A stretch of DNA of 64,000 bases from Patescibacteria group bacterium (lineage in GTDB: Bacteria > Patescibacteriota > Patescibacteriia > UBA1558 > GWA2-36-10). This document shows, piece by piece, positions 1-64,000 of the stretch. The DNA lies in NCBI GenBank assembly GCA_041662585.1, contig JBAZSG010000006.1, positions 4,155-68,154 of the forward strand. Direction: 5' to 3'. The notes under the pieces were generated by a model. That model worked only from the letters and a program-made list of their open reading frames with translations. It did not search any database and had not been told where the DNA came from. Each line of letters opens with the position of its first letter. The stretch's first letter is position 1. Made by a program: the position numbers and the translations under genes.

Positions 1-588
1 ACGCCAGCTTTCAAAAACTATCATGGCTTTCCAGCCGCTTTATGTGTATCTATAAACGAAGCAGTAGTACATGGCATTCCGACAGCTGAGCCTTTGCAAG
101 AAGGAGATTTAGTGGGTATTGATTTAGGGATTAAATATAAGGGTTTTTATACCGATACAGCTATGACAGTGGGAGTTGGTAAGATTAGTCCTGAGTCAGA
201 ACAATTGCTTAAAATAACCAAACAGTCATTGTATATAGCTATAGATCAATTAAAAATTGGAGGATATATATCAGACATTGGTAAGGTCATAGAAAAATTT
301 ATCAAGCCTTATGGTTATGGCATAGTTAGAGATTTGGCTGGGCATGGGGTCGGACGAAAAGTACATGAAGAACCCAGTGTACCAAATTATTATCAAGGTA
401 GAAAATCAGTTCAGATTTTTGATGGTATGGTTATTGCTATTGAGCCGATGCTTATCATGGGTGGTGACTGGAGAGTAAAAACTAGAGATAACAAGTGGGA
501 TGTAATATCAAATGATGGTAGTGCGACGGCTCATTTTGAGCATTCAGTAGCCATTACCAAAGACGGAAATATTATTTTGACAGAGTAA
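1..588 (+). CDS. map: methionine aminopeptidase type I, C-terminal portion (5' end lies outside window)
   Basis: Frame of ORF 94..588 is open back to nt 1; translation carries MetAP-I pita-bread hallmarks (..LAGHGVGRKVHEEP.., ..IAIEPM.., ..TAHFEHSV..). Confidence 0.8.
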   Translation, partial: TPAFKNYHGFPAALCVSINEAVVHGIPTAEPLQEGDLVGIDLGIKYKGFYTDTAMTVGVGKISPESEQLLKITKQSLYIAIDQLKIGGYISDIGKVIEKFIKPYGYGIVRDLAGHGVGRKVHEEPSVPNYYQGRKSVQIFDGMVIAIEPMLIMGGDWRVKTRDNKWDVISNDGSATAHFEHSVAITKDGNIILTE

Positions 589-687
589 TTTTAATTATTA
601 TTGCGATTATTCTACGCTAGATGCGAATTTGCTTTAGCAACGGAGCAGTCAGCGTAGAATAGGAGCAATTAATATAATTGATCTAGT

Positions 688-1071
688 ATGAATAAAAAAT
701 ATTTGGGTATTGATTATGGTGACAAGAGGATTGGTCTTGCTTTAGCTGAAGGCAAAGGACCAGCTTTGCCATTTAAAGTAATAGCCAATGACAAAGATTT
801 TTTAAAAAATATCAAAGAGATTATTGTACAAGAATATATTAGTGATATTGTAGTTGGTTTGCCCAATAGTTTTTCCGGAGAAGAAAATGAAAGATTTATT
901 TTAACCAAAAATTTTATTGAGCACTTACAGCGTGATTTAGCTATCAATATAGCTACAGTTGATGAGCAGTTGACTTCCAAACTTTATGAAAAAATGGGAG
1001 TAAGTAAAGATATAGACAAGTATGCTGCTACAGCTATTTTAGATACTTATTTGATTCAAAATGATTTATAA
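688..1071 (+). CDS. ruvX: YqgF/RuvX-family putative Holliday junction resolvase / pre-16S rRNA nuclease
   Basis: 127 aa; N-terminal 'YLGIDYGDKRIGLALAE' matches the YqgF RNase H-like signature. Confidence 0.8.
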   Translation: MNKKYLGIDYGDKRIGLALAEGKGPALPFKVIANDKDFLKNIKEIIVQEYISDIVVGLPNSFSGEENERFILTKNFIEHLQRDLAINIATVDEQLTSKLYEKMGVSKDIDKYAATAILDTYLIQNDL

Positions 1072-2146
1072 TTTACCAAAATTTATTTTTGTTTTTATTT
1101 TAGCATTTTTTTTATCTTTAATTTTTTCAAAAATAATTATTTATGTGGCTCGCAAATTGAATATTTTGGACAGACCTAGTCAAGAAAGAAAGATACACAA
1201 ACAACCCACTCCACTCTTAGGAGGTTTGGCTATTTATACTGCTTTTTTGTTTACGATTTTGATTTTGTGGCAGGGCAAATTATTGTTGGATGGTCGGGTG
1301 GATATGGAGCTAATAGCTTGGTTTTTGCTCGGAGGCTTGATTTTGATGATCAATGGGTATTTAGATGATAAATACTCTCTACAGCCTTATATTAGCATTT
1401 TGGGGCCTATTTTGGCTTCTTTAATAGTGATTTGTGGTGGTTTAAAGATTGCTTATATTAGCAATCCAGCTGGTGGAATTTTATATTTAGATAGTATATT
1501 TGGTTGGGATTTTATAGCTATTATACTTACTTTTTTGTGGTTATTGGGCATTACTTATACAACCAAGCTTTTAGATGGTATAGATGGTCTTAGTTCTAGT
1601 ATTGGACTTATAGCTTCTTTGATTATTTTTGGCGTTAGTTTAAATTGGGATGTAGTGGGATCTAGTACATCCCTTTTATCTTTGGCTTTAGCTGGATCAA
1701 TATTTGGTTTTTTGATGTTCAATTGGTATCCAGCCAAAGTATTTTTGGGAGAGGGAGGCAGTACTTTTATTGGTTTTGCTTTGGGAGTGCTGTCTATTAT
1801 TTCTGGTTCCAAAATTGCTACAGCACTTTTGGTAATGGGTTTGCCGGTTTTGGATATTTTTTGGGTGATTATAAAAAGAGTGAGATTGGGCAAGGCCATT
1901 TGGCACGGTGATCAAGAACATTTACATTTTAGAATGTTACGCAGTGGTTTTTCACAAAAGCAAATAGTATTTTTTCTCTCAGCAGTATCTTTGCTTTTTG
2001 GAGCAATATCTATATTTTTTACTACCAAAATAAAAATAGGCGCTTTAATAATAGTTTTTGTTTTGATGTTTGCACTTAGTGCTTGGCTTAATTATCGCTT
2101 ATCCGCCAAAGGCGGAGTAAACAAAGAAAAGCATGCAGAAATATAA
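1061..2146 (+). CDS. glycosyltransferase family 4 (MraY/WecA-type) polyprenyl-phosphate sugar-1-phosphate transferase
   Basis: 361 aa polytopic membrane protein with the MraY/WecA 'LLDGIDGL' and 'DD' motifs; cannot distinguish MraY from WecA/TagO by eye. Confidence 0.65.
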   Translation: MIYNLPKFIFVFILAFFLSLIFSKIIIYVARKLNILDRPSQERKIHKQPTPLLGGLAIYTAFLFTILILWQGKLLLDGRVDMELIAWFLLGGLILMINGYLDDKYSLQPYISILGPILASLIVICGGLKIAYISNPAGGILYLDSIFGWDFIAIILTFLWLLGITYTTKLLDGIDGLSSSIGLIASLIIFGVSLNWDVVGSSTSLLSLALAGSIFGFLMFNWYPAKVFLGEGGSTFIGFALGVLSIISGSKIATALLVMGLPVLDIFWVIIKRVRLGKAIWHGDQEHLHFRMLRSGFSQKQIVFFLSAVSLLFGAISIFFTTKIKIGALIIVFVLMFALSAWLNYRLSAKGGVNKEKHAEI

Positions 2147-2597
2147 ATTTATTATAATTTTTTTTATAGTTATAGCTGCGTTACTTTATGTAGCTTATTA
2201 TAATCTTAGTTATTTTAATACCCAAGTATCAGTCGTAGAAATTAAGGGACACAATTTTGATACCGATGTTGTACAAAGTTTTGCAGATATAGAGCGTGGT
2301 TTATCTGGTCGAGCCAGTATGGACGATAATCAAGCTATGTTGTTTGTTTTTCCTGACAAACAAAAGCGTACTTTTTGGATGAAGGAAATGAATTTTGCTA
2401 TTGATTTGTTGTGGATAGATGGTCAGCAAATTGTTGCTTATGAAAAAAATATGTTGGCTCCAGTCAAAGATTTGTCTATTAGCGAATTACCAAGATATAC
2501 TTCGCCACAACCGGTAGATAAAGTTTTAGAAATTCAAGCTGGATTAATTGATAGTTTAGATATAAAAATAGGGGATAATATTAATATAAATATATGA
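2133..2597 (+). CDS. DUF192 (COG1430)-family protein with N-terminal membrane anchor
   Basis: 'MLFVFPDKQKRTFWMKEMNFAIDLLWIDG' resembles the DUF192 core; TGA stop overlaps the next start (ATGA). Confidence 0.55.
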   Translation: MQKYKFIIIFFIVIAALLYVAYYNLSYFNTQVSVVEIKGHNFDTDVVQSFADIERGLSGRASMDDNQAMLFVFPDKQKRTFWMKEMNFAIDLLWIDGQQIVAYEKNMLAPVKDLSISELPRYTSPQPVDKVLEIQAGLIDSLDIKIGDNININI

Positions 2598-2911
2598 CAA
2601 AAGAACGTTGGAAAGAGCTCAGAGCCAATGTCAAAGAAAATTTTGGTATAGAGGATGAATATGAAGAAGATTTGGAACCAGGCATAGCCGAAGTCATTCA
2701 ATTTACTGGAGCTGAAGGAAAAACGTTGATGCGTTTTGTTACCAAACCAAAAGTATTGGACAAAAAAACCAGTTTTTCTCATCGAGCTGGTTCTGATGTA
2801 AAGGTAGAATATGTTTATTCAGAAGATGAAACAAGTTCTTATTTGGAAATTTATACTTGGTCAGTAGACAAAGATGATTGGGTAAAACTAGACGTAGAGG
2901 AGAGATTTTAG
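2594..2911 (+). CDS. hypothetical acidic protein
   Basis: 105-aa ORF translationally coupled to the upstream gene (ATGA overlap); no recognisable motif. Confidence 0.4.
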   Translation: MTKERWKELRANVKENFGIEDEYEEDLEPGIAEVIQFTGAEGKTLMRFVTKPKVLDKKTSFSHRAGSDVKVEYVYSEDETSSYLEIYTWSVDKDDWVKLDVEERF

Positions 2912-2925
2912 TTATAATATAGATT

Positions 2926-3354
2926 ATGAATCAAACAAGAAATATTTTATTTTTGGTGCTAGCATTTATGATAGTTGGTTTAGTGACTATATTTTTTACT
3001 CATGAAGCTAAAAAAACAGACTATACCACAGTACAAGAAGATTATATAAAAGAGATAGAGCCATGGATTGATTCTGTATTGCTGGATCAATCACCAGCCA
3101 ATATAGCAATTATAAAAAATAATTTTTTAAATTTTCATAGTGCAGATCGTTCTATAGGTTCAGCTCATATTGCTTTATTTTTGGCCTTTGATGCTTGGGA
3201 GAGATTTTATTTAACTGGTGACCAAGTGGTCAGAGAACAGTCTATCAAACATTTTTCTACAGCTCTTGGGTTATTACCAGATTTGAGTGATAAAATAGAT
3301 AATTTGATAAGCATTATTCAAGCAGAAAGTAATTATAAACTAGAAATAGAATGA
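2926..3354 (+). CDS. hypothetical protein, single N-terminal TM helix
   Basis: 142-aa ORF with hydrophobic N-terminus (ILFLVLAFMIVGLVTIFF); no motif recognised. Confidence 0.4.
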   Translation: MNQTRNILFLVLAFMIVGLVTIFFTHEAKKTDYTTVQEDYIKEIEPWIDSVLLDQSPANIAIIKNNFLNFHSADRSIGSAHIALFLAFDAWERFYLTGDQVVREQSIKHFSTALGLLPDLSDKIDNLISIIQAESNYKLEIE

Positions 3355-4076
3355 TTAAATATTTAACAATATTTATTAACCCTCTTATATTATTACTTGG
3401 CTTTTGGTCTTTATTTTATAGCCAAAAGGCTATTCATTATTGGCTTATTATTATAGCCATATTGCTTATATTATTGTCTGGTCGTATTGTAGCTAAAAAT
3501 AAATTTTGGAAGTTTAAAGTTTTGTGGCTTAATTTAATTTTTGTATATATTTCGCAATTATTATTTTTTCTTTTATTAATATCTGGCGACCTCAGATATA
3601 TTTTATCTTTCGTCTTATCTTTATCTTGGGTTTTGATTTGGTGGCTGATATTCAAATATTTTGAAAATACAAATAATATAGAAAGTAGCAATTATTTAGC
3701 TGTTAATAAGTTTTTTTATTATATTGGTTTTTGGTTTTTAGCCACTAGTGCTTATGCTTTGGTTATATTTTTACACTTTCCATTGCTGTATACTTATTTA
3801 GTATTGATTATAGTGACATTTTTTTGGGCCTTGGATATTATCAGGGCCAGAGATGATCTGGCTTGGCCTTATTTGCTTTTTTCTTTGTTTTTACTTAGTC
3901 AAATCATGGCAGTGGTCTATTTATTGCCACTAAGTTTTTATGTGGCAGGGACTATTGCAACTTTGTGGTTTTTCTTTATAATAGATAATACAGCCAATAC
4001 CTTAAAATCCTTTAGATTGTATTTAAGCTTGTTTTTATTGACTGTTTTGCTAGTATTAATCACAGCGATATTATAA
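3351..4076 (+). CDS. hypothetical polytopic membrane protein
   Basis: 241 aa, at least 6 predicted TM segments, Trp/Phe/Leu-rich; overlaps the upstream stop (ATGA). Confidence 0.4.
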   Translation: MIKYLTIFINPLILLLGFWSLFYSQKAIHYWLIIIAILLILLSGRIVAKNKFWKFKVLWLNLIFVYISQLLFFLLLISGDLRYILSFVLSLSWVLIWWLIFKYFENTNNIESSNYLAVNKFFYYIGFWFLATSAYALVIFLHFPLLYTYLVLIIVTFFWALDIIRARDDLAWPYLLFSLFLLSQIMAVVYLLPLSFYVAGTIATLWFFFIIDNTANTLKSFRLYLSLFLLTVLLVLITAIL

Positions 4077-4104
4077 TTTAACCCCCCCTGTATTATATAA
4101 TTAT

Positions 4105-5190
4105 ATGGATGAAAAACATCAACATTTTGCCAGACCGACCACAGAAAGGCCACCATCTATGTTCAATTTGACTATTTGGACTATTTTTGTTGGACTTGTA
4201 GCTGGTTTTGGAGGTTATTTATTGGGTAATTATTTATTACCTGGTGATAGTGCCAATTATTTTAATATCAACAATCCAGACAGAACTGTAAAAGTCAACA
4301 TTGAACAACCATTGATCAATGTAAGTAATAAATATCACAATACAATAGCTGGTGTATATAAACCATCGTTGGCTGTAGCGGCTGTAGGACAATCTTTATT
4401 TTCCAAAGATGATTTTTTGGGATCGGCTGTAGTAGTCACCTCTGATGGCTGGCTCATGACTACCAATCAAGTAACTACCAGTGATAATGTCAGTATAGTC
4501 TTGGGCGACAAAATATATAAAGCAAGTAATTTGGTTCAAGATTTATTTAGTGGCGTGGTGTTTTTAAAAATAGATGAAAATTCTTTGCAACCAGTAAATT
4601 TTCAATTAATTGATAATTTTAAAACAGGGGAGACGCTATTTACCAGTATAGATTTGGTCAATACTTATGAACATTCTTTTAAGGCTACTTATTTGAGTAA
4701 TCCTCATTATTCGGTCAATAAATATTTATTTACCGATACTATAGATTATTATATTGATATTACAGATACGCAGGTTAGTCTAGGAGCTCCATATTTTAAT
4801 TTGGATGGCAATTTGATTGGTTTGGCTTATAATGTAAACAATGACACAGTACTTTTACCTTCAGAATATATAAAGCAAGCAGTCAAGCATTTATTAAACA
4901 ACACCGAGCGTTCAAAATTGGGTCTTAGATATGTAGATATGGAAAATAATAGTGGCTTTTCTAGCAAAGGAAATTTGGTTTACAATCCACAGTATGCAGC
5001 TATAGTTTACAATTCACCAGCTTATAAAGCAGGCTTAAAGTCTGGTGATCAGATAGTCGCCATAAACAACGATGTTGTATCTAGCTATAGAACACTTACT
5101 TCAATATTGCAAGATTATAGACCAGGCGACACTATTGTTGTCAAAATTTTGCGTGAAAACACAGAGCAGGATATTGAAGTGACTCTTTAA
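4105..5190 (+). CDS. HtrA/DegS-like trypsin-fold protein with C-terminal PDZ domain, membrane-anchored, catalytic residues apparently substituted
   Basis: N-terminal TM segment, S1C-like core ('GSAVVVTSDGWLMTTNQV', '..LGAPYFNLDGNLIGLAY') and PDZ-like C-terminus ('GLKSGDQIVAINNDVV..GDTIVVKILR'). The canonical His ('TNxHV') reads Q and the 'GNSGGP' Ser reads L. Confidence 0.55.
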   Translation: MDEKHQHFARPTTERPPSMFNLTIWTIFVGLVAGFGGYLLGNYLLPGDSANYFNINNPDRTVKVNIEQPLINVSNKYHNTIAGVYKPSLAVAAVGQSLFSKDDFLGSAVVVTSDGWLMTTNQVTTSDNVSIVLGDKIYKASNLVQDLFSGVVFLKIDENSLQPVNFQLIDNFKTGETLFTSIDLVNTYEHSFKATYLSNPHYSVNKYLFTDTIDYYIDITDTQVSLGAPYFNLDGNLIGLAYNVNNDTVLLPSEYIKQAVKHLLNNTERSKLGLRYVDMENNSGFSSKGNLVYNPQYAAIVYNSPAYKAGLKSGDQIVAINNDVVSSYRTLTSILQDYRPGDTIVVKILRENTEQDIEVTL

Positions 5191-5394
5191 ATACACCATA
5201 TTAAGGAGAACTTAAGGGGGTTTTCAATCTTTACAGAGGCCTTTAAAAATGTTATAATCTGTAAGATTTTAATAAATAAAAATCTTTATCAAAAATAAAG
5301 AAACCTAATATATGCTGAACTGTTAATTTATTTGCTAATATTAGCCAATAAATTAGCTAAAATCTAAACCCAATCGTGCGCTTATTTTAGTGTA

Positions 5395-5976
5395 ATGTTT
5401 TGGGTATTTTTTACGTCTATATATATGAAGAGTATAAAAGGTAATTTACAAGAAAGAATAGCTTTTTTAAAGCTTAGATCAGGAGATTCTGATGCTTTTG
5501 CCTTTTTTTATGATAAATATGTTAAAAGTATTTATCGTTTCGTATATATCAGGGTAGGAAGCAAGCAAGTTGCTGAAGATTTGACTCAAGATATTTTTCT
5601 CAAGATTTGGCAACATTTGGTAGATAAAAAGCATGTCAAAAGTTTTCAGGCTTTTATATTCCGTATAGCTCGCAACACAGTGGTGGATCACTATAGATAT
5701 TCCAAACAAGAACTGCCACTAGAGTATATGCCAGAGTCAGTTGAAATGATAGAAGGCGTGATATTGTCCAGTGACAAAAATATTGATGCTGACATATTGC
5801 TCAAAGAAATAGGCAAATTAAAATCAGAATATCAAGAAGTATTATTACTCAAATATGTTGAAGACATGTCAATAGAAGATATAGCACATGTCATGAGTAA
5901 AGATAAAAATAATATTAGAGTTACTATTCACAGAGCTCTAAATAAATTAAAAACAATTACCAAAGGTAAAAAATAA
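5395..5976 (+). CDS. RNA polymerase sigma-70 family, ECF subfamily sigma factor
   Basis: Region-2-like 'DLTQDIFLKIWQHL' and region-4 HTH 'SIEDIAHVMSKDKNNIRVTIHRALNKLK'; true start may be the internal Met at 5425. Confidence 0.8.
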   Translation: MFWVFFTSIYMKSIKGNLQERIAFLKLRSGDSDAFAFFYDKYVKSIYRFVYIRVGSKQVAEDLTQDIFLKIWQHLVDKKHVKSFQAFIFRIARNTVVDHYRYSKQELPLEYMPESVEMIEGVILSSDKNIDADILLKEIGKLKSEYQEVLLLKYVEDMSIEDIAHVMSKDKNNIRVTIHRALNKLKTITKGKK

Positions 5977-5991
5977 TCGCGTAATAAACTC

Positions 5992-7428
5992 ATGAGTAGT
6001 TTAATAAAAAATATTTCTCGTATCAAAAATCTGGAAAGTGTACAACCAGACAGAAGATGGGAGAAAACAACCAAATTTGATCTATTGGATGAAATATCAT
6101 CTCAAAATAGACTGATGCAAGCCTACAAATTATCAACCTCCCAAAAGGTAGATCTTTTTGTGATGCGTTTTTTCAATCGCGTTGCTCCATCAATGTCCAA
6201 AGTTTTGGCAACATTTTTGGTATTTATGATGTTTTTTGGCGTAAATATGGCTGCTCAGGCTTCTGTACCAGGTGAAACATTGTGGCCAGTAAAGAGATCT
6301 ATTGAAGAAGCAGAAATATCTCTTACTTTTAGTCCAGTCAAAAAGACAGAAGTCCACATAAAACATGTCAATGAAAGGTTAGATGAAATTGATAAAATTT
6401 TAGAACCAGCTGTCAATGTAGAACCAGCTGTCAAAGAACAAAAAAATAAAGCTATTAAACAAGCTATTACTCATTTAGAAAAAGATGTTACTTCTGTTGA
6501 TAGCTCACTCAAGATTGTAAAAAGTGAAAAAGAAGCTTTGGAAGTAGTAGAACTAGTCAAAAAAGTGACTGATGCTACCAAAGAAGTAGATAATAAATTA
6601 AGCGAAAAAAAGCTAACAGCTAAAAATATTGATAATCAAGCACTGGACGAAGCCTTGACTCAAGCCAAAGTATTGAATAAACAAGTTAAGAAAGCGGCTG
6701 TAGCTGTAGCCATTGAAGTACACGAAGAATTACAAAAAACAACTGAAGATAAGGCTGCTTCACTAGTAGTCAAGACTACTAGTACGCCTAGTGAAATATC
6801 TGAGATTAGTAAGGTAGGACCTTTTGAAACAAGTACTACAGATATAGTAGACAAGGGAGCTAGTAAAGAATTATCTTCAGAAGAAGTAGCCACTATCAAT
6901 AATATAGTCAAAGAAATCTTAGTCTCAGAAATAGCTGATCTTTCAGCTGAAGTAAAAGATGTCAAACAAAAAGTAGAAATAGTCAATTCAGAAGCTTTAA
7001 AGGCTATAACTAAAGATGCTTTAGGAGAAAAAGATAAAACAAAAATCATCAGCTCTGAGCTAGATGAAATAGAGATAATAAAAAAAGAAAGTTCGGAAGA
7101 TAGTGAAGTAGTATTGACCGAAGCCAAAGTATTGTTAGACAGTGGAATGTTTAAAGATGCTTTTGAAAAAGTATCTGAGGCCAATGAAAAATATCAAAAA
7201 GCCGAAGTGACTTTGGAAAAGATTGGTCAGGCTATCAAAGTAAATGAAGCTAGTGATGCAGCTGCCAAAGCTCTTGAAAATCAAAAACCACCTGTTGTTG
7301 AATTGCCAATTAGTACTACTACCACTTCTACAATAGAAAAAACACCTGATATTGAAATCATAAAATCTTCTGCTATTGATATCAAGGATACTGAAATAAT
7401 CAAAGAATCAGAAGAAGTGACAAAATAA
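5992..7428 (+). CDS. DUF5667-type putative anti-sigma factor: single-pass membrane protein with long acidic coiled-coil ectodomain
   Basis: Immediately downstream of the ECF sigma gene; TM helix (VLATFLVFMMFFGVNMAA) followed by 'PGETLWPVKRSIEEAE', which resembles the DUF5667 motif; remainder is E/K-rich. Confidence 0.5.
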   Translation: MSSLIKNISRIKNLESVQPDRRWEKTTKFDLLDEISSQNRLMQAYKLSTSQKVDLFVMRFFNRVAPSMSKVLATFLVFMMFFGVNMAAQASVPGETLWPVKRSIEEAEISLTFSPVKKTEVHIKHVNERLDEIDKILEPAVNVEPAVKEQKNKAIKQAITHLEKDVTSVDSSLKIVKSEKEALEVVELVKKVTDATKEVDNKLSEKKLTAKNIDNQALDEALTQAKVLNKQVKKAAVAVAIEVHEELQKTTEDKAASLVVKTTSTPSEISEISKVGPFETSTTDIVDKGASKELSSEEVATINNIVKEILVSEIADLSAEVKDVKQKVEIVNSEALKAITKDALGEKDKTKIISSELDEIEIIKKESSEDSEVVLTEAKVLLDSGMFKDAFEKVSEANEKYQKAEVTLEKIGQAIKVNEASDAAAKALENQKPPVVELPISTTTTSTIEKTPDIEIIKSSAIDIKDTEIIKESEEVTK

Positions 7429-7855
7429 ATAAAATTTTTATAGTTCATTTTAATAATTAATTTATAATCCCATCGCGACGTGGCTGATTTAGTCCATCAG
7501 GGGCGTCATATAGTCTGAGGATATTTAGTTTTTGTTCCCATGCACGAATGAAAACTAGTATCCCTAGATTATCGCCTAATCGCGCGCGAAATAGGGATTA
7601 GTTTATAACTTGCTATAGAGGGTTATAAACACAACACTCTTGTCGTTGGGCCCTGCCCGGCACAAGATTTTAATTAACGTTCCTAGACAATCTATTTTTT
7701 CAGATGGATTTGTGAGCCTATTTATTTAGTTAACCAGAAAGGTCGGCATGGCAATGCCGTGGGTGCTAGATATAATAGTCTGAGCCTCCATATGGTGGAG
7801 ACGTTTGCAAATTGTCTTATTAAATAATGTTTAGAGAACTTTTAAAACCGAACAA
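7429..7855 (+). other. GC-enriched structured intergenic region: candidate long 5' leader or unclassified ncRNA upstream of the S-layer-like gene
   Basis: 427 bp with no ORF; contains several strong hairpins (ATCCCTA..TAGGGAT 7560-7600; GTTTATAAC..GTTATAAAC 7601-7630; GGCAT-GGCA-ATGCC 7746-7759; CTCCA..TGGAG 7785-7799) and a TATAAT at 7771-7776. Confidence 0.3.
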
Positions 7856-10800
7856 ATGAGTTTAATAAAAAAACTTTTTGTGTTTTCCTTGGTAATTACC
7901 ACTGTCCTATCATTTAATCCTTTTAATGTTAAGGCAGCCGGTAGTTATGGAGCAGGATCACTTCTTGCTCTACAAGGCGTACAAGGTTCAGCCGTTTATT
8001 ATATTGGTTCAGATGGAATGAAATATGTCTTCCCTGATTCAAAAACATATGCTACTTGGTATGACAATTTTAACGATGTTGTTAGAGTTGACGTAGCTGA
8101 GTTAGACATGTATCCAGACGGCGGAGCTATGACTTATCGTGCTGGTACCAAATTGGTAACTCACGAAAACACAGCCAAAATTTATGCCGTAGGTCCTGGT
8201 GGATTACTTCACTGGATTCCTACAGCAGAAATAGCTGAAGATTTATATGGAGCAAACTGGGCATCTAGAGTACTAGACGTAATTCCAGGATACTTCTCTT
8301 CAAGCTATGTTTCAGGCGCTGATTTATCTGATATGTATCCAAGTGGTACATTATTGCAAATGGGCGAAAACATGTACTATGTAGATGGTACAAGTGTAAG
8401 ACCTTTTGCTGATGCTGATGCCTTTGAAGCAAACAACTTTGCTTATGGTAACTTAATCACAGTTACTAGCGTTTCAGCTTATACATCAGGTACATCAATC
8501 ACTGGTGAAGAGACTGCCCTATCTGGCTTTATGCCAGCTGAAGGCAGTGGTCCAGTTGTCTCAGGTGGCAACTTGACAGTAGCTATTGCTAGTGGCACTC
8601 CAGCCTCTGGAATGGTTGTAGGTGGTGCAGCTCGCGTACCATTTACCAAATTAGCTTTGACTACTGGTAGTCAAGGTGTAACCATTGATACAATGGTTGT
8701 ACAAAGAGGCGGAATTGGTCAAGATGGTGCTTTTGATAGTATCGATATTTTAGATGGTACTACAATGCTTCCATATGATGCCAATTCAAAAACCTTCAAT
8801 TCAAATCACCAAGCTACATTTACCAAAGATTTGGTAATTCCAGCTAATACCACTAAGTATGTTTACTTAGCTGCTAATATGGTTTCTCAGACTACTATTG
8901 GTACTTCTTATGCTGGAGAAGCTCCAGCTCTAGGATTAGCAGCCGTTACTTTAGTTGGAAGTGGTTCAGTAGGCGGTTCATTACCAGTTTATGGTAATAC
9001 TCAAACCTTAAATGGAACCATTGCTATTGGTACCGTTGGAATCCAAAGAGGTTCTTATGGAAATGCCACTTCAACTTCAATTGAAGTTGGTAAAACTGAT
9101 TACACTTTCTTCTCATTTCAAGTAAATCCTTCTTCTGTAGAAGATGTAACTTTCAACCAAGTAGCTGTTTACCAAGAAGGTACAGCAGTATTGGGTGATG
9201 ACATCACCAACATTGAACTGTTAAAAGATGGTGTGAAGGTTGCTGATGGTGTTGTCGATGGTAAGTACGTTACTTTTAGTGGTATTAATACTGTTATTCC
9301 AAAAGGACAAACTTATCAATATGCAGTTAGAGCTGATGTTGACGGCGGTTCACTTAGAACAGTAGACTTGGGTATATATCGCACTACCGATTTATTGGTA
9401 ACTGGTAATACTTATGGTTATAACATCACTCCAAGTTATAGTGGAGCTGGTTCATCATATACTAGTTCTTCAGTTTATAACAAACCAGTATTAAGTGATA
9501 ATCAATTTACCATGTCAAATGGTACTTTGACTGTTGAAAGAGGTAATATAGTTGGTTCTGAAAACATTACCCTTGGTAATGATCAAACATTAGGATCATT
9601 CAAATTCACTGTAAAAGGCGAAGAAATTGATGTTACTGCTTTGACTTTGACAATAGCTTCTTCTGCAACCGCTACTATTGAAGATGCTTTGGCTGGTGTA
9701 AAATTAGTTGATAGCAACGGTACTACCGTAGCTGGTCCAACTGATGTTACCAACAATGCACTTACAGTTGCCTTTACTGACACATTTACTTTACCAGTTG
9801 GTGAAAGTGAATATAAAGTAGTAGGTAATATTGCTAACAATGGTGGTTGGGCAGCTAATGATACTATTTATGCTAGCATCAGTACTCCAGCAACAGCTAT
9901 TACAGCCACTGGTGTTATTACTGGCAATAGTATTACTTCTGGTACAGCCACAGCTATTAATACAAATACCCAGACAGTTAAAGCTGCTTCTTTGACCGTA
10001 ACCAAAGATACCCTACCAACTACAAGCACCGTTATCGCTGGTGCTCAAGATGTAGTATTGGGTTCTTGGACATTTGATACTACAAATTCAGGAGAAGATA
10101 TCAGAATTACATCTTTGGTATTTGCTGCTTCTTCAACAGATGCTACTAACCTAACTGTATATAATGGCGTTTATGGTAGTGGTGGAGTTGCAATGAGCCC
10201 AATTAATTCTGCTCCAACAGTTGCTGATGGTGCTTCTTCAACCTTTGCTTTTGATGAACCAATAGTTATTACCAAGAAGACAAGTAAAACTATCCAATTG
10301 GTAGGTGATATCAATAGTAGTGCTACTACTGGACAAAGTGCTCAATTTGGTTTGACCGATGTAACAGCAGCTACCAACGCTTCAGTTGTAGCTTATGGTG
10401 TAACTACTGGAAATAGAGCTACATTATCTCTTACTGCTGATAATGGTGCTACACTTACTTATTCAGCCGCTGGCGCTGTTACTGTAAGTACATACAACAA
10501 TCCATCAAATGCTATTGCTAGAGCAGGTGCTACTGGCGTTACATTTGGCAGTGTCAAGCTAGATGCTCTATATGAAAATCTAGATTTAGACCAATTGATT
10601 GTTTATGTTGCTGACGGTGCTTTGACTGGTACAGCTACTGGTAATTATGCTGATGTCAACAAAGTATACATTTATGATGGTACTACTTTGTTAGCTTCAA
10701 ATGCTATCCCATCAACTGGTTTGTATACATTCAACTTTGACAATGGTACTTTGACTGTCCCTGTAGACGGTTCAAAGACTTTGACAATCAAAGCTGACTT

Positions 10801-11623
10801 GAGTACTATCAGTCAAGTAAACGATGTACCAGGTACTCCAGCTGCCGACATTGCCTTTGGCTTTGGTGGTACAGATGGATTTAAGTTTACCGGTACTTCT
10901 TCAAATACCACAGCTACAGAGACCTACAATGGTTCTACATCTTCAGCTATGATATTGCATAAAGCATTACCAACTGTTACCGTTGCTCAAAGTAGTGCTG
11001 CTTTAGGTGCTGCTACTACAATGGCTAACGGTGCTTCAGACTTGTATGCTTTCAAAGTCACTGCTGATGCAGCAGGTAGTGAAGTATTACTATACAGAGC
11101 TACATTTGAAATCGCTACTGGTGGTGGCGCAACCGTTACAGTTACCAACTGTTATCTAAAGGATAGTGATGGTAATACTGTAGGTGCTGCTGCTACTCCA
11201 ACTGATGTTGATGGTGCTCCATCTTATGTATCATATGTATTCAACAATCCTGACATCTCAGCTGGTAATACCAAAGAAGCCTTGATGGTTGCTGCTGGTT
11301 CTAGCGAGACTTATAAGTTGAATTGTACTTTAGCTAACGCTGCTTCAGGAGATAATATAGCTGTTGCCTTAGTAGGTGACGTTGCTTCTTCTACTCTAGC
11401 TGCTAGCTTTGGCACCCCATCTGCTACTGGTCAAAACAATGCAGATGCTTGGGCCGCTGTAGACAAAGGAAACTTTGTATGGTCAGATAACTTCAAGAAC
11501 CGTGGCCTAGCCACAGACGGTGCTAATGCTACTGCCTGGGGACAATGGTACAATGGTTACTTGGTATCTGGTCTAGGTACAAGTGGTACTACTACTGCTT
11601 ATACAATTGGTTGGTCAAGCTAA
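7856..11623 (+). CDS. large secreted Thr/Ser/Ala/Gly-rich cell-surface protein (S-layer-like) with signal peptide
   Basis: 1255 aa; signal peptide (MSLIKKLFVFSLVITTVLSFNPFNVKAAG); three N-terminal ~55-aa repeats (YYIGSDGMKYVFPD.. / IYAVGPGGLLHWIP.. / MYYVDGTSVRPFAD..) then long beta-rich T/S/A/G/V/N segments with almost no Cys/His/Met. Codon usage visibly differs from neighbours (GGT/GCT/ACT-rich). Confidence 0.6.
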   Translation: MSLIKKLFVFSLVITTVLSFNPFNVKAAGSYGAGSLLALQGVQGSAVYYIGSDGMKYVFPDSKTYATWYDNFNDVVRVDVAELDMYPDGGAMTYRAGTKLVTHENTAKIYAVGPGGLLHWIPTAEIAEDLYGANWASRVLDVIPGYFSSSYVSGADLSDMYPSGTLLQMGENMYYVDGTSVRPFADADAFEANNFAYGNLITVTSVSAYTSGTSITGEETALSGFMPAEGSGPVVSGGNLTVAIASGTPASGMVVGGAARVPFTKLALTTGSQGVTIDTMVVQRGGIGQDGAFDSIDILDGTTMLPYDANSKTFNSNHQATFTKDLVIPANTTKYVYLAANMVSQTTIGTSYAGEAPALGLAAVTLVGSGSVGGSLPVYGNTQTLNGTIAIGTVGIQRGSYGNATSTSIEVGKTDYTFFSFQVNPSSVEDVTFNQVAVYQEGTAVLGDDITNIELLKDGVKVADGVVDGKYVTFSGINTVIPKGQTYQYAVRADVDGGSLRTVDLGIYRTTDLLVTGNTYGYNITPSYSGAGSSYTSSSVYNKPVLSDNQFTMSNGTLTVERGNIVGSENITLGNDQTLGSFKFTVKGEEIDVTALTLTIASSATATIEDALAGVKLVDSNGTTVAGPTDVTNNALTVAFTDTFTLPVGESEYKVVGNIANNGGWAANDTIYASISTPATAITATGVITGNSITSGTATAINTNTQTVKAASLTVTKDTLPTTSTVIAGAQDVVLGSWTFDTTNSGEDIRITSLVFAASSTDATNLTVYNGVYGSGGVAMSPINSAPTVADGASSTFAFDEPIVITKKTSKTIQLVGDINSSATTGQSAQFGLTDVTAATNASVVAYGVTTGNRATLSLTADNGATLTYSAAGAVTVSTYNNPSNAIARAGATGVTFGSVKLDALYENLDLDQLIVYVADGALTGTATGNYADVNKVYIYDGTTLLASNAIPSTGLYTFNFDNGTLTVPVDGSKTLTIKADLSTISQVNDVPGTPAADIAFGFGGTDGFKFTGTSSNTTATETYNGSTSSAMILHKALPTVTVAQSSAALGAATTMANGASDLYAFKVTADAAGSEVLLYRATFEIATGGGATVTVTNCYLKDSDGNTVGAAATPTDVDGAPSYVSYVFNNPDISAGNTKEALMVAAGSSETYKLNCTLANAASGDNIAVALVGDVASSTLAASFGTPSATGQNNADAWAAVDKGNFVWSDNFKNRGLATDGANATAWGQWYNGYLVSGLGTSGTTTAYTIGWSS

Positions 11624-11670
11624 ATAATTCTTATTTAGTGAGATTAATTAATTCAAAGATATACAGAAAC

Positions 11671-11699
11671 ACACCTCTCCCCATTTTGGGGAGGGGTGT
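11671..11699 (+). terminator. GC-rich hairpin after the S-layer-like gene (ACACCTCTCCCC-ATTTT-GGGGAGGGGTGT)
   Basis: 12-bp stem (one G-U) with 5-nt loop, 48 bp after the stop; no clean T-run on the + strand. Confidence 0.45.
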
Positions 11700-11762
11700 T
11701 GTCAAAAACAAGTAAATATAATAGAATTAGCTAGTAATTTTATAGATTAAATTTTTAATACA

Positions 11763-12449
11763 ATGAAAAAAACATACCAAAATTTGATTATTGGAGGCTT
11801 AATATTGTTGGTTATAGCTTTTATATTTGCTTGGACAGCATATTTTAAACAAAACTCAACAAAAATTATAATCCCTGATATAAGCAAAATTTATACTATA
11901 GAAGATTTTTCAGACTCTAGTTTAGACGAAGAGAGTTTACAAAACCTTATCAAGCGTTTAAATAATGATCAAAAATATTTAAGAGAAGGCACCTATGAAA
12001 GCGAAGTACAACGTTATGATATTTGGGTGGATATTGCCAATTTAAAATTTGCTTTAGAAGATTATGATAGTGCAGTAGAGATATGGGAATACGCTATTAC
12101 TTTAAATAATTCAAATCCATTGGCCTTCGCCAATTTGGCCAATTATTATAAATCATTTGCCAATGATTATGAAAAAGCAGCTTATTATTATGATCAAGCT
12201 ATTCAAAAAGATAACGTTGGTTATTATTTTGATTATGAAGCCTATGCAGAATTATATATAAGGTATTTGCCAGAAGATCCACATAGAGTAGAAATTATTA
12301 TGCTTGATGGTGTAGCTAAAGCAGTTGGGAATACTAAATTAAATTTTTATTTGTTTCTTTATAATTATTGGAATGAAAAAGGAGATTCAAATAAGACAGC
12401 ACAATATAAAGATGAAATTTTAAAAATAGACGCTAATTATCAATTTTAA
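11763..12449 (+). CDS. membrane-anchored TPR-repeat protein
   Basis: 228 aa; N-terminal TM (LIIGGLILLVIAFIFAWTAYF); TPR-like repeats (WEYAITLNNSNPLAFANLANYY.., AAYYYDQAIQKD..); first gene of a three-gene operon. Confidence 0.5.
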   Translation: MKKTYQNLIIGGLILLVIAFIFAWTAYFKQNSTKIIIPDISKIYTIEDFSDSSLDEESLQNLIKRLNNDQKYLREGTYESEVQRYDIWVDIANLKFALEDYDSAVEIWEYAITLNNSNPLAFANLANYYKSFANDYEKAAYYYDQAIQKDNVGYYFDYEAYAELYIRYLPEDPHRVEIIMLDGVAKAVGNTKLNFYLFLYNYWNEKGDSNKTAQYKDEILKIDANYQF

Positions 12450-12451
12450 TT

Positions 12452-14737
12452 ATGGAAGTGTTAAAAAAAGTTTTGAATAAAGCAATTTGGTTGTTGATTA
12501 TAGGCGCTTTAGTGGTTCCACTTTATGTTGATAGTGATTTTTTCTTTCCTTATATTTTTAGCAAGACATTAGCCTTTAGAATAATAATAGAAATATTATT
12601 ATTGCTATGGTTAATTTATATATTTATAAAGAAAAATAAAATTAATATTGATTGGTTGACAATCACATTTTTTGTGATGTTGGTTTTTATGTATGTTTCG
12701 TCCATTTTTGGGCACAATTTTTCTTTGAGCTTTTGGAGTACAATAGAAAGAGGAGAGGGATTGTTGCTTTGGACGCATTTATTTTTTTATTTTTTTATAT
12801 TACACAATTTTATTCAAGAAAAAAAACAATGGTTGTTGTTGTTTGATGTATTCTTTATTATTGCGCAAGTAGTAGCTGTGGTTGGACTATTGCAGTATGC
12901 TGGAGTAGACTTTATCAATCACTCAGGAGTAGCTGAAGAGCGCATAGCTTCGACTATAGGCAATGCAGCGTATCTAGCTGGTTATTTATTGTTTGCTTTT
13001 TTTATTGGTTTATATTTGATGTTTAAACGTCAAAATATTTGGTTGAGCTTGTATTATTCTATAGCGATTTTGATAGATATTTTTATCGTAATTCAGACTG
13101 GCACTAGGGGAGCATTTTTGGCCTTTATTATTAGTATTTTATTATTTGTTGTATATAATATTTTTAAACTGGCCAATAAAAAAATTAAGTATTATGTATT
13201 ATTTTTAGGTATTTTATTTATTATTTTTTTGGCATTAGTTTTTACTAATAAAGATAGTAGTTTTATACAAAACAACTTACCTTTACGTAGAATAGTTAGC
13301 ATTTCTTTAGAAGAACGTACAGCTCAGACTCGTTTTATGGCCTGGGAGTCTGCTTGGCAAGGATTTAAAGACAGGTCTATTTTGGGACACGGGCAAGAGC
13401 ATTACGCAGTGGTTTTTAATAAATATTTTAATCCAGAAATATATTCTCATGTTGGTTCCAGAATTTGGTTTGATAGAGCACACAATATTTTCTTGGATCA
13501 TTTGGTGACAGGTGGATTAATAGGCTTTATTCTGTATAGTATTTTAATTATTGGACCTATCTGGCTTGTTTTAAAAAAGATATTTGTCAAAAAATCTCAT
13601 GACAATCAGGAAAACGATAATATTTGGGAAAATTTTGCTACACAAATGTTATTTTTGGCAATATTTTCTTTTATATTCCAAGGGCTTTTAGTTTTTGAAG
13701 CACTAGTCACTTATTTGCCTTTATTTTTGATAATCGCTTTTGTGATAAAAGAATATACTGAACCAAAGTTTATAATAGAAAACAGCAAAAAAGTTTTAAT
13801 ATCTTTGATGATATATGCTATTGCTTTTATACCCATAATGTATATTGTGAATATCAAAGAAGCCAAGGCAAATTTGGAGGTGATTGATGCCCTACAATTG
13901 CAATCCATAGATTATAATCAATCAATTGTGGGTTATGAAAAAGTATTGAATTATAATAGTTCTGGTACCAATGAATATCTTCGTCGAATGACAGAATATG
14001 TAGATGGTTTGATAATAAATAGAAATGTCAGTCCTTATGAAGCTACCCAATTTGTAGATATAGTAGATAAAGCATTAGAAAAAAGACTTCAGGAGTTTCC
14101 AGAAGATGTAGCCACTTATTTGTTATTTATGAGACACTACAACTACACTTATGTACTTGATCCAGATAGATTGTACAAAGTTGAAGAATTGGGCAAAAAA
14201 GCTTTGGAATATAGTCCAACTAGACCACAGATATATTATGAATTGGGTTATGCCGATTTGTATTTATATCAGAGAATGATAGAAGATGCTAATACTGATG
14301 AAGCTAAAAAATATCAGGTAGGAACAGTGGACAATTTTCAAAAAGCTATCGATTTAAATAATGATGTGATGGAGTCTTATATCAATATGATTATGGTATT
14401 ATTGACTAGTGATCAGTCAGATAAAGTGCAATCTTATATAGATATTATGGAGAATATGGGCATAGATTATAAAAAAGAGTCATCATTATCTAGAATGGCA
14501 AACTCAGCTTTACATGCTGAAGACTATAAATGGGCTGCTTATTTTAGTGAGTTATTGATAAAAGTAGTGCCAGAAAATCCTGACTATTATATAAATACTG
14601 CCTTAGCTCTAGCATATTTAGGCGATTATGATAGAGCTATTGAAATAGCTGAAGAGATAAAGAATTTTGGTGGGCAATATATTATTCAATCAGAAGAATT
14701 TATTAAAGATATAAAATCAGGAAAATTAACTAAATAA
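12452..14737 (+). CDS. Wzy_C (O-antigen ligase/polymerase-like) polytopic membrane domain fused to a C-terminal TPR domain; candidate O-oligosaccharyltransferase
   Basis: 761 aa; ~450-aa multi-TM N-terminal part with the Wzy_C-like motif 'IQTGTRGAFLAFIISILLF' and a large extracytoplasmic loop containing conserved His; ~300-aa soluble C-terminal TPR region. Confidence 0.6.
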   Translation: MEVLKKVLNKAIWLLIIGALVVPLYVDSDFFFPYIFSKTLAFRIIIEILLLLWLIYIFIKKNKINIDWLTITFFVMLVFMYVSSIFGHNFSLSFWSTIERGEGLLLWTHLFFYFFILHNFIQEKKQWLLLFDVFFIIAQVVAVVGLLQYAGVDFINHSGVAEERIASTIGNAAYLAGYLLFAFFIGLYLMFKRQNIWLSLYYSIAILIDIFIVIQTGTRGAFLAFIISILLFVVYNIFKLANKKIKYYVLFLGILFIIFLALVFTNKDSSFIQNNLPLRRIVSISLEERTAQTRFMAWESAWQGFKDRSILGHGQEHYAVVFNKYFNPEIYSHVGSRIWFDRAHNIFLDHLVTGGLIGFILYSILIIGPIWLVLKKIFVKKSHDNQENDNIWENFATQMLFLAIFSFIFQGLLVFEALVTYLPLFLIIAFVIKEYTEPKFIIENSKKVLISLMIYAIAFIPIMYIVNIKEAKANLEVIDALQLQSIDYNQSIVGYEKVLNYNSSGTNEYLRRMTEYVDGLIINRNVSPYEATQFVDIVDKALEKRLQEFPEDVATYLLFMRHYNYTYVLDPDRLYKVEELGKKALEYSPTRPQIYYELGYADLYLYQRMIEDANTDEAKKYQVGTVDNFQKAIDLNNDVMESYINMIMVLLTSDQSDKVQSYIDIMENMGIDYKKESSLSRMANSALHAEDYKWAAYFSELLIKVVPENPDYYINTALALAYLGDYDRAIEIAEEIKNFGGQYIIQSEEFIKDIKSGKLTK

Positions 14738-17176
14738 ATGTTTTTATTATCAAATAAAGCAGAATCTTATATTGAGAAACTAATAAAAATTATTACACCA
14801 AGTATATTTTTTATTCCTTTAATATTAAATTCAAATTTTTATTTTCCTTTTGTTACACCACGGACATTTTTATTTAGACTGATAGTGACTATTATATTTG
14901 CTTTGTATTTAGTTTTGTTTGTGTTTAGTAAAGAAAAATATAAATCTTTTGGAACTAAAATACTCTTGGCGTATATAAGTTTTGCTTTTATACTTACTTT
15001 ATCTAGTCTTTTTGGTGGTGATTTTTTGTATAGTTTTTGGGAAAATGCAGAGAGAATGGAAGGTTTATTGGGTTTATATTATTTGATAGCCTTTTTTGTT
15101 GTTTTAGTAGGAGTTTATCATCGCAAAAAATCATGGCAATTTTTGCTTTATGTGACTTCTTTTGCTTCTTTTATTATAGCTTATATTGCTCTTTCTCAGG
15201 CTTTGGGCATAGATTTATTACTGGCGTCCTCTGGTGGAGCTAGAGTATCAGCTACTTTGGGCAATCCTACTTATCTGGCTGCTTATGCACTTATTCATAT
15301 GTTTTTGGCAGCTTATCTATTGCTCAAAAATACCAAAAGACGACTTTCTTTTGAATTGATAGGGTTTTATGTCTTGGATTTAATATTAATAATTTTAGAA
15401 ATATTTTCTCGAAATAAAGGAGGAGTAGGTATAATTACTATTATTTTTAGAAATATATATTTGGTGCTTTTATTTTTTGTGCCTCAGCTATTGGTACATT
15501 TAAATTTTTTCTTCCGTCATAGTAAACAAAAATTAGCTCAAATTAGTCGAAAAGCTTATTTTGTGATTTTAATAATATTAAATTTCATTGCTTTATTTAA
15601 TACTCAAACTAGGGGAGCATTGGTGGGTATTTTTGTAGCTTTGTTGACCATAGCTATATTTTTGTTGTTTAGTAAGTATGTACATAAAAAATTAAAATAT
15701 TCAGTAGTCGCTTTATTATTATTTTTTATAATTTTAGTTTCTTCTATATTTGCATTTAAGCAAAGTAGTGTAGTGCAAAACAACAATACCTTGAGAAGAG
15801 TAGCTAGTATTTCTTTGTCTGATGCTACTACCGAGACTAGGTTACTCACTTGGCAAATAAGTATACAGGGTTTTAAAGAAAAACCAATACTTGGTTGGGG
15901 AGAGGATAAATTTTATGTAGTATTTAATAAATATTTTCCAACTGCCATTTTTGAAGACTTTGGTTCACGGGTTTGGTTTGATAGACCACACAATGTATTT
16001 ATCCAACAATTGATACATGGTGGTTTGTTGGGATTATTGGCTTATTTGGCAATATTTTGGTTTGCTTTCAAAAATTTATTTAAGCATTACCAAAAAACCA
16101 AAGACGCAAAGACTATCAGTATTTTTGGTGGACTTATCATCGCCTATATGGTGCAAAACTTTTTTGTTTTTGATAGTCTCAATACCTATATTTTGGTAAT
16201 ATTGATTTTGGCTATTACAGTATTTTTGGGAAATGATAAAAAACCGATAGATACCAAGCAATCAGTGCCTAGTGACAATAAACTTTGGGTAGCTACTGGA
16301 TTGTTTTTATTCATTTTGATTAGCGGATATTATTTAAATATTCCAGCTGCTAAAGCCAACAAAGATTTTGTGGCTATTTATCAGGCTTTGAGAGCTGAGC
16401 CTGCAAATTTACCATTCAACGAAGACCTTAATCAAGAATTAATTGATATAATAAATAGTAATTATTTTGGTAAATTTGAGTTTAGACAAGTATATTCAGA
16501 ATACGCTTATTCTCTTTTACAAGTTCCCGAAGTACCAAATTACAGAAAAGGTAAAACCATGGAACTAGCTGAGGTAGAGCTCTTAAATAGTATAGACGAG
16601 CAGCCAGACAATGTCAGACATCATAGTTTTTTGGCTAATCTTTATTTGGCTGGAGCTAGACTAGATCCAAGTTATGCTCAAAAAAATATCAGATTGGTAG
16701 AAGATAAAGCTTTGATACTCAGCCCTACTAGGACACAACTTTATTATACACTGGGTAGTGCTTATATGACTTTACAAGATAGTGATAAGGCTATAGCCAA
16801 TTTTATCAAAGCCAAAGAATTGTCACCACATGTTTTTGAATCATATCAAAATTTATTTTCAGCTTATTTGAGTACAGATAGAGTAGAAGAAGCCAAACAA
16901 GTCTTGCTTGAAATAGAGGATAATACTCAGCCTTCAGCAGCAAACTATAGTAATTTGGGTCAAATACTCAATTATTTTGGCATGACAGAAGAAGCTGTTA
17001 ATTATATAGAAACAGCTACCTTAACATATCCTCAAGAGAGCAATCTTTTAATTCAGTTGCTAGTTTACTATGATAAGCTAGATGATCAAGTAAAATTGAA
17101 CGAAACATTAGCAAAATTAAAAATACTTGATCCAGCTACAGCTAGTCAAATTGAGATAAATTTAAAAAGTTTATAA
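14738..17176 (+). CDS. second Wzy_C-TPR fusion protein (paralog of 12452..14737)
   Basis: 812 aa; same architecture ('NTQTRGALVGIFVALLTIAIFLL', 'VWFDRPHNVFIQQL' compare 'IWFDRAHNIFLDHL' in the paralog); the start abuts the previous stop. Confidence 0.6.
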   Translation: MFLLSNKAESYIEKLIKIITPSIFFIPLILNSNFYFPFVTPRTFLFRLIVTIIFALYLVLFVFSKEKYKSFGTKILLAYISFAFILTLSSLFGGDFLYSFWENAERMEGLLGLYYLIAFFVVLVGVYHRKKSWQFLLYVTSFASFIIAYIALSQALGIDLLLASSGGARVSATLGNPTYLAAYALIHMFLAAYLLLKNTKRRLSFELIGFYVLDLILIILEIFSRNKGGVGIITIIFRNIYLVLLFFVPQLLVHLNFFFRHSKQKLAQISRKAYFVILIILNFIALFNTQTRGALVGIFVALLTIAIFLLFSKYVHKKLKYSVVALLLFFIILVSSIFAFKQSSVVQNNNTLRRVASISLSDATTETRLLTWQISIQGFKEKPILGWGEDKFYVVFNKYFPTAIFEDFGSRVWFDRPHNVFIQQLIHGGLLGLLAYLAIFWFAFKNLFKHYQKTKDAKTISIFGGLIIAYMVQNFFVFDSLNTYILVILILAITVFLGNDKKPIDTKQSVPSDNKLWVATGLFLFILISGYYLNIPAAKANKDFVAIYQALRAEPANLPFNEDLNQELIDIINSNYFGKFEFRQVYSEYAYSLLQVPEVPNYRKGKTMELAEVELLNSIDEQPDNVRHHSFLANLYLAGARLDPSYAQKNIRLVEDKALILSPTRTQLYYTLGSAYMTLQDSDKAIANFIKAKELSPHVFESYQNLFSAYLSTDRVEEAKQVLLEIEDNTQPSAANYSNLGQILNYFGMTEEAVNYIETATLTYPQESNLLIQLLVYYDKLDDQVKLNETLAKLKILDPATASQIEINLKSL

Positions 17177-17190
17177 AAGACAATAAAAAT

Positions 17191-17228
17191 AACCTCGCAG
17201 GTTTTTAAACCTGCGAGGTTATTTTTTA
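17191..17228. terminator. bidirectional rho-independent terminator (AACCTCGCAGGTTT-TT-AAACCTGCGAGGTT plus T-runs on both strands)
   Basis: 14-bp perfect stem between convergent genes 14738..17176(+) and 17237..17689(-); T/A runs on both sides. Confidence 0.75.
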
Positions 17229-17236
17229 ATCTTAAG

Positions 17237-17689
17237 CTAAGCGGACATTATTAATTTTGATTCTTTTTTGGATATTATTTTTTTATCCCCCAAAATATTC
17301 ACTAGAGTATTTACTTTATTATCGTTTTTATGAATAGTACCCATTATATCTACTCTAAGGTCACTTAATTTGTCATCTAAATAGTCTTTTGTGACCATTG
17401 TAGATTTAATATTTACTATTTGTGACTCCATACCATCCATCCTATTATCCATTTTATCGAAGCGTTGATCTATTTTCTCAAAGCGTTGATCTATTTTCTC
17501 AAAGCGTTGATCTATTTTGCTGAATTGGCCTTCCGTATAATTGGCAAAACTGTTAATTGATTTAGCTAATTCGTCAATATTATTAGTGTTTTGGTCTACT
17601 TTTTGTTCTAAACCTCCTACTTTTTTGTCCAAGCCTTGGATTGCTTGGAGTATTTTTTGATTTGATACTTCGCTTTTCTTCTTTTGCAT
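17237..17689 (-). CDS. hypothetical coiled-coil protein with heptad tandem repeats (FEKIDQR x3)
   Basis: 150 aa, Q/K/D/N-rich, predicted coiled coil; contains a perfect 3x21-bp DNA tandem repeat. Confidence 0.45.
   Translation of the reverse strand: MQKKKSEVSNQKILQAIQGLDKKVGGLEQKVDQNTNNIDELAKSINSFANYTEGQFSKIDQRFEKIDQRFEKIDQRFDKMDNRMDGMESQIVNIKSTMVTKDYLDDKLSDLRVDIMGTIHKNDNKVNTLVNILGDKKIISKKESKLIMSA
17459..17520. repeat. 3 x 21-bp perfect tandem repeat (AAGCGTTGATCTATTTTCTCA) inside CDS 17237..17689
   Basis: Read directly from the sequence at 17461-17520; in frame (7 aa per unit). Confidence 0.85.
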
Positions 17690-17763
17690 AGTATTAATAT
17701 TAATTATTTAGGTCACTATATTATATAATAGTCATTTTAAAGTGTCAATTTTAGCTTATTTTG

Positions 17764-18966
17764 TTAAAATAATCTAAGATATAGCTCTTTGGTTTTAGCT
17801 AGACTTTGCTTGAGATCAAAATTGCTTACAATGTTTTGATAATTTTTTTCTAGAATATTTGAATTTATTTTATCAATTTCTTTGATAGCCGTGGCTAGAG
17901 ATAGAGGATTGGCTGGAGAGACCAATAGACCAGTTTCTTTATCTTTTATTATTTCAGGTATTCCACCTACTTTGGTGGCTATGACAGGTATTTTGGCGAG
18001 CCCTGCTTCTAAGAGAACATAAGGCAGACCTTCTTTGACAGAAGGGAGTATAAAAGCAGTAAAGGCCTTGAGGTATTTATGGGCAGTATCTTTGGCACCG
18101 AGCAATTTAAAATATTTATCTAGATTATTATCCTTGATTTGTTGTTTTATATTTTCCAGCTCTGGGCCATCTCCTATAAGTACCCATTGATAGTTTTCCA
18201 ATAGAGGAGACTGTTCATCTTGTAAGATTTTGATAGCTTCGACTAGATAGCTATAGCCTTTGGTTTTATAAAAGCTAGCAATAGTACCAAAATATTTTTT
18301 ATTTTTATCTAATCCCAATTTTTCTAGAGCAGTAAAGCGATCATAAAAATTTGTATTATCTATATCAATACCATTGTGTATAGTGATTATTTTATTTTCT
18401 GGAGCTAGTTTATTATCAATAGCACTTTGTCTATCGGCTTCAGATACTGTGATCACAGCATGATTGATGCTAGAAGATATTTTTTCAGAGAATGTATACA
18501 ATTTTTTTTTAAACTTTGATAGTGGCTCATTGAAGACAAAACCATGAGCTGTATAGAGTATTCTAAGTTTTGTATTTGTGATGTTGGCAGAATACATACG
18601 AGCAGCCAAGGCTCCCAACAACCCAACTTTGGAACTATTGAGATGTACCAAATCATATTTTCCAGCATTGTATATTTTAAGAATTTCCATTGTAGCTAGA
18701 TAATCTTTAGAAAAGTCTATATTTCTGATTAGGTATGGTATAGGGAGACTTTTTATGTTTAGCTGTTTTAATTCTTCCAAAAATTTTGAGTCAGTATTTT
18801 TTTCTTCGCCATAGGCCACATGGATTTCATTGTCTTCGCCAAAATATTTGGCCAAAGCTAAGACATACTTTTGAGCTCCACCAAATTTTGTTTGAGTGAT
18901 GATATATAGTATTTTTTTGCCTTTAAGCTCTTTATTTGTATTATCTTTATGGCTAATATTAGTCAT
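17764..18966 (-). CDS. glycosyltransferase family 1 (GT4-type, retaining)
   Basis: 400 aa; C-terminal GT1 signature 'EGLPYVLLEAGLAKIPVIATKVGGIPEII'. Confidence 0.8.
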   Translation of the reverse strand: MTNISHKDNTNKELKGKKILYIITQTKFGGAQKYVLALAKYFGEDNEIHVAYGEEKNTDSKFLEELKQLNIKSLPIPYLIRNIDFSKDYLATMEILKIYNAGKYDLVHLNSSKVGLLGALAARMYSANITNTKLRILYTAHGFVFNEPLSKFKKKLYTFSEKISSSINHAVITVSEADRQSAIDNKLAPENKIITIHNGIDIDNTNFYDRFTALEKLGLDKNKKYFGTIASFYKTKGYSYLVEAIKILQDEQSPLLENYQWVLIGDGPELENIKQQIKDNNLDKYFKLLGAKDTAHKYLKAFTAFILPSVKEGLPYVLLEAGLAKIPVIATKVGGIPEIIKDKETGLLVSPANPLSLATAIKEIDKINSNILEKNYQNIVSNFDLKQSLAKTKELYLRLF

Positions 18967-19054
18967 TTCTTTAATTGATTTATTTAATAAATACTGGTAT
19001 AATTTTATAGTATTTACAAAGCTAAAGCAAGCTTTTTATTAGAAAATAGCCAAA

Positions 19055-20167
19055 ATGAGGATAGTAATTGCAACAGGTATATTTATTCCCGAGCTTGGTG
19101 GTCCAGCTACTTACGCCGCTAAGATAGCGGATAGTTTTTTAGCTTTGGGTCATCAAGTCAAGATTGTTAGTTATTCTGATCAGAGTAGTTATGATTTGGA
19201 CAAAAATTTAGCTTATCCAATTTTTAGAGTAAAAAGATCTAATAAATTATTAAATTATCTAAATTATTTTAAAGTCTTGCGACAGGTCGCCAAAGATGCT
19301 GATGTTATATATTCTTTTGATCATTTTAGTGCTGGCATTCCAACGGCTTTGTTGGCTAGTATTTATCAGAAACGTTTTTATATTCGGGTCGGTGGCGATT
19401 TTATTTGGGAAAGATATTTGGATTTAAATAATTCGGCGGTTACTCTAAAAGATTTTTATAAAAACAATTTGCATCTTACGGCCGAGGGAAAAAGGTTTAA
19501 AGTTATTTCCTGGGTGTTTAAAAAATCCACCGGTATTATATTTACTACCAAATTTCAATTGGAAATATTCCAAAAGTATTATAATTTATTATCAGATAAA
19601 CTATTTGTAGTTAATAATCCTATTAGTAAGGGGGCTAAGATATCCAGAGACATTGTTAATAAAGAAATCATCATGACCGGACGCTTTATTCACAAAAATA
19701 ATATTTTAAATTTAATCAAAGCTTTCAAAAATATTTCTGACAAAAGCTATAAATTGATTTTGATAGGAGAAGGAGCTATCCAAAACAAAATGGAAAATTT
19801 AATAAAAGAATTAGCTATAAGTGACCGGGTTTTTATTGAACCAAAGCTTTCCAGAGATGATTTAGCCAAGAGAATGTCTGGAGCTTATCTAGCTATTTGG
19901 CCATCACTGACGGATATTAGCCCCAATTCTATGCTAGAAGCCTTGAGTATCAATGTACCAGTTATCAGCTCTATAGAGATTGGTTTTGATTGGCTCAAAG
20001 ACAAGATAAAAACTTTTGATCCTAGAGAGGTTTCAGAAATTACAGAGGCTATTGATAGCTTATTGGACAAAGACGCTTATTTGGCTTATCAAGAAAAAAT
20101 AAACAAAATTAGCTATGAGTACACTTATGCTCAAGCGGCTAAAGATACTATAGATATTTTAAAATAA
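19055..20167 (+). CDS. glycosyltransferase family 1
   Basis: 370 aa; GT-B fold hallmarks ('MTGRFIHKNNILNLIKAF', 'PNSMLEALSINVPVISS'). Confidence 0.65.
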   Translation: MRIVIATGIFIPELGGPATYAAKIADSFLALGHQVKIVSYSDQSSYDLDKNLAYPIFRVKRSNKLLNYLNYFKVLRQVAKDADVIYSFDHFSAGIPTALLASIYQKRFYIRVGGDFIWERYLDLNNSAVTLKDFYKNNLHLTAEGKRFKVISWVFKKSTGIIFTTKFQLEIFQKYYNLLSDKLFVVNNPISKGAKISRDIVNKEIIMTGRFIHKNNILNLIKAFKNISDKSYKLILIGEGAIQNKMENLIKELAISDRVFIEPKLSRDDLAKRMSGAYLAIWPSLTDISPNSMLEALSINVPVISSIEIGFDWLKDKIKTFDPREVSEITEAIDSLLDKDAYLAYQEKINKISYEYTYAQAAKDTIDILK

Positions 20168-21324
20168 TGAAAGAATTAAAAGACACTTCAATATTGATGA
20201 TTAGTATGGACATTGGATTATTGGAAGCCAGTGGCTCTGGTGATGTGATAGCTAGACATCAGCAATATGCCAAGCATTTGAAAAAATTGGATATTATTGT
20301 TTTTGGTAAAAGTAATAAAACAGAAAATAAATTGGCAGTCAATTTTCAAGTTTATGGAGTAGGTAAAAATATTTTTTCTTTTTTTAAAGCCAAAAGTTTA
20401 GCTACCAAGCTTTACCAAAAAAATAACTATGATTTGATTGATACTCAAGATCCACATTGGACCGGTCTATTGGGACTAACACTCAAGAAAAAATTTAAGA
20501 CAAAACTGGAGATTCATTTTCATGGAGATTTTTGGCAAAATAATATTTGGTTAAATGAGTCTTGGAAAAACAAGTTTTACAATTTTTTGCAAAGTAAAAT
20601 AGTCCCACAAGTAGATGCTATCAGAGTGGTCAATCCCAGAATAAAAGAAAAATTGATAACTGCTAATATTTATGCCAAAAAGATAAAAGTAATAAATACT
20701 CCAGTTAACGAAGAAGAATTTATTAGAGCTGTAGCAGAAAAAGATATACTAGCCATTAAAAATCAATATAATAAAAAAATTATTTTTTTTGCTGGACGTT
20801 TGGTAGCAGCCAAAAATCTTATATTTCTTTTGGAAGTAGTCAAATTGTTGTATAGAAAAAGAAATGATTTTGTATTACTAGTAGCTGGCAAAGGTGATGA
20901 ACAAGAAAATTTAGTAAATTTTGTAAATAATAACAACTTGGAAGAAGTGGTTTTTTTACTTGGTCCCCAAAAACACCAAGATTTAGTGACTTATTTTAAG
21001 GCTGCTTATATTCATGTTTTGCTCTCTACCAACGAAAGTTTTGGCAAGACTATTATTGAAGCAGGTATGACAGGTTTAGCAACGCTCGCTTCTAAAACAC
21101 TTGGTGCTTCTTTTATTATTAAAGATAATAGCACTGGCTGGCTGGTTGATATAAATGATTTAGATAATACAGTCACAAAACTAAACAATTTGCTTGATAG
21201 TCCAGACGAAGTAATACAAGTAGGTAATAGAGCCAAACAAGACTTTGTAGAACATCATGGTCAAACTAAAACATTTCAAAAAGTAAATGACTTTTGGCAA
21301 GAAATAATAAATGATCAATTATAA
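20167..21324 (+). CDS. glycosyltransferase family 1
   Basis: 385 aa; 'ESFGKTIIEAGMTGLATLASKTLGASFII' GT1 E-x7-E-like motif. Confidence 0.75.
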   Translation: MKELKDTSILMISMDIGLLEASGSGDVIARHQQYAKHLKKLDIIVFGKSNKTENKLAVNFQVYGVGKNIFSFFKAKSLATKLYQKNNYDLIDTQDPHWTGLLGLTLKKKFKTKLEIHFHGDFWQNNIWLNESWKNKFYNFLQSKIVPQVDAIRVVNPRIKEKLITANIYAKKIKVINTPVNEEEFIRAVAEKDILAIKNQYNKKIIFFAGRLVAAKNLIFLLEVVKLLYRKRNDFVLLVAGKGDEQENLVNFVNNNNLEEVVFLLGPQKHQDLVTYFKAAYIHVLLSTNESFGKTIIEAGMTGLATLASKTLGASFIIKDNSTGWLVDINDLDNTVTKLNNLLDSPDEVIQVGNRAKQDFVEHHGQTKTFQKVNDFWQEIINDQL

Positions 21325-21326
21325 GT

Positions 21327-22364
21327 ATGAGGTTGCTAATGATTACTAGAAAAGTAGATAGAGATGATGGCCTTGCTGGCTTTACTTACAATTGGATAAA
21401 AAAATTGTCTAGTAAAGTGGACGAGCTCTATGTAATGTGCCTAGAAAAAGGTAACGATAGAGACCTGCCAGACAATGTACATGTATATTCTTTGGGCAAA
21501 GAAAATGGCAAAAATAGATTTAAAGAATTTTTTAGATTTCATTATTTGGCTATCAAATTGGTACCAAAAGTAGATGGTATTTTTGCTCATCAAAATCCAG
21601 AATATGGAATACTTATTTCACCTTGGGCAAAGATTTTTAGGAAAAAATTAATAGCTTGGTATACTCACAAACAAGTTAGCCTAAGATTAAAGATATTAAA
21701 TTTGGTTTCTGATAAGATGGTAACAGCTTCTAAAGAAAGTTTTAGATTAGTTAGTAATAAATTACAAGTATTACATCACGGTATAGATACAGATGTTTTT
21801 TATTTTAAAGACAGAGTAGTTAAAGATACTTTAAATATTTTAAATATTAGTCGTATTTCTGCTACCAAGCGTATTGATAAGATGATTGATATAGTAGCTG
21901 AATTGAAAAAAATATTAGATAAAAAAGTTGTTTTTAAAATAGCTGGCGTACCTACTTTGGAAAAAGATAAATTATTTTTAGAAACTTTAAAAAATAAAGT
22001 AAAAGAATTCAATTTAGAATCAAATGTAGAGTTTTTGGGATCAGTACCCAATCATTTAACACCGGCATTGTATCAAGAAGCTGATTTATTTTTTAATTTT
22101 TCCCAGACAGGTAGTCTTGATAAGACAGGACTTGAAGCTATGAGTTGCGGTTGTTTGGTACTAGCTTCAAACGAGGCTTTTAAGGATATTTTAGAGCCTA
22201 TAAACTCATTATTTTATATAGCTAGTACTGAACAGGCTGTAGAAAATATTAAAAAGATTTTAGCCATTGATAATAATGATTTACGTTTAAAATTGCGCAA
22301 TTATGTCAAAGAAAATCATGATTTGGATAAATTAATTACTAAGATAGTAAAATTGTATGAGTAG
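21327..22364 (+). CDS. glycosyltransferase family 1
   Basis: 345 aa; 'GSLDKTGLEAMSCGCLVLASN' GT1 motif. Confidence 0.7.
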   Translation: MRLLMITRKVDRDDGLAGFTYNWIKKLSSKVDELYVMCLEKGNDRDLPDNVHVYSLGKENGKNRFKEFFRFHYLAIKLVPKVDGIFAHQNPEYGILISPWAKIFRKKLIAWYTHKQVSLRLKILNLVSDKMVTASKESFRLVSNKLQVLHHGIDTDVFYFKDRVVKDTLNILNISRISATKRIDKMIDIVAELKKILDKKVVFKIAGVPTLEKDKLFLETLKNKVKEFNLESNVEFLGSVPNHLTPALYQEADLFFNFSQTGSLDKTGLEAMSCGCLVLASNEAFKDILEPINSLFYIASTEQAVENIKKILAIDNNDLRLKLRNYVKENHDLDKLITKIVKLYE

Positions 22365-23004
22365 ACAAGTAGACAAAGAACATTACGATTTCTCTAAATA
22401 TTGTAATACCAGCAGATTCATTAGTTATTGGCATCAACTAGATGAGATTATTAAATTAAATCCGCAAAGTGTTTTGGAAGTAGGAGTTGGTGATAAGGTC
22501 GTGGCTAGTTATTTAAAAAATAATACGGATATTGTCTACACTTCTTTGGACATTGCAGAAGATTTGAAACCAGATATAGTAGGCGATATAGAAAAAATGG
22601 ATTTAGCGGACAACAGCTTTGATATTATTTGTGCTTTTGAGGTATTGGAGCATTTACAATTTGATGATTTTGATAAAACACTTAGAGAATTATCTAGAGT
22701 TTCAAAAAATTATGTAGTGCTTAGTTTGCCACATTGGGGCAGACATTTTTCTATAGAAATAAGATTACCATTTTTGGGTAAAATAAAATGGCAATATAAA
22801 TTTAATTTTTTACCAATTAAACATAAATTTAATGGACAACACTATTGGGAGATTGGTAAAGCAGGATATTCTATAAATAAAATAAGAAGTAAAATCCAAG
22901 AGGCTGGTTTGAATATTGAGAAAGATTATGTCTCTTTTGGATCACCTTATCATCATTTTTTCATTTTAAAGAAAAAAATAAATGTGTGGAATAAATGGAT
23001 TTAA
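22357..23004 (+). CDS. class I SAM-dependent methyltransferase
   Basis: 215 aa; motif I 'VLEVGVGDKVVASYL' and 'DIICAFEVLEHL' (Methyltransf_11-like). Confidence 0.7.
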   Translation: MSRQVDKEHYDFSKYCNTSRFISYWHQLDEIIKLNPQSVLEVGVGDKVVASYLKNNTDIVYTSLDIAEDLKPDIVGDIEKMDLADNSFDIICAFEVLEHLQFDDFDKTLRELSRVSKNYVVLSLPHWGRHFSIEIRLPFLGKIKWQYKFNFLPIKHKFNGQHYWEIGKAGYSINKIRSKIQEAGLNIEKDYVSFGSPYHHFFILKKKINVWNKWI

Positions 23005-24829
23005 TTTTAGGGATGAAAATCTGATCAAGCAGATGAACAACAAAATCAAACATCGAGGTCCTGATGATTTGGGTGTTTTTTTGGATGATATTTTTTCTTT
23101 GGGGCATGTTAGATTATCTATTATTGATTTGTCCCAGCGTGGGCATCAGCCTATGTTTAGTAGCGATAAAAATTATATTATTATCTATAATGGTGAGCTG
23201 TACAATTTTGAAAAAATAAAAAAAGATTTAAAATCAAAGGGATTTAAGTTTACTTCAAATACAGATACGGAGGTAATTTTAAATTCTTATATTGCTTATG
23301 GGGAAAAATGTTTAGATAAGTTTAATGGTATATTTTCATTTGCTATCTTCGACAAAAAAAAGAAGAAGCTTTTTGCAGCTCGTGACCATTTTGGAGTGAA
23401 ACCATTTTTTTATTATTTCAAAGATAATAAATTTATTTTTTCATCAGAGATAAAAAGTATTTTAGAACACAATGTTGATAAAAGTTTAGATTTTGATTCT
23501 CTTAATTTATATTTTAGGTTTTTGTATATTGCTGGTCCTAGAACTATTTTTAAAAATATAAAAAAATTACAAGCTAGTCATTATTTGATTTTGCAAAATA
23601 ATAAATTGGAAATTAAAAGGTATTATCGTGTACCACAAGAAAAAAAAGATTTTTCTTTTCCTGAAGCCAAAGAAATCATCAGAACAAATTTTGACAAGGC
23701 CGTGGAAAGACAACTGATATCAGATAGACCATTGGGGCTGTATTTGAGCGGAGGTATTGATTCAACAGCTATATTGGGCTCAATGTCAAAGCTTGTCAAT
23801 CATAAAATAAAGACTTTTACAGTAAAATTTGATACTAAGATAGAAGAAGATAAATTTAATATTGATAGTCAGTTGGCTAAAAAAACTAGCGATTATTATA
23901 AAACAGATCATTATGAATTATTGGTAAAACCAAAAGAAGTAGCAGAAAATTTGGAAAAGGTAATTTATCATATGGATGACTTAGTTTCTAATCATACTCA
24001 AACAGCTACTTATTTATTATCTAAATTAGCCAAAGGACAAGTGGCTGTAGTTTTGGGGGGTGATGGAGGAGATGAAATATTTGGTGGTTATGAAAGGCAC
24101 TATTATTATAATTTGATAGATAAATTTCAAAAAATACCAAAAATAATTAGAGACAATTATATAAACAAATCTTTGTCCAATGCTTTTGGTAGGCAAGATA
24201 TTTATAATAAGTTAAATACAAAAAATGAATTTGATTTATTTTGGCAATTTAGAGCTCAAAAAGAAAAAATGGTAAAAAGATTTTTGAAATCAGATATTAT
24301 CAATTTGGATAATACAAAACAAATTTTAAAAACTCAATATTTTTCTAAAAACTCAAAAAGCTATATGGATTATTTGATGATGGTAGATTTGGATACTTGG
24401 TTGGTAGATGAGTCACTTACTAGATCAGATAAACTCACTATGGCTTTTGGTCTTGAAGAGCGAGTGCCAATTCTTGATAAAGACTTGGTTGAGACAGCTT
24501 TTGCTATACAATCTAGCTATAAGATAAGAAATAAATATCAAGGTAAATATATTTTTAAAGAAGCAGTAAAAGATTATTTACCAGATTATATTTATGACAA
24601 ATCAAAGACAGGTTGGTTTTCTCCAGCGGCCAAGTGGCTTCGTACAGATCTCAAAGATTTGGCTTATCAGACATTAGCCAATGATTATAATCCAGACACT
24701 AGTGAATTTTTTGATTTTGATGAAATCAGAAAAATATTGGACAATCATATAGATAAAAAAGAGTATGCTTTAAATACCATATGGTCATTGATAACTTTTC
24801 AGATTTGGTATAAACTTTTTAAACAATAA
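22982..24829 (+). CDS. asparagine synthase (glutamine-hydrolysing)-family amidotransferase (AsnB-like)
   Basis: 615 aa; starts 'MCGI' (Ntn-amidotransferase Cys2); 'DLSQRGHQPM'; PP-loop 'LYLSGGIDSTAI'. Confidence 0.8.
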   Translation: MCGINGFNFRDENLIKQMNNKIKHRGPDDLGVFLDDIFSLGHVRLSIIDLSQRGHQPMFSSDKNYIIIYNGELYNFEKIKKDLKSKGFKFTSNTDTEVILNSYIAYGEKCLDKFNGIFSFAIFDKKKKKLFAARDHFGVKPFFYYFKDNKFIFSSEIKSILEHNVDKSLDFDSLNLYFRFLYIAGPRTIFKNIKKLQASHYLILQNNKLEIKRYYRVPQEKKDFSFPEAKEIIRTNFDKAVERQLISDRPLGLYLSGGIDSTAILGSMSKLVNHKIKTFTVKFDTKIEEDKFNIDSQLAKKTSDYYKTDHYELLVKPKEVAENLEKVIYHMDDLVSNHTQTATYLLSKLAKGQVAVVLGGDGGDEIFGGYERHYYYNLIDKFQKIPKIIRDNYINKSLSNAFGRQDIYNKLNTKNEFDLFWQFRAQKEKMVKRFLKSDIINLDNTKQILKTQYFSKNSKSYMDYLMMVDLDTWLVDESLTRSDKLTMAFGLEERVPILDKDLVETAFAIQSSYKIRNKYQGKYIFKEAVKDYLPDYIYDKSKTGWFSPAAKWLRTDLKDLAYQTLANDYNPDTSEFFDFDEIRKILDNHIDKKEYALNTIWSLITFQIWYKLFKQ

Positions 24830-24830
24830 T

Positions 24831-25520
24831 ATGAACTTAGAAACAATAAAAATCAATAAAACATTGATAAAAGATATATTTATAGAATCTTGGCGAGGCA
24901 AGACTATTGATAGAATTTTTTTAAATTCTTCTTTGCGTAGTATTGAATTGAGTGGTGATATTTTAGACTTGGGCTCTGGATCCAAAAAAAACAGCTATCA
25001 TCGTTTTATAAAATACAAAAAACCATACACTATAAAATTTACAGACTTATACAAAAATACAGATGATCCAGACATTATAAAGCTTGATTTGGAAACAAGC
25101 TTTACTATTGCAGATGCTAGTTTTGAGGCTATTACTTGTTTTAATGTTTTAGAACATATTTATAATCATCAAAGTCTAGTCAATGAATCATCTAGAGTTT
25201 TGAAAAATAATGGATTATTTGTTGGTAGTGTTCCATTTTTGGTAAATTATCACGGAGATCCAAATGATTATTGGCGTTATACTTGGCAATCTTTAGAAAA
25301 TATTTTTGTTAAAGCTAATATGTCTTCAGAAAAAATAATAGTTTTAGCCACAGGACCATTGATGGCCAGTTTTTTACAAATAGAATTTATGATACCAAAA
25401 TTTATAAAACCATTTTTTATTTTATGGGACTTATATTTAGATAGTATACTAGTAAAATGGAAGAAATTTTTAAAACATAAACATGTTTTGGGGTATTTAT
25501 TTGTTTTTAAAAAGAATTAA
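24831..25520 (+). CDS. class I SAM-dependent methyltransferase
   Basis: 229 aa; 'ILDLGSGSKKNS' motif I and 'FNVLEHI'. Confidence 0.6.
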   Translation: MNLETIKINKTLIKDIFIESWRGKTIDRIFLNSSLRSIELSGDILDLGSGSKKNSYHRFIKYKKPYTIKFTDLYKNTDDPDIIKLDLETSFTIADASFEAITCFNVLEHIYNHQSLVNESSRVLKNNGLFVGSVPFLVNYHGDPNDYWRYTWQSLENIFVKANMSSEKIIVLATGPLMASFLQIEFMIPKFIKPFFILWDLYLDSILVKWKKFLKHKHVLGYLFVFKKN

Positions 25521-25523
25521 TTT

Positions 25524-26615
25524 ATGAAATTATATTATATAATTTATGAGGATTTTATAAAGGAAAGAGCTAGTAATGTACAAATATCTAACACTACTAA
25601 TTTTCTAAATAGCCCTGGTATTGATGTAAATTTAATCTTTCCTTATAAGTTTGAAATGCCTGATAGATATAAAATAAAATCTAATATTATTTTCTTGTTT
25701 AATAAAACTTTTTCTAAGTTTAATAAATTAAATATTTTAAAATTTAGTTTAAAATTATTTTCTTATTTAAGAAAAGTTGATTCTGATTCAATTGTTTATT
25801 TTAGGCATGTTGTTTTATTACCGGTTATTTTGTTAGTTAAACTATTTTTACCAAAATTAAAAATAGTTTATGAAATACACAGAGAGGTTAATGATAGTTT
25901 TGGTAAATATTGTGAAAAAAAATTGATAAAAAAAGGAATTAAATTAATTACTATTTCTGATTCTTTGAAACAATCTTATCAGCAACAATATGGAGTTAAA
26001 GAAAATAAAATTCAAGTAGTGCATGATGCAGTAGATTTAGAAACTTTTGATATAAATATTAATCAGTTTGAAGCTAGAAAAAAGGCTCATGTAGAGGAAA
26101 AGGCAACTGTTATGTATATTGGTAGTTTATGGACTGTAAAAGGTGTTGATATTTTGTTAGGAGCAGCTAAAAAGTTGCCAGAGTACAATTTTTATTTTGT
26201 TGGCAAAGAACATGCTGATTTTGTTGATTTGAGAAAAGAGTTTGAGAATTTGTCTAATGTTTTTATAAAAGGAATGGTACCTCATCAAGAAGTGCCAGTT
26301 TTGCAAAAAGCTGCTGATTTATTGGTTATTCCTCATCCTAAAAATAATTTATCTCAATCGCCAATGAAACTATTTGAGTATTTGGCTAGTAATACACCAA
26401 TTCTTTCTGTTGATTTAGATAATATTAGAGAAATTTTGCCAGGTAACAGTTTATTTTTTGAACCAGAAAATCTTGATGATGTAGTGGTTAAGATTAAAGA
26501 TTACTTTACTCATCAGGCAGATTATATAAATAAAGCTAAGAATAATATAGAAATTGCTAGAAAATATTCTTGGCAGAATAGATCTAAATTAATTAAAGAT
26601 TTTATAAATAATTAA
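25524..26615 (+). CDS. glycosyltransferase family 1
   Basis: 363 aa; 'TVMYIGSLWTVKGVDILLGAAKKL' and 'SPMKLFEYLASNTPILS' GT1-like. Confidence 0.6.
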   Translation: MKLYYIIYEDFIKERASNVQISNTTNFLNSPGIDVNLIFPYKFEMPDRYKIKSNIIFLFNKTFSKFNKLNILKFSLKLFSYLRKVDSDSIVYFRHVVLLPVILLVKLFLPKLKIVYEIHREVNDSFGKYCEKKLIKKGIKLITISDSLKQSYQQQYGVKENKIQVVHDAVDLETFDININQFEARKKAHVEEKATVMYIGSLWTVKGVDILLGAAKKLPEYNFYFVGKEHADFVDLRKEFENLSNVFIKGMVPHQEVPVLQKAADLLVIPHPKNNLSQSPMKLFEYLASNTPILSVDLDNIREILPGNSLFFEPENLDDVVVKIKDYFTHQADYINKAKNNIEIARKYSWQNRSKLIKDFINN

Positions 26616-26616
26616 T

Positions 26617-27645
26617 ATGAAGTTTGTTTGCCCTAAAGATCATAATAGTTTGATTAAAGATGATACAAAGTATTATTGTGAAAAATGTAATACGAATTAT
26701 CCAATTATTAATAATATTCCTAGATTTACGGAGGTTAATTTTTATTGGGGAGAAATTCCAGAGTCCAATATGGACAAAATGTTGACTATTATAAAAGACA
26801 AGGGTTATCACGCTGGATTAGACTATTTAGAAGAAAATTTTCCAGGTCGTTCTAAATTTGTCTTTAATATTAGTAGGTCTGATTGGCATTTTGCTGTAGA
26901 TATTAAACCAGGTATGAAAATTTTAGATTTAGGTTGCGGTTGGGGCACCCATTCTTTTCCTTTGGCTGATTTGGGGGCTGAAGTTTATGCTGTAGATATT
27001 ACTAAACAGCGAGTAGAATTTGTAGAAGCTAGAAAAAAAATTGAAAATAAAGAAAACATTTATCCTTTGGTTGGTAATGTAATGGAACTACCTTTTGAGA
27101 ATGAAAGTTTTGATTTAATTATTAGTAATGGAGTATTAGAATGGGTTGGCTTGCAAGAACAGTATGGTAAGCCACGAGAAGTACAGGAAAAATTTTTAAA
27201 ATTGATGCGAGGATTATTAAAAAAAGATGGAATTTTGTATGTTGGTATTGAAAATAGATTTGCTCTATCTTATTTTGCAAAAGGTATTGATCATTCAGGA
27301 CTTCGTTATACTAGTTTGATGCCTCGTTTTTTAGCTAATACATATACTCAAAGTAAATTAAAAAAACCTTATTTAACCTATACCTATACTTATAATGGTT
27401 ATAAAAAATTATTTAATAAAATTGGTTTTAATAAAATAGATACATATATTCCTTTTTCAGGATATAATAATCCAAATTCTCTTGTACCATATAAGTCATC
27501 AGAGGCTTTACAATTTTTTATGTTAACTAGAGGTAAATTTAATAATATAAAATTAAAATTATTAAAATATATTTTGTTTAATAGATTATTTTTAAAGTTG
27601 TATAGATTTTTTAGTTTTAGTTTTGATTTTTATTTAAAAAAATAG
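26617..27645 (+). CDS. SAM-dependent methyltransferase with N-terminal Trm112-like zinc-ribbon
   Basis: 342 aa; 'FVCPKDHNSL..YYCEKCNTNYPIINNIPRF' then motif I 'ILDLGCGWGTHSFPLADLGAEVYAVDI'. Confidence 0.65.
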   Translation: MKFVCPKDHNSLIKDDTKYYCEKCNTNYPIINNIPRFTEVNFYWGEIPESNMDKMLTIIKDKGYHAGLDYLEENFPGRSKFVFNISRSDWHFAVDIKPGMKILDLGCGWGTHSFPLADLGAEVYAVDITKQRVEFVEARKKIENKENIYPLVGNVMELPFENESFDLIISNGVLEWVGLQEQYGKPREVQEKFLKLMRGLLKKDGILYVGIENRFALSYFAKGIDHSGLRYTSLMPRFLANTYTQSKLKKPYLTYTYTYNGYKKLFNKIGFNKIDTYIPFSGYNNPNSLVPYKSSEALQFFMLTRGKFNNIKLKLLKYILFNRLFLKLYRFFSFSFDFYLKK

Positions 27646-27647
27646 AT

Positions 27648-28493
27648 ATGATTAATTTTTTAAAAACTTATTTAGTAGATAACTATTTTGATGGTTTAAG
27701 GCAAGATGATATTAATATTGTTAAAACACAAAATGGTACTGGGCATCTTAATAAAAAAATAGTTTTTTATGTTTTTGATAAAAATAATAAAAAACCAGCA
27801 CTTGTTGTTTATGCTGCTCGTAATAAGAAAGTAAATGATGTTCTAAAAAATTCAATAAATAGTAATAAAAAACAAGATGATTTAGCTCCAAAAATTTTAT
27901 TTGAGGATTATTACAATAATATATATTTTGTAGGAATTGAATTCATTCAAGGTCAAAAATTAAATCTAAACAATAAAGATGATATTAATTTAGTCTTTGA
28001 TTATATTATTAGACAATATAAAGACAATAAAAATAATGAGATTAAGAGACTGGATGTTTTTTATCAAGACATTAAAAATAAATTTTTTAAAATAGATATT
28101 GACATTAATAATTTAATTGAAGACAAGTTTAGTTCTTTTAAAGATGTAAAATTACCAGTCATAAAACAACACGGAGATCTTCAGGACAATAATATATTTA
28201 TAGTAAATGGAAAGTTGAAAATAATAGATTGGGATGATTATGGTTTTTGCGATTTTCCTTTATTTGATTTTTTTACTATTTATATAAAATATAAAAGAAA
28301 AATAGCCAAAGATAATTTTATAGAAAATAAGTTGAATGATTTTTATAAACTTAAAAATTTTGAAAAAATTAATACAGAAATATATATAATATTTTATTAT
28401 TTATATGATTTTTTACGAAAAGATAAACTGCACAATAAATATGAGCGTAAAAAACATTATTTAGAATTAGAGAAAAATATAAAAAAGATTTAA
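27648..28493 (+). CDS. hypothetical protein with protein-kinase-like (APH/choline-kinase-type) phosphotransferase motifs
   Basis: 281 aa, extremely N/K/I-rich; catalytic-loop-like 'HGDLQDNNIFIV' and 'IIDWDDYGF' (HGDxxxxN ... IDWD). Confidence 0.4.
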   Translation: MINFLKTYLVDNYFDGLRQDDINIVKTQNGTGHLNKKIVFYVFDKNNKKPALVVYAARNKKVNDVLKNSINSNKKQDDLAPKILFEDYYNNIYFVGIEFIQGQKLNLNNKDDINLVFDYIIRQYKDNKNNEIKRLDVFYQDIKNKFFKIDIDINNLIEDKFSSFKDVKLPVIKQHGDLQDNNIFIVNGKLKIIDWDDYGFCDFPLFDFFTIYIKYKRKIAKDNFIENKLNDFYKLKNFEKINTEIYIIFYYLYDFLRKDKLHNKYERKKHYLELEKNIKKI

Positions 28494-28497
28494 ATAT

Positions 28498-29142
28498 ATG
28501 GAGAATAAATTTTGGAATAATTATACAAAGTATAAAGGACCCACTTCTTTTCCCATGGGTATTTTAGAAAAATATGCTAAAGGAAATATTTTGGATCTTG
28601 GTTGCGGTGACGGCACTCACGCTGGTATGGTACGTAAATTTTTTTTAGGGAGTATATATGCTATTGATCCTTCGGATGATATTATAGCTAAAGCCAAAAG
28701 TAGATATCAGGATATAAATTTTCAGCCAGCCAGTGCCTATGACTTGCCATACGAAGATTCTTTTTTTGACCTAGTATATGCTATTGATGTAATAGAGCAT
28801 TTAAAAACACCAGAGAAGATGCTCAAAGAAGTTGAAAGAGTATTAAAATCAGGGGGCATAGTAGTATTTCAAACACCAAATTATCCTATAAAAAGATTGT
28901 ATGATTTTAATAATTTTTTGGCTAAAAAAAATTGGCGTCATAATTTTAAAGATGATCCAACTCATTTTTATAAATTTACAGCAAAGCATTTGAAAAATAT
29001 GTGTTCTAAGTATTTTGAAGTTGTTGAATTTAAAACCAGAAATATTTTTTTACAAAATAAATTAAAATTTTTGAAAAATAAAAGAAATAAAATGCCTTGG
29101 ATATTATTTGGTCAAAAAACTATAATTATTTTAAAAAAATAA
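28498..29142 (+). CDS. class I SAM-dependent methyltransferase
   Basis: 214 aa; 'ILDLGCGDGTHAGM' motif I, 'LVYAIDVIEHL'. Confidence 0.7.
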   Translation: MENKFWNNYTKYKGPTSFPMGILEKYAKGNILDLGCGDGTHAGMVRKFFLGSIYAIDPSDDIIAKAKSRYQDINFQPASAYDLPYEDSFFDLVYAIDVIEHLKTPEKMLKEVERVLKSGGIVVFQTPNYPIKRLYDFNNFLAKKNWRHNFKDDPTHFYKFTAKHLKNMCSKYFEVVEFKTRNIFLQNKLKFLKNKRNKMPWILFGQKTIIILKK

Positions 29143-29146
29143 TAAT

Positions 29147-29617
29147 ATGAATAGAAAATTTTTTGAGATATTTAAAAAATTCATGATAAAAGAAAGGACA
29201 ATTGTTTGGAGAAGTCTTTTTGGTAAGCTAGGCAAAGGTAGTAGAGTAACTGGTCGTATTAAAGTTTATTTCCCAGAAAATATATTTGTAGGAGAGAAAA
29301 CCACTTTGAATGAAGGTGTAATACTTAATGCTAGGACAAAACTAATAATTGGAGATTATTGTCATATTTCTCCGGGAGTCATCATAAATACAGGAAGTTT
29401 GGATATAAATATTCATTATAAAAAAAGACCCCACACAAAAGCGGAAGTAAAAATAGGTGATGGTGTTTGGTTGTGTTCCGGGGCACTGGTAAATCCAGGA
29501 GTGACTATTGGTGAAGGTGCTGTCATAGCTTCTGGTTCTGTAGTAAACCATGATGTTGATCCCTTTACAGTGGTTGGTGGTGTACCAGCTAAATTTATTA
29601 AAAAATTAGAACATTAA
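29147..29617 (+). CDS. hexapeptide-repeat (left-handed beta-helix) acyl/acetyltransferase
   Basis: 156 aa; 'VKIGDGVWLCSGALVNPGVTIGEGAVIASGSVVNHDV' hexapeptide repeats. Confidence 0.7.
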   Translation: MNRKFFEIFKKFMIKERTIVWRSLFGKLGKGSRVTGRIKVYFPENIFVGEKTTLNEGVILNARTKLIIGDYCHISPGVIINTGSLDINIHYKKRPHTKAEVKIGDGVWLCSGALVNPGVTIGEGAVIASGSVVNHDVDPFTVVGGVPAKFIKKLEH

Positions 29618-30870
29618 TCTTTTGATAATTTTAAAAAAGTAATAGATAAAAATAGATTAAAAAATCTAGTTATTACTCTAGCCAAAACAATACCTAAAAG
29701 TCCAAAATTTAATACTAATACAAAAATCAATACAATTTGAACAGAGGAGCTCACTATTTTGAATAGGTATATTTCTTTTAACATTTTTTGAGCTTCAAAT
29801 ACAGAAGTGATAGTGAGCAAGGGTAAGGTTATAAAGGAAATAGCAAAAATTCTGGAATAAAATACAGCTTCCATATATTTTGGGAATATAAGTTGAAATA
29901 TATAAGGAGCTAATATGATATATACAATAGCTACGATGACCAATAAAAAGCTTAGTTTGGCCATTTTTTTGATTAAAGTATCTTTTATTTCTTTTTTTGT
30001 TTTCGTAGCAAATTTTGGAGCAGCTAAAGTAGTAATTGGCTTTACCAGAGATTTCATTTGTTCTAGAGGGGCAACAGCAAAGGCATAAATAGCTAATTCT
30101 GTAGCACCCAAATAATGAAAAACCAATATTTTATCAATTTGCATAGCTACTGTACCCAATATACCTACAAAGCTCAAATGTTTACCATATTTTACAGTTT
30201 GAGTATCTACTTCTTTATTTGGGGGGTATCTATTTTTTATATGTATAAAATATATTATTCTTAAAATAAGTAGAGGTATGAAAAAAGATGCTACTACTAA
30301 AAATAAATTATCAACTAAATATATAGTTAAGAATATACATAGACTACTAATAATTTTTGTAAAAACAGTATATTTAGTCAATTTATCAAACCATTTTTTA
30401 CCATTAAAATAAGATTGGTATAAAGCAAGACTATCTATTAGTGGTACCACTATGCTTATCAAGGCAAAAGAAACCATCAAATCATAATTATTGTTTAGAT
30501 AATAATAGATAGCCATAGCTAAACTAGCTGTGGCCCCAATAAGCCCCCATTTAATTTTGGTTTTTAATGCTGATAATAATGATCCTTCAAATCCTTTGGC
30601 AACTGCCCTAGTAACAGAACTATCCATACCATTTAGAGTGGTCATGGATAGTATACTAAATATAGAGATTATATATTTATATTGACCATAGGTCTCTACT
30701 GGCAATAAATTGGCGAAAGCAATGGCTAATAAAAAAGAAGATACGCTGGAGATTACTTGACTGATTGACAACCAAAAGCCACCTTTGGCTAGATAGACCA
30801 TATCTGTCTTGGTATATTTTTCACTACGACGTAATAAATTGTATATTTTGTCTTGGAATTTATTTGACAT
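29614..30870 (-). CDS. polysaccharide biosynthesis flippase (Wzx/MOP-superfamily-like)
   Basis: 418 aa, ~12 TM segments, typical oligosaccharide flippase organisation adjacent to sugar-nucleotide genes. Confidence 0.65.
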   Translation of the reverse strand: MSNKFQDKIYNLLRRSEKYTKTDMVYLAKGGFWLSISQVISSVSSFLLAIAFANLLPVETYGQYKYIISIFSILSMTTLNGMDSSVTRAVAKGFEGSLLSALKTKIKWGLIGATASLAMAIYYYLNNNYDLMVSFALISIVVPLIDSLALYQSYFNGKKWFDKLTKYTVFTKIISSLCIFLTIYLVDNLFLVVASFFIPLLILRIIYFIHIKNRYPPNKEVDTQTVKYGKHLSFVGILGTVAMQIDKILVFHYLGATELAIYAFAVAPLEQMKSLVKPITTLAAPKFATKTKKEIKDTLIKKMAKLSFLLVIVAIVYIILAPYIFQLIFPKYMEAVFYSRIFAISFITLPLLTITSVFEAQKMLKEIYLFKIVSSSVQIVLIFVLVLNFGLLGIVLARVITRFFNLFLSITFLKLSKD

Positions 30871-32074
30871 TTTGATATTTCAAAATTTCGTAATGATGTT
30901 TTATATTTTTAAATATTTTATGATTTACCGCTTTAACTAAAAAATCATAATTTTTGATTTGAGATTTTTTTATATTTTGACAGCCAAATATTTTGTCAGC
31001 TTTGATAAAAGGATCATAAATAGCAATTTGGTATTTATGTTTTTTGAGCTCTTTAATAAAATCTTCTACTTTTGAATTTCTAGTATCAGTAATATTTGCT
31101 TTAAAAGTAGCCCCCAGTATTAATATTTTTTTGGTTTTTATTTTATGCTGACGAATATATTTTAGTAATTGTTTTGCTTCATATTTAGCCATATTGTCAT
31201 TGATGCTGCGTCCAGCCAAAATCATTTTTGGATTATGATGCAAGCTTTTAGATTTTTGGCTAAGATAATATGGATCGACACTGATACAATGTCCACCGAC
31301 TAGTCCGGGTGTAAATTTTAGAAAATTCCATTTGGTGCCAGCAGCTTTGAGTACCTCCTCGTAGTCAATATGCGCTTTATCTAGTATCATTTTCAATTCA
31401 TTCATCAGAGCAATATTGACATCTCGTTGAGTATTTTCTATTATTTTTGCTGCTTCAGCTACTTGAATACTAGAAGCTCTATGTACGCCAGCTTTGATTA
31501 TTTTGCTATATGTTTTGTCGACAATATCTAGAGTTTTAGTATTACTACCGGAAATTACTTTGACTATTTTTTCCACTGTATTTATTTTATCACCAGGATT
31601 TATTCTTTCAGGGGAATAACCAACAAAGAAATCTTTGTTAAATTTTAATTTAGAGTATTTTTCCAAAACGGGTACACAATCACTTTCAGTGCACCCAGGA
31701 TAGACAGTTGATTCATAGACTACAATACTACCAGCAGTCATATATTGACCAACTATTTTGGAGGCACTGAGTAGTGGCTTGAGATCAGGATTTTTGTATT
31801 TGTCTATGGGTGTAGGGACAGCTATGATGATAAAATTTGACTGGGAAATTATTTTTGGATCAGCTGAAAAATTTATTTTGGCTTGCTTGATATCAGAAGT
31901 AGCCACTTCTTTGGTGTGGTCTATATTTTTTTGTAATTCAGCAATTCTTTGTTGGTTGATATCAAAACCATTGATAGCTTCTTGCTTGCCAAATGCTACA
32001 GCCAGAGGAAGGCCAACATAACCCAAACCAACAACACATATTTTTATTTTTTTAGTCTTCATTTTTTTGTTCAT
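30860..32074 (-). CDS. UDP-sugar 6-dehydrogenase (UDP-glucose/UDP-ManNAc dehydrogenase family)
   Basis: 404 aa; N-terminal Rossmann 'KICVVGLGYVGLPLAVAF'; catalytic-Cys region 'GGHCISVDP'. Confidence 0.8.
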   Translation of the reverse strand: MNKKMKTKKIKICVVGLGYVGLPLAVAFGKQEAINGFDINQQRIAELQKNIDHTKEVATSDIKQAKINFSADPKIISQSNFIIIAVPTPIDKYKNPDLKPLLSASKIVGQYMTAGSIVVYESTVYPGCTESDCVPVLEKYSKLKFNKDFFVGYSPERINPGDKINTVEKIVKVISGSNTKTLDIVDKTYSKIIKAGVHRASSIQVAEAAKIIENTQRDVNIALMNELKMILDKAHIDYEEVLKAAGTKWNFLKFTPGLVGGHCISVDPYYLSQKSKSLHHNPKMILAGRSINDNMAKYEAKQLLKYIRQHKIKTKKILILGATFKANITDTRNSKVEDFIKELKKHKYQIAIYDPFIKADKIFGCQNIKKSQIKNYDFLVKAVNHKIFKNIKHHYEILKYQNVK

Positions 32075-32077
32075 ATA

Positions 32078-33088
32078 TTACTTTATTTTGCCATCCAAAG
32101 GATGGTCGCCATTTGGGCGATAATAATCTTTGTACCAGGTTATAAATTTTTTAATACCATCTTCAATATTAGTTTGTGGTTTGAATTTTAATTTCGCTTG
32201 GGAGTGTTTTATATCAGCAAAAGTATCTGACACGTCACCAGCTTGCATAGGCATCATTTTTTTTGTAGTTTTTTTGGCTAAGTTTTTTTCTATCAATTCT
32301 ATAAAATGTTGTAGTTTTACAGACTTGTTATTTCCTAGATTAAATATTTCATAAGGATAAGAGTGGTAAAGGGCTGATAGGACACCATCTACTATATCAT
32401 CTATATAGGTAAAATCTCTTTTCATTTGACCATGGTTAAAGACTTTTATAGTCTGATTGGCTAAAATAGCTTTGGTAAAGAGAAATAATGCCATATCTGG
32501 ACGTCCATAAGGGCCATAAACAGTAAAAAACCTCAGTCCGGTACAATTGAGGCCATAAAGATGATGATAGGTATGAGCTATCAATTCATCAGCTTTTTTG
32601 CTAGCGGCATATAGTGATATTGGTTTATCAACATTATCATCTACAGAAAATGGTAATTTTTGATTTTTACCATAAACTGAACTTGAAGAAGCATAAATAA
32701 AATCTTTTATTTTATGATTTTTTACTTCGTCTATCAGATTGGCAAAACCAACAATATTGGATTGGATGTAAGTATGAGGATGAGTCAGACTATACCTGAC
32801 GCCTGCTTGAGCAGCCAGATGACATACTTTGTCTATTTTGTTGGTAGCCAATACTTTTTTGACAAATTTTAGGTTTGTTAAATTACCTTTATAAAATTTA
32901 TAATTATTAAATTTTTTTAATATTTTATTTCTATCTTTTTTTAAATTTACATCATAATAATCACTCAGGCTATCTAGACCCACAACTCGAACGCCCATCT
33001 CCAGCAGTTTTTTAGCAACATGAAAACCAATAAAACCGGCTGAACCGGTAACAAGTATGGTGGTATTTTTTTTAAATTTTATATTCAT
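32078..33088 (-). CDS. NAD-dependent epimerase/dehydratase (UDP-glucuronate 4-epimerase-like)
   Basis: 'ILVTGSAGFIGFHV' GxxGxxG, 'YAASKKADE' YxxxK. The ORF track starts at a TTG (33127), but the ATG at 33088 ('MNIKFKKNTTILVTG') is the likelier start. Confidence 0.75.
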   Translation of the reverse strand: MNIKFKKNTTILVTGSAGFIGFHVAKKLLEMGVRVVGLDSLSDYYDVNLKKDRNKILKKFNNYKFYKGNLTNLKFVKKVLATNKIDKVCHLAAQAGVRYSLTHPHTYIQSNIVGFANLIDEVKNHKIKDFIYASSSSVYGKNQKLPFSVDDNVDKPISLYAASKKADELIAHTYHHLYGLNCTGLRFFTVYGPYGRPDMALFLFTKAILANQTIKVFNHGQMKRDFTYIDDIVDGVLSALYHSYPYEIFNLGNNKSVKLQHFIELIEKNLAKKTTKKMMPMQAGDVSDTFADIKHSQAKLKFKPQTNIEDGIKKFITWYKDYYRPNGDHPLDGKIK

Positions 33089-33100
33089 GTTTATTAATTT

Positions 33101-33192
33101 TAATCCCCCTAAATCCCCCTTTGACAAGGGGGACTTGTCAAACTCTATTAATTAATTCTCCCCTGTCAAGGGGAGATGGCTGAAGGACAGAG
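33101..33192. repeat. cluster of GC-rich palindromes (CCCCC-TTTGACAA-GGGGG; TTGACAAG-GGGGA-CTTGTCAA; TCTCCCC-TGTCAA-GGGGAGA)
   Basis: Read directly; conspicuous C/G runs in an AT-rich intergenic spacer between two same-strand genes. Confidence 0.6.
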
Positions 33193-33198
33193 GGGTTA

Positions 33199-34560
33199 TT
33201 ATCGCCCCAAACTCTTATTAAACACAGTATTGATAGTTTTTAAGATTATAGAAATATCTAGAGCTACAGATTGATTTTTGATATAAAACAAATCATATTG
33301 TAGTTTTTCTTTAGCATCAGCTACGCTAGCACCATATGGAAAATTTATTTGAGCCCAACCAGTAAGTCCTGGTTTGACTAGATGTCTTTCATTATAAAAT
33401 GGTATAGCCTCTTTGAGGGTGCTTACAAATTCTGGTCTTTCAGGGCGAGGACCAACAAAACTCATATTACCTTTGATGATATTTATAAATTGAGGTATTT
33501 CATCTATCCTAGTTTTACGGATAAATTTGCCAACTTTTGTAACTCGTGAGTCATTTTCTTTGGCCCACTGAGCACCATTGGTTTCGGCATTTTTGGTCAT
33601 AGAGCGCAATTTGTAAACAGTAAATATTTTGTTGTGCAGGCCAACTCTTTCTTGTTTATAGATAATAGAACCAGCTGATTCAAGCTTTATGGCCAAGATT
33701 ATAAAAGGAAGTATCAACAGAGAAATAAGACCAAAAAATACAGAAAGCACTATATCCATAATTCTTTTGAAAAAAGATGACCAATGTTGATTTTTTTGAC
33801 TAATATTTTCCAAAAACCAGTGACGCTCCAAGGAAGAGACGGGTACCTTGCCAGTAATTTTTTCATAAAAGTCAGTAAGATTAAAATATTGTATTTTAAG
33901 ATCTATGTTTTCAAATAAATAGCGAGCTACCTCTGGACTATATTTTGGGTCATTGACAGCTACTACAGTATTGATTTTGAGCTCTAGTATTTTATTTCTC
34001 ATTTCGCTGATATCTTTACTGACAGCGACTATTTGAAATTTTTCAGGGATAACAGATGAATCGGGGTTGATAATTAGTTTTAGTTTATAACCCAAGTGAG
34101 GCTTGGTAATTATTTCTTCAGCTAGTAGTAGTGATTCAGAATGGATGCCAATAATAGCTAGATTACTGCCTAGTCTATCGCTAGATATGAGTTTGTAAAA
34201 TATTTTTCGCCAAAGGATAAACAAAATAGCAAAAATACCAACCAGTATCAGCAGTATGGTTTGTGGCCTGATGCCAAGAATATTGCCAACTAAATAAAAG
34301 AAAGACATGGCCAAGACAGTATTGATGAGCAAATTTTGCACCAAGCTACCATAAAATTTAAAGCCTTGTTGGACTTTGTTTATTTCGTATAAACCATTGA
34401 TAAAAAATATTATTATCCACAAGGCAAAAATAATTGAAAAAGGGCCCAAATGCTTGGACCATAGTAGGCTATCAATATAAGAAAAACGTAACCACAAGGT
34501 GATGGCTAAAGAACTATATAGTAATATCAGGTCTCCAAATAATAATATTATCTTTCTCAT
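33199..34560 (-). CDS. polyprenyl glycosylphosphotransferase (bacterial sugar transferase, WbaP/PssY-like initiating enzyme)
   Basis: 453 aa; N-terminal TM segments; 'KRIMDIVLSVFFGLISLLILPFI', 'YKLRSM', 'DEIPQFINIIKGNMSFVGPRP'. Confidence 0.8.
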   Translation of the reverse strand: MRKIILLFGDLILLYSSLAITLWLRFSYIDSLLWSKHLGPFSIIFALWIIIFFINGLYEINKVQQGFKFYGSLVQNLLINTVLAMSFFYLVGNILGIRPQTILLILVGIFAILFILWRKIFYKLISSDRLGSNLAIIGIHSESLLLAEEIITKPHLGYKLKLIINPDSSVIPEKFQIVAVSKDISEMRNKILELKINTVVAVNDPKYSPEVARYLFENIDLKIQYFNLTDFYEKITGKVPVSSLERHWFLENISQKNQHWSSFFKRIMDIVLSVFFGLISLLILPFIILAIKLESAGSIIYKQERVGLHNKIFTVYKLRSMTKNAETNGAQWAKENDSRVTKVGKFIRKTRIDEIPQFINIIKGNMSFVGPRPERPEFVSTLKEAIPFYNERHLVKPGLTGWAQINFPYGASVADAKEKLQYDLFYIKNQSVALDISIILKTINTVFNKSLGR

Positions 34561-34850
34561 TTATAATTTTATTTATTCCACCTTTGGTGGATAATAATTG
34601 AGTATATTATAGTAAAAAATATCCTTTTTTGTCAAGAAAATAGCATTTTTAGCTTTTTTTGAATATAGTGCAATATATGATATAGTTTATGTATTACTAT
34701 TTTATGAGTTTATTGCTAAAATTAGCCAAAGAAATAAAAGCTGATTATGCAATTTTAGATAAAAATACACCTTTATTATTAGATTTGCTAAATAGTGGTT
34801 TATCATACTATGATAAGGAGGATATAATAATAAAATTTAATGATTAATGT

Positions 34851-35798
34851 ATGAAAATATCAATTGTTTTACCAATTTATAATGAAGAAGAAAATGTAAA
34901 TATTCTTTATAATAAATTGACAGAAGTTTTAAAAAGAATTGGAGTAGAGTATGAGATACTTTGTGTTAATGATGGATCAAAAGATAAAAGTTTTGATATT
35001 TTAAAGAACATTGCAGAGCACGACAAAAAAGTTAAGGTAATCAATTTTAAAAATAATTTTGGCCAAACTGCCGCTATGTCAGCTGGCATCAAAGCTTCTC
35101 AAGGAGATTTAATAATACCAATGGATGCTGATTTGCAAAATGATCCAGAAGATATACCAAGATTTTTAGAAAAGATTAATGAAGGTTTTGATGTGGTATC
35201 AGGTTGGCGTAAAGATAGGAAAGATGCTTTGGTTTTAAGAAAAATACCTTCTTGGGTTGCAAATTGGATTATCGGAAAGATTACAGGTGTTAAAATTCAT
35301 GATTATGGGTGTTCAATGAAAGCTTATAAAAGAGAAATTATAAAAGATGTAAATCTATATGGAGAAATGCATCGTTTTATTCCAGCTTATGCTTCTTGGC
35401 AAGGAGCTGTAGTGACAGAGATGGTAGTTACACATCATCCACGTATTCACGGTGTGACTAAATATGGAATTGGCAGAACTTTTAAAGTAATTTTGGATTT
35501 AATAGTGGTAAAGTTTTTATCAGTCTATATCAATAGACCAATCCATTTTTTTGGGGGTATTGGTTTTGTATCATTATTTTTAGGAATTATCACTGGCTTG
35601 ACAGCTTTAACGCTTAGAATTTTAGAGATAAAATATATTGTAGAAACTCCCTTACCTATTCTTTCAGCTTTATTAATAATAGTCGGAGTTCAACTCATAG
35701 CTATGGGTATATTAGCAGAAATGATTATGAGAACTTATTATGAGTCACAACATAAAGAACCTTATGTTATAAAAGATAAAATTAATTTTGATAACTAA
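34851..35798 (+). CDS. glycosyltransferase family 2, polyprenyl-phosphate glycosyltransferase (GtrB/ArnC/DPM1-like)
   Basis: 315 aa; 'KISIVLPIYNEEENV', 'CVNDGSKD', 'DADLQNDPEDI', two C-terminal TM helices. Confidence 0.8.
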   Translation: MKISIVLPIYNEEENVNILYNKLTEVLKRIGVEYEILCVNDGSKDKSFDILKNIAEHDKKVKVINFKNNFGQTAAMSAGIKASQGDLIIPMDADLQNDPEDIPRFLEKINEGFDVVSGWRKDRKDALVLRKIPSWVANWIIGKITGVKIHDYGCSMKAYKREIIKDVNLYGEMHRFIPAYASWQGAVVTEMVVTHHPRIHGVTKYGIGRTFKVILDLIVVKFLSVYINRPIHFFGGIGFVSLFLGIITGLTALTLRILEIKYIVETPLPILSALLIIVGVQLIAMGILAEMIMRTYYESQHKEPYVIKDKINFDN

Positions 35799-37663
35799 TG
35801 TGTGGAATTACTGGTTATCTTGGTAAAGGTAATCAAGATATATTAGAGAAAATGACAAATAGTCTTTATCACAGAGGTCCTGATGATAAAGGTTTTTTAT
35901 TGGAAGAAAATTTGGGTATGGGACATCGTCGTTTATCAATTATTGATTTGAGTGATTCAGGACGGCAGCCAATGACTAACGAAGATGGATCAATTATAAT
36001 AGTTTTAAATGGTGAGATCTATAATTATCAAGAATTAAAAGAACAATTAAAAAATCAACATAAATTTAAGAGTCAAACTGATACGGAAGTTATTATTCAT
36101 CTTTATGAAGAGATTGGCACAGAAGTTTTTTCTAAATTAAATGGAATGTTTGCGATTGCTTTGTATGACAAGAAAAGAAAAAAAATAATATTATCTAGAG
36201 ATAGATTTGGTAAAAAACCACTATATTGGGGAATTTTTAATGAAACATTTTTGTTCTCTTCAGAGTTAAAGTCATTTTTAAATCATCCGTCTTTTAAAAA
36301 AGAATTAAATATAGAGGCTCTTAATAAATATTTACAATATGAGTATGTGCCGACACCGCATGCGATTTTTAAAGGAGTATATAAATTAGAGCCAGGATAT
36401 TACTTAGAATATGATTCTAAAAATATAAAAAAGGAAAAATTTTGGGATATTCATTTTGAAAAATCTGACCTTACTTTTAATGAGTCTTTAGAAAAGTTAG
36501 ATTATGAAATGAATAGAGCAACAAAAATTAGAATGATGAGTGATGTGCCTTTGGGGGTATTTTTAAGTGGAGGTATAGATAGTAGTATTATTGCTTATTA
36601 CGCACAAAAAAATAGTCAGCAAAAAATAAAAACTTTTTCTATTGGTTTTAAAGAAAAAAGTTTTGATGAATCAAATTATGCTCGTCAGGTAGCTAGATAT
36701 TTAGGCACCGAACATCATGAACAAATTTTAAGTGCCAAAGATTCTCTAGATTTTATTCCAAAAATTGCAGATTTGTTGGATGAACCAATGTCTGATTCAT
36801 CTATTGTACCAACTTATTTATTATCTAAATTTACCAAAGAACATGTTACAGTTGCTTTGGGTGGAGATGGTGGGGATGAATTATTGTTGGGTTATGATAC
36901 TTTCGTAGCCCAGCGCTATGCAGATATATATGACAAGGTACCGTTTTTTATTCGTCAATTGATAACTAAGACAGTTACAAGTTTGCCAACATCTTTTTCT
37001 AATATGTCTTTAGATTTTAAAATAAAAAAATTTACCAAAGATTTTGAAGATAATAAAAATTACAGACATCAACGTTGGTTAGGTTCTTTTGACAAACAGA
37101 GTCGTAGTAATTTATTTACAAATAATATTTGGCAAGATTTGAAAAATAAAAATGAATTTAACGATGTTGATAACTATTTAGATAGTATATCCAAATTAGA
37201 TAAATATCAGAAATTAATTTATTTATATTTAAGAACTTACATGTTAGACGATATTTTAGTAAAAGTAGATAGAGCTAGCATGTTTAATGCACTGGAAGTT
37301 AGGGCGCCGTTTTTGGACTATCAAGTAGCAGATTTAATTAATTCTATGCCAATTAATTTTAAATTAAAAGGAACTAAAACAAAATATATACTTAAAAAAT
37401 TAATGGATGGCAAGCTGCCTCAAAATATTATTTATCGTAAAAAGAAAGGTTTTGGTATGCCAATAGCTGATTGGTTGAATAATGATTTAAAATCATTAGC
37501 ACAAGAACTATTAAATTCTGAAAGAATAAAAAGAGAGGGCTTATTTGATTATAAATATGTAGAGAGGTTATTAGAAGGACATTTTGATCACAAACAAGAT
37601 AATCGTAAATTAATTTGGACTCTTATGGTATTTGAAATGTGGCGTGAAAAATGGTTTAATTAA
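35798..37663 (+). CDS. second asparagine synthase (glutamine-hydrolysing)-family amidotransferase
   Basis: 621 aa; 'MCGITGY', 'DLSDSGRQPM', PP-loop 'VFLSGGIDSSII'. Confidence 0.8.
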   Translation: MCGITGYLGKGNQDILEKMTNSLYHRGPDDKGFLLEENLGMGHRRLSIIDLSDSGRQPMTNEDGSIIIVLNGEIYNYQELKEQLKNQHKFKSQTDTEVIIHLYEEIGTEVFSKLNGMFAIALYDKKRKKIILSRDRFGKKPLYWGIFNETFLFSSELKSFLNHPSFKKELNIEALNKYLQYEYVPTPHAIFKGVYKLEPGYYLEYDSKNIKKEKFWDIHFEKSDLTFNESLEKLDYEMNRATKIRMMSDVPLGVFLSGGIDSSIIAYYAQKNSQQKIKTFSIGFKEKSFDESNYARQVARYLGTEHHEQILSAKDSLDFIPKIADLLDEPMSDSSIVPTYLLSKFTKEHVTVALGGDGGDELLLGYDTFVAQRYADIYDKVPFFIRQLITKTVTSLPTSFSNMSLDFKIKKFTKDFEDNKNYRHQRWLGSFDKQSRSNLFTNNIWQDLKNKNEFNDVDNYLDSISKLDKYQKLIYLYLRTYMLDDILVKVDRASMFNALEVRAPFLDYQVADLINSMPINFKLKGTKTKYILKKLMDGKLPQNIIYRKKKGFGMPIADWLNNDLKSLAQELLNSERIKREGLFDYKYVERLLEGHFDHKQDNRKLIWTLMVFEMWREKWFN

Positions 37664-37678
37664 GTATATTATAGATAT

Positions 37679-38251
37679 ATGGAAGAAAAAAAATTGAATT
37701 TGGGAGCTGGTGAAGATAGTAAAGATGGTTATATAAGTATAGATTGGAATGAATTGACTAAACCAGATGTAGTACATGATTTGAATAAATTGCCTTATCC
37801 TTTTGAGGATAATTATTTTGATGAAATATTAGCTTCTCATATATTAGAGCATTTAGATAAACCATTTGAGGTTATGAAAGAGTTGCACAGAATATTAAAG
37901 CCAAGTGGTAAATTGATAATTAAAGTGCCACATTTTAGTAGAGGTTTCACTCATACAGAACATGCTCATGGCTTTGATATATCTTTTCCTATGTATTTTA
38001 ATAAAGATTTTACTAAGTCAGGTTTTTATGGTGTAGAGTTTAAACTTAAAAAACTTAAATTACATTGGGCTGCTTTTACTCATTTGTTACCTTATTATGG
38101 GTATGGAAAAATAGCTATAAGGTTTATAAAATTATTAAGTTTTATGTTGTCTAGTTTGGCAAATATTAGCCCTAATTTGTGTAGTCGCATATGGTGTTTT
38201 TGGGTAGGGGGATTTGAAGAAATAGAATTTGAATTTATTTGTAAGAAATAA
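37679..38251 (+). CDS. class I SAM-dependent methyltransferase (Methyltransf_11-like)
   Basis: 190 aa; 'LNLGAGEDSKDGYISID', 'FDEILASHILEHL'. Confidence 0.55.
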   Translation: MEEKKLNLGAGEDSKDGYISIDWNELTKPDVVHDLNKLPYPFEDNYFDEILASHILEHLDKPFEVMKELHRILKPSGKLIIKVPHFSRGFTHTEHAHGFDISFPMYFNKDFTKSGFYGVEFKLKKLKLHWAAFTHLLPYYGYGKIAIRFIKLLSFMLSSLANISPNLCSRIWCFWVGGFEEIEFEFICKK

Positions 38252-39017
38252 TATGTCATCAAGTGAACGTTTTGGTTATGAATGGGATAAATATTCGGGT
38301 ATCGATTCTAACTATGAAAAACAATTTAAAAATTGGATATATCCTCTTGAATCAGAGTTTTTTAAAGACAAAGTGATTTTAGATGCGGGCTGTGGTATGG
38401 GTAGAAATAGTTTTTGGCCACTCCAATGGGGAGCAAGAGAAGTTGTAGCCTTTGATTTTGATAGACGTTCGGTTGAATCAGCTAAGAGAAATTTAGAACA
38501 TTTTAATAATGTAGAAGTTTTTTATAAAAGTATTTATGATATTACTTGGGTGGATAAATTTGATATAGCTTTTAGTATTGGTGTGATACATCATTTGAAA
38601 GATCCAAAACAAGCTTTGCAAAATATGATTAAAGCTTTAAAATCAGATGGCACGCTTTTGATTTGGGTTTATAGTTATGAAGGTAATGAATGGATAGTAA
38701 AATTAGTTGATCCCATTAGAAAAAATATTACTTCAAAATTACCAGTTGGCTTAGTGCATTTTTTAAGTTATTTATGTTCTATACCTTTATATATTTTTAT
38801 AAAAATGTTTAAAAATACAAATGGTTATTTAAAACAAATTTCTAATTTTAAATTTTGGCATGTACATAGTATAGTTTTTGATCAATTGATACCGGACATA
38901 GCTAATTATTGGAAAAAGACCGAAGTAGAAGAATTATTTTTAAATTTAGGTTTAAAATCAGTGGATATTCATCAACCGCCAAATAAATCTGGTTGGATAA
39001 TTATTGGAAAAAAATAA
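38229..39017 (+). CDS. class I SAM-dependent methyltransferase
   Basis: 262 aa; 'VILDAGCGMGRNSF' motif I, 'FDIAFSIGVIHHL'. Confidence 0.65.
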   Translation: MNLFVRNNMSSSERFGYEWDKYSGIDSNYEKQFKNWIYPLESEFFKDKVILDAGCGMGRNSFWPLQWGAREVVAFDFDRRSVESAKRNLEHFNNVEVFYKSIYDITWVDKFDIAFSIGVIHHLKDPKQALQNMIKALKSDGTLLIWVYSYEGNEWIVKLVDPIRKNITSKLPVGLVHFLSYLCSIPLYIFIKMFKNTNGYLKQISNFKFWHVHSIVFDQLIPDIANYWKKTEVEELFLNLGLKSVDIHQPPNKSGWIIIGKK

Positions 39018-39043
39018 GCATTTTTGTCAAACAAGTAAACTCC

Positions 39044-39083
39044 GATCTGCGAGGTTGGTACAACCTCGCAGATCGCTTATTTT
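39044..39083 (+). terminator. rho-independent terminator (GATCTGCGAGGTTG-GTA-CAACCTCGCAGATC + TTATTTTAT)
   Basis: 14-bp perfect stem after the last methyltransferase; shares the 10-mer AACCTCGCAG, in inverted orientation, with the 17191..17228 terminator. Confidence 0.7.
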
Positions 39084-39158
39084 ATAGCTTTTTTCTTCTT
39101 TGTGATTATAGGTAAAATATGTTATAATTTATACACCAAAAAACAAAAATAAAGTATA

Positions 39159-40301
39159 GTGAAAGTATTTGAAACAAAAATTTATCTAAGATTTTTATCT
39201 TGGTTTATTGCCGTAGCATTTTTGCCATTAGCCGCTTTATTTTTATCAATATATCTTTTTAATTCAGCTTTACTACAATCAGTTTTAATAGAATCAAGAG
39301 ATACAGTATTATTTGCTATTTTTATTTCTCTGGCTTTAATTTTATTATTATCTTTGATAGCTACAAAACTATTATCAAAATCAATTATCAAGCCTATTAA
39401 AATATCGGTTTGGGAATTATCAAAAGTAGTAGGAGATTTATTTAAAACAGTACAAAATCTTTCAGCTATTAGCCAAAACAACGGAGAATTATCAGATTCT
39501 TTGTTGCGTAGTAGCCAAGCTCAAAAAACTGGCTTAAAAACAGGTAGTAAGGCGGTATTTGATATGGTAAATTCTTTGAATCAAGTTGCTCAAAAGACCA
39601 AATTGGCCGCTACCAAGACACGTAATGTGGATAAATTAGCTAGTGATAGTGGTGATAGATCAAAAGAAGCTTTGGATAGTTTGGTAGTGGTAAGACAATT
39701 ACTTACTGAAAATCAAAAACTTAGTCATGCTCTTGATGGCTATGCTGAAGATGTAAAAAATATATCTTCACGAGTAGTTATTTTGGCTGAAACAGCCAAA
39801 TTTCTGAGTCTCAATGTTTCTATTGAGGCTAGTAAGACTTCTTTTGGTAATGATTTTTCAGATTTGGTTTCCCAAATTAGAGAATTAAATATTATTAGTG
39901 AGCAAGCAGCCGAATCCATTGGCACTTTGGTTGCTAATATGCAACGACAAATAGAACAGTCTGGTGATTTTTCAAAACATCAAGCCCAAGAAACAGATAA
40001 AACAATCAAAGTGGTGAGTCAAAATATCCATTTTTTGTCTAAGATAGCAGCAAATATGCTGCAAATATCTCAAAATGTGCAAGCCATAGACCAAGAAACC
40101 CAAGAGACTAGACAGGACTCTGAAGACATTGGTACCATGATCAAAAAATTGGATACTGAAGCCAAGTCTTTGGTAGGTCATGTTGATACTGTAACACAAA
40201 CTATTAATCAGCAAGTAGCTATTATTAGGTCACTAAACAAATCTTCAACAGCGCTCAATGCAGTGACAACTACCCTTAATGATTTGGTAGGAGAAAAATA
40301 A
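39159..40301 (+). CDS. methyl-accepting chemotaxis protein-like transducer (two TM helices, no periplasmic sensor domain)
   Basis: 380 aa; two N-terminal TM helices ~15 aa apart, then a coiled-coil signalling domain (..SRVVILAETAKFLSLNVSIEASKT..). Confidence 0.65.
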   Translation: MKVFETKIYLRFLSWFIAVAFLPLAALFLSIYLFNSALLQSVLIESRDTVLFAIFISLALILLLSLIATKLLSKSIIKPIKISVWELSKVVGDLFKTVQNLSAISQNNGELSDSLLRSSQAQKTGLKTGSKAVFDMVNSLNQVAQKTKLAATKTRNVDKLASDSGDRSKEALDSLVVVRQLLTENQKLSHALDGYAEDVKNISSRVVILAETAKFLSLNVSIEASKTSFGNDFSDLVSQIRELNIISEQAAESIGTLVANMQRQIEQSGDFSKHQAQETDKTIKVVSQNIHFLSKIAANMLQISQNVQAIDQETQETRQDSEDIGTMIKKLDTEAKSLVGHVDTVTQTINQQVAIIRSLNKSSTALNAVTTTLNDLVGEK

Positions 40302-40303
40302 AT

Positions 40304-40726
40304 ATGACAGCTAGATCAGAAAAATTTATTTTATTTTATATAGGAGACGAGCAATATGCTTTGCCAGTTTTGATTGGTAATCAATTTATTGAATTTGAAA
40401 ATATGACTCTTATACCAAAAATTAGCCAAAAAATAAAAGGTCTTATTTATCACAATGGCAATATTGTTACTATCATTGATACCAAAGAGTTATTAAACAT
40501 AAAAATATTACAAAAAAATAAACAATTGATGTGTCTGACATTTGAAGCAGATGGATATTATTATGGTTTATTGGTCGATCAAGGAGGTGAAACTTTGGCA
40601 GTCAACAAGACTTTTAATGATAGACACAAAAAAGTTTTTAGCAAATATTTTAGGACAAAAGACAAGAAAAAAGTTTATATATTAGACATAGATGATATTT
40701 TATCTCAAATAAATATTTATGATTAG
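40304..40726 (+). CDS. cheW: CheW-like coupling protein
   Basis: 140 aa; 'FILFYIGDEQYALPVLIGNQFIEFENMTLIP..GLIYHNGNIVTIIDTKELLNI' CheW fold pattern. Confidence 0.7.
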   Translation: MTARSEKFILFYIGDEQYALPVLIGNQFIEFENMTLIPKISQKIKGLIYHNGNIVTIIDTKELLNIKILQKNKQLMCLTFEADGYYYGLLVDQGGETLAVNKTFNDRHKKVFSKYFRTKDKKKVYILDIDDILSQINIYD

Positions 40727-42263
40727 CACCAAATATAAAGATTTATATTTATCTACCACCAAAGAACAATTTAAAAAATTGTCTACTTTGTTGTTATATT
40801 TAGAAAAAAAACCAGCTAGTCAAAATTTGATTGAAAATATTTTTCGCCTTATTCATTCTATGAAGGGAGCAGCAGCTACTATGTCTTACAAAAAGACAGT
40901 CAATCTTTTGCATGCTATGGAATCGGTAGTAGATGCTGCCTACAATGGAGATTTGCGTATAAATCAAAAGATTTTGAATTCATTTTTTGATATTTTGGAT
41001 ATTTTGAAACAAAATTTTAATAGTATAGACAAACACAACAAAGAAATTGTACTCACTAAGCAAATAAAGCTTATCAAGACACTTTTGAATCAAAAAAATA
41101 CCAAAGATGCTAGTAAACAAAAAAAAGAAAAACATATACTCGGATCTTTGCCCAGCGTAGCTGAACTGACAGTCTCTACTGACAAGCTCGATGATATTGG
41201 TAATTCTTTGGATGATCTGCTTATCAATGCTATGAAAATAAAAAACAAAGCCAAAGGATCGGAGGATGTTGATTTTTTAAAAGTTTGTGTTGACAATGAC
41301 AAAATTTTGGCCAATTTGAGAAGACAATTGGAAAAAATAAGAATAGTACCACTCAAAGATGTCTTGTCATCACTACCATATTTAGTTAGAGAGATAGCTA
41401 GAAACGAAAACAAACAGGTAGAGATTGTTATCAAAGATCACAATATATCTTTGGACAAGGCTATTGTAGATGAGATTGTAGAAATATTAATACAATTACT
41501 CAAAAATGCAGTGGCACACGGTATAGCCAGTAAACCAGTCAAAGGTAAAATAATAGTTGATTTTTCTTTGGTGGGGGACAGAATGTATATATCGGTCGAG
41601 GATAATGGTCAAGGTATCAATTGGCAAGATATATTAGCTTTAGCTATTAAAAATAAAATAATATCTAGTCAAAAAGCAAAGACTATGACTATAGATCAGA
41701 TAAAAAAGTTTATTTTTCAAGCAGGTATTTCCAAGGGTAGAAATTTGAATACTGTTTCAGGTAGAGGTATTGGGCTCAGCTTGGTCAAAGCCAAAACAGA
41801 AGAACTAGGTGGTTCTATAGAAGTAATTTCCAAAATAAATAAAGGTACAAAATTTATTATTGACTTACCACAGCCGCTATCTGTTTTTAGGAGTATTATT
41901 TTCAACTTGTTGGGTTATGTTTTTGCTTTGCCACTTGATTTTATAGATAAAATAATAAATTTAGATGATGTAAAAAATCTAAATAAAACCAAGATTTTTA
42001 CTTATAAAAAAAATAAATATAAGCTAATTTCTTTGCTAAATATTTTTGATATAAAAAACTTTGAGCCTTTGTACAAGTATATAGCTTTGATAAATTATAA
42101 AGGATCAAAAGTTGCCTTACCAATTATCAGACAAGTGCAAGAAGATGAACTGATTATGAAAAAAGCTCCTTTGATTTTTAAAAATAATAAATACATAAAA
42201 GGCGTAGCTGTATCAGCTCAAGGTCAGGCAATATTAGTATTGGATATAAATAATTTAATTTAA
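40719..42263 (+). CDS. cheA: CheA-type histidine kinase (HPt, dimerisation, HATPase_c, CheW-like domains)
   Basis: 514 aa; HPt 'LIHSMKGAAATM'; HATPase 'DNGQGINW'; 'SGRGIGLSLVKAKTEELGGSIEVIS'; C-terminal CheW-like domain. Confidence 0.8.
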   Translation: MISTKYKDLYLSTTKEQFKKLSTLLLYLEKKPASQNLIENIFRLIHSMKGAAATMSYKKTVNLLHAMESVVDAAYNGDLRINQKILNSFFDILDILKQNFNSIDKHNKEIVLTKQIKLIKTLLNQKNTKDASKQKKEKHILGSLPSVAELTVSTDKLDDIGNSLDDLLINAMKIKNKAKGSEDVDFLKVCVDNDKILANLRRQLEKIRIVPLKDVLSSLPYLVREIARNENKQVEIVIKDHNISLDKAIVDEIVEILIQLLKNAVAHGIASKPVKGKIIVDFSLVGDRMYISVEDNGQGINWQDILALAIKNKIISSQKAKTMTIDQIKKFIFQAGISKGRNLNTVSGRGIGLSLVKAKTEELGGSIEVISKINKGTKFIIDLPQPLSVFRSIIFNLLGYVFALPLDFIDKIINLDDVKNLNKTKIFTYKKNKYKLISLLNIFDIKNFEPLYKYIALINYKGSKVALPIIRQVQEDELIMKKAPLIFKNNKYIKGVAVSAQGQAILVLDINNLI

Positions 42264-42267
42264 AAAT

Positions 42268-42795
42268 ATGGATATTAAAGCAAAAATTTTGTTTGTTGAT
42301 GATGATGCTTTTCTTCGTAAAGTCTACAAGTCAGAGCTTAGTGATCAGGGTTATGAAGTAATTTTGGCGGCTGATGGAGGAGAAGGCTTGGAAAAGGCTC
42401 AAATTTCTGATCCAGATTTGATTATTTTGGATATGATAATGCCTATAAAAAATGGTTTTGAAGTTTTGACTGAGTTACAAAACAATCCAAAAACAAAAAA
42501 TATTCCAGTCATCATATTATCAAACCTTGGTCAGAAAGACGATATCAAAAAAGGTTTGGATTTGGGAGCAGTAGATTATTTGATAAAAGATAATATAACT
42601 TTAAATACTATTGTGGAAAAGGTTAGACATTATTTGAATTCCAAAACAAAATCAAAGAGTGCCAAGATGAATGGTAGTCATCACCATCATCGCGAAACAG
42701 ACCTTAAAAAAGAAGATAAGGTGAATGGCAAAACCAGAGAGGATGGCCTGGGCCATAAACAATATTATAAATCCGAACCAAGTAGAGAAAAATAA
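42268..42795 (+). CDS. CheY-like response regulator receiver protein with His-rich C-terminal tail
   Basis: 175 aa; 'ILFVDDDAFLRKV', 'LIILDMIMP', 'IPVIILSN' receiver signature; tail 'NGSHHHHRETD'. Confidence 0.8.
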   Translation: MDIKAKILFVDDDAFLRKVYKSELSDQGYEVILAADGGEGLEKAQISDPDLIILDMIMPIKNGFEVLTELQNNPKTKNIPVIILSNLGQKDDIKKGLDLGAVDYLIKDNITLNTIVEKVRHYLNSKTKSKSAKMNGSHHHHRETDLKKEDKVNGKTREDGLGHKQYYKSEPSREK

Positions 42796-42797
42796 AT

Positions 42798-44483
42798 ATG
42801 AAAATTATAAGTGACGAGAAAATTTATAGAATTATTAGCAAGATTGGTTTGATTGATTTGGGGGTTTTGGATACCGCACTTCAAGCTGCCAAAGAACAAG
42901 AAGTAGATTTTGTTGATTTTTTGATAAAACAAGATCTTATAAAATCCAATGAGATTGGACAGTTGATAGCCAATGATTTACACATCAAATATATTGATTT
43001 GAGTAGAGAGCAAATTGATTCCAATGTACTAAATATTATTCCAGAAATAGTAGCTCGCAAACAAAATATTATTGCCTTTAAAAGAGACGAAGAAGGTTTG
43101 AAAATAGCCATGCTGGATCCATATAATTATGAGATGATCAAGATGGTTGAAAAAAAGGCTGGAGAAAAAGTATTGCCATATTTTTCTACAGAATATGATA
43201 TCAAAAATACTTTTGCTCTTTATAGAAAATCCATTCAACAAGAATATGCTACCAACATTCAAAAACATGCTATCAAAGCTCAGGGAGCCAATGTAGAATC
43301 AGTATCAGTAGTCAAATTGGTAGATGATATTTTTTCTTATGCTTATACCAATCATGCGTCTGATGTGCATATCGAGCCAGAGGACAAAGAAATAAAAATT
43401 CGTTTTAGGATAGATGGGATACTGTATGATGTATTGACACTGAGTAAAGGTATTTTGGAATTGATAGTAGCTAGAATAAAGATTTTGGCCAAATTGAGAA
43501 CTGACGAAAGTCGAGCTGCCCAAGATGGAAAAATCGTTACCAGAGTAGAGGCTGAAAAAGTAGATATTCGTGTATCCATTGTACCCATTACTCATGGTGA
43601 GAAAATAGTGCTGCGTCTTTTGTCTTCAAAAGGAAAACAATTTTCTTTGGAAGATTTGGGTATGACTGGTAGAGATTTAGAAATAGTGCAAAGAGCGGCC
43701 AAGCGTCCTTATGGTATGATTTTGTCCACTGGTCCTACTGGCTCTGGTAAAACAACTACTTTGTATGCCTTGATAAAGTTGCTTAACAATCGAAATATAA
43801 ACATTTGTACTATTGAAGATCCAGTAGAATATGATTTGGAAGGCATCAATCAAATCCAAGTAAACCCTCAAACCAATCTTACTTTTGCTCAAGGACTTAG
43901 ATCATTGCTTCGTCAAGATCCTGATATTATCATGGTTGGTGAAATCAGAGATGAAGAAACAGCTAGTATTGCTGTCAATTCTGCCATGACAGGACATCTG
44001 GTATTATCAACCCTTCATACCAATGACGCGGCTACATCTTTGCCCAGACTTTTGGATATGAAGATAGAGCCATTTTTGGTGGCTTCCACAGTCAATATAA
44101 TAATTGCTCAACGTCTACTTCGTAAAATTTGTATGAAATGTATAGTTTCTTATACATTAAAAGACAAAGAAATAGAACAACTCAAGTCAGAAATTGAGTT
44201 AAATAAATTTTTGAACATAGAAAAAATATCAGATGTTCGTTTTTATAAAGGCAAAGGTTGCAAATCCTGTAATAATAGTGGCTATATTGGTCGTATTGGT
44301 ATTTTTGAAGTTTTGGAAGTTACTGATGATATAAAAGAGTTGATTATGGCTAGAGCTGACAATGAACAAATAAAAAAGAAAGCCATGGGCAATGGCATGA
44401 AAACTATGTTTGAAGATGGTTTTGATAAAGCTATATCTGGTAAGACCACCTTGGACGAAATATTTAGAGTTACTAAACAATAA
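42798..44483 (+). CDS. pilB: type IV pilus assembly ATPase PilB (GspE family)
   Basis: 561 aa; N-terminal GSPII_E_N-like region, Walker A 'GPTGSGKTTTLYA', Asp/His boxes, C-terminal tetracysteine 'CMKC..CKSCNNSGYIGR'. Confidence 0.85.
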   Translation: MKIISDEKIYRIISKIGLIDLGVLDTALQAAKEQEVDFVDFLIKQDLIKSNEIGQLIANDLHIKYIDLSREQIDSNVLNIIPEIVARKQNIIAFKRDEEGLKIAMLDPYNYEMIKMVEKKAGEKVLPYFSTEYDIKNTFALYRKSIQQEYATNIQKHAIKAQGANVESVSVVKLVDDIFSYAYTNHASDVHIEPEDKEIKIRFRIDGILYDVLTLSKGILELIVARIKILAKLRTDESRAAQDGKIVTRVEAEKVDIRVSIVPITHGEKIVLRLLSSKGKQFSLEDLGMTGRDLEIVQRAAKRPYGMILSTGPTGSGKTTTLYALIKLLNNRNINICTIEDPVEYDLEGINQIQVNPQTNLTFAQGLRSLLRQDPDIIMVGEIRDEETASIAVNSAMTGHLVLSTLHTNDAATSLPRLLDMKIEPFLVASTVNIIIAQRLLRKICMKCIVSYTLKDKEIEQLKSEIELNKFLNIEKISDVRFYKGKGCKSCNNSGYIGRIGIFEVLEVTDDIKELIMARADNEQIKKKAMGNGMKTMFEDGFDKAISGKTTLDEIFRVTKQ

Positions 44484-44498
44484 AATAAATATAAATAT

Positions 44499-45716
44499 AT
44501 GTTGTTTGCTTATAAACTTTCAGATAATAAAAACAAGATAACTGCTGGTACTATTGATGCTCCAAATCGTCAGCAAGCTAGAAATCAATTGTTGCTTCGA
44601 GATGGTATTTTGATATCTTTGGAGCCAGCTGGCAGGTCAAATATACATCATAAAGTTGGTGGAAAACAATTGTTATTTGGTCGGATAAAACTTTTGGAAA
44701 AAGTAATGTTTGCCAAACATTTATCAGTGATGATCAAAGCTGGCATGTCTATTGACGGGTCTTTGGAAGCTTTAAAAGATAATGCTTCTCCTTTGATGAC
44801 TAGAGTTTTGACAGAAGTTTTATCAGATGTACGTAAAGGAAATGCTCTGTCTTCAGCTCTTAAAAAGCATCCTCGTGATTTTGATTTACTTTTTATAAAT
44901 ATGGTAGCGGCTGGTGAAAAAGGAGGCAACTTGGCCAAAAATTTGAATTTATTATCTGTTCAACAACAAAAATCATACGAATTACGCAAAAAAATAAAAG
45001 CAGCTGCCACTTATCCGACTGTCGTACTTTTGGCTATTGTAGCTTTGACAGCAGTAGTATCAAAATTTGTGTTACCAAAAATTGTCGGGTTTTTTACGAG
45101 TTTGAGTGTAGAGTTGCCTTTTAGTACTAGAATGTTGATAACTTCTGCTACTTTTTTTACTAATTATTGGATGTGGGTAGTACTCGCAACCATATTTTTG
45201 GTAATAACTTGGAATGTAATGGGCAAATTTCCTGTCAGTAGGCTGATACTTCACAAATTTATTATCAAGATACCTATTATTGGCAATTTGGTTATAAATA
45301 TGAATCTAGCTTTGTTTTGCAAAACTTTGGCTAGCTTGCTAAATAGTGGAATTACTATTGATCAAGCTTTGCAAATTGTATCTGAAACTATGACTAGTGA
45401 GGTTTATAAACAACAGACTATAAATATTTATCACAAAGTATTAAAAGGGAATTCTTTGTCGGACTCTATTTCCAACAACAAATATTTTCCTAGTATTGTG
45501 CCTCGTATGAGTATGGTTGGAGAGCAATCTGGAAATTTGAGTGAGGTACTTGAGCATTTGGCTGATTTTTATGAATTAGAGGTAGATAATACTACCAAAA
45601 ATCTTTCTACAATGCTGGAGCCAATACTTTTGGTAGCCATTGGTTTGGTAGTTGGTTTTGTGGCCATGTCTATTATCAATCCAATTTATGACTTAACCAG
45701 CAAGATAAGTCCATAA
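44499..45716 (+). CDS. pilC: type IV pilus inner-membrane platform protein PilC (GspF family)
   Basis: 405 aa; duplicated GspF domains with 3 TM segments; 'LLFINMVAAGEKGGNLAK', 'RMSMVGEQSGNLSEVLEHLADFYE'. Confidence 0.8.
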   Translation: MLFAYKLSDNKNKITAGTIDAPNRQQARNQLLLRDGILISLEPAGRSNIHHKVGGKQLLFGRIKLLEKVMFAKHLSVMIKAGMSIDGSLEALKDNASPLMTRVLTEVLSDVRKGNALSSALKKHPRDFDLLFINMVAAGEKGGNLAKNLNLLSVQQQKSYELRKKIKAAATYPTVVLLAIVALTAVVSKFVLPKIVGFFTSLSVELPFSTRMLITSATFFTNYWMWVVLATIFLVITWNVMGKFPVSRLILHKFIIKIPIIGNLVINMNLALFCKTLASLLNSGITIDQALQIVSETMTSEVYKQQTINIYHKVLKGNSLSDSISNNKYFPSIVPRMSMVGEQSGNLSEVLEHLADFYELEVDNTTKNLSTMLEPILLVAIGLVVGFVAMSIINPIYDLTSKISP

Positions 45717-45773
45717 CTACTCTCCAAAATACCCTTGTCAAAGTGGTTAGATGGATTATAAAAATTTGTACTA

Positions 45774-46862
45774 ATGAAGGAATATAAAATAAATCAAATA
45801 GGTTTTACACTAGTAGAAGTGTTGTTGGTAGTAACTATGTTTACTATTATTTTATCTTCCGTTATTTCTTTGACTACCAATCAGATTTTGGAAAGTGATT
45901 TAGCAGCCAAATCATTGGAAGTAACTTCTTTATTAGAAACAGCTAGGAACAATTCGGCGACTGGCTATCGAGGAGATGTTTGGAGTATCAAGGTGCTAGA
46001 TAGTGATGCTCTGTGTCAAAATAGTGGTGATTGTATATTACTTTTCAAAGGTAATAATTTTAGTACTAGAGACACTGCTTATGATCGTTTTGTCCAGTTT
46101 GACGTAGATGTTAGTGGTGTTTATGTCAACGTTGATCAGGAAAATGAGTTTTATTTTGCTTATTCATCGGGATGGTTGGCTACTACTTCAGCTGCATACT
46201 TAGATCAACAATATATAGTGTTAAATAGCAATTTTGGACAAAAAGAATCTATCTTGATTTATCCTACTGGTGTAATTTCTACTTTTGTTTGTGGGGAAGA
46301 TAAATTGTTTGATATAAATGGCAATGGCTATACAACCGTACAAATAGGCAATCAATGTTGGATGGCTGAAAACTTAAACACCGGTACTATGCTGGCTAGT
46401 GCCAGTATTGACCCAAGTGACGATGGTACTATACAAAAGTGGTGTTACAGCGATACTTCTAGTAATTGTAATAGCTATGGAGGACTTTATGATATAGTTG
46501 AACTTTTGGCTTATAATACTTCTGATAGTCAAGGTATTTGTCCAGCTGGTTGGCACATACCTACTGAAGCTGAAATAAATACTCTAGAGTCCAATTATTC
46601 CAACGGTGTTGACGAGGGATACAATTTAAGATTGGGTGGTATTTCAGGATTTAATTTGCCATTTAGTGGGCAAATAACCAAATCAACAAATGCTTATGCT
46701 GATATAACAACTTTATCTACTATCTGGTCTTCTTATTATACAGGCACGCAAGGTAAAGTTTATTATATTAATGATTCTGTAGACGCAGATGTACTAACAG
46801 CTCTTTTGACTGCTTCACCAAGTGATAAGGGTTATGCTGCTCGTTGTTTAAAAGATTATTAA
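45774..46862 (+). CDS. prepilin-type N-terminal domain protein fused to a Fibrobacter-succinogenes-major-paralogous (FISUMP, TIGR02145-like) domain
   Basis: 362 aa; class III signal 'GFTLVEVLLVVTMFTIIL'; C-terminal 'IGNQCWMAENLN...YGGLYDIVELL...CPAGWHIPTEAEINTLE' matches FISUMP hallmarks. Confidence 0.6.
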   Translation: MKEYKINQIGFTLVEVLLVVTMFTIILSSVISLTTNQILESDLAAKSLEVTSLLETARNNSATGYRGDVWSIKVLDSDALCQNSGDCILLFKGNNFSTRDTAYDRFVQFDVDVSGVYVNVDQENEFYFAYSSGWLATTSAAYLDQQYIVLNSNFGQKESILIYPTGVISTFVCGEDKLFDINGNGYTTVQIGNQCWMAENLNTGTMLASASIDPSDDGTIQKWCYSDTSSNCNSYGGLYDIVELLAYNTSDSQGICPAGWHIPTEAEINTLESNYSNGVDEGYNLRLGGISGFNLPFSGQITKSTNAYADITTLSTIWSSYYTGTQGKVYYINDSVDADVLTALLTASPSDKGYAARCLKDY

Positions 46863-46863
46863 A

Positions 46864-47805
46864 ATGCTAGCTATAAAACACAAAATTAATGGTTTTTCTT
46901 TGGTAGAGGTAATCATAGCCTTGGGAGTTTTTTCTATCTTGGCAGCTGGAGTTTTTAATATTGTGACTAGTTCTTACAAAAATTTTTATGGCGTCGGAGA
47001 TAAACAAGTGATTAGCGAATTTGCTCAAGAAGGTATGGAAATAGTTCGGGCTATTCGTGATAATTCTTGGCAAGATATAGAAAATGTTTCTGGTGCTGGC
47101 AATCAGGGAGTGAGCAAGGCTAGTGCTGGTTATTGGCAGTTTAGTGGTACTAGTAATACTTTGGGTGTTTTGACTAGGACCATAGCAATAAGTGATGTAA
47201 GTCGTGATAGTAACAATGAAATAGTTTTATCAGGTGGAACCAATGATCCAAGTACCAAAAAAGTAGTGGTCACAGTGACAGGAACTGGCATAAGTGACTA
47301 TGTATTGACTGTTTATTTGACTGATTGGAACAATAAGACTTGGTTACAAACTAACTGGAGCGGAGTAGGCGAAAGAGAGTATTGGTCAGATAGTACTATG
47401 GCCTCATCAACCTATACCAATGGTGATAATAATATTTCTACTAGCACCACAGGCGCATTGACCCTTTTTTGGAATGGCACTACATTTGATTCTCCGGGGT
47501 ATTTATATTCTTCTATATATGATATAAACTCAGATGATAAAGAGCCCAAAAGTATTAGTGTAGAACAAGTTGTTCCTAGTCCTTGTAATTTGGATATTAC
47601 ACTTGAAGTTAGTGATGATATTAGTTTTGCAGTAGCTAATATTAGTAGTCAAATTTTTAGTGATGATAGTACTAGTTATTATACTAGTTCTACGCCAGCT
47701 AGTTTAAATGGTAAAAGATATATGAGATATAGAGTTGACATGGCTAGCTGTAGTAGTGGCGCTAGTAGTCCAACACTTTATTCAGTAAAGATTAATTATA
47801 GATGA
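46864..47805 (+). CDS. prepilin-type (pseudopilin/minor pilin-like) protein
   Basis: 313 aa; 'NGFSLVEVIIALGVFSILAAGVF' prepilin cleavage/methylation motif. Confidence 0.6.
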   Translation: MLAIKHKINGFSLVEVIIALGVFSILAAGVFNIVTSSYKNFYGVGDKQVISEFAQEGMEIVRAIRDNSWQDIENVSGAGNQGVSKASAGYWQFSGTSNTLGVLTRTIAISDVSRDSNNEIVLSGGTNDPSTKKVVVTVTGTGISDYVLTVYLTDWNNKTWLQTNWSGVGEREYWSDSTMASSTYTNGDNNISTSTTGALTLFWNGTTFDSPGYLYSSIYDINSDDKEPKSISVEQVVPSPCNLDITLEVSDDISFAVANISSQIFSDDSTSYYTSSTPASLNGKRYMRYRVDMASCSSGASSPTLYSVKINYR

Positions 47806-49067
47806 TGAATATAAATAAAAATAAAAAAGGCTTTTCTTTAATAGAGGCTGTAATTTATCTAGCGATAGTTGCTATTTTGCTTACAGCAGTAGTGAGTTTG
47901 CATCTGACTTTGGGGGGTACTTCCAATAAACTTGCTAGTAATATTTTGGCTTCTAGGAATAGGCGCGTGGCTTTGTCTAGTGTTGATTATTTGATTAAAA
48001 ATGCTGATGGAATGCTCAGAGACATCAATGGAGATTGTTCAGATTTTGATGCTACACCACCAGTACTAGCCTTATATTTTGCTGACGATACATATTTGCC
48101 TGGTACTTGTGTAGAAAACGGTGGAGGAGTCAGGCTATCAATAGATGATAAAAATGTAAGTCTGACTTGTTATCCAAATATGAGTGGCAATGGTCATTTT
48201 CAAAATTGCGAAACATGGCGTTATCCCGCTACCAACATTTATTATCTTTCTTCTCCCAATGTAGCTGTATTAAATACCTCATTGAGCTTTAGCACTTCTA
48301 CGGCCACTTCTACCGCCAATAATTTTTTGGCAGTCAGTACTCAGCTTAGTGTGGGCACACATACTAATAATCAAGTCAATTTGAGTGCTACTTCTACCGC
48401 CACTTCTACCACTATTGTCAGAAATGAGCAGGCCAGTGGGCTTATGACTTGGTGGAAGTTTGAGGCGAGCCCTGGTTTTGGTGTAGATACACAACAAAAT
48501 ATTAATATATCCTGTAATACCCCCAGTACTGTTAGTGGTTTGGTAAGTAGCAGTACGCAAGCAGCAGATTTTAACGGTAGTTCAGATACTTGTTATAATA
48601 TTAGTGCTAGGCGTATAAGATTTAATAATAGTTTTTCTTTGGCTACTTGGATGAATGCTGATGCCAGAGCAGTGGACACGCCTATTATGCTTTTTAGTAA
48701 TCTTACTTCTTTGGGTTATTCATTTTATACTGACGATGGTTATCTTAGTTTACGAGTTTGTGATAGTGATGCTTGTGAAGAATACAATTCTACTTTTCAA
48801 ATGGCCAATGATACTACTTATCATGTGACAGCTACTTATGATTTAGAAGATGATGAAGTGATATTGTATGTTTATCAAAAAGGAGTAGGTGGTAAAGCTA
48901 CCACTACGGTAAATTCATTAAAAACTTTGGTAAACCACGCTTCTAACTTTGTAATAGCCGGAGATTTGACAACATACTTTGATGGGACACTAGATGATAT
49001 TCGGACTTATAATAGAGTATTGAGTCCAGAAGAGATCTGGGCTATACAATCTCAAGGAGAGATTTAG
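47802..49067 (+). CDS. prepilin-type protein with C-terminal LamG/concanavalin-A-like lectin domain
   Basis: 421 aa; 'KGFSLIEAVIYLAIVAILLTAVV'; C-terminal 'GTLDDIRTYNRVLSPEEIWAI' typical of bacterial LamG-domain proteins. Confidence 0.6.
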   Translation: MMNINKNKKGFSLIEAVIYLAIVAILLTAVVSLHLTLGGTSNKLASNILASRNRRVALSSVDYLIKNADGMLRDINGDCSDFDATPPVLALYFADDTYLPGTCVENGGGVRLSIDDKNVSLTCYPNMSGNGHFQNCETWRYPATNIYYLSSPNVAVLNTSLSFSTSTATSTANNFLAVSTQLSVGTHTNNQVNLSATSTATSTTIVRNEQASGLMTWWKFEASPGFGVDTQQNINISCNTPSTVSGLVSSSTQAADFNGSSDTCYNISARRIRFNNSFSLATWMNADARAVDTPIMLFSNLTSLGYSFYTDDGYLSLRVCDSDACEEYNSTFQMANDTTYHVTATYDLEDDEVILYVYQKGVGGKATTTVNSLKTLVNHASNFVIAGDLTTYFDGTLDDIRTYNRVLSPEEIWAIQSQGEI

Positions 49068-49098
49068 TTTATTTACTATATTTTGCTATAATATATCT

Positions 49099-49929
49099 AT
49101 GCTAGATAAAATAAAAAAAGCAAATCAGGGAGCTATAGCGTTATTGTTAGTAATTATGATTACAGCTTTGACTATAGTTTCAGCCGCCGTAATATCTATG
49201 ACCAATATTTCAGACTTGATGTCTTCTTTTTATTTTTCTCAATCAGAAGAAGCTGATGTAGAAATGGATGCTTGTCTAGAAGATGCTTTGTGGCGTCTAG
49301 CTTCTAGCACTGAGATTTCAGGTACATATTATCTCAATACTGTTGGTACTAGTTGTTATTATCAAATAGCTGATAGTATAGAGGCTGGTTTAAAAACTGT
49401 TACTTCTACGGCTAGTACTACTTCAGATGTTGGTTATTGGGTGGATGCAGTGATTGCTCAAATCAATGTTTCTACCACACCGATTAGTATTTATTCTTAC
49501 AAAAATTTTAATATGTCCTATGCGCCTATTGTGGTCTCTGAAGGTGGTGCAGCTGTCTGTGGTGATGGCACCATAACTAGTCCAGAAGTCTGTGATGAGC
49601 TCAATAATACAATTACTGAATATTGCGGAGATGGCAATACAGATGTAGGCAAATGCAATGCTGATTGTAGTGCAGTCGTGCCAGATGAGACTTGCGATGA
49701 TGGTAATACAACTACCGAGATGTGTGGCGATGGAACACAACAAAATGGCACTTATTGTAATGCTAATTGTACCGTAGAAACAGTCTTGGCCGAAACTTGT
49801 GACTATACACCAGGATCTTGCAATGCTTCTAGCTGTTGTGATAGCGTTGGCTTGGGTTGTGCCACTGGAAAACGTGGATTTCTAGCCTGTAGTGAAACTT
49901 GTACAACTTGTCTTTTAAATTGTTTATAA
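49099..49929 (+). CDS. membrane-anchored protein with Cys-rich 'CGDG...CDDGN' repeats (Myxococcus cysteine-rich repeat/DUF4215-like); possible pilus-associated adhesin
   Basis: 276 aa; N-terminal hydrophobic segment (GAIALLLVIMITALTIVSAAVI); repeats 'CGDGTITSPEVCDELNN', 'CGDGNTDVGKCNADCS', 'CDDGNTTTEMCGDGTQQNGTYCNANC'. Confidence 0.45.
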   Translation: MLDKIKKANQGAIALLLVIMITALTIVSAAVISMTNISDLMSSFYFSQSEEADVEMDACLEDALWRLASSTEISGTYYLNTVGTSCYYQIADSIEAGLKTVTSTASTTSDVGYWVDAVIAQINVSTTPISIYSYKNFNMSYAPIVVSEGGAAVCGDGTITSPEVCDELNNTITEYCGDGNTDVGKCNADCSAVVPDETCDDGNTTTEMCGDGTQQNGTYCNANCTVETVLAETCDYTPGSCNASSCCDSVGLGCATGKRGFLACSETCTTCLLNCL

Positions 49930-49945
49930 TTTAATTTTAGGGCTT

Positions 49946-51697
49946 ATGGGCAAAAATATAATAGGTATCGATATTTCAGATTTTTCTATTGAAGCCGTAG
50001 CTTTGGAAAAAGATAGACATAGTTTTAAGTTAGAATCTTATGCTCGTTTTAGACTTTCTCCAGAAATAGTTGAAGATGGTCAGATACTAGATAAAGAAAA
50101 ATTGAAAAGTGCTATTTTAAAGCTGTTTAAAAGTGCCAAGCCGGTTGTTTTTGACAAATCACGCAAGGTATTTTTATCTATTCCAGAGTCACAGACTTTT
50201 TCCAAAATATTTTCTGTACCAAAAAATATCAAAAATAAAGAATTGGAAACAGTAGTATTTAATAAAGCAGAAGAATTGATTCCAGAGTCTATTGACAAAT
50301 TGACGGCTATCATAAAAGTCTTGGCTGAAACAGATAAAGATAAGCAAGTTTTTTATACAGCCGTAAGCACAGAAATATTACAGAGTTTTGTAAGTGTTTT
50401 TAATGAATTGGATATAGAAGTAGTAGGTATTACTACTGAAGCCAATAGTTCTTTTGCTGGTATCAAAGAAAGTAAAGACAAAAAAAATACATTGGTTTTG
50501 GATCTTGGCGCCAGGACTACTATTGCTTCTATTTTTACCAAACATGGTTTATATTCAAATATAAATATTGCTATTGGTGGAGATAATATCACCAAGGCTA
50601 TTGCCAAAAAATTAAAGATTACTTATAAACAAGCCGAGGACAAAAAAGTAAAAATTGGTTTGACAGCTGATGAATATGGAGAAATCATGCTCATCGCCCA
50701 AGGTCAATTACAGCCACTGGTAGATGAATTAAAAGTATTTATAGAATATTGGCAAAAATCTAGTGGTAATACTATAGAACAAGTTGTTTTGATAGGGGGC
50801 TTATCTCAAATGAAAGATATTGATAAATATTTTGGAGAAGACTTAAACATAGCCACTCAAATTGGTCAGCCGTTTATTGATACAGACTCTTTATGGAAAG
50901 GATTGAATTCTAGTAAATACATAAATGCTTTGGGATTAGCTAGATTGGCTCAGCAAGGCACGGATATCAATTTTTTTGATAAGATGCCAAAAGCCAAAAA
51001 ACAAAAAAATACAAATAATAATATAAATAACAATAACAATAATCAATATATAGAAAATCAAAATAATATCAAAACAAAGTGGTTGGCCAGTTTTAAAAAT
51101 AAATATGTTTTATTTGGATTAGGCATTATTTTTTTGGCAGCAGCTTTGTTTTTGTTTAAAAATAAAATTCCTATTTTAAAAGACTGGGTAGCACTACCTA
51201 CTTGGGAAGAAAAAATATATGTAGCGATAGATAATCCCAATGGAATAAGCAATTTTATCCCAGGTGAATATTATGATTTATTACTTTACAAAACATATAC
51301 TACTTCTACAGATGAGACATTGCCAGACGATTATGTTGAAAATTTTTCAAACAATTTGATTGCCCTAGAAAAGGAAGCAAACATAAAAGTATTGCCAAAA
51401 GTCGCTGAGTCTTATACACCAGAAGGTTATTATGTGATTCCCCAAATAATATCTTATGAGAGTACAGATATAGTTCCTTTGGAAGAAAATTATAAAGTAG
51501 GGGATGTTTTAGAAGCGGATATCAATTATCGATTTATGATGTTTTCATATCAATCTTTGAAAGATTGGTTGATAAATAAAGATCCAAAAGTAGCTGATAA
51601 ACTAGGTAGTTTTGATTTTGAAATCATTAATTATACACTTGATAGTGAAGGAGCAAATTTTAACATCTTGGTACTGATTAATAAAAAATCAGACTAA
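49946..51697 (+). CDS. pilM: PilM-like actin-fold pilus assembly protein fused via a poly-Asn linker to a PilN-like single-TM segment
   Basis: 583 aa; N-terminal 'IIGIDISDFSIEAVAL' PilM/FtsA-like; low-complexity 'NTNNNINNNNNNQYIENQNN' then TM 'YVLFGLGIIFLAAALFLF'. Confidence 0.55.
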   Translation: MGKNIIGIDISDFSIEAVALEKDRHSFKLESYARFRLSPEIVEDGQILDKEKLKSAILKLFKSAKPVVFDKSRKVFLSIPESQTFSKIFSVPKNIKNKELETVVFNKAEELIPESIDKLTAIIKVLAETDKDKQVFYTAVSTEILQSFVSVFNELDIEVVGITTEANSSFAGIKESKDKKNTLVLDLGARTTIASIFTKHGLYSNINIAIGGDNITKAIAKKLKITYKQAEDKKVKIGLTADEYGEIMLIAQGQLQPLVDELKVFIEYWQKSSGNTIEQVVLIGGLSQMKDIDKYFGEDLNIATQIGQPFIDTDSLWKGLNSSKYINALGLARLAQQGTDINFFDKMPKAKKQKNTNNNINNNNNNQYIENQNNIKTKWLASFKNKYVLFGLGIIFLAAALFLFKNKIPILKDWVALPTWEEKIYVAIDNPNGISNFIPGEYYDLLLYKTYTTSTDETLPDDYVENFSNNLIALEKEANIKVLPKVAESYTPEGYYVIPQIISYESTDIVPLEENYKVGDVLEADINYRFMMFSYQSLKDWLINKDPKVADKLGSFDFEIINYTLDSEGANFNILVLINKKSD

Positions 51698-51743
51698 AAA
51701 TAGTACTAAAAACATATGCACAGAGTTTAATTTGGGAGGAGTA

Positions 51744-51772
51744 TTGGCAATTATTGGTAGATTTGATATAAT
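51744..51772 (+). promoter_or_regulatory. sigma-70-like promoter for the major pilin gene (-35 TTGGCA, 17-bp spacer, extended -10 TGATATAAT)
   Basis: Read directly ~50 bp upstream of the pilin ATG. Confidence 0.45.
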
Positions 51773-51821
51773 ATAGACATCTTTAATTCAATATAAAATA
51801 ATTTAACTAATCTTATAAAGT

Positions 51822-52331
51822 ATGAAAATTAAACAAAATTTTAGATTACACTCAAGACAAGCAGGATTTACGCTTATTGAGTTAATTATCGTAATCGCTA
51901 TCATCGCCTTATTAGCAGCAGCTACTTTTGTGGCTGTCAATCCAGCCAAGCGTATTGGTGATGCCAATAATGCTCAGCGTTGGGCTGATATTACAGCTAT
52001 TGCCGATGCTTGGAATACTTATGTAGCTGATAATAGTGGTAGTAATCCAACTACATCAGCTGATTGTATTACAGCTAATACTACTTGTATGATTGCCAAT
52101 TATGCTGGTACTGATACTGACTATGCTTGTGGAGCTTCAACCACCGCTGCTCTTATTTGGCTTGATCCATTGATTACCAGTGGTTATTTAGCAAATATAC
52201 CAGCTGACCCAAAATCTACTACAGCCGCAGCCACATCTACTGGTTATTATATGCTTAAAGATGCTAATGGTGCTTTGACGGTTGGTGCTTGTGAAACTTA
52301 TAATAGTGCTACAATAAAAGTTCAAAGATAG
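51822..52331 (+). CDS. type IV pilin (major pilin-like), class III signal peptide
   Basis: 169 aa; 'SRQAGFTLIELIIVIAIIALLAAATFVAV' (G|FTLIEL cleavage/methylation site), C-terminal Cys pairs. Confidence 0.75.
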   Translation: MKIKQNFRLHSRQAGFTLIELIIVIAIIALLAAATFVAVNPAKRIGDANNAQRWADITAIADAWNTYVADNSGSNPTTSADCITANTTCMIANYAGTDTDYACGASTTAALIWLDPLITSGYLANIPADPKSTTAAATSTGYYMLKDANGALTVGACETYNSATIKVQR

Positions 52332-52350
52332 TTTTTAAATCAAAATTTAT

Positions 52351-52390
52351 AAAACTTGATTCTACTAAAATAGGGTCAAGTTTTTATATT
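52351..52390 (+). terminator. terminator hairpin after the pilin gene (AAAACTTGA..TCAAGTTTT + T-run)
   Basis: 9-bp stem, 16-nt loop, followed by TTTTTATATTTT. Confidence 0.45.
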
Positions 52391-52445
52391 TTAAAATATT
52401 TGGATTTAAGGTATAATGAATATATAATATATATATAAAATATTA

Positions 52446-54116
52446 ATGAAAAATATGATAAAAAAGTTAAAAAATAAGTGGTTTTGGATAATATTGGTGA
52501 TTGTGATTATACTAGGGATTGTATTATTTCAGGTATTTAAAAAAGAAGAATCAAACTATATTACCGAAGCTACTCGTATCGGAGATATTGTGCAAACCGT
52601 AGAAGTGACTGGTTCAGTACAATCGGCTGATGATATAGAGCTCAATTTTGGTATGGCCGGTACTCTACAAGCTGTTTTGGTCAAGACAGGCGACGAAGTA
52701 GTCAAAGGACAGACCTTGGCTAGACTGACTTCAGGAGATATAGCTTCTCAAGTAGCTGATGCTAGAGCTAGTCTGGAGATTGCCAAATTACAATTGGATG
52801 AGCTTTTGGCTGGAGCTAGCAATCAAGATATAGAAGTGACCACGCAAGAATTTGCTAGTGCCAAAGCCAATTATCAAAGTGCTATGGATAGTTTGACAAA
52901 CTTGGAGCAAACTAGAGATCAAGAGATTGCCAATATAAAATCAGAAACTATTAGTACTTTAAAAGATAAATTATCTATAGCTCAATTTTCTTTGGATGTA
53001 GTCTACGATGCTATTTATGATAGTAATGCGGATCAAAATTTGTATGTTAGTGATATAGTATTATTGAATAATACTAGGTGGAATTATCAAGATGTAAATA
53101 GCAAATTTTCCAGCATAAAAGCATTGATTGAAAAAGCTGAGAATAGTAATGACAACAATGATATTTTAGTAGCTGCCAATGCTTTGGAAAATTATTTGAA
53201 AGATGTTTTTAATATTTTGACCGATACTTATGATGTGATGATAGTTACGGTTACTAATTCTGTTTATACAGCTACAGTTATTGATACTTTCAAAACTAGC
53301 ATAAATACCAAAACTACTAGTATCAATACAGCTATTTCAGCTGTTCAAAGCAATAGTGCCAATTTGCGTATTAGGGATTTATATTATCAAACCCAAATTT
53401 CTGACCAACAAAATACTATTGATTCATATAAGATTGCTATGTCTTTGGCTCAAGCCAAGCTAGACCTTAAGACAGCTCCACCTCGTGATTTTGCTGTTTC
53501 TTCAGCCGAAGCCAACATAAAAAGAGCTCAGGCAACTTTGGATAGATATCTTAGCAATTTATCTGAGACAGTGATTACAGCACCAGTTGATGGTATAGTC
53601 ACAGCAGTAAATTTTGATGTAGGAGAGCAGACTAGTTTATCTACTCCTGTAATATCTATGATTGGTTTAGCTACCATGCAAATAGAAGTAGATGTACCAG
53701 AATCAGATATAAGCAAATTGGCTGTAGGAGATCAAGTAGAGATCACTTTGGATGCTTTTTCAGCTAGTGACAAATTTGTCGGGACAGTTATTTTTATAGA
53801 TCCAGCAGCTACCAATATTGACGGAGTGGTATATTATACTACCAAAATAGCTTTTAATGAAAAAGATGATCGTATAAAATCTGGTATGACAGCTGATTTA
53901 ACTATTTCTACTGATAGCAGAGAGGGTGTGTTGGTAGTGCCATCCAGAGCTGTAATATATCGAGAAGATAAAAAATATGTACAAATATTGGACAACGGTG
54001 TTTTGGCAGAATTAGAAGTTGTGACTGGTTTAAGAGGCGATGATGGCTTAACAGAAATAATTAGTGGTTTAGAAGCAGGTGTTGAGGTTGTCACTTTTAT
54101 AAAGAAAGCAGAGTAA
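52446..54116 (+). CDS. HlyD-family periplasmic adaptor (membrane fusion protein), MacA-like
   Basis: 556 aa; N-terminal TM, lipoyl-like 'GSVQSADDIELNFGMAGTLQAVLVKTGDEVVKGQTLARL', long coiled coil, C-terminal beta-barrel-like region. Confidence 0.65.
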   Translation: MKNMIKKLKNKWFWIILVIVIILGIVLFQVFKKEESNYITEATRIGDIVQTVEVTGSVQSADDIELNFGMAGTLQAVLVKTGDEVVKGQTLARLTSGDIASQVADARASLEIAKLQLDELLAGASNQDIEVTTQEFASAKANYQSAMDSLTNLEQTRDQEIANIKSETISTLKDKLSIAQFSLDVVYDAIYDSNADQNLYVSDIVLLNNTRWNYQDVNSKFSSIKALIEKAENSNDNNDILVAANALENYLKDVFNILTDTYDVMIVTVTNSVYTATVIDTFKTSINTKTTSINTAISAVQSNSANLRIRDLYYQTQISDQQNTIDSYKIAMSLAQAKLDLKTAPPRDFAVSSAEANIKRAQATLDRYLSNLSETVITAPVDGIVTAVNFDVGEQTSLSTPVISMIGLATMQIEVDVPESDISKLAVGDQVEITLDAFSASDKFVGTVIFIDPAATNIDGVVYYTTKIAFNEKDDRIKSGMTADLTISTDSREGVLVVPSRAVIYREDKKYVQILDNGVLAELEVVTGLRGDDGLTEIISGLEAGVEVVTFIKKAE

Positions 54117-54117
54117 T

Positions 54118-54828
54118 ATGATTGAATTAAAAGATGTTTATAAAGAGTTTGTAAATGAAGAAGTAGTAACCAAGGTTCTTCATGGTATTAATCTCAAAAT
54201 AGATAAAGGTGAATTTTTGGCTATCATGGGTCCTTCTGGATCAGGTAAGTCAACTCTTATGCATATTTTGGGATTCTTAGACACACTAAGCACTGGTAAA
54301 TATTATTTTGACAACAAAGATGTGTCTAGTTTAGATGATGATACTTTGGCGCAGTACAGAAACAAAAGAGTTGGTTTTGTTTTTCAAAGTTTTAATTTAC
54401 TGCCCAAAACTAGTGTTTTAGATAATGTAAAATTACCACTTTTATATAGCAAAGATAAAACAGATTCACAAGCAGTCGATGAAGCTATAAAAAGTGTAGG
54501 TTTAGAGCATAGAAGAGAGTATCTTTCCAATCAATTATCTGGTGGTGAAAAACAACGAGTAGCAATTGCGCGAGCTTTGGTAAATAAACCAGATATTATA
54601 TTTGCTGATGAGCCAACTGGCAATTTAGATTCTAAATCAGGTATTCAAATTATGGCTATTTTGGCTGGCCTATCCAAAATGGGTAAAACAGTAATATTGG
54701 TTACTCACGAATCTACTACGGCTAGATATGCCAAGAGAATAATAATGGTTAAAGATGGTTTGATTGTTAGTGATGAAAATAATAAAAATATTATCAAAAC
54801 AGAAGACATAAATGGTCAATTAAAATAA
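54118..54828 (+). CDS. ABC transporter ATP-binding protein (MacB/LolD-type)
   Basis: 236 aa; Walker A 'GPSGSGKST', signature '[15 protein letters not shown]', Walker B '[12 protein letters not shown]'. Confidence 0.85.
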
Positions 54829-54831
54829 TTT

Positions 54832-56076
54832 ATGCGTTTTGACTTTAGAATATGGTTTGGGACTTTGCAAGCATTAAAGCGTAATAAAATGCGCTCTTTT
54901 TTGACTTCACTGGGGATTGTCATTGGTATCTCTTCTGTAGTTATCATCATGTCTCTTGGAGCAGGAGCACAGAGTTTGGTGGTCAATCAAATACAAGGTA
55001 TAGGTGGTGACTTATTGGCTATACTTCCAGGAGCTAGTGATGATGATGGTCCACCAGCATCAGTGATGGGTATTAGTATTACTACTTTGACCACTGAAGA
55101 TTTGCAAGCTATAGAAGAAAGAGTACCAGAAGTTACAGCTGCAGCAGCTTATGTCAGAGGGACAGCTATTGCTTCTTGGCAAAACAAAGTAGATGATACT
55201 AGTTTTTTGGGTACAACGGGCAATTATATGCAAGTAGAAGAAGGCGCAGAGCTCATAGCTGGTCATTTTTTTTCGGAAGATGAAGCCAATTCTATTAGTA
55301 AAGTAGCTGTTCTTGGTTATAGTGTAGCCGAAGAATTATTCAATGGAAATATAGACCCCATTGGTGAGCGTATTAAAATAAACAAAGAATCTTTTAAAAT
55401 AATAGGTGTAATGGCCGAAAGAGGAACGGCTGGTTTTCAAGATCAAGATGATCAAATATTTATACCCATCACCACTGCTCAAAAGTTAATGTTGGGTATT
55501 AATTATCTTACTTTTGGTAGAGCCAAGGTAACTCAAGGGGCAGATATTGATTTTGTAATTGAAGAAGTGGTTGATGTTTTGCGGGATAGGCATGGTATAG
55601 ACAATCCCCAAGAAGATGATTTTTCGGTCAGATCATCTGAATCAACTTTAAATACTTTAAATAGCATTACGGATGCCCTAAATTATTTTTTAGGCATGGT
55701 AGCTGGGATTTCTTTAATAGTTGGTGGAATTGGTATTATGAATATTATGCTTGTTTCAGTATCAGAGAGTACCAAAGAAATAGGTCTTAGAAAGGCAGTG
55801 GGAGCAACTAGAAGAGATATTAGTATCTATTTTTTGGTGCAAACGATCATCTTGACATTATTAGGGGGTATCATAGGAATATTTTGGGGAATACTAGTGT
55901 CATTTTTGGCTAGTGTTATAGCCAATGCTTTGGGCTATGATTGGAATTTTGTAGTATCAGTAGTCTCTATTGTTATTTCTCTGATATTTACTATCATAGT
56001 TGCTTTAGCTTTTGGTTGGTATCCAGCCAAAAAAGCTGCCGATTTAAATCCAATTGAAGCTCTTCGTTATGAATAA
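54832..56076 (+). CDS. ABC transporter permease, FtsX/MacB-type (MacB_PCD + FtsX domains)
   Basis: 414 aa; N-terminal TM, large extracytoplasmic domain, C-terminal FtsX-like 3-TM bundle ('EIGLRKAVGATRRDI'). Confidence 0.8.
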   Translation: MRFDFRIWFGTLQALKRNKMRSFLTSLGIVIGISSVVIIMSLGAGAQSLVVNQIQGIGGDLLAILPGASDDDGPPASVMGISITTLTTEDLQAIEERVPEVTAAAAYVRGTAIASWQNKVDDTSFLGTTGNYMQVEEGAELIAGHFFSEDEANSISKVAVLGYSVAEELFNGNIDPIGERIKINKESFKIIGVMAERGTAGFQDQDDQIFIPITTAQKLMLGINYLTFGRAKVTQGADIDFVIEEVVDVLRDRHGIDNPQEDDFSVRSSESTLNTLNSITDALNYFLGMVAGISLIVGGIGIMNIMLVSVSESTKEIGLRKAVGATRRDISIYFLVQTIILTLLGGIIGIFWGILVSFLASVIANALGYDWNFVVSVVSIVISLIFTIIVALAFGWYPAKKAADLNPIEALRYE

Positions 56077-56079
56077 TTT

Positions 56080-57315
56080 ATGAAATTAATTACTACCACA
56101 AAAATAGCTTTAGTTGCTCTAAATAAAAATAGAATCAGGACTTTTTTGACTATTTTGGGAGTAATGATTGGTATTTCTTCAGTGACAGTCATCATTTCAG
56201 CTGGTGATAGTATTAGAGCTTTGGTTCAGAATCAAGTATCTAGCTTTGGTTCGGATTTTATACAAACAGAAGTGAGAGTCCCATCTTCAGGAGGTGGAGT
56301 AGCTAGTCAAGCTCAAGGTATAGCTATAACCACAATGAAAGATAGTGATAGGGAAGATATATTGGAATTACCATATATATCCAAAGCCTATTCAGCTATT
56401 ACTGCTCAAGAAGTTATTTCTTGGCAAGGAGAGATAAAAAAATCTTTGATCTATGGAGTGACCGAAGATTATATCAATATTGATAGTACAGAAATAGCTG
56501 AAGGTAGATTTTTTACCGATGAAGAAGGTGATTCTTTGGCTAGAGTAGTAGTGTTAGGTGCCAAAGTCAAAGAAGATTTATTTGGCTCCAGTCCAGCAAT
56601 TGGACAAAATGTAAAAATTCATAAACAAAATTACAAAGTAGTTGGTGTAGCAGCTTCAAGAGGAGCAGTATTCTTTTTTGATTTTGATGATTTAGTATAT
56701 ATTCCATTAAAAACTACTCAAAAATTAATATTGGGTATAGATCATGTTTTATCTATTACTTCTCAATTGTCTGATCCAAGTCGTGAAGATGAGATGGTCA
56801 ATGCTATAGAAAATATAATGAGAGCAAATCATGATATTGATAATCCAGATAGAGATGATTTTGAAGTAGCTTCTATGGCTGATGCTCAAGATTTACTCAA
56901 TACTATCATTGGTGGTATTACTTTATTATTGGTAGCTCTAGCAGCTGTATCACTAGTAGTCGGTGGAGTAGGTATTATGAATATCATGTATGCTACAGTC
57001 TCTGAGAGAACCTTTGAAATAGGTCTTCGTAAAGGAGTGGGAGCTAGTAAAAAAGATATTTTGCAACAATTTTTAGCTGAAGCAGTAGTCATTACTTTAT
57101 GGGGTGGTATTTTTGGTATAATTTTGGGCATTGTATTTATATATGCTGTTTATATAATAGCCAATAAATATAAGCTAGATTGGAGCTTTTCTATATCAAT
57201 ATTAGGTCTAATACTAGCCTTGGGCTTTTCGGTGGCTGTAGGGCTTGTTTTTGGCCTTTATCCAGCCAAAAAAGCCGCTGAGTTGGATCCAATTACTGCT
57301 CTGCGAAGGGAATAG
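56080..57315 (+). CDS. ABC transporter permease, FtsX/MacB-type (paralog)
   Basis: 411 aa; same architecture ('EIGLRKGVGASKKDI'). Confidence 0.8.
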   Translation: MKLITTTKIALVALNKNRIRTFLTILGVMIGISSVTVIISAGDSIRALVQNQVSSFGSDFIQTEVRVPSSGGGVASQAQGIAITTMKDSDREDILELPYISKAYSAITAQEVISWQGEIKKSLIYGVTEDYINIDSTEIAEGRFFTDEEGDSLARVVVLGAKVKEDLFGSSPAIGQNVKIHKQNYKVVGVAASRGAVFFFDFDDLVYIPLKTTQKLILGIDHVLSITSQLSDPSREDEMVNAIENIMRANHDIDNPDRDDFEVASMADAQDLLNTIIGGITLLLVALAAVSLVVGGVGIMNIMYATVSERTFEIGLRKGVGASKKDILQQFLAEAVVITLWGGIFGIILGIVFIYAVYIIANKYKLDWSFSISILGLILALGFSVAVGLVFGLYPAKKAAELDPITALRRE

Positions 57316-57340
57316 AGGACAGACAACAAGATAGAGATTA

Positions 57341-57367
57341 TTAGCACTCCTTGACTTAGAGTGCTAA
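57341..57367 (+). promoter_or_regulatory. CIRCE operator (TTAGCACTC-N9-GAGTGCTAA), HrcA binding site
   Basis: Perfect match to the CIRCE consensus, 30 bp upstream of the hrcA-like start. Confidence 0.85.
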
Positions 57368-57397
57368 TTTGGTATATAATGTAATAAAGAAAATTTT

Positions 57398-58057
57398 ATG
57401 GAAGATAGAGGTCAAAAATTACTCAAAGAAATTGTTGATATTCATATCAAGACTGCTCGTCCAGTAGGCTCTTCAATGTTGGCAGAGAGCAAAAAATTTG
57501 ATTTGTCTCCAGCCACTATTCGTAATGCCATGTATGAACTGGAGACTGAAGGATATATAGCTCAGCCACATACTTCAGCTGGACGTATACCAACTGTGAT
57601 GGGTTACAAATATTATTTGGACAATTTGCTTAATATCAAAAATTTAAATGACAAAGAAAACAAAGAATTGACTCAAGCCTACAACAATGATGTGCGTGAG
57701 CTGGCCAAATTAATAGTCAACAAAACCAATCTAGCTACCATTGTCGGATTTTCACCAACTGATCTTTATTTTACAGGCTTGTTCAATCTTTTCTCTCAGC
57801 CAGAGTTTGAAGATTATAAGATGGTATTATCAATGACCAAAGTAGTTGATTCTTTGGAAAAAGCTATGGCTGATATTTATCATCAAATAGACAAACCACT
57901 AGTTTTAATTGGCCATGACAATCCATTTTCTTCGGATTGTTCGGTCGCTATTACACCTATTAGTGGTGGAAGATTACTAGCCATACTTGGCCCAATGCGT
58001 ATGGATTACAACAAAGTATTAGGATTATTAGCAGAAATTACTAAAATTATAAAATAA
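57398..58057 (+). CDS. hrcA: HrcA-like heat-inducible transcription repressor (short, 219 aa)
   Basis: N-terminus 'QKLLKEIVDIHIKTARPVGSSMLAE' matches the HrcA winged-helix start; preceded by CIRCE and followed by grpE-dnaK-dnaJ; ~120 aa shorter than typical HrcA. Confidence 0.6.
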   Translation: MEDRGQKLLKEIVDIHIKTARPVGSSMLAESKKFDLSPATIRNAMYELETEGYIAQPHTSAGRIPTVMGYKYYLDNLLNIKNLNDKENKELTQAYNNDVRELAKLIVNKTNLATIVGFSPTDLYFTGLFNLFSQPEFEDYKMVLSMTKVVDSLEKAMADIYHQIDKPLVLIGHDNPFSSDCSVAITPISGGRLLAILGPMRMDYNKVLGLLAEITKIIK

Positions 58058-58545
58058 TGCATAATAAAAAAGACAAAAAAGAAAATAAAGACAAAGTAGA
58101 GAAAGTAAATTTTGAAGTGCAAGCAGCTGCCAATTTGGCTGGTTGGCAAAAAGCTTTGGCTGATTATCAAAATTTGCAAAAAGAAATGAGCAAGCGTTTG
58201 TCTGATATGAATGATTTTGTAGCTGCCAATTTCTTATTAGAGCTATTACCAATTTTTGATAATTATCAAATAGCTATTTCTCATGTGCCAGCCAAAGAAA
58301 AAAAAGAAGCTTGGGCTGTGGGCTTGGAACATATACTCAAGCTGTGGGAAAGCTTTTTGACTGATCATGGACTGAGCAAAATAAAAGCTCTTGGTGAGCA
58401 ATTTGATCCAAATTTGCATGAAGCAGTTGGTCAAATAAATGATAAAGAAAAAGCTGATCAAATAATTTTAGAAGAAAAATTGGCTGGGTATACATCTAAA
58501 GATAGAGTAATTCGTCCAGCCAAAGTGATTATCAATAATAATTAA
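58057..58545 (+). CDS. grpE: nucleotide exchange factor GrpE
   Basis: 162 aa; coiled-coil N-terminal half, C-terminal 'LEEKLAGYTSKDRVIRPAKV' GrpE beta domain; operon context. Confidence 0.75.
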   Translation: MHNKKDKKENKDKVEKVNFEVQAAANLAGWQKALADYQNLQKEMSKRLSDMNDFVAANFLLELLPIFDNYQIAISHVPAKEKKEAWAVGLEHILKLWESFLTDHGLSKIKALGEQFDPNLHEAVGQINDKEKADQIILEEKLAGYTSKDRVIRPAKVIINNN

Positions 58546-58572
58546 TTATTAATAAAGAAAGGAGAAAACATT

Positions 58573-58971
58573 ATGTCACTTATACCATGGAGTCCACTTT
58601 TAGACACCTTTGATTCATTGGAAAAAGGTTTTAGCAACTTTTTGCCAGCTATGGATGTCTATGAAGAACATGACAATGTAGTCGTTGAAGCAACACTTGC
58701 TGGTATCAGGCCAGAAGATGTAAATATCAATGTCCACGATGATGTTTTGACCTTAGAGGGCAAACGGGAGACTTCTAGCGAAGTAGATGAAAAAAATTAT
58801 TATCGCAAAGAGGTACGCAGTGGTTCATTTAATCGTAGTGTAGTATTACCAGCAGCAGTGCAAGCTGATAAGGCTGAAGCCAATTTTGAAAATGGGTTAC
58901 TTAAAATATTGTTACCAAAACAAGACGAATCTAAATCAAAAAATATTAAGATTAATATAAATAAGAAATAA
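58573..58971 (+). CDS. Hsp20/alpha-crystallin family small heat-shock protein
   Basis: 132 aa; 'AMDVYEEHDNVVVEATLAGIRPEDVNINVHDDVLTLEGKRE' alpha-crystallin domain. Confidence 0.8.
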   Translation: MSLIPWSPLLDTFDSLEKGFSNFLPAMDVYEEHDNVVVEATLAGIRPEDVNINVHDDVLTLEGKRETSSEVDEKNYYRKEVRSGSFNRSVVLPAAVQADKAEANFENGLLKILLPKQDESKSKNIKININKK

Positions 58972-59307
58972 ATGATAAATAATTTCAACTCACCACTTAA
59001 CTTGAAATTAATCAAGCAATGTCCAATTTGTTCAGCTGATTATAGTCAGACAAATATACAAATTTTGGATGAAAATGAGTTTGGTGTACTTACTTATGCT
59101 AGTTGTGATAGCTGTCGAGCCAATTTACTTACCAAGTTTTCTTCTTTACCACAAGGAGTGATAGGCAATGCTATACTCACTGATTTGAGTCCTCAAGAAG
59201 TATTGGATTTTGCTGTAGAAAATGAGATTGATGCTGATGATGTATTGGGTATTCAAGCCATGCTAACCAAGAAAGAATTAATAAAAAATTTAAAAAAATT
59301 AGTATAA
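58972..59307 (+). CDS. hypothetical zinc-ribbon protein (CxxC...CxxC) within the heat-shock operon
   Basis: 111 aa; 'CPICSADY' and 'CDSCRANL'. Confidence 0.4.
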   Translation: MINNFNSPLNLKLIKQCPICSADYSQTNIQILDENEFGVLTYASCDSCRANLLTKFSSLPQGVIGNAILTDLSPQEVLDFAVENEIDADDVLGIQAMLTKKELIKNLKKLV

Positions 59308-59319
59308 TATAAAAAACAT

Positions 59320-61230
59320 ATGGGAAAAATTATTGGAATTGACTTGGGAACCACAAACTCTGCTGTTGCTATTATAGAGGGTGGTAAACCAAAAATTTTG
59401 GAAAACAAAGAAGGTAACCGTACTACTCCATCTATGGTTGCTATTTCCAAAAACGGAGAACGCTTAGTTGGTATTGCTGCCAAACGTCAAGCAGTCACCA
59501 ATTCGGCCAATACTATTTTTTCAGTCAAAAGATTGATTGGTAGAAAATATAATGATCCAGCCATTAAAGAAGATATAGATACTGTGTCTTATAAAATTGT
59601 TAAAGCTGGAGAGGGAGTAAAAGTAAAAATGGGAGATAAAGAACATACTCCTCAAGAAATTTCAGCTATGATACTACAAAAAATCAAAGCTGACGCTGAA
59701 GAAAAATTGGGTGAGCCAGTCACTGAAGCAGTGATTACTGTGCCAGCTTATTTTGATGATGGACAACGTCAGGCCACCAAAGATGCTGGTAAGATTGCTG
59801 GTTTGGAAGTAAAACGTATTATCAACGAGCCAACTGCTGCTGCCCTAGCTTATGGTTTTGACAAGAAAAAAGATCAACAAGTAGTAGTTTATGATCTTGG
59901 TGGTGGTACATTTGATGTATCAATCCTAGATGTATCTTCAGATACAGTAGAAGTAAAAGCTACCAATGGTGATACTCACTTGGGTGGTGATGATTTTGAT
60001 CAGATAATTATTGCTTGGATTTTAGCAGAGTACAAAAAACAAGAGGGTATTGATTTATCTGGCGATCCTTTGGCCATGCAAAGACTCAAAGAGTCTGCTG
60101 AAAAAGCCAAAACAGAACTTTCTTCATCAATGGAAACAGAAATCAATCAACCATTTATCACTACTGATGAATCTGGTCCAAAACATTTGGTAATGAAAAT
60201 TACTAGAGCTAAGCTAGAAGAGTTGGTTGGTGATTTGGTAGCCAAAACTCTAGAACCATGTAAAAAGGCTTTGGCCGATGCTAAAATAACAATTAAGGAT
60301 ATTGAAGAAGTAATCATGGTTGGTGGCATGACTAGAATGCCATTGGTCCAAAAGAAAGTAGAAGAATTTTTTGGTAAAAAACCAAATATATCAGTAAACC
60401 CTGATGAAGTAGTAGCTCTTGGTGCGGCAGTACAAGCTGGTGTATTACAAGGTGATGTCAAAGATGTATTGCTTCTTGATGTCACACCTTTGACATTGGG
60501 AATTGAAACTATGGGTGGAATACGTACTCCACTGATAGAAAGAAACGCTACTATTCCTACTTCAAAATCTCAAATATTTTCTACAGCCGCTGATAATCAA
60601 GACACCGTAGAAATACATGTCTTACAAGGTGAGCGTCAAATGGCTCAAGACAACAAGACACTAGGTAGATTTACTTTATCTGGTATTCCTCCAGCTCCTC
60701 GTGGTGTGCCACAAATTGAAGTGAGTTTTGATATTGATGCCAACGGTATTTTAAATGTAAAGGCAGTTGATAAAGCCACTAACAAAGAACAGTCTATTAC
60801 TATCAAATCATCTTCAGGTCTTAGTGATGCTGAGGTAGAAAAAATGACCAAAGATGCTGAGGCTCATGCCGAAGAAGATAAAAAGAAAAAAGAAGAAGTA
60901 GAAGTCAGAAATAGTGCTGATCATATTGTCTTTCAAACAGAGAAATTTATCAAAGATAATAAAGACAAAATAAAAGAAGAAGATAAAAAAGAAATGGAAG
61001 AAAAGATGGAAGCTTTGAAGAAAGTCAAAGATGATTCTGATTTAGAGAAGGTAAAATCAGCTGTCAAAGACATGGAAGAAGTCGTACAAAAAATTGGCGC
61101 AGCTATGTATCAAAATCAAGCTCAAGAACAGCAAAATACTGCTGGTGCTGCTGGTCCAGAGACAGATAAAAAAGCTGACAAAGAGCCAGTTGAAGGTGAC
61201 TTTGAAGAAGTAAAAGAAAATAAAAAATAA
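59320..61230 (+). CDS. dnaK: molecular chaperone DnaK (Hsp70)
   Basis: 636 aa; '[13 protein letters not shown]', '[12 protein letters not shown]', '[15 protein letters not shown]'. Confidence 0.95.
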
Positions 61231-61236
61231 GTCCTC

Positions 61237-62343
61237 ATGGCCAAAGATTTTTATAAAATTTTAGGAGTTAATAAAACAGCTAGTGAAGCGGAAATAAAAA
61301 AAGCTTTTCGCAAACTAGCGCACCAGCATCATCCTGACAAAGCCAATGGTAATGCCGATAAGTTCAAGGAAATAAACGAAGCTTATCAGGTCTTGTCCAA
61401 CAAAGAAAAACGTAGTCAGTACGATCAATTTGGTTCTACTTTTGATGGAGCAGGTGGCAATCCTTTTGGTGGAGGCAATCCTTTTGGACAGGGCAATATG
61501 GGAGGTTTTGATTTTTCCGGAGCTCAAAATATGGATTTTGATTTGGGAGATATATTTGGTCAGTTTTTTGGTGGAGGAGCATCAAATAGCAGAGCTAGAA
61601 GTCAAAGAGGTCAAGATATACAAGTTGATATGGAAATTACTCTCAAAGAAGCTGTTTTTGGTAAAACAGATACTTTCTCTTTGCGCAAACAAGTAGCTTG
61701 TCCACCTTGTAAAGGTACAGGCGCAGAAAAAGGTACCTCCTATGAAAAATGTCCAACTTGTGATGGCAGTGGTAAGATTGCTACTACAGTACTAGGTACT
61801 TTTCGTACTCAAACTGTCTGTCCAGAATGTATGGGACAAGGTAAGTTGATTAAAAACAAATGTGGTGCTTGTCATGGTCAAGGATTCAATGAAGAAAATG
61901 TAGATATCAAAGTAGAAATACCAGCTGGTATAGACGATGGTCAAGCTATTCGTTTGGCTGGGCAAGGTAATGCTGGTAACAATGGATCTCCAGCTGGTGA
62001 TATGTATGTCAATGTTCATGTCAAAAATGAACCAGGTTTTGAGAGACATGGCAGTGACTTGGTGAGTGAATATGATATTCCATTTACTGTAGCTGCCTTG
62101 GGTGGGGAGATACAGGTCAAAACTATTGATTCTAAAGTAAAACTTAAAATACCAGCTGGTACTCCTAGTGGCAAACAATTTGTTTTGAGAGACAAAGGTG
62201 TCACTCATCTTAGGTCTCGTGGTCGTGGTAATCAAATAGTCATAGTCAATGTAGATGTGCCCAAAAAACTGACTAAAAAACAAAAAGATTTATTAGAAGA
62301 ACTAAATAAAGAATTTTTTGTTAGTAAAAAGGGATGGTTTTAA
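61237..62343 (+). CDS. dnaJ: molecular chaperone DnaJ (Hsp40), type I with CxxCxGxG zinc-finger domain
   Basis: 368 aa; J domain 'DFYKILGV..HPDK', G/F-rich region, four CxxCxG repeats. Confidence 0.9.
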   Translation: MAKDFYKILGVNKTASEAEIKKAFRKLAHQHHPDKANGNADKFKEINEAYQVLSNKEKRSQYDQFGSTFDGAGGNPFGGGNPFGQGNMGGFDFSGAQNMDFDLGDIFGQFFGGGASNSRARSQRGQDIQVDMEITLKEAVFGKTDTFSLRKQVACPPCKGTGAEKGTSYEKCPTCDGSGKIATTVLGTFRTQTVCPECMGQGKLIKNKCGACHGQGFNEENVDIKVEIPAGIDDGQAIRLAGQGNAGNNGSPAGDMYVNVHVKNEPGFERHGSDLVSEYDIPFTVAALGGEIQVKTIDSKVKLKIPAGTPSGKQFVLRDKGVTHLRSRGRGNQIVIVNVDVPKKLTKKQKDLLEELNKEFFVSKKGWF

Positions 62344-62396
62344 TCCTTGACTTTTTCTTGATTTTTATTTATAATTTATTCCGTTATTTATATATT

Positions 62397-62472
62397 GCCA
62401 TCCTAGCTCAGTTGGTAGAGCAACGGTTTTGTAAACCGTCGGTCGTCGGTTCGAGTCCGACGGATGGCTCCA
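62397..62472 (+). tRNA. tRNA-Thr (anticodon TGT)
   Basis: Hand-folded cloverleaf: acceptor GCCATCC/GGATGGC, D-arm GCTC-AGTTGGTA-GAGC, anticodon arm ACGGT-TTTGTAA-ACCGT (positions 34-36 = TGT), T-arm GTCGG-TTCGAGT-CCGAC, encoded CCA. Confidence 0.85.
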
Positions 62473-62510
62473 TCATTCACTTATTTTAAAGAATTATTAA
62501 AAACATTGAT

Positions 62511-62666
62511 ATGTCACAAGATAATTTAGCCAAACTAGAGTGTACTGAATGTCACAGTATTAATTACCATAGTCACAGAAATAAAAAAACTGTAAAAGAA
62601 AGACTAGAAGTAAAAAAACATTGCAAAAAGTGTAAAAAACACACAATGCATAAAGAAACTAAATAA
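62511..62666 (+). CDS. rpmG: 50S ribosomal protein L33
   Basis: 51-aa ORF absent from the ORF track (below its length cutoff): [51 protein letters not shown]; matches the L33 pattern (LECTEC..NY....KN....RLE.KK.C..C.KHT.HKE.K). Confidence 0.8.
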
Positions 62667-62700
62667 TCCCAGCCCAATCCTTGGGAGGGATTATTTCTTA
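62667..62700 (+). terminator. terminator hairpin after rpmG (TCCC-AG-CCCAA-TCC-TTGGG-AG-GGGA + TTATTTCTT)
   Basis: Read directly. Confidence 0.45.
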
Positions 62701-62750
62701 ATGGGATATGGATTATTGAAAAGATTAAAATTTTTATAAACACTTGGTAG

Positions 62751-62824
62751 GGGGGAGTATTTCAGTGGTAGAATGCTGGTCTCCAAAACCAGCGACGAGG
62801 GTTCGATTCCTTCCTCCCCTGCCA
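62751..62824 (+). tRNA. tRNA-Trp (anticodon CCA)
   Basis: Hand-folded: acceptor GGGGGAG/CTCCCCT (G1-U72 wobble), anticodon arm CTGGT-CTCCAAA-ACCAG (34-36 = CCA), T-arm GAGGG-TTCGATT-CCTTC, discriminator G, CCA encoded; closely resembles canonical bacterial tRNA-Trp. Confidence 0.8.
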
Positions 62825-62827
62825 AAT

Positions 62828-62918
62828 GTTTAGAAGATAGTTTGGTCTCCATCCAGCCCCTCGCGAGGGGCTGGATCCAAAACCTCTAGCGTGGGTCCGA
62901 TTCCTACCGCCCCTGCCA
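62828..62918 (+). pseudogene. degenerate tRNA-Trp copy lacking a 5' acceptor strand, with a 26-bp perfect GC-rich palindrome (ATCCAGCCCCTCGCGAGGGGCTGGAT, 62851-62876) where the CCA anticodon should be
   Basis: D-arm-like GTTTAGAAGATAG, anticodon-stem/loop halves GGTCTCCA | palindrome | TCCAAAACCTC, variable TAGC, T-arm GTGGG-TCCGATT-CCTAC, acceptor 3' strand CGCCCCT-G-CCA; starts only 3 nt after the intact tRNA-Trp CCA. Confidence 0.45.
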
Positions 62919-62973
62919 AAAGAGCAAGATATTCAGTATCTTGTTTTTTTGATATACTAAATATATTAAAATT
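62913..62973 (+). repeat. 61-bp direct repeat, copy A (terminator-like hairpin CAAGATA-loop-TATCTTG + T7 + promoter-like GATATACTAAAtATATTAAAATT)
   Basis: 54/61 identical to 63836..63896; differences confined to the hairpin loop (TTCAGT vs GTTATT) and one T/G. Confidence 0.8.
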
Positions 62974-62980
62974 ATATATT

Positions 62981-63319
62981 ATGAAAGAAATAAATTGGAA
63001 AGATTTTGATAAGGTTGAAGTAAGAGTGGGGACTATTATAGAAGTAGAAGATTTTCCGGAAGCTAAGATACCGGCTTATAAAATAAAAGTCGATTTTGGT
63101 AATGAAATTGGGATTAAAAAATCAAGTGCTAGAATTACAAATTTATATACAAAAGAAGAATTGTTAAATAAAAAAATAATTGCTGTAGTTAATTTTCCAC
63201 CAAAACAGATTGGTCCATTTGTTTCTGAATTTCTTTGCGCTGGTTTTTATAGGAAAGATGGTACAGTGGTATTAGCAGTTCCAGATAAAGATATTCCCAA
63301 TGGCAGTAAACTTGGTTAA
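62981..63319 (+). CDS. tRNA-binding domain protein (CsaA/Trbp111-like, EMAP/Myf fold)
   Basis: 112 aa from the ATG at 62981 ('[40 protein letters not shown]...'). The track's 62891 start runs through the pseudo-tRNA and repeat and is not used. Confidence 0.6.
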
Positions 63320-63338
63320 TTTTTTATATAAAATATTA

Positions 63339-63368
63339 GGGTAGAAGTCGTGGCTTCTACCCTTTTTT
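63339..63368 (+). terminator. rho-independent terminator (GGGTAGAAG-TCGTGG-CTTCTACCC + TTTTTT)
   Basis: 9-bp perfect stem plus T6 immediately after the tRNA-binding protein gene. Confidence 0.75.
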
Positions 63369-63382
63369 GATTGTTGCGAATC

Positions 63383-63607
63383 TTACGGACAAATGCTATT
63401 AGCATCAGGTACCGTAAAAGATGATACTCTAATTTGACCAACTGGGAGATCTACGTTTACTCCCTGTGCTCTAAGATATGGCGTAGCATGATCTGCCGAG
63501 ACATAAATCTCTTTAGCTTTTACACCGGCTTTAATTAGAGCAGTGGTCAGATCAGCTAAGTCATGCTGATCAGCAACAATAACTAAACGTTTGACGGCCA
63601 TAGCCAT
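63383..63607 (-). CDS. small hypothetical protein encoded in a locally GC-enriched patch
   Basis: 74 aa (MAMAVKRLVIVADQHDLADLTTALIKAGVKAKEIYVSADHATPYL...); GC visibly higher than the flanks; no confident family assignment. Confidence 0.35.
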   Translation of the reverse strand: MAMAVKRLVIVADQHDLADLTTALIKAGVKAKEIYVSADHATPYLRAQGVNVDLPVGQIRVSSFTVPDANSICP

Positions 63608-63835
63608 CCTCCAATCTTAAAAACTAATCACCTTGATTGATGATTAGTTTTTTATATCTTTCTATATTTTTTAGAATTTTAAGAACGCCACAAAAAGCTA
63701 ATCACCATGGATAGCTTTGGTAGCGGTTGGTTTGTTCTTAAAATATTTCTCATAAGTCTATATATTACTACATTTTTACAAAATGTCAATTTAATAATTT
63801 TTATCAAAAAATCTTCCAACTTCGTCCCACAATCT

Positions 63836-63896
63836 CTGCCAAAAGAGCAAGATAGTTATTATCTTGTTTTTTTGATATACTAAAGATATTAAAATT
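63836..63896 (+). repeat. 61-bp direct repeat, copy B
   Basis: See copy A; located just upstream of the lipoprotein gene start. Confidence 0.8.
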
Positions 63897-63909
63897 TAAA
63901 TTAAATTTT

Positions 63910-64000
63910 ATGAAAAAACTACTTATTATCTTATTTTTACCTATTTTTATTAGTGGTTGTTTTAATGGCTCTGGCGTGGGTAAAACTGAAAAATTTTCTA
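63910..64000 (+). CDS. putative lipoprotein, 5' part only (runs off window)
   Basis: MKKLLIILFLPIFISGCFNGSG...: signal peptide with lipobox-like FISGC. Confidence 0.5.
   Translation, partial: MKKLLIILFLPIFISGCFNGSGVGKTEKFS

What the first reader, a model, noticed from the sequence alone, without database searches (positions are those of the whole stretch)
7429..7855. 427-bp GC-enriched, hairpin-dense intergenic region upstream of the S-layer-like gene: long structured leader or unannotated ncRNA
In an AT-rich genome this spacer stands out for its GC content. It contains multiple perfect inverted repeats:
- ATCCCTA-[25-nt loop]-TAGGGAT (7560-7600);
- GTTTATAAC-[13-nt loop]-GTTATAAAC (7601-7630);
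- GGCAT-GGCA-ATGCC (7746-7759);
- CTCCA-TATGG-TGGAG (7785-7799).

The motif ATAGTCTGAG occurs twice. It has no ORF.

Long stable 5' UTRs are known for S-layer mRNAs. Alternatively, a housekeeping structured RNA could sit here, since RNase P RNA, SRP RNA, 6S and tmRNA are expected somewhere in the genome and the size fits an RNase P RNA. I could not match the RNase P P4 sequences, the tmRNA tRNA-like ends or the SRP domain IV motif by eye.
Basis: seen in the sequence. Interest (0 to 1): 0.5.

Follow-up and report, generated by a model that had tools for sequence, protein, structure and literature searches.

The report
Conserved structured leader of surface-protein mRNA
The 427-bp gap holds a previously undescribed, conserved, elaborately folded RNA of about 375 bases. 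In one group of ultra-small (Patescibacteria) bacteria it always sits directly in front of the gene for the large cell-surface protein, most likely as the leader of that gene's messenger RNA.

Summary
Window 7429-7855 is the largest ORF-free spacer in a very compact, 32% G+C Patescibacteria (Komeilibacteria-like) genome. Its core has 40.6% G+C, and the + strand folds far better than shuffled sequence (z = -6.1).

I recovered 18 distinct homologues from genomes and metagenomes. Each lies immediately upstream of the orthologue of the 1255-aa secreted protein wherever downstream DNA is available. All of them fold into the same two-domain architecture:
- D1, 7465-7600, is a three-way junction.
- D2, 7679-7839, is a long closed multi-helix domain that ends 16 nt before the ATG.

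Covariation supports both domains. In D2, 39 of 59 pairs carry compensatory changes; in D1, 24 of 50 do. About 85% of cells are paired, against 35-47% when the partners are slid.

No Rfam family, tmRNA or terminator matches, so the RNase P, SRP, 6S and tmRNA ideas are rejected. The suggested -10 at 7771-7776 is not conserved.

The best reading is a new cis-acting structured 5' leader with its own promoter box (7449-7460). It probably stabilises or controls the mRNA of the main surface protein. It carries invariant elements (AAUCGCGCGCGA, AGAAAGGUCG) that look like recognition sites for an unknown factor. The mechanism is inferred, not shown.

The parts
7449..7460 (+). Conserved box TTTAATAATTAA, proposed -10 region of the leader's own promoter (AATAAT at 7452-7457). 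The predicted transcription start is about 7464. A second promoter-like site, GTGACA 7417-7422 / TATAGT 7439-7444, would start at about 7451.
   Evidence: The box is kept in nearly all homologues, 5-20 nt before P1. In L024 a hairpin carrying the conserved UAGUC loop sits between the box and P1, so the box lies upstream of transcribed RNA. The consensus scan is. This is inferred; no transcript data exist.
7465..7600 (+). Domain D1, a three-way junction closed by P1 (UAAUCCC 7465-7471 with GGGAUUA 7594-7600) and P1b (UCGCG 7473-7477 with CGCGA 7585-7589).
   Evidence: The same fold appears in the MFE of all 16 homologues folded singly. On a plain MAFFT alignment 84.8% of cells pair, against 35-47% when slid. 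24 of 50 pairs have changes on both sides, and 0 of 500 shuffles reach the observed value.
7484..7500 (+). P2 hairpin CUGAU-UUAGUCC-AUCAG. The loop motif UAGUC is conserved while the stem varies.
   Evidence: All 6 stem pairs show changes on both sides. The loop is kept in 13 of 18 members and is relocated 5' of P1 in L024.
7510..7572 (+). P3, a long hairpin. Its base is nearly invariant in sequence (AUAGGUUGAGGGUA / UAUCCCUAACUUAU in most members). Its tip varies in length, with 40-70-nt insertions in L006, L021, L022 and L034.
   Evidence: 27 pairs, 90.6% paired, 13 with changes on both sides.
7567..7589 (+). The most conserved stretch of the element: the 3' end of P3 plus the junction, ...UUAUCGCC-UAAUCGCGCGCGA. 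AAUCGCGCGCGA at 7578-7589 is invariant in all 18 members and is partly unpaired.
   Evidence: Invariant columns. The pattern built on this stretch retrieved 17 true loci from metagenomes.
7601..7630 (+). M1, a lineage-specific hairpin (GUUUAUAAC / GUUAUAAAC, loop UUGCUAUAGAGG). It is present in 6 close relatives and absent or replaced in the others.
   Evidence: There is A-U to G-C covariation in the stem.
7637..7668 (+). M2, a variable hairpin (CUCUUG...CAAGAU) whose stem sequences differ but stay complementary.
   Evidence: Compensatory changes at alignment columns 292-325.
7679..7839 (+). Domain D2. The closing helix Pa (GUUCCUAGACA 7679-7689 with UGUUUAG-A-GAAC 7828-7839) is followed by stacked helices Pb, Pc and Pd. 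These lead to a junction bearing hairpins Pe, Pf and Pg.
   Evidence: Covariance model R1 hits once per locus at 78-163 bits. 85.7% of cells pair against 36-45% when slid. 39 of 59 pairs have changes on both sides, and 0 of 500 shuffles reach the observed value (the alignment was fitted to the model).
7731..7745 (+). Pe hairpin, U(A)ACC-AGAAA-GGUCG. The loop and the 3' strand AGAAAGGUCG are nearly invariant, and the 5' strand changes only one-sidedly. GGUCG is also present 94-172 nt before the ATG in orthologous leaders of four other lineages that lack D1 and D2.
   Evidence: It is the only G+C-rich 5-mer shared by six independent leaders (0 of 2000 shuffles). It is also the only non-tRNA intergenic GGTCG in the window.
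7745..7758 (+). Pf hairpin GGCAU-GGCA-AUGCC. The stem sequence is replaced wholesale in relatives (UCCUG/CAGGA, UCCC/GGGA, UCCCGCC/GGCGGGA).
7786..7800 (+). Pg hairpin CUCCAU-AUG-GUGGAG. It is also replaced with compensation (CUCUGU/ACAGAG, CCGGAA/UUCCG, CCUGC/GCAGG) and carries a 40-nt insertion in L022.
7840..7858 (+). A/U-rich linker UUUUAAAACCGAACAA plus the start codon of the 1255-aa gene. There is no Shine-Dalgarno sequence, as for almost all genes of this genome.
7856..11623 (+). The gene served by the leader: a 1255-aa secreted protein with a signal peptide. In the model of a 44%-identical orthologue it has a conserved N-terminal domain of about 230 aa and about 8 beta-sandwich domains. 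It belongs to a Patescibacteria-wide family with no Pfam or NCBIfam match.
11669..11702 (+). G+C-rich perfect stem-loop 46 nt after the stop codon, a probable terminator or 3' stabiliser that ends the transcription unit. It is followed by a canonical TTGTCA-N17-TATAAT promoter for the next gene.
   Evidence: An equivalent 10-15-bp stem of different sequence follows the orthologue in all 9 loci examined.

Best explanation
The spacer encodes a new family of structured RNA, on the + strand, that forms the 5' untranslated leader (about 390 nt) of the mRNA for the large secreted surface protein.

Proposed mechanism (inferred):
1. Transcription starts just downstream of the conserved TTTAATAATTAA box.
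2. The first transcribed bases are immediately locked into helix P1 of domain D1.
3. A second closed domain, D2, ends 16 nt before the start codon.
4. The transcription unit ends at a strong stem-loop after the stop codon.

A base-paired 5' end, a compact body and a 3' hairpin would shield this very abundant, monocistronic mRNA from 5'-end-dependent and exonucleolytic decay. The A/U-rich start region is left outside the folded domains.

The sequence-invariant, partly unpaired elements are AAUCGCGCGCGA in D1, the UAGUC loop of P2 and AGAAAGGUCG in hairpin Pe. They most likely serve as docking sites for a trans-acting factor that sets stability or translation. Candidates are a protein, or the 30S subunit as in STAB-SD.

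Shown here: conservation, structure, strand, linkage to the gene, and the absence of a terminator or any known family. Inferred: the start site, co-transcription, stabilisation and factor binding.
For: Strand and stability of the fold:
- The + strand folds at z = -6.1 against -2.5 for the - strand.
- Many helices contain conserved G-U pairs, which would be A-C mismatches on the other strand.

Conservation:
- There are 18 distinct homologues.
- Leader identity is 67-87%, tracking the 57-74% identity of the N-terminal 230 aa of the protein. The rest of the protein falls to 29-36% in some members.

Linkage to the gene:
- In every true hit with downstream DNA, the orthologous gene starts 260-320 nt after the D1 motif.
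- The upstream gene can differ: in L022 a tRNA gene lies upstream of the leader.

Structure:
- Each homologue folded alone gives the same architecture.
- Covariation: D2 has 39 of 59 pairs and D1 24 of 50 pairs with double changes, about 85% paired against 35-47% when slid, and 0 of 500 shuffles reach the observed values.

The transcription unit:
- No terminator-like site lies between the RNA and the ATG.
- P1 begins 5-20 nt after the conserved -10-like box.
- A strong 3' stem-loop follows the gene in all 9 orthologous loci, and the next gene has its own TTGTCA/TATAAT promoter.

Precedents from the literature:
- S-layer mRNAs are stabilised by structured 5' UTRs that leave the RBS exposed (PMC10221546, section 6).
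- 5' stabilisers against RNase J include the STAB-SD element at -129 (PMC4113751, section 3.2).
Against: - There are no transcript data. The start site, co-transcription with the ORF and any processing are all unknown.
- A passive stabiliser needs only a 5'-terminal hairpin. Some 375 nt, with invariant junction sequences kept across lineages, is much more than this role requires.
- Predicted accessibility of the start region is not clearly higher than that of the rest of the leader: unpaired probability is 0.22-0.69 against about 0.3.
- The -35 region of the proposed promoter is not recognisably conserved.
- The downstream protein is only inferred to be an S-layer or major surface protein. Foldseek gives generic Ig-like arrays with TM < 0.2.
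- The D2 covariation was counted on an alignment fitted to the model.
Confidence: 0.55

Rival explanations
1. Regulatory leader: riboswitch-like or autogenously controlled. D1 and/or D2 bind a small ligand, an envelope-related protein or the surface protein itself. Binding switches translation or decay of the mRNA, so that output of the main envelope protein follows demand.
For: - The invariant, partly single-stranded junction sequences and loops (AAUCGCGCGCGA, UAGUC, AGAAAGGUCG) sit in a background of freely covarying stems, which is the pattern of ligand or protein pockets.
- The size and multi-junction complexity exceed those of known stabilisers.
- An alternative hairpin (7560-7566 with 7592-7598), mutually exclusive with P1 and P3, can form in 90% of homologue cells.
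- The gene cluster is always preceded by an ECF sigma factor and a DUF5667 protein, a putative envelope-signalling pair.
Against: - No expression platform was found. There is no terminator or antiterminator, and no conserved pairing covers the start codon.
- The alternative hairpin has no covariation: 63 of 500 shuffles do as well.
- No Rfam riboswitch resembles it.
- D1 lies more than 250 nt from the start codon.
Confidence: 0.25
2. STAB-SD-like stabiliser. The purine-rich AGAAAGG(UCG) of hairpin Pe, about 115 nt before the ATG, pairs with the 3' end of 16S rRNA. A parked 30S subunit would then block 5'-to-3' decay, as in Bacillus thuringiensis cry3A.
For: - AGAAAGG is complementary to a CCUUUCU-3' tail of the Firmicutes type.
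- Its position, -115 (range -94 to -172 in other lineages), mirrors STAB-SD at -129 (PMC4113751).
- It is not followed by a conserved ORF. An 11-codon ORF in the window is not kept in L004 or L028 (read directly from the sequences).
- In the short leaders (L007, L035) the element lies near the 5' end.
Against: - The deeply conserved core is GGUCG, not GGAGG.
- This genome hardly uses Shine-Dalgarno pairing at all: only about 4 of 50 genes have any SD-like tetramer.
- The GG is base-paired within Pe.
- The organism's 16S 3' end could not be examined.
Confidence: 0.1
3. An independent non-coding RNA with a trans function. It would be a housekeeping RNA such as RNase P, SRP, 6S or tmRNA, or a new large ncRNA released by processing, that merely neighbours the gene.
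For: The size (about 375 nt), multi-domain fold and sequence invariance are typical of functional ncRNAs. Leader-derived sRNAs are known in other bacteria (general knowledge).
Against: - No Rfam match at E <= 10 in the window or the homologues, and no tmRNA.
- Linkage to one gene is strict and orientation is fixed, with D2 always ending 15-25 nt before the ATG.
- No terminator follows it.
- It is absent from the Falkowbacteria, Buchananbacteria and Doudnabacteria orthologous spacers, and the window holds no second copy.
Confidence: 0.07
4. DNA-level element. The conservation would reflect promoter and operator sites for the neighbouring ECF sigma factor or other regulators, not an RNA structure.
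For: An ECF sigma/DUF5667 pair lies upstream in conserved synteny. CGCGCGCG is an odd, invariant G+C-rich block in an A+T-rich genome.
Against: - There are dozens of compensatory double changes.
- Hairpins are replaced wholesale yet stay complementary.
- Conserved G-U pairs work on one strand only.
- No AAC-N16-17-CGT-type ECF promoter was seen (inspection).
Confidence: 0.03

Closest known systems
5' untranslated leaders of S-layer gene mRNAs (for example Lactobacillus slpA; PMC10221546)
   Same: It lies between the promoter and the start of a very abundant secreted surface-protein gene and forms stable secondary structure. The proposed role is mRNA stabilisation with the start region outside the folded part. 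The unit is monocistronic and has a 3' hairpin.
   Different: Known examples are a single stem-loop of roughly 100-200 nt with little sequence conservation between genera. This leader is about 375 nt, with two multi-helix domains, more than 100 covariation-supported base pairs and invariant junction sequences. The S-layer identity of the protein is not proven, and no half-life data exist.
STAB-SD and other Gram-positive 5' stabilisers (cry3A, aprE, ermC, hbs; PMC4113751, PMC3997798)
   Same: A purine-rich SD-like element (AGAAAGG) lies about 115 nt upstream of the start codon and is not used for initiation. The presumed function is to block 5'-to-3' decay.
   Different: The conserved core is GGUCG rather than GGAGG. 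It is embedded in a hairpin inside a large domain, and the host genome barely uses SD pairing.
Large, ornate bacterial RNAs of unknown or recently found function (OLE, GOLLD, ROOL, raiA motif; Rfam)
   Same: It is more than 300 nt with multiple junctions, strong covariation, a narrow phylogenetic range and invariant unpaired nucleotides.
   Different: There is no sequence or structure match to any of them. Unlike them, this RNA is fixed at a set distance in front of one particular ORF, with no terminator.
Long autoregulatory leaders bound by a protein (rne 5' UTR, ribosomal-protein operon leaders) - from general knowledge
   Same: It is a long conserved structured 5' UTR whose sequence-specific hairpins would be protein-binding operators.
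   Different: No binding protein is known or predictable here. No mimicry of an rRNA site was recognised, and the regulated gene encodes a secreted structural protein.

Membership tests
Bacterial RNase P RNA (Rfam RF00010/RF00011) | Match to the covariance model, with conserved P4 strands (GGAAAGUCC ... ACAGAA-CCGGCUUA) | tested here: not met
   No hit even at E <= 10 on 7300-8000 or in six homologous loci. The two ATAGTCTGAG copies are direct repeats, not complementary ones.
tmRNA / SRP RNA / 6S RNA | tRNA-like ends plus a tag ORF (tmRNA); the domain IV motif (SRP); a closing stem, central bubble and terminal loop (6S); or a match to the Rfam models | tested here: not met
   ARAGORN finds only two tRNAs in the window. 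Rfam gives no hit at the gathering threshold or at E <= 10. D2 ends in a multi-branch junction, not a 6S-type loop.
Housekeeping RNA in general | Present in all related genomes, independent of gene context | tested here: not met
   It is always in front of one gene. It is absent from the orthologous spacers of L007, L008, L035 and L036 by covariance-model and nhmmer search.
S-layer mRNA 5' UTR stabiliser | Located between the promoter and the start codon of the surface-layer gene and co-transcribed with it | tested here: inconclusive
   The position, the lack of a terminator and a conserved upstream -10-like box fit. No transcript mapping is available.
S-layer mRNA 5' UTR stabiliser | Stable 5' secondary structure | tested here: met
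   z = -6.1, and both domains are supported by covariation. P1 involves the first predicted transcribed bases.
S-layer mRNA 5' UTR stabiliser | Ribosome-binding region left exposed | tested here: inconclusive
   The linker lies outside D2 in the consensus fold. Partition-function unpaired probabilities of -20..-1 are 0.22-0.69, not clearly above the leader average.
S-layer mRNA 5' UTR stabiliser | Lengthens mRNA half-life or raises expression | not testable with these tools
   This needs decay measurements or reporter fusions.
S-layer mRNA 5' UTR stabiliser | The downstream gene encodes the S-layer protein | tested here: inconclusive
   For: a signal peptide, 1255 aa, a composition rich in T, S, A, G and V, and beta-sandwich arrays in the AF2 model of an orthologue (pLDDT 80). 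Neighbouring TPR, Wzy_C and PMT genes also fit. Against: no Pfam, NCBIfam or PDB sequence match, and Foldseek hits are generic Ig-like arrays.
Riboswitch | An expression platform: a terminator/antiterminator, or conserved sequestration of the RBS or start codon | tested here: not met
   No terminator-like site in 7200-8100. No conserved helix covers the start region.
Riboswitch | A conserved ligand-binding aptamer | not testable with these tools
   Invariant junction nucleotides exist. No known aptamer class matches, and ligand binding needs experiment.
STAB-SD element | Sequence complementary to the 3' end of the organism's 16S rRNA, far upstream of the start and not initiating translation | tested here: inconclusive
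   AGAAAGG would pair with a CCUUUCU tail, and it lies about 115 nt upstream with no conserved ORF. The 16S rRNA of these genomes was not available, and SD use in the genome is almost nil.

The most novel reading that the evidence does not exclude
The element is a new class of large, ornate RNA specific to Patescibacteria that does more than protect the message. It would be a sensing or catalytic device that sets the output of the cell's main surface protein: a very large riboswitch, a protein- or ribosome-docking regulator, or a self-processing leader. The GGUCG-containing hairpin would be an ancient operator shared by the surface-protein leaders of several Patescibacteria orders.
Probability: 0.3. 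Interest if true: 0.75.

Novelty: new variant of a known kind. Interest (0 to 1): 0.55.

Why it matters
Patescibacteria (CPR) are a huge, almost uncultured branch of bacteria with tiny genomes and an attached, host-dependent lifestyle. Their surface proteins are the interface with the host, yet almost nothing is known about how their genes are regulated.

- **Cost to the genome.** A genome this compact spends about 400 bp on an RNA that is conserved about as well as the most conserved part of the protein it precedes. That argues for an important function.
- **Rarity.** Bacterial RNAs longer than 300 nt with multi-junction, covariation-supported folds are rare, and have repeatedly turned out to have sophisticated biochemistry.
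- **Immediate use.** The family can be added to RNA databases, which improves annotation of CPR genomes. It is also a marker for the start of the major surface-protein transcription unit.
- **Experimental handle.** The invariant GGUCG element offers a concrete way to find the first post-transcriptional regulator in this phylum.

Tried and rejected
- **Rfam.** The gathering threshold on the whole window, E <= 10 on 7300-8000 and E <= 1 on six homologous loci gave only tRNAs and junk (sau-41 at E = 4.8, on the wrong strand).
- **tmRNA.** ARAGORN found none.
- **Terminator or attenuator.** None was found. The Pg hairpin followed by GUUUG is not kept as a U-tract in relatives.
It is not conserved and lies inside D2 helices.
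- **TATAAT at 7463-7468 as the promoter.** It overlaps the 5' strand of P1, which covaries, so it is more likely RNA.
- **Leader peptides or uORFs.** ATG-GCA-ATG-CCG... after the SD-like AGAAAGG gives 11 codons in the window. It is lost in L004 and L028, where the Pf stem is replaced. A 17-codon ORF at 7549 is absent in L003.
- **SD-in-trans or altered anti-SD.** The genome has almost no SD motifs, and GGTCG never precedes other genes.
- **RBS accessibility.** Inconclusive.
- **Covariance model for D1.** D1 was assessed on the MAFFT alignment instead.
- **nhmmer profile of the whole leader against distant orthologous spacers.** No hits. The D2 model gave only one weak, correctly placed hit, in L038 (20 bits, E = 0.008).
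- **Tertiary partners for the UAGUC and AGAAA loops.** None was found by eye.
- **Identifying the protein.** It has no Pfam, NCBIfam or PDB sequence hit. Fold search gave only generic Ig-like arrays.
- **Literature.** A search found no description of this RNA.
Full report
**Setting.** The window comes from a 702-kb contig of a Patescibacteria (CPR) bacterium. The closest named relative is a Candidatus Komeilibacteria MAG. The genome is 31.9% G+C and tightly packed. The finding is the 427-bp spacer 7429-7855. It lies between a DUF5667 protein gene (5992-7428), itself preceded by an ECF sigma factor gene (5395-5976), and a 1255-aa ORF (7856-11623).

**Checking the observation.**
- All four inverted repeats and the duplicated ATAGTCTGAG are present, at or within one base of the stated coordinates.
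- No ORF of 40 aa or more lies inside the spacer.
- The core 7465-7841 is 40.6% G+C. Other spacers are mostly 13-33%; only two short ones (1-93 and 33128-33198) are richer.
- The + strand folds to -133 kcal/mol, against -94 +/- 6.4 for dinucleotide shuffles (z = -6.1). The - strand gives z = -2.5.
- The other large 'gaps' in the window are filled by 100-140-aa ORFs, so this is the largest truly non-coding stretch.

**Known families.** Rfam 15 finds only the two tRNAs of the window at gathering thresholds. It finds nothing credible at E <= 10 in 7300-8000 and nothing in the leaders of six homologous loci. ARAGORN finds no tmRNA. The scan finds no intrinsic terminator in 7200-8100.

**Homologues.**
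- Two species-representative genomes carry the orthologous spacer at 80% mean identity, while the flanking DUF5667 protein is only 55-64% identical.
- The downstream protein belongs to a family of about 1200-1300-aa proteins spread across Patescibacteria (177 hits, no Pfam domain in most).
- Fetching the contigs of graded orthologues and one metagenome scan with a pattern from the most conserved block gave 18 distinct copies of the RNA. The scan returned 25 loci, of which 8 are chance hits in G+C-rich coding DNA.
- In every true hit with enough downstream DNA, the orthologous gene begins 260-320 nt after the motif.
- The RNA is present even where the full-length proteins are only 37-43% identical (L017, L021, L024, L037, L040).
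- Leader identity (67-87%) tracks that of the N-terminal 230 aa (57-74%). The remaining ~1000 aa can drop to 29-36%. So a conserved 5' module (leader, signal peptide, N-terminal domain) is joined to a fast-changing body, as is common for surface-layer genes.

**Structure.** Folded one at a time, all homologues adopt the same plan.
- *D1 (7465-7600)* is a three-way junction. It comprises P1 (7465-7471 with 7594-7600) and P1b (UCGCG with part of the invariant AAUCGCGCGCGA). It also has hairpin P2, with a conserved UAGUC loop, and the long hairpin P3. The base of P3 is almost invariant, and its tip takes insertions of 40-70 nt in some members.
- *The middle* holds zero to two lineage-specific hairpins: in the window M1 7601-7630 and M2 7637-7668.
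- *D2 (7679-7839)* is closed by Pa (GUUCCUAGACA with UGUUUAG-A-GAAC). It continues through Pb, Pc and Pd to a junction with three hairpins: Pe (UGACC-AGAAA-GGUCG, nearly invariant), Pf and Pg. The stems of Pf and Pg are replaced wholesale but stay complementary.

*Covariation counts:*

| Domain | Alignment | Cells paired | Paired when slid | Pairs with double changes | Shuffles reaching observed |
|---|---|---|---|---|---|
| D2 | fitted to model | 85.7% | 36-45% | 39 of 59 | 0 of 500 |
| D1 | plain MAFFT, not fitted | 84.8% | 35-47% | 24 of 50 | 0 of 500 |

Conserved G-U pairs make the fold specific to the + strand.

It competes with P1 and P3, so it is at best an alternative conformer.

**Boundaries.**
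- A box TTTAATAATTAA (7449-7460; variants TTTTATAATTAA, TTAAATAATTAA and others) is kept 5-20 nt before P1.
- In L024 a hairpin carrying the UAGUC loop is inserted between the box and P1. The box therefore lies upstream of transcribed sequence, and I read it as the -10 region.
- P1 covaries, so the TATAAT at 7463-7468 is RNA rather than promoter.
- The proposed -10 at 7771-7776 is neither conserved nor compatible with D2.
- D2 ends 15-25 nt before the ATG in all members. It is followed by an A/U-rich linker without an SD, which is normal here: almost none of about 50 genes in the window has an SD-like motif.
- After the stop codon comes a perfect G+C-rich stem-loop (11669-11702), then a canonical TTGTCA-N17-TATAAT promoter for the next gene. 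An equivalent stem of different sequence follows the orthologue in all nine loci checked.
- The picture is a monocistronic unit: promoter, 390-nt leader, ORF, 3' hairpin.

**Distribution.**
- The D2 model hits once per locus and finds no second copy in the window.
- With filters off it finds the full element in L037. It gives a weak but correctly placed hit in L038, a more distant Komeilibacteria genome with a 617-nt leader (20 bits, E = 0.008).
- It finds nothing in the Falkowbacteria (L007, 145-bp spacer), P0024 (L035, 128 bp), Buchananbacteria (L036, 275 bp) or Doudnabacteria (L008) spacers. nhmmer agrees.
- All of those leaders nevertheless contain GGUCG(A), preceded by purines, 94-172 nt before the ATG. 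It is the only G+C-rich 5-mer shared by the six independent leaders (0 of 2000 shuffles) and the only non-tRNA intergenic GGTCG in the window.
- In L007 and L038 it sits in a recognisable Pe-Pf-like module.
- This suggests an older, widespread core element around which the Komeilibacteria-type leader grew.

**The protein.**
- It has a signal peptide and is rich in Thr, Ser, Ala, Gly and Val.
- It has no Pfam, NCBIfam or PDB sequence match.
- An AlphaFold model of a 44%-identical orthologue (pLDDT 80) shows an N-terminal alpha/beta domain followed by about eight beta-sandwich domains.
- Foldseek returns only generic Ig-like arrays such as PrgB, alpha-2-macroglobulin and integrins, with TM < 0.2.
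- Conserved neighbours are TPR proteins and Wzy_C (O-antigen-ligase-like) or PMT-type glycosyltransferase membrane proteins.
- A major, possibly glycosylated, surface or S-layer protein is plausible but unproven.

**Mechanism.**
- *Best supported:* a cis-acting leader that gives this mRNA a base-paired 5' end, a compact body and a 3' hairpin, and hence long life and high yield. This follows the pattern of S-layer mRNA leaders (PMC10221546) and Gram-positive 5' stabilisers (PMC4113751, PMC3997798).
- *What this does not explain:* the size and the invariant unpaired blocks. I therefore consider binding of a trans-factor likely, and I give substantial weight to a genuinely regulatory role.
- *STAB-SD-like 30S docking at AGAAAGG:* attractive because of its position, but weakened by the GGUCG core and the near absence of SD use.
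- *Independent ncRNA or DNA-level readings:* unlikely, for the reasons listed under the rivals.

**Novelty.** No database family and no paper in the searchable library describes the element. Its kind, a structured leader of an abundant surface-protein mRNA, is known. Its scale and conservation are not.

Noticed in passing
window 5395-17176; L005, L006, L035, L036, L039, L040: The gene order ECF sigma factor, DUF5667 protein, about 1250-aa surface protein, TPR protein, Wzy_C (O-antigen-ligase-like) membrane protein is conserved across several Patescibacteria lineages. It looks like an envelope module with its own signalling pair.
   Followed up: partly
window, all ~50 ORF starts: Almost no gene has a Shine-Dalgarno-like motif. 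Start codons are preceded by A/U-rich sequence, so this lineage appears to initiate translation largely without SD pairing.
   Followed up: partly
window 7856-11623 versus P0039, P0043, P0059, P0072, P0078: The surface protein evolves in a modular way. The leader, signal peptide and first ~230 aa stay 57-74% identical, while the remaining ~1000 aa fall to 29-36% in some lineages with near-identical leaders. This suggests replacement or diversifying selection of the exposed part.
   Followed up: partly
L007 2384-2410; L035 ~1404-1412; L036 ~1326-1336; L038 ~1392-1440; L008 ~2363-2375: A purine-rich GGUCGA element lies 94-172 nt before the ATG in the leaders of orthologues that otherwise lack the window's RNA. 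Its reader is unknown.
   Followed up: partly
window 11669-11735: A perfect G+C-rich stem-loop follows the surface-protein gene, and after it comes a canonical TTGTCA-N17-TATAAT promoter (conserved in L005 and L006) for the downstream TPR gene. Classical sigma-70 promoters therefore exist in this genome.
   Followed up: partly
L038 884-1500: A 617-nt, G+C-richer, very stably folded leader (-242 kcal/mol) precedes a distant orthologue. Only its last ~150 nt resemble D2 weakly, and the rest is unassigned.
   Followed up: partly
L008 1846-2010: In the Doudnabacteria locus the spacer starts with a tRNA-like sequence, followed by a G+C-rich segment (GGGUUCCCUGCCCGCCACCGG...). The segment is unlike the rest of the A+T-rich spacer and was not identified.
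   Followed up: no
window 33128-33198: A short 48% G+C spacer between two minus-strand genes holds two strong hairpins (UCUCCCCU-UGAC-AGGGGAGA and UUUGACAAG-UCCCC-CUUGUCAAA; z = -4.2 on the minus strand). It is probably a terminator or small structured element.
   Followed up: no
window 7749-7784: An 11-codon ORF (AUG GCA AUG CCG UGG GUG CUA GAU AUA AUA GUC UGA) starts 5 nt after the SD-like AGAAAGG. A similar peptide is possible in L027 and L003 but not in L004 or L028, so it is probably a by-product of the Pf hairpin sequence.
   Followed up: yes
window 62397-62472 and 62751-62824; L022 704-776: tRNA-Thr(UGU) and tRNA-Trp(CCA) genes lie near the end of the window. In L022 a tRNA gene lies upstream of the leader, so the leader's upstream context is not fixed.
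   Followed up: no

What the first reader, a model, noticed from the sequence alone, without database searches (positions are those of the whole stretch)
7856..39017. Candidate protein O-glycosylation system: S-layer-like acceptor, Wzy_C-TPR transferases and a 22-kb glycan factory
Three adjacent blocks read as one functional unit.

Block 1 is a 1255-aa secreted protein. It is highly expressed-looking, with codon usage that departs from its neighbours. It is T/S/A/G-rich and essentially Cys-free: an S-layer-like acceptor full of Ser/Thr.

Block 2 is an operon of one TPR protein and two paralogous fusions of a Wzy_C (O-antigen-ligase-family) polytopic domain to a C-terminal TPR domain. Wzy_C is the catalytic fold of the known protein O-oligosaccharyltransferases PglL, PilO/TfpO and the S-layer OTase WsaB. 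TPR arrays are the substrate-recognition modules of O-GlcNAc transferase and TMTC O-mannosyltransferases. No LPS core/lipid A genes are evident, so a WaaL role is unlikely in a monoderm-like organism.

Block 3 is a complete Und-P-linked oligosaccharide assembly line:
- a priming polyprenyl glycosylphosphotransferase, 5 GT1 and 1 GT2;
- a Wzx-like flippase;
- a UDP-sugar 6-dehydrogenase and an epimerase;
- 2 AsnB-like amidotransferases and an O-acetyltransferase;
- a kinase-fold protein and, unusually, six SAM methyltransferases.

A type IV pilin, another classic O-glycosylation acceptor, is encoded 13 kb further on. Taken together this looks like a dedicated surface-protein glycosylation system, and the Wzy_C-TPR fusion may be an undescribed OTase architecture.
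Basis: partly seen in the sequence, partly recalled or inferred. Interest (0 to 1): 0.85.

Follow-up and report, generated by a model that had tools for sequence, protein, structure and literature searches.

The report
Surface-protein glycosylation locus in Patescibacteria
An uncultivated ultra-small bacterium encodes its big wall-anchored surface protein next to two ligase-type membrane enzymes and a 21-kb sugar-assembly island, an arrangement that closely mirrors the known S-layer glycosylation loci of Gram-positive bacteria, so it is a credible but not architecturally new protein-glycosylation system.

Summary
The window comes from a Patescibacteria (CPR) genome. It encodes a 1255-aa secreted surface protein (SLP), a membrane-anchored TPR protein, two Wzy_C–TPR fusions (WzyA, WzyB) and a 21-kb glycan island, followed by a chemosensory and type IV pilus cluster.

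- An SLP-family gene is directly followed by a Wzy_C gene in 9 loci found from the enzyme side, plus one where only the TPR gene was detected.
- The same is true for 6 of 6 distant SLP homologues looked up from the SLP side, in unrelated flanks.
- The link persists where the SLP wall-anchor module is replaced by a PG_binding_1 domain.
- Both fusions keep residues aligning with Arg191, Arg265 and His313 of WaaL; the His also aligns with His349 of a solved oligosaccharyltransferase.
- The WzyB model (pLDDT 96) has 15 helices assigned as transmembrane, and the catalytic face and the TPR domain lie outside the cell.

The Wzy_C+TPR architecture is not undescribed: WsfB and PglL carry TPR motifs, and WsaA is a TPR protein encoded upstream of WsaB. 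Glycosylation itself is not shown, and a cell-wall-polymer ligase remains a serious rival.

Side finding: a covarying structured RNA leader precedes SLP genes.

Verdict: new member of a known kind; interest about 0.5.

The parts
5395..5976 (+). ECF-type sigma factor, conserved upstream partner of the SLP gene
   Evidence: Sigma70_r2/r4 hits; BldN/SigM-type ECF. Found upstream of SLP in L001, L008, L009, L012, L059, L063, L081, L084, L085.
5992..7428 (+). DUF5667 protein, possibly an anti-sigma partner (the role is my guess from its position next to the ECF sigma gene)
   Evidence: PF18915, E=4.5e-10. It travels with the ECF sigma gene directly upstream of SLP in most of those loci.
7455..7855 (+). 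Structured, conserved RNA leader of the SLP gene; the core motif is at 7504-7599
   Evidence: MFE -133 kcal/mol against -93±5.5 for shuffles, z=-7.2. 89.5 % of cells paired and 22 compensatory pairs, against 38-49 % and 4-12 for slid controls. The CM finds it only upstream of SLP genes in 1.46 Mb. Eight further metagenome copies: in 5 an SLP reading frame follows within 240-320 nt, in 3 the stored locus ends first; where the DUF5667 gene is also held (6 of 8) the motif lies downstream of it. No Rfam family.
7856..11623 (+). SLP: secreted 1255-aa surface protein. N-terminal wall-anchor module (about 28-228), then about eight beta-sandwich domains. Proposed glycan acceptor.
   Evidence: No Pfam hit. 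Family of 177 full-length relatives; those with an organism name are Patescibacteria lineages or unclassified 'bacterium' MAGs. AF2 model pLDDT 88; fold matches are to Ig-like arrays. The N-terminal module is swapped for PG_binding_1 in distant homologues.
11670..11699 (+). Stable hairpin between SLP and the TPR gene. It has no U-tract on the + strand, so it may be an attenuator or a 3'-end stabiliser.
   Evidence: Sequence read; flagged. Function untested.
11763..12449 (+). TPR228: 228-aa protein with an N-terminal TM anchor and TPR repeats predicted to face outward. WsaA-like partner.
   Evidence: Weak TPR hits, each below its Pfam cut-off; TM segment at 8-26. An equivalent ORF lies between or beside SLP and Wzy_C in L001, L004, L005, L008, L009, L010, L012, L059, L063, L081, L082, L083, L085. 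It is also found in L006 and L069, where the contig is too short upstream to show SLP, and is not detected in loci whose upstream sequence shows no SLP.
12452..14737 (+). WzyA: Wzy_C ligase-type membrane domain fused to a C-terminal TPR domain; residues R219, R294, H344
   Evidence: PF04932, E=5.9e-19; motifs located. Falls in an SLP-linked clade in the NJ tree, except L047, whose 1.2 kb of upstream sequence is too short to show an SLP gene.
14738..17176 (+). WzyB: second Wzy_C-TPR fusion with 15 helices assigned as transmembrane; residues R292, R368, H418; TPR domain 553-812 outside the cell
17185..17226 (.). Bidirectional terminator-like 19-bp hairpin that closes the TPR-WzyA-WzyB unit
17764..29617 (.). 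Glycan-building block. Five GT4-type glycosyltransferases: 17764-18966 (-), 19055-20167, 20167-21324, 21327-22364, 25524-26615. Four methyltransferases: 22357-23004, 24831-25520, 26617-27645, 28498-29142. AsnB-like amidotransferase 22982-24829. Weak APH-like protein 27648-28493. Hexapeptide acetyltransferase 29147-29617.
   Evidence: The centre of the block has the lowest GC in the window (0.255-0.261).
29614..34560 (-). Wzx-type flippase (29614-30870), TviB-like UDP-HexNAc 6-dehydrogenase (30860-32074), epimerase (32078-33127), priming polyprenyl glycosylphosphotransferase (33199-34560)
   Evidence: A PGT lies within 10 kb of a Wzy_C-TPR gene in 40 of 80 related loci, typically divergent and immediately upstream.
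34851..39017 (+). ArnC/PgfS-like polyprenyl-phosphate sugar synthase (34851-35798), second AsnB-like amidotransferase (35798-37663), two methyltransferases (37679-38251, partial domain; 38229-39017)
39159..52331 (+). MCP-CheW-CheA-response regulator, then PilB-PilC, three large pilin-like proteins, PilM and a 169-aa pilin. These pilins are alternative or additional candidate acceptors.
   Evidence: In L023, L028, L051, L056, L057 and L071 a Wzy_C-TPR gene sits directly upstream of this same cluster; in L021 the same order is seen from CheA on, with no MCP/CheW hit.

Best explanation
**Proposed function.** This is a surface-protein O-glycosylation locus of the S-layer-glycan (WsaB/WsfB, PglL) type in a Patescibacteria genome.

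**Proposed pathway:**
1. The Bac_transf enzyme primes undecaprenyl phosphate on the cytoplasmic face.
2. Five GT4 enzymes extend the glycan. It probably contains N-acetyl-hexosaminuronic acid, from the TviB-like dehydrogenase plus the epimerase.
3. The two AsnB-like enzymes amidate the uronic acid. The acetyltransferase and up to six methyltransferases decorate the glycan.
4. Wzx flips the lipid-linked glycan to the outer face.
5. WzyA and/or WzyB transfer it en bloc from Und-PP to hydroxyl side chains of the exported, wall-anchored multi-Ig-domain protein SLP. They would use the WaaL/PglL-type Arg-Arg-His site on the outer face of the membrane.
6. The outward-facing TPR domains, and the separate membrane-anchored TPR protein, would hold or present the protein substrate.

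**Shown here:**
- The domain content of the locus.
- Conservation of residues aligned with the catalytic positions.
- The WaaL-like fold.
- The outward orientation of the catalytic face and the TPR domain.
- The tight, context-independent SLP-(TPR)-Wzy_C gene linkage.

**Inferred, not shown:**
- The acceptor.
- The sugar chemistry.
- The role of the TPR modules.
- That SLP forms an S-layer.
For: 1. **Gene linkage from the enzyme side.** SLP-(TM-TPR)-Wzy_C order occurs in L001, L004, L005, L008, L009, L012, L059 and L063. L010 shows SLP and the TPR gene only. L074 has a partial SLP-like hit 7.4 kb upstream of its Wzy_C gene.
2. **Gene linkage from the acceptor side.** All 6 distant SLP homologues looked up (30-44 % identity) have a Wzy_C gene immediately downstream. 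Four of them have an intervening 200-290-aa TPR protein. Upstream flanks are as different as FtsK/RecA (L082) and a histidine kinase (L083).
3. **Linkage follows the SLP body, not its anchor.** P0236, whose N-terminal module is replaced by PG_binding_1, keeps TPR plus two Wzy_C genes. P0234 shares only the N-terminal module and has no Wzy_C neighbour.
4. **Catalytic competence.** R292, R368 and H418 are invariant in 97 family members. They align with R191, R265 and H313 of WaaL 7tpg, and H418 also aligns with H349 of the solved 'oligosaccharyltransferase' 9rmk. 9rmk is the best PDB sequence match (E=4.3e-10), ahead of WaaL (2e-9). WzyA has R219, R294 and H344.
6. **Topology.** 15 helices assigned as TM. 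K+R make up 14 of 46 residues in the inner loops and 4 of 69 in the outer loops. All 21 invariant residues lie on the outer face. The TPR domain is outside and net acidic.
7. **Experimentally studied precedent with the same parts list.** S-layer gene, TPR protein or TPR fusion, Wzy_C OTase, Bac_transf initiator, Asn-synthase homologue and a methyltransferase (PMC2943079).
8. **No partners for the other pathways in the window.** There is no Wzz/PCP co-polymerase and no LCP ligase.
Against: - No glycan on SLP has been observed; everything rests on sequence and context.
- SLP's fold matches are generic Ig-like arrays, not known S-layer proteins. Lattice formation is untested.
- Genes for S-layer anchoring polymers also sit next to S-layer genes in Firmicutes. 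Wzy/WaaL-clan proteins (WpaA/WpaB) are needed there for wall-polymer synthesis and S-layer assembly (PMC6030368). Adjacency alone therefore does not separate 'glycosylates SLP' from 'builds what SLP binds'.
- The anchor-swap argument rests on one locus each way.
- Most family members in Patescibacteria are not next to SLP. They sit next to a priming transferase, a secreted subtilase or the pilus cluster, so the family as a whole is not SLP-specific.
- The accessory domains of PglL-type enzymes (PglL_A, Wzy_C_2) were not detected at E<=0.01.
Confidence: 0.5

Rival explanations
1. Cell-wall glycopolymer ligase or polymerase. The island makes a secondary cell-wall polymer or a teichoic-like polymer. 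WzyA/WzyB polymerise it or ligate it to a wall or lipid acceptor, as proposed for WpaA/WpaB of Bacillus anthracis or TacL of pneumococci. SLP is encoded alongside because it binds that polymer through its N-terminal module.
For: - WpaA/WpaB belong to the same Pfam clan as Wzy and WaaL, and their depletion affects S-layer assembly (PMC6030368).
- SLP has a swappable N-terminal anchor module, interchangeable with PG_binding_1, so a wall ligand must exist.
- A WecA/TagO-like second priming enzyme (1061-2146) is syntenic with the locus (L084 and L085).
- No LCP ligase is present in the window, leaving the ligation step open.
- Half of the related loci pair the enzyme only with a priming transferase and have no SLP.
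Against: - The Wzy_C linkage persists when the SLP anchor module is replaced by a peptidoglycan-binding domain (L082). It is absent from a protein that shares only the anchor module.
- The best PDB sequence match is a protein oligosaccharyltransferase.
- An outward TPR domain plus a separate TPR partner is the arrangement described for the S-layer O-OTases WsfB and WsaA/WsaB. I am not aware of TPR domains in TacL or WpaA/B (from memory; not tested here).
Confidence: 0.25
2. Wzy-type repeat-unit polymerase(s) of a capsule or exopolysaccharide made by a Wzx/Wzy pathway. The position next to SLP would simply reflect a large 'envelope' gene neighbourhood inherited vertically in small, syntenic genomes.
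For: - The island has a Wzx and a priming transferase but no other candidate polymerase.
- PF04932 also covers polymerases (from my own knowledge of the family).
- WzyA gives a weak N-terminal hit to TIGR04370, 'oligosaccharide repeat unit polymerase' (E=0.0014, 17.7 bits against a cut-off of 40).
- Two anciently diverged paralogues could mean one polymerase and one ligase.
Against: - No Wzz/PCP or tyrosine-kinase co-polymerase is present in the window.
- Both paralogues keep all three residues that align with the WaaL/O-OTase site, including the His.
- SLP-Wzy_C adjacency survives complete turnover of the flanking genes, which vertical synteny alone does not explain.
- Several SLP loci have only one Wzy_C gene.
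Confidence: 0.1
3. Pilin O-oligosaccharyltransferase (TfpO/PilO-like). The enzymes would glycosylate the type IV pilins encoded downstream rather than, or as well as, SLP.
For: - In L023, L028, L051, L056, L057 and L071 a Wzy_C-TPR gene lies immediately upstream of the MCP-CheW-CheA-RR-PilB-PilC-pilin cluster. L021 shows the same order from CheA on. L044 and L079 have it next to PilB/PilC.
- In the window the same cluster follows the island.
Against: - In the NJ tree the pilus-linked enzymes form clades separate from both WzyA-type and WzyB-type enzymes, which are SLP-linked.
- In the window 22 kb separate WzyB from the first pilus gene.
- The TM-TPR partner is detected only beside Wzy_C genes of the SLP-type arrangement.
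- This reading is not exclusive of the main explanation, because PglL-type enzymes serve many acceptors.
Confidence: 0.07

Closest known systems
S-layer protein O-glycosylation (slg) clusters of Geobacillus stearothermophilus NRS 2004/3a (sgsE, wsaA, wsaB, wsaP...) and Paenibacillus alvei CCM 2051T (spaA, wsfA, wsfB, wsfP...)
   Same: - The surface-protein structural gene lies beside the glycan cluster.
- The OTase carries a Wzy_C domain.
- TPR is either fused to the OTase (WsfB) or encoded as a small protein just upstream (WsaA, 168 aa).
- A Bac_transf-type initiating enzyme is present.
- There is an asparagine-synthase homologue (WsfA) and a methyltransferase activity (in WsaE).
All of this is from PMC2943079.
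   Different: - The phylum is Patescibacteria, not Bacillota.
- The SLP family gave no Pfam or NCBIfam hit (so no SLH-domain hit) and uses a different, swappable anchor module.
- Both a TM-anchored TPR protein and TPR fusions are present together.
- There are two anciently diverged OTase paralogues.
- Export is by Wzx here.
- There are six methyltransferases and two amidotransferases.
- No experimental proof exists here, and direct sequence comparison with WsaB/WsfB was not possible.
PglL / PilO(TfpO) / PglS protein O-oligosaccharyltransferases of Gram-negative bacteria
   Same: - Wzy_C domain.
- The His of the conserved H-N motif aligns with H349 of the solved oligosaccharyltransferase 9rmk. 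Its length (610 aa) and the H349 numbering suggest PglL (my inference).
- The mechanism is presumed to be en-bloc transfer from Und-PP-glycan.
- The enzyme gene lies beside the acceptor gene, as with pilA-tfpO (from my own knowledge; not tested here).
   Different: - No PglL_A or Wzy_C_2 accessory domains were detected.
- The TPR domain is about 260 aa.
- There are 15 helices assigned as transmembrane.
- The host has a monoderm-type envelope.
- The acceptor would be a multi-Ig-domain wall protein.
WaaL O-antigen ligase (Cupriavidus metallidurans, PDB 7TPG/7TPJ)
   Same: - R191, R265 and H313 align with R292, R368 and H418.
   Different: - WaaL's acceptor is lipid A-core. No LPS genes are in the window, and CPR cells are generally described as lacking an outer membrane (from my own knowledge).
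- WaaL has 12 TM helices (from memory) and no TPR domain.
WpaA/WpaB (Bacillus anthracis SCWP) and TacL (pneumococcal lipoteichoic acid ligase)
   Same: - Wzy/WaaL-clan membrane proteins of monoderm bacteria that act on Und-PP-linked wall polymers.
- WpaA/B depletion disturbs S-layer assembly (PMC6030368).
   Different: - WpaA/B are assigned to Pfam PF13425 rather than PF04932.
- I am not aware of TPR modules in them or in TacL (from memory).
- Here the linkage follows the SLP body rather than its anchor.

Membership tests
Wzy_C / O-antigen-ligase superfamily (PF04932, clan CL0499) | Significant match to the Wzy_C profile above the gathering score | tested here: met
   WzyA 68.8 bits and WzyB 73.4 bits, against a cut-off of 31.7.
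Wzy_C / O-antigen-ligase superfamily (PF04932, clan CL0499) | WaaL-like polytopic fold with a large extracytoplasmic loop that carries the conserved residues | tested here: met
   [not shown]
Ligase-type members (WaaL / protein O-OTases) | Two Arg and one His that align with the WaaL active-site residues R191, R265, H313 and with PglL H349. Their roles in pyrophosphate binding and catalysis are as summarised in PMC12800693 and from memory. | tested here: met
   Invariant R292, R368, H418 in 97 sequences. Alignment to 7tpg and 9rmk. WzyA has R219, R294, H344.
PglL-type O-OTases | Accessory PglL_A (PF15864) or Wzy_C_2 (PF11846) domain | tested here: not met
   Neither was reported at E<=0.01 for WzyA or WzyB. 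One homologue, P0107, carries PF11846.
Protein O-OTases in general | Demonstrated transfer of a lipid-linked glycan to Ser/Thr/Tyr of a protein | not testable with these tools
   Needs glycoproteomics or heterologous reconstitution.
S-layer glycosylation (slg) systems, WsaB/WsfB type | OTase with Wzy_C, plus TPR either fused or encoded by the gene directly upstream | tested here: met
   Both forms are present: TPR228 upstream and TPR fused to WzyA/WzyB. Precedent in PMC2943079.
S-layer glycosylation (slg) systems, WsaB/WsfB type | Structural surface-protein gene linked to the OTase and glycan genes | tested here: met
   Adjacent in the window. The SLP-Wzy_C order recurs in eight of the 80 related loci (plus L010, SLP + TPR gene only) and in 6 of 6 SLP-side look-ups.
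S-layer glycosylation (slg) systems, WsaB/WsfB type | The acceptor is a lattice-forming S-layer protein | not testable with these tools
   SLP is secreted, wall-anchored, 1255 aa and Ig-domain-rich. Self-assembly cannot be assessed with these tools.
S-layer glycosylation (slg) systems, WsaB/WsfB type | Sequence relatedness to WsaB/WsfB beyond the shared domain | not tested
Wzx/Wzy-dependent polymerases | Partner co-polymerase (Wzz/PCP or CpsC/D) in the cluster | tested here: not met
   No such domain was found in any of the ORFs of at least 100 aa scanned against Pfam, which excludes the few embedded antisense ORFs.
WaaL (LPS O-antigen ligase) | Lipid A-core acceptor, i.e. LPS biosynthesis genes in the organism | tested here: inconclusive
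   None in the 64-kb window. The rest of the genome was not examined.

The most novel reading that the evidence does not exclude
The SLP-(TM-TPR)-Wzy_C-TPR triad would be a lineage-wide module that makes the glycosylated outer coat of many Patescibacteria. Paralogous Wzy_C-TPR clades would be specialised for different acceptors: SLP for the WzyA and WzyB types, type IV pilins for the pilus-linked clade. The outward TPR arrays would read folded Ig-like domains rather than short sequons. Coat production would be controlled by a dedicated ECF sigma factor and a previously undescribed structured RNA leader. That would give the first molecular handle on the cell surface that these episymbionts use to meet their hosts.
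Probability: 0.2. Interest if true: 0.7.

Novelty: new member of a known kind. Interest (0 to 1): 0.5.

Why it matters
Patescibacteria (CPR) are a huge, almost entirely uncultivated branch of bacteria that live attached to other cells. Their surface layer and pili are thought to mediate that attachment, yet no surface glycoprotein system has been described for them in the literature I could search.

This locus nominates three things:
- A widespread family of about 1200-aa wall-anchored surface proteins.
- The enzymes most likely to modify that protein or to anchor it.
- A variable glycan island rich in methylation and amidation.

It also gives concrete residues to mutate and constructs to test in glyco-engineered E. 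coli.

It does not reveal a new enzyme architecture. The value lies in extending a Gram-positive paradigm to CPR, and in the accompanying regulatory RNA leader.

Tried and rejected
- **Sequence searches of full-length WzyA/WzyB and of the full-length profile against PDB** returned only TPR proteins. A profile of the membrane domain alone was needed to reach 9rmk and WaaL.
- **The Foldseek PDB search of the SLP model** gave only generic Ig-like arrays (PrgB, integrins, alpha-2-macroglobulin). It neither supports nor refutes an S-layer.
- **Literature searches for Wzy_C-TPR or S-layer glycosylation in CPR** found nothing specific. The WaaL structure paper (PMC9884178) is not held, so the roles of R191, R265 and H313 rest on PMC12800693 and on memory. 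The C. difficile SLCT-11 S-layer glycan paper contains none of the four searched terms (oligosaccharyltransferase, O-antigen ligase, Wzy, TPR).
- **'Distinct codon usage implies high expression'** was rejected as stated. GC3 is the same as in the neighbours, and the GC excess is compositional.
- **WaaL function** was considered and set aside, because no LPS genes are present and the envelope is monoderm-type.
- **The RNA-leader model** found no copies beyond its seven training sites in 1.46 Mb. It is therefore absent or too divergent at L004, L005, L008, L012, L063, L082 and L083.
- **Not used:** the 1.84-billion-protein representative search, the third homologue search and the afdb50 fold search.

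Full report
**Where the window comes from.** The window has about 30 % GC. The best relatives of its proteins are from Candidatus Komeilibacteria and other Patescibacteria/Parcubacteria MAGs. The exact SLP sequence is recorded as a hypothetical protein of a 'Patescibacteria group bacterium' MAG, on a contig of up to 702 kb.

**Checking the observation.** ORF listing and Pfam/NCBIfam scans confirm every block.

*Block 1 (7856-11623):*
- It encodes a 1255-aa protein with no family hit.
- It has a signal-peptide-like N-terminus (read by eye, no predictor run) and a T/A/G/S-rich, nearly Cys-free composition.

*Block 2, three back-to-back genes closed by a 19-bp bidirectional terminator-like hairpin:*
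- A 228-aa protein with one N-terminal TM segment and weak TPR hits.
- WzyA: 761 aa, Wzy_C E=5.9e-19, plus TPR.
- WzyB: 812 aa, Wzy_C E=2.2e-20, plus TPR.
- The two fusions are 29 % identical. WzyB has an insertion of about 73 residues, which adds two membrane helices.

*Block 3 holds:*
- Five GT4-type transferases.
- Six methyltransferase-domain proteins, one of which matches only part of the profile.
- Two AsnB-like amidotransferases.
- A hexapeptide acetyltransferase.
- A Wzx-type flippase.
- A Bac_transf priming enzyme (above the TIGR03025 cut-off).
- A nucleotide-sugar dehydrogenase and an epimerase.

- The dehydrogenase is TviB-like, the UDP-GlcNAc 6-dehydrogenase type. With the epimerase and the AsnB-like enzymes this suggests amidated N-acetyl-hexosaminuronic acids (inference).
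- The 'GT2' is an ArnC/PgfS/GtrB-like polyprenyl-phosphate sugar synthase.
- The kinase-fold call is weak.
- SLP's raised GC is compositional: GC3 is 0.213, the same as its neighbours.

**The enzymes.** A 97-sequence alignment of WzyB relatives has 21 invariant positions, among them R292, R368, W413, D415 and H418.

- A profile of the membrane domain alone matches two PDB sequences. The first is 9rmk, deposited as 'Oligosaccharyltransferase' (610 aa, E=4.3e-10). The second is the WaaL O-antigen ligase 7tpg (E=2e-9).
- In the printed alignments R292, R368 and H418 fall on WaaL R191, R265 and H313. H418 also falls on H349 of 9rmk. From memory, H349 is the essential histidine of Neisseria PglL. 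PMC12800693 describes the same Arg/His arrangement as the presumed active site of WaaL and PglS.
- WzyA has the equivalent R219, R294 and H344.
- The AlphaFold model of WzyB is very confident (pLDDT 96, pTM 0.93).
- I assigned 15 of the model's helices as transmembrane by combining them with hydropathy. Short loops predicted to be inside then hold 14 K/R in 46 residues, against 4 in 69 for the outside loops. All 21 invariant residues lie on the outer face. The 260-residue TPR domain is outside and net acidic.
- WzyA lacks two helices, so it keeps the same parity.
- TPR228 has an N-in signal anchor, which also places its TPR part outside (inference).

These are therefore ligase-type enzymes with an intact outward active site and outward protein-binding repeats.

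**The surface protein.** SLP belongs to a family of 177 detected relatives of strikingly constant length, mostly 1150-1320 aa. All are unannotated; those that carry an organism name are Patescibacteria lineages or unclassified 'bacterium' MAGs.

- Its model (pLDDT 88) is an N-terminal alpha/beta domain, a flexible linker and about eight beta-sandwich domains.
- Fold matches are to generic Ig-like arrays of adhesins and integrins, not to known S-layer proteins.
- In more distant relatives the body (residues about 249-1250) is retained, while the N-terminal module is replaced by a PG_binding_1 domain.
- Conversely, the module occurs on an unrelated 705-aa protein.
- So residues 28-228 behave as a swappable wall-anchor module.
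- 'S-layer-like' is a reasonable but unproven label.

**Context is the strongest new evidence.** I took 80 loci from species-representative genomes. Their record titles name Patescibacteria/CPR lineages, unclassified 'bacterium' MAGs or, for about two dozen, other taxa (uncultured Gammaproteobacteria, Lysobacteraceae) that I take to be submitter mislabels. At least 587 relatives were confirmed in all. I searched their ORFs with the window's proteins. Three recurrent contexts emerge.

1. **ECF sigma - DUF5667 - SLP - TM-TPR - one or two Wzy_C-TPR - GT4 genes.** SLP directly followed by a Wzy_C gene is seen in eight loci, six of them with the ECF sigma gene upstream. L010 shows SLP and the TPR gene only. 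L074 has only a partial SLP-like hit 7.4 kb upstream. In L001 and L008 the TPR ORF was found by inspection.
2. **A priming transferase next to the Wzy_C-TPR gene,** within 10 kb in 40 of 80 loci and typically divergent and immediately upstream. It is often followed by a secreted subtilase with FG-GAP repeats.
3. **The Wzy_C-TPR gene immediately upstream of the MCP-CheW-CheA-RR-PilB-PilC-pilin cluster** in six loci, with a seventh (L021) showing the same order from CheA on.

Starting instead from six distant SLP homologues (30-44 % identity), all six have a Wzy_C gene directly downstream. Four have the small TPR protein in between. This holds even where the upstream genes are FtsK/RecA or a two-component system and no glycan island follows.

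- The PG_binding_1 variant of SLP keeps the linkage.
- The protein that shares only the anchor module lacks it.
- In a rough NJ tree the WzyA-type and WzyB-type enzymes form separate old clades whose members are SLP-linked, apart from one short contig that cannot be judged. The transferase- or pilus-linked enzymes fall elsewhere.

The coupling is therefore between the Wzy_C-TPR enzyme (plus TM-TPR partner) and the body of SLP.

**Comparison with what is known.** The S-layer glycome review (PMC2943079) describes the same parts list in Bacillota.

- The O-OTases WsaB and WsfB carry Wzy_C.
- WsfB (and PglL) have a C-terminal TPR motif.
- WsaA is a 168-aa TPR protein encoded just upstream of wsaB.
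- The S-layer gene is in or next to the cluster.
- wsfA is an asparagine-synthase homologue.
- WsaE carries a methyltransferase activity.
- WsaP/WsfP are Bac_transf-type initiators.

The claimed 'undescribed architecture' is therefore already in the literature. What is new is its occurrence, conservation and paralogue structure in Patescibacteria, together with an unrelated surface-protein family.

**Most likely mechanism and its rivals.**

*Best explanation (about 0.5).* A Und-PP-linked, heavily decorated glycan is built by the island and flipped by Wzx. WzyA and/or WzyB transfer it to SLP outside the membrane, and the TPR modules present the protein.

*Main rival (about 0.25).* A wall-polymer ligase or polymerase, by analogy with WpaA/WpaB, which belong to the same clan and affect S-layer assembly (PMC6030368), and with TacL (from memory). 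In its favour are the swappable anchor module, a syntenic WecA/TagO-like enzyme and the absence of an LCP ligase in the window. Against it are the anchor-swap observations and the TPR arrangement.

*Lesser rivals.*
- A plain Wzy polymerase. There is no co-polymerase, and the ligase-type His is kept.
- A pilin OTase. The pilus-linked enzymes form a different clade, and this reading is not exclusive of the main one.

**Side finding: a structured RNA leader.** The 427-nt spacer upstream of SLP is highly structured. Its MFE is -133 kcal/mol against -93±5.5 for shuffles, z=-7.2.

- An alignment with six other SLP loci gives a consensus with 67 pairs, of which 89.5 % of cells are paired. The slid controls give 38-49 %.
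- 22 pairs show compensatory changes, against 4-12 in the slid controls, and 0 of 500 shuffles reach this.
- The core (window 7504-7599) is a 26-bp helix followed by an invariant ATCCCTA...AATCGCGCGCGA segment.
- A covariance model finds it only at those seven sites in 1.46 Mb.
- A pattern scan of metagenomes finds eight more copies, on the strand of the SLP gene. An SLP reading frame follows in the five loci that extend far enough. The DUF5667 gene lies upstream in the six where it is held.
- No Rfam family matches.
- It looks like a cis-acting leader of the surface-protein mRNA. Whether it is a stabiliser or a switch is unknown.

**Verdict.** The functional unit and the ligase/OTase reading are strengthened, but glycosylation of SLP is unproven and the architectural novelty claim fails. 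This is a new member of a known kind of system, found in an important uncultivated phylum. Interest is about 0.5.

Noticed in passing
window 7455-7855 (core 7504-7599); also L001 3046-3141, L009 2679-2827, L059 5074-5162, L081 7649-7748, L084 5671-5769, L085 5689-5777, and L087-L094: A conserved, strongly structured RNA leader sits upstream of SLP genes (z=-7.2; 22 covarying pairs). Its core is a 26-bp helix plus an invariant ATCCCTA...AATCGCGCGCGA segment. It has no Rfam match and occurs nowhere else in 1.46 Mb of related loci. The TCCCTA segment could pair either with the upstream GGGTA arm or with the downstream TAGGGA, which hints at alternative structures.
   Followed up: yes
window 5395-7428; L001, L008, L009, L012, L059, L081, L084, L085: An ECF sigma factor and a DUF5667 protein are conserved immediately upstream of the SLP gene. 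This suggests dedicated transcriptional control of the surface protein.
   Followed up: partly
window 7937-8540 (SLP residues 28-228); P0221, P0229, P0236, P0234: The N-terminal module of SLP is a mobile unit. It is replaced by PG_binding_1 in distant SLP homologues, and it is reused on an unrelated 705-aa MopE-like protein. It is probably an undescribed CPR cell-wall-binding domain.
   Followed up: partly
window 34851-35798; L004 7482-9200; L059 12336-15788: The window's 'GT2' is an ArnC/PgfS-type polyprenyl-phosphate sugar synthase, yet the window holds no GT-C partner. In L004 and L059, PMT_2 (GT-C) genes lie between or beside the SLP and Wzy_C genes. This hints at a second, monosaccharide-type decoration route for the same surface protein or glycan.
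   Followed up: partly
L021, L023, L028, L051, L056, L057, L071 (also L044, L079); window 39159-52331: In many Patescibacteria a Wzy_C-TPR gene, usually with a divergent priming transferase, lies directly upstream of an MCP-CheW-CheA-response regulator-PilB-PilC-pilin cluster. That is a chemosensory module wired to type IV pili with a ligase gene at its head.
   Followed up: partly
L007 12464-14713, L014 12394-14679, and the same position in L011, L015, L016, L018-L020, L024, L062, L066, L075, L080: A secreted protein of about 750 aa directly follows the transferase-linked Wzy_C-TPR gene in 13 loci. In the two copies scanned against Pfam (L007, L014) it is a subtilase (Peptidase_S8) with FG-GAP repeats. 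Its meaning is unknown.
   Followed up: no
window 1061-2146: A WecA/TagO-like polyprenyl-phosphate GlcNAc-1-P transferase is present (closer to WecA than to MraY). It is syntenic with the SLP locus in L059, L084 and L085. It would be a second priming enzyme, which may point to a separate wall polymer.
   Followed up: partly
window 45774-49067: Three unusually large pilin-like proteins (313-421 aa) carry prepilin N-terminal methylation motifs. One also has a FISUMP (Fibrobacter major) domain and another a Laminin_G_3 lectin-like domain. They may be adhesive minor or tip pilins.
   Followed up: no
window 24000-30000: The centre of the glycan island has the lowest GC in the window (0.255-0.261, against 0.29-0.39 in the rest of the window). 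Its gene content differs between related loci, as expected for a variable and possibly exchanged glycan cassette.
   Followed up: no
window 37679-38251: MT5 (190 aa) matches only positions 37-95 of the 95-position Methyltransf_11 profile, so the N-terminal SAM-binding part may be missing. It also overlaps MT6 by 23 nt. It may be a degenerate methyltransferase.
   Followed up: no

What the first reader, a model, noticed from the sequence alone, without database searches (positions are those of the whole stretch)
12452..17176. Tandem paralogous Wzy_C-TPR fusion proteins (761 and 812 aa) following a small TPR protein
Both proteins have a ~450-aa multi-TM domain with the O-antigen-ligase-like motif T-R-G-A-(F/L). 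Both have a large extracytoplasmic loop with a conserved His (IWFDRAHNIF / VWFDRPHNVF). A ~300-aa C-terminal TPR domain follows, which would sit on the extracytoplasmic side if the topology follows WaaL/PglL.

Two divergent copies in tandem suggest two acceptor or glycan specificities, for example S-layer protein versus pilin, or a transferase plus a polymerase. The membrane-anchored TPR protein encoded just upstream (11763..12449) could be a partner or chaperone.
Basis: partly seen in the sequence, partly recalled or inferred. Interest (0 to 1): 0.75.

Follow-up and report, generated by a model that had tools for sequence, protein, structure and literature searches.

The report
Patescibacterial surface-protein O-glycosylation ligase paralogs
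Two neighbouring genes encode membrane enzymes of the O-antigen-ligase / protein O-glycosyltransferase type with an outward-facing TPR domain; they sit in a conserved Patescibacteria locus next to a large secreted surface protein that they most likely glycosylate, which is a known kind of system (as in Gram-positive S-layer glycosylation loci) seen here in a little-studied phylum.

Summary
In detail: 11763..12449 (membrane-anchored TPR protein), 12452..14737 (A, 761 aa) and 14738..17176 (B, 812 aa) form one tightly packed operon. A and B are full-length paralogs (29% identity) with Wzy_C above Pfam threshold and a ~280-295-aa C-terminal TPR domain.

The family is large, nearly all hits seen are Patescibacteria, and it is already annotated "O-antigen ligase family protein". 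A-type orthologs are almost always found in the module ECF sigma - DUF5667 - ~1,200-aa acidic Thr/Ala/Gly-rich secreted protein - small TPR - A. B is a distinct, accessory ortholog group; some genomes carry one copy, some three.

Best reading: a surface (S-layer-like) protein O-glycosylation locus, analogous to Firmicute slg clusters (WsaA/WsaB, WsfB). It is a new member of a known kind, of moderate interest. The acceptor and the division of labour between A and B remain inferred.

The parts
5395..5976 (+). ECF-type sigma factor; conserved first gene of the module
   Evidence: Pfam Sigma70_r2 and Sigma70_r4_2. Found at the same position in L001, L003, L005, L009, L011, L012, L014, L021, L029, L031, L044, L070 and L085.
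5992..7428 (+). DUF5667 single-pass membrane protein with anti-sigma-like architecture
   Evidence: Pfam DUF5667 40.3 bits. One TM helix at res 71-89. Always follows the sigma gene in related loci.
7856..11623 (+). 1,255-aa secreted, acidic, Thr/Ala/Gly/Ser/Val-rich surface protein ('Big'); candidate S-layer-like protein and candidate glycan acceptor
   Evidence: Sec-type signal peptide ending VKA|AG. The mature protein has pI 4.2, T 13.4%, A 12.1%, G 11.2% and K 2.9% (versus 11% in neighbours), with 2 Cys. There is no Pfam or PDB sequence hit. 177 homologs, all ~1,150-1,370 aa (one 705-aa exception); those carrying a name are Patescibacteria or unclassified bacteria, all 'hypothetical'. The N-terminal ~230 aa are about 75% conserved while the rest is ~30%. 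In some homologs this N-domain is replaced by PG_binding_1. The model of res 28-640 (pLDDT 90) shows an alpha/beta N-domain followed by tandem beta-sandwiches.
11677..11693 (.). Short GC-rich hairpin after the surface-protein gene (possible partial terminator), followed by a promoter-like site at 11699..11727
   Evidence: Consensus scan only; sequence read. Weak evidence.
11763..12449 (+). Small membrane-anchored TPR protein (228 aa; N-in, TPR ectodomain out); WsaA-like partner
   Evidence: One TM helix at res 8-26, 2 K/R before it, acidic 202-aa tail with pI 4.5. The profile of 26 orthologs is TPR. hhalign to the TPR region of the Wzy_C-TPR family gives 98% probability, E 7e-14. Conserved immediately upstream of A-type genes.
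12452..14737 (+). Paralog A: Wzy_C/WaaL-fold lipid-linked-glycan transferase (13 TM) fused to an extracytoplasmic TPR domain; core, conserved member of the module
13247..13486 (+). A, extracytoplasmic catalytic loop (res 266-345), with R294 and WFDRAHN (D341, R342, H344)
   Evidence: The most conserved region between A and B, at 52% identity. Invariant columns. R294 aligns to WaaL R265. H344 aligns to WaaL H313 and to H349 of 9rmk. The ligase motif H[NSQ]X9GXX[GTY] starts at 344.
13850..14734 (+). A, stalk helix plus TPR domain (res 467-761)
   Evidence: TM13 is a continuous helix 445-483 leading into 14 helices at 488-755. TPR profile hits. Acidic, pI 4.6.
14738..17176 (+). Paralog B: the same architecture with 15 TM helices; accessory member with its own ortholog group
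   Evidence: Pfam Wzy_C 73.4 bits, TPR_8 42.7 bits. 15 TM helices, N-in/C-out. Orthologs at 35-57% identity and ~750-850 aa. Sits downstream of A in L043, L085 and L086, and between Big and the small TPR gene (upstream of A) in L021 and L031. It is absent from the closest relative L001.
15332..15556 (+). B-specific insertion (res 199-273) adding two TM helices between the equivalents of A's TM6 and TM7
   Evidence: Global alignment and hydropathy. An even number of helices leaves the topology unchanged. The shift of the TRGA motif (to ~279-318) or of the WFD-HN motif (to ~403-448) in P0101, L021c, L031c and L043c shows the insertion is shared.
15755..15994 (+). B, catalytic loop (res 340-419) with R368, D415, R416, H418, N419
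   Evidence: Residue mapping. The ligase motif starts at 418.
16343..17173 (+). B, TPR domain (res 536-812)
   Evidence: TPR_8, TPR_1 and TPR_19 above threshold. Acidic, pI 4.7.
17185..17226 (.). Strong bidirectional intrinsic terminator between the convergent B gene and the 150-aa coiled-coil gene
   Evidence: 19-bp stem with 7 GC pairs, A-run upstream and T-run downstream.
17764..22364 (.). Cluster of four GT1-family (GT-B) glycosyltransferase genes; the first is on the minus strand and is conserved next to the ligase genes
   Evidence: Pfam Glycos_transf_1 / Glyco_transf_4. The 'GT1_a(-)' gene follows the ligase genes, directly or within a few kb, in most module-bearing loci.
29614..30870 (-). 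Wzx-type flippase (Polysacc_synt)
   Evidence: Pfam 72.2 bits. Eight or more TM helices.
33199..34560 (-). Bac_transf phosphoglycosyl transferase (WbaP/PglC type), the likely initiator on undecaprenyl phosphate
   Evidence: Pfam Bac_transf 224 bits.

Best explanation
The region is the transfer end of a cell-surface protein O-glycosylation locus of a Patescibacteria (CPR) bacterium.

Glycan supply (inferred from annotations). A glycan is built on undecaprenyl phosphate in the cytoplasm by the neighbouring phosphoglycosyl transferase and GT1/GT2 enzymes. It is decorated by AsnB-type amidotransferases, methyltransferases and an acetyltransferase, then flipped outward by Wzx.

Transfer step. Paralog A is a 13-TM enzyme with the WaaL/PglL fold. 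It binds the Und-PP-glycan through the conserved arginines (R219, R294, R342). It uses H344, part of the ligase motif H[NSQ]X9GXX[GTY], and an acidic residue (E416) to transfer the glycan en bloc to a hydroxyl acceptor on the outer face of the membrane.

Acceptor. The most likely acceptor is the ~1,250-aa secreted, acidic, Thr/Ser-rich, wall-anchored protein encoded just upstream. It is a candidate S-layer or surface-coat protein.

TPR domains. The ~295-aa TPR domain is carried outside by the extra 13th helix and is rigidly packed on the membrane domain. Most likely it acts as the protein-binding platform that recruits the acceptor, the free membrane-anchored TPR protein (a WsaA-like partner), or both.

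Paralog B. B has the same chemistry-competent site, two extra TM helices and a divergent TPR. It is an accessory enzyme of the same type with a different glycan or acceptor-site specificity.

Shown here: fold, motifs, topology prediction, synteny and paralogy. Inferred: the identity of the acceptor, the role of the TPR, and the division of labour between A and B.
For: Fold and catalytic site:
- Wzy_C is above the Pfam threshold in both proteins.
- The AF2 model of A has pLDDT 95.
- The membrane-only profile hits WaaL 7tpg (E 3e-12) and the PglL-like oligosaccharyltransferase 9rmk (E 7e-12). The aligned residues are R219/R191, R294/R265 and H344/H313/H349.
- The published ligase motif and residues (bioRxiv 10.1101/2022.10.31.514599; PMC12800693) are present in A, in B, and in 97/100 and 72/74 relatives.

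Topology:
- 13 (A) or 15 (B) TM helices with K/R-rich even-numbered loops.
- The TPR lies on the same side as the His loop, as in PglS, which has 13 TM helices and a periplasmic C-terminal domain (PMC12800693).

Context:
- The gene order sigma - DUF5667 - Big - small TPR - A recurs in all 15 loci whose A-orthologs are at least 33% identical and that have enough upstream flank. It recurs in 22 of 84 loci overall.
- It is kept even where the GT cluster is not adjacent, as in L085.

The large protein:
- Its composition is S-layer-like, and its conserved N-domain is swapped for PG_binding_1 in some homologs.
- CPR cells show S-layers and no outer membrane by cryo-TEM (bioRxiv 10.1101/2020.05.14.094862).

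Precedents:
- Firmicute slg loci place the S-layer gene next to a small TPR protein (WsaA) and a Wzy_C O-OTase (WsaB). WsfB has a C-terminal TPR, and wsfA is an Asn-synthase homologue (PMC2943079).
- TfpW has a PhoA-verified periplasmic TPR.
- A WaaL that also glycosylates a large adhesin is reported.
Against: - No experiment shows that the large protein is glycosylated, or even that it is an S-layer protein. Its fold search gave only generic Ig-like arrays with TM-scores of 0.22 or less.
- The membrane domain is equally similar to WaaL (a lipid acceptor) and to PglL (a protein acceptor), so the acceptor class is not decided by sequence.
- A Wzx flippase is present, but no separate Wzy polymerase or Wzz was found in the window. 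One of the paralogs could therefore be the polymerase.
- Most of the more distant family members (below 32% identity) are not next to any large surface protein. The family as a whole is not tied to this acceptor.
- Gene linkage to the large protein could equally reflect synthesis of the wall polymer that anchors it.
- Topology is predicted, not measured. Model coordinates could not be inspected for the TPR-to-active-site geometry.
Confidence: 0.5

Rival explanations
1. A (and B) are polymerases or ligases of a cell-wall glycopolymer, such as a secondary cell-wall polymer or a teichuronic-acid-like polymer. They act as some Wzy_C proteins of monoderm bacteria do. They elongate Und-PP-linked repeat units or hand them to a lipid or wall acceptor. 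The TPR domains act as an extracytoplasmic polysaccharide-handling scaffold, as in BcsC, PelB and AlgK. The large protein is linked because its N-terminal domain binds that polymer, not because it is glycosylated.
For: - Wzx is present without a stand-alone Wzy or Wzz in the window.
- The membrane profile is as close to the lipid-acceptor ligase WaaL as to PglL.
- The large protein's N-terminal domain behaves as a swappable wall anchor; it is replaced by PG_binding_1 in some homologs.
- Many distant family members lie beside epimerase, Wzx and GT genes with no surface-protein gene nearby.
- The small-TPR profile also hits the cellulose synthase subunit BcsC TPR region.
- That some Wzy_C proteins of monoderms act as polymerases is from my own knowledge.
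Against: - The full ligase/OTase signature, including the His motif, is kept in about 97% of members. From my own knowledge it is not a hallmark of characterised Wzy polymerases.
- In L085 the Big - TPR - A - B block stays together without the GT cluster.
- Fused TPR domains in membrane glycosyltransferases with known acceptors are protein-directed: TfpW, WsfB and PglL.
Confidence: 0.25
2. Division of labour. A is the O-oligosaccharyltransferase. B (and the third 'C-type' copy in some genomes) is the Wzy-type repeat-unit polymerase for the Wzx-flipped glycan. The shared TPR domains and the free TPR protein hold the enzymes together as one extracytoplasmic complex.
For: - Wzx is present and no other polymerase candidate was found.
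- B and the other extra copies are accessory, variable in position and heterogeneous, as expected for glycan-specific enzymes.
- All TPR modules are homologous.
Against: - B retains every ligase residue and the His motif, as A does.
- The closest relative (L001, where A is 75% identical) has the same GT-rich locus with only one copy. If its glycan is polymerised, polymerisation does not need B.
Confidence: 0.15
3. A and B are general, PglL-like O-oligosaccharyltransferases that modify many secreted proteins. These include the type IV pilins encoded about 30 kb downstream. Linkage to the large protein is incidental.
For: - The PglL-like structure 9rmk aligns over the longest stretch of the profile, positions 132-439.
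- The window carries a full type IV pilus cluster with four pilin-like genes.
- pglL is unlinked to pilE in Neisseria (bioRxiv 10.1101/2020.04.19.049825).
Against: - The Big - TPR - A order is conserved across Doudna-, Buchanan-, Portnoy- and Komeilibacteria and related lineages.
- Pilin-like ORFs lie within 10 kb of a family member in only 6 of 84 loci and are never adjacent.
Confidence: 0.1

Closest known systems
S-layer glycosylation (slg) loci of Firmicutes: Geobacillus stearothermophilus WsaA/WsaB next to sgsE, and Paenibacillus alvei WsfB next to spaA (PMC2943079)
   Same: - A surface-protein gene lies directly next to the glycan locus.
- The predicted O-oligosaccharyltransferase has a Wzy_C domain.
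- There is a C-terminal TPR in the transferase (WsfB) and/or a separate small TPR protein encoded immediately upstream (WsaA).
- An Asn-synthase homologue (wsfA), GTs, methyltransferases and an initiating phosphoglycosyl transferase are present.
   Different: - Here the fused TPR and the free TPR protein occur together, and the free one is membrane-anchored.
- One to three paralogous transferases occur per locus.
- The TPR domain is long (~295 aa).
- The surface protein has no SLH or other known S-layer domains.
- An ECF sigma / anti-sigma-like pair is part of the conserved module.
- The host is a Patescibacteria bacterium.
- No direct sequence comparison with WsaB or WsfB could be made with the tools.
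PglL / PglS / TfpO(PilO) O-oligosaccharyltransferases of Proteobacteria (PDB 9rmk; PMC12800693)
   Same: - Wzy_C domain.
- 13 TM helices with an extracytoplasmic C-terminal domain.
- Arginines, a catalytic His and an acidic residue at aligned positions. H344 aligns with H349 of 9rmk, and E416 aligns within two alignment positions of E404.
   Different: - Identity is very low, so there is only a profile-level match.
- The C-terminal domain is a 7-repeat TPR rather than the ~110-aa domain of PglS.
- The host is monoderm-like and has no periplasm.
- The genes are linked to one large surface protein rather than to pilin or to nothing.
WaaL O-antigen ligase (Cupriavidus metallidurans, PDB 7tpg/7tpj)
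   Same: - The Und-PP-binding arginines and the His motif H[NSQ]X9GXX[GTY] are the same.
   Different: - WaaL has 12 TM helices with both termini cytoplasmic (from my own knowledge) and no TPR.
- Its acceptor is lipid A-core. CPR cells imaged by cryo-TEM lack an outer membrane.
- No LPS genes were seen in the window.
TfpW (Pseudomonas aeruginosa Pa5196) and eukaryotic TMTC-type enzymes: membrane glycosyltransferases with a lumenal/periplasmic C-terminal TPR
   Same: The design is the same: a polytopic membrane transferase followed by an extracytoplasmic TPR domain thought to engage the protein acceptor. The periplasmic location of the TfpW TPR was verified by PhoA fusions.
   Different: - TfpW is an ArnT/Emb-like GT-C enzyme with a DDX motif that uses single-sugar donors. 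It has a different fold class from the WaaL-like domain here.
- tfpW lies directly downstream of pilA.
- The TMTC comparison rests on my own knowledge only.

Membership tests
Wzy_C / O-antigen ligase superfamily (Pfam PF04932; WaaL-PglL fold) | Significant match to the Wzy_C model | tested here: met
   A scores 68.8 bits and B 73.4 bits against a gathering score of 31.7.
Wzy_C / O-antigen ligase superfamily (Pfam PF04932; WaaL-PglL fold) | WaaL-like polytopic fold with a large extracytoplasmic loop before the last TM helices | tested here: met
   [not shown]
Wzy_C / O-antigen ligase superfamily (Pfam PF04932; WaaL-PglL fold) | [quoted passage not shown] | tested here: met
   A has R219, R294 and H344-N345...G355..G358. 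B has R292, R368 and H418. These align to WaaL R191, R265 and H313. The motif definition is from bioRxiv 10.1101/2022.10.31.514599.
Protein O-oligosaccharyltransferase (PglL/PilO/WsaB/WsfB type) | An extra TM helix placing a C-terminal domain outside the membrane (13 TM helices as in PglS) | tested here: met
   A has 13 helices, B has 15, and loop charges follow the positive-inside rule. This is prediction only. The PglS description is from PMC12800693.
Protein O-oligosaccharyltransferase (PglL/PilO/WsaB/WsfB type) | Genetic linkage to the acceptor protein (as tfpO-pilA and wsaB-sgsE) | tested here: met
   The Big - small TPR - A order holds in all 15 well-flanked loci with A-orthologs of at least 33% identity, and in 22 of 84 loci overall. 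It also holds in L085 and L086. This was met for A-type genes only. B-type genes were found in this module wherever their context was examined.
Protein O-oligosaccharyltransferase (PglL/PilO/WsaB/WsfB type) | Demonstrated en bloc transfer of Und-PP-glycan to Ser/Thr/Tyr of a protein | not testable with these tools
   This needs glycoproteomics or reconstitution.
WaaL (LPS O-antigen ligase proper) | The acceptor is lipid A-core in an organism that makes LPS | tested here: inconclusive
   No lipid A or core genes appear among the window's annotated ORFs. CPR cells lack an outer membrane by cryo-TEM. Only 64 kb of the genome was seen, so absence of LPS is not proven.
Wzy O-antigen/repeat-unit polymerase | Works with Wzx and a Wzz/PCP chain-length regulator | tested here: inconclusive
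   Wzx is present at 29614..30870. No Wzz/PCP domain was found in any ORF of the locus. NCBIfam 'oligosaccharide repeat unit polymerase' TIGR04370 scored only 17.7 bits against a cut-off of 40. Polymerase activity itself cannot be tested here.
IctB family putative bicarbonate transporter (TIGR00947) | Score above the equivalog cut-off | tested here: not met
   A scored 39.1 bits against a cut-off of 366.4.
S-layer protein (for the 1,255-aa neighbour) | Known S-layer or wall-anchoring domains (SLH, CWB2 and others), or a demonstrated 2-D lattice | tested here: not met
   There was no Pfam hit at E <= 0.1 and no PDB sequence hit. The fold search gave only generic Ig-like arrays. Only indirect features fit: composition, a signal peptide, and an N-domain swappable with PG_binding_1. 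Lattice formation is not testable here.

The most novel reading that the evidence does not exclude
The ~1,250-aa 'hypothetical' protein is the so-far unidentified S-layer (surface-coat) protein of a broad Patescibacteria clade. The conserved block ECF sigma / anti-sigma - coat protein - membrane TPR protein - one to three Wzy_C-TPR transferases would then be a dedicated, envelope-stress-regulated coat assembly and glycosylation machine. In it the paralogous transferases, held together through homologous extracytoplasmic TPR modules, install different glycans or modify different sites on the same coat protein. This would give the first molecular handle on the CPR cell surface that mediates episymbiotic attachment.
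Probability: 0.3. Interest if true: 0.6.

Novelty: new member of a known kind. Interest (0 to 1): 0.4.

Why it matters
Patescibacteria (CPR) are abundant, mostly uncultivated episymbionts, and their cell surface mediates host attachment. Cryo-TEM shows an S-layer, but I found no paper in the searchable library that names its protein or its glycosylation machinery.

This locus offers concrete, testable candidates. One is a conserved ~1,250-aa wall-anchored coat protein. The others are its probable O-glycosylation enzymes.

The enzymes themselves are compact. They combine a WaaL/PglL-fold transferase with a built-in protein-binding TPR domain. That could interest bioconjugate engineering, where PglL and PglS are used.

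The enzyme architecture and the locus logic are already known from Gram-positive S-layer glycosylation systems. The family is also already annotated as 'O-antigen ligase family protein'. The finding therefore extends a known theme rather than revealing a new one.

Tried and rejected
- A single-sequence phmmer search of the A membrane domain against PDB found nothing. A full-length profile was swamped by TPR hits. Only the membrane-only profile A3 recovered WaaL and the PglL-like 9rmk.
- IctB/bicarbonate-transporter membership was rejected: 39 bits against a cut-off of 366.
- A pilin-specific transferase (TfpO/TfpW-like) was rejected on synteny. A class-III signal-peptide scan found pilin-like ORFs within 10 kb in 6 of 84 loci, never adjacent, and none in the loci with tandem copies that were scanned (L003/L004, L018, L021, L029, L031, L043, L059).
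- Tandem duplication is not a universal feature. In the 80 GTDB loci only about 6 have a second copy within 10 kb. The B-directed search then showed that B is a real ortholog group co-located with A in a subclade.
- The identity of the large protein remains open. Pfam, PDB sequence search and Foldseek gave no specific family.
- The literature search for Patescibacteria O-antigen ligase or S-layer glycosylation returned nothing relevant.
- Model coordinates are not exposed, so the distance and orientation of the TPR relative to the active site could not be measured.
- The promoter scan is barely above shuffled expectation (74 sites against 55.7 +/- 7.8) and was not used as evidence.
- Not run: the search of protein representatives, because it returns no taxonomy or context.


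Full report
**1. The observation**

Pfam Wzy_C is well above its gathering score in both large proteins. A scores 68.8 bits over res 205-362 and B scores 73.4 bits over res 278-437, against a cut-off of 31.7. A and B align end to end at 29% identity, E 4e-79.

The quoted motifs TRGA(F/L) and WFDR(A/P)HN are present. The C-terminal ~280-295 residues are TPR. B passes the TPR_8 and TPR_1 thresholds. A family profile hits consensus TPR proteins and the O-GlcNAc transferase TPR domain at E 1e-36 or better.

The small upstream protein has a single N-terminal TM helix. Its single-sequence TPR scores are sub-threshold. A profile of 26 orthologs is unambiguously TPR. That profile also matches the TPR region of the Wzy_C-TPR family itself: hhalign 98% probability, E 7e-14.

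The three genes are separated by 2 bp and 0 bp. A 19-bp-stem bidirectional terminator follows them at 17185..17226. They form one operon.

**2. What the proteins are**

An alignment of 100 relatives gave a very confident AlphaFold model of A, with pLDDT 95 and pTM 0.92. The model has:
- thirteen membrane helices;
- an 80-residue loop (266-345) between helices 9 and 10;
- a 13th helix (445-483) that continues as a stalk into fourteen TPR helices (488-755).

A profile of the membrane domain alone (74 sequences) hits exactly two solved proteins. One is WaaL (E 3e-12). The other is a 610-aa 'Oligosaccharyltransferase', 9rmk (E 7e-12), whose aligned histidine is residue 349, as in PglL. The alignments equate:
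- A R219 with WaaL R191;
- A R294 with WaaL R265;
- A H344 with WaaL H313 and 9rmk H349;
- A E416 with 9rmk E404, within two alignment positions of it.

These residues are invariant or nearly so across the family. All are retained in B as R292, R368, H418 and D479.

The published ligase motif H[NSQ]X9GXX[GTY] is critical together with R215, R288 and H338 of E. coli WaaL (bioRxiv 10.1101/2022.10.31.514599). It is present in A at 344, in B at 418, and in 97/100 and 72/74 relatives. Both paralogs therefore look catalytically competent as ligase/oligosaccharyltransferase-type enzymes.

Between A and B the extracytoplasmic catalytic loop is the best conserved region at 52% identity. The TM helices are 25-37% identical and the TPR domain 28%. 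B carries a 75-residue insertion (res 199-273) that adds two TM helices.

**3. Topology**

A hydropathy scan of B finds 15 helices. The loops alternate K/R-rich (inside) and K/R-poor (outside). This places the TRGA arginine, the long His loop and the C-terminal tail outside.

The scan found 11 helices in A. The model and the homology to B give 13, with the same parity. The TPR tails and the ectodomain of the small TPR protein are acidic, with pI 4.5-4.7.

This matches PglS, which is described as having 13 TM helices and a periplasmic C-terminal domain forming a cleft over the active site (PMC12800693). It also matches TfpW, whose C-terminal TPR domain was shown to be periplasmic by PhoA fusions (bioRxiv 10.1101/2020.04.19.049825). 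The high pTM suggests a fixed orientation of the TPR relative to the membrane domain. I could not inspect the coordinates.

**4. Context in the window**

The operon sits in a glycan locus:
- an MraY/WecA-type GT4 (1061..2146);
- five GT1 genes and one GT2 gene;
- two AsnB-type amidotransferases;
- several methyltransferases and a hexapeptide acyltransferase;
- a Wzx flippase (29614..30870, minus strand);
- UDP-glucose dehydrogenase and an epimerase;
- a Bac_transf phosphoglycosyl transferase (33199..34560, minus strand).

No Wzz/PCP and no other Wzy-like polytopic protein was found.

Immediately upstream are an ECF sigma factor, a single-pass DUF5667 protein with an anti-sigma-like layout, and a 1,255-aa secreted protein. 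That protein has pI 4.2, 13% Thr, 12% Ala, 11% Gly, 2.9% Lys (against 11% in neighbouring proteins) and two cysteines. It has no Pfam or PDB sequence match.

Further downstream lie a Che-like module and a type IV pilus cluster with four pilin-like genes.

**5. Relatives**

The family is large. There are at least 951 proteins with E < 1e-5 to A and 391 with E < 1e-20 to B.

Named hits are Patescibacteria: Komeili-, Doudna-, Buchanan-, Portnoy-, Kuenen-, Falkow-, Harrison- and Nealsonbacteria, among others. Nearly all hits combine Wzy_C with TPR, and many are already called 'O-antigen ligase family protein'.

A has a clear ortholog group at 35-75% identity. In every locus with an A-ortholog of at least 33% identity and enough upstream sequence (15 of 15), the gene order is (sigma - DUF5667 -) large protein - small TPR - A. 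Downstream, directly or within a few kb, a minus-strand GT1 and more GTs usually follow. The large protein is present in 22 of 84 loci overall. In L085 this block is intact although the GT cluster is not within 10 kb. This ties A to the large protein rather than merely to the sugar genes.

More distant relatives (below 32% identity) lie beside epimerase, Wzx or GT genes without such a protein.

B is also a coherent ortholog group of about 60 proteins at 35% identity or more, sharing the two-helix insertion. It is accessory:
- absent from the closest relative L001, where A is 75% identical;
- downstream of A in the window, L043 and L085;
- upstream of the small TPR gene in L021 and L031.

L003 and L029 carry an extra copy of yet another type, without the insertion. 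L086 has three copies, in the order C-type, TPR, A, B.

**6. The large protein**

Its 177 homologs are all 'hypothetical' and nearly all 1,150-1,370 aa long (one 705-aa exception); those with a source name are Patescibacteria or unclassified bacteria. The N-terminal ~230 residues are about 75% identical between the window and L003, while the rest is about 30%.

In several homologs the N-terminal domain is replaced by a PG_binding_1 peptidoglycan-binding domain, and the alignment to the window protein starts only at residue 249. The N-domain therefore behaves as a swappable wall anchor under a variable exposed part.

A model of residues 28-640 (pLDDT 90) shows an alpha/beta N-domain followed by tandem beta-sandwiches. 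The fold search gives only generic resemblance to Ig-like arrays in integrin legs, MSCRAMM adhesins, Srr1 and Gram-positive pilins, with TM-scores of 0.22 or less.

CPR cells have an S-layer and no outer membrane by cryo-TEM (bioRxiv 10.1101/2020.05.14.094862 and 10.1101/2022.04.20.488981). In the searchable literature I found no assignment of the protein.

**7. Interpretation**

The best-supported reading is a surface-protein O-glycosylation locus. A lipid-linked glycan is made, flipped by Wzx and transferred outside the membrane by A to the adjacent coat protein. The TPR domain and the free TPR protein act as protein-binding modules. B is an accessory transferase of different specificity.

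The closest described systems are the S-layer glycosylation (slg) clusters of Firmicutes (PMC2943079):
- the S-layer gene abuts the cluster;
- the O-oligosaccharyltransferases WsaB and WsfB carry Wzy_C;
- WsfB (and PglL) carry a C-terminal TPR;
- WsaB, which lacks one, is preceded by the small TPR protein WsaA;
- an Asn-synthase homologue (wsfA) is part of the cluster.

A WaaL that also glycosylates a large adhesin has been reported.

What is shown here is fold, catalytic signature, predicted topology, paralogy and conserved synteny. The acceptor, the role of the TPR and the A/B division of labour are inferred.

The main rival is that these enzymes polymerise or ligate a wall glycopolymer that anchors the coat protein. 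Two facts keep it alive: the membrane domain is equally similar to WaaL, and no separate Wzy exists alongside Wzx.

A transferase-plus-polymerase split between A and B is possible. It is weakened because B keeps the full ligase signature and the closest relative manages with A alone.

A pilin-directed role has no synteny support.

**8. Novelty and score**

The architecture (Wzy_C plus an outward TPR, with a small TPR partner, next to a surface-protein gene) is already described, and the family is abundant and annotated. What appears new:
- its occurrence as a conserved module in Patescibacteria;
- the specific ~1,250-aa candidate coat protein with a swappable wall anchor;
- the ECF sigma / anti-sigma-like pair;
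- the presence of one to three paralogous transferases.

I rate it a new member of a known kind, with interest 0.4.

Noticed in passing
window 5395..7428; also L001, L003, L005, L085 and other loci: An ECF sigma factor and a single-pass DUF5667 protein (anti-sigma-like: ~70 aa inside, one TM helix, DUF5667 outside) are conserved directly upstream of the large surface-protein gene across many Patescibacteria. This suggests the coat protein or glycosylation operon is under envelope-stress-type control.
   Followed up: partly
window 7856..8560 (N-terminal ~230 aa of the 1,255-aa protein); homologs P0221, P0229, P0231, P0236-P0240, P0232: The conserved N-terminal domain has no Pfam match. In some homologs a PG_binding_1 domain replaces it; in P0232 a dockerin domain is present at residues ~320-374. 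It may be an undescribed cell-wall-binding module.
   Followed up: partly
window 14738..17176; protein P0241: One public gene call for B (JGI, 570 aa, 100% identical) starts at an internal Met and would remove the first eight TM helices. Orthologs of 800-820 aa align over 99% of the 812-aa ORF, so the long model is the right one.
   Followed up: yes
window 17237..17689 (minus strand); L005 15858..16253; L086 12465..12914: A 150-aa coiled-coil protein with tandem 7-residue repeats (QRFEKID x3) has no signal peptide or TM helix. It is conserved at the same position, between the ligase genes and the minus-strand GT1, in some relatives. Its function is unknown.
   Followed up: no
L086 5018..12463; L003 7827..12295: Some genomes carry three Wzy_C-TPR paralogs in the same locus (L086: C-type, small TPR, A, B). 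The extra copy in L003 has WFDSSHN instead of WFDRxHN, so it has lost one otherwise near-invariant arginine.
   Followed up: partly
L085 12539..22457: In this relative the Big - TPR - A - B block is followed not by glycosyltransferases but by secreted fn3/phosphatase-like proteins and a very large RHS/YD-repeat SpvB-type toxin-like protein (>2,300 aa) with a VanY/M15 peptidase domain.
   Followed up: no
window 39159..52331: A Che-like module (MCP, CheW, CheA, CheY) lies directly upstream of a type IV pilus cluster (PilB, PilC, PilM). There are four pilin-like genes. Two are large pilins carrying a Fib_succ_major domain (45774..46862) and a LamG domain (47802..49067).
   Followed up: partly
window 1061..2146, 33199..34560, 22982..24829 and 35798..37663: The locus has two different initiating transferases (MraY/WecA-type GT4 and Bac_transf) and two AsnB-type amidotransferase paralogs, plus at least eight methyltransferase-domain genes. 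This hints at two glycans or a heavily modified one, which would fit two transferases.
   Followed up: no
window 3351..4076: A 241-aa ORF with about 7 predicted TM helices and no Pfam match. An ORF of about 240 aa occupies the same position upstream of the HtrA-like protease in L001.
   Followed up: no
window 8001..12000, and the whole window: GC content rises to about 39% over the large surface-protein gene against about 29-30% around it. This fits its Gly/Ala/Thr-rich composition. Cumulative GC skew rises monotonically and nearly all genes are on the + strand, so the window lies on one replichore.
   Followed up: no
L005, L012, L016, L018 and many others (record titles): Many GTDB record titles for these loci read 'uncultured Gammaproteobacteria' or 'Candidatus Saccharibacteria', although the gene content and synteny match Patescibacteria/Parcubacteria relatives. 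These look like placeholder or wrong taxonomic labels.
   Followed up: no
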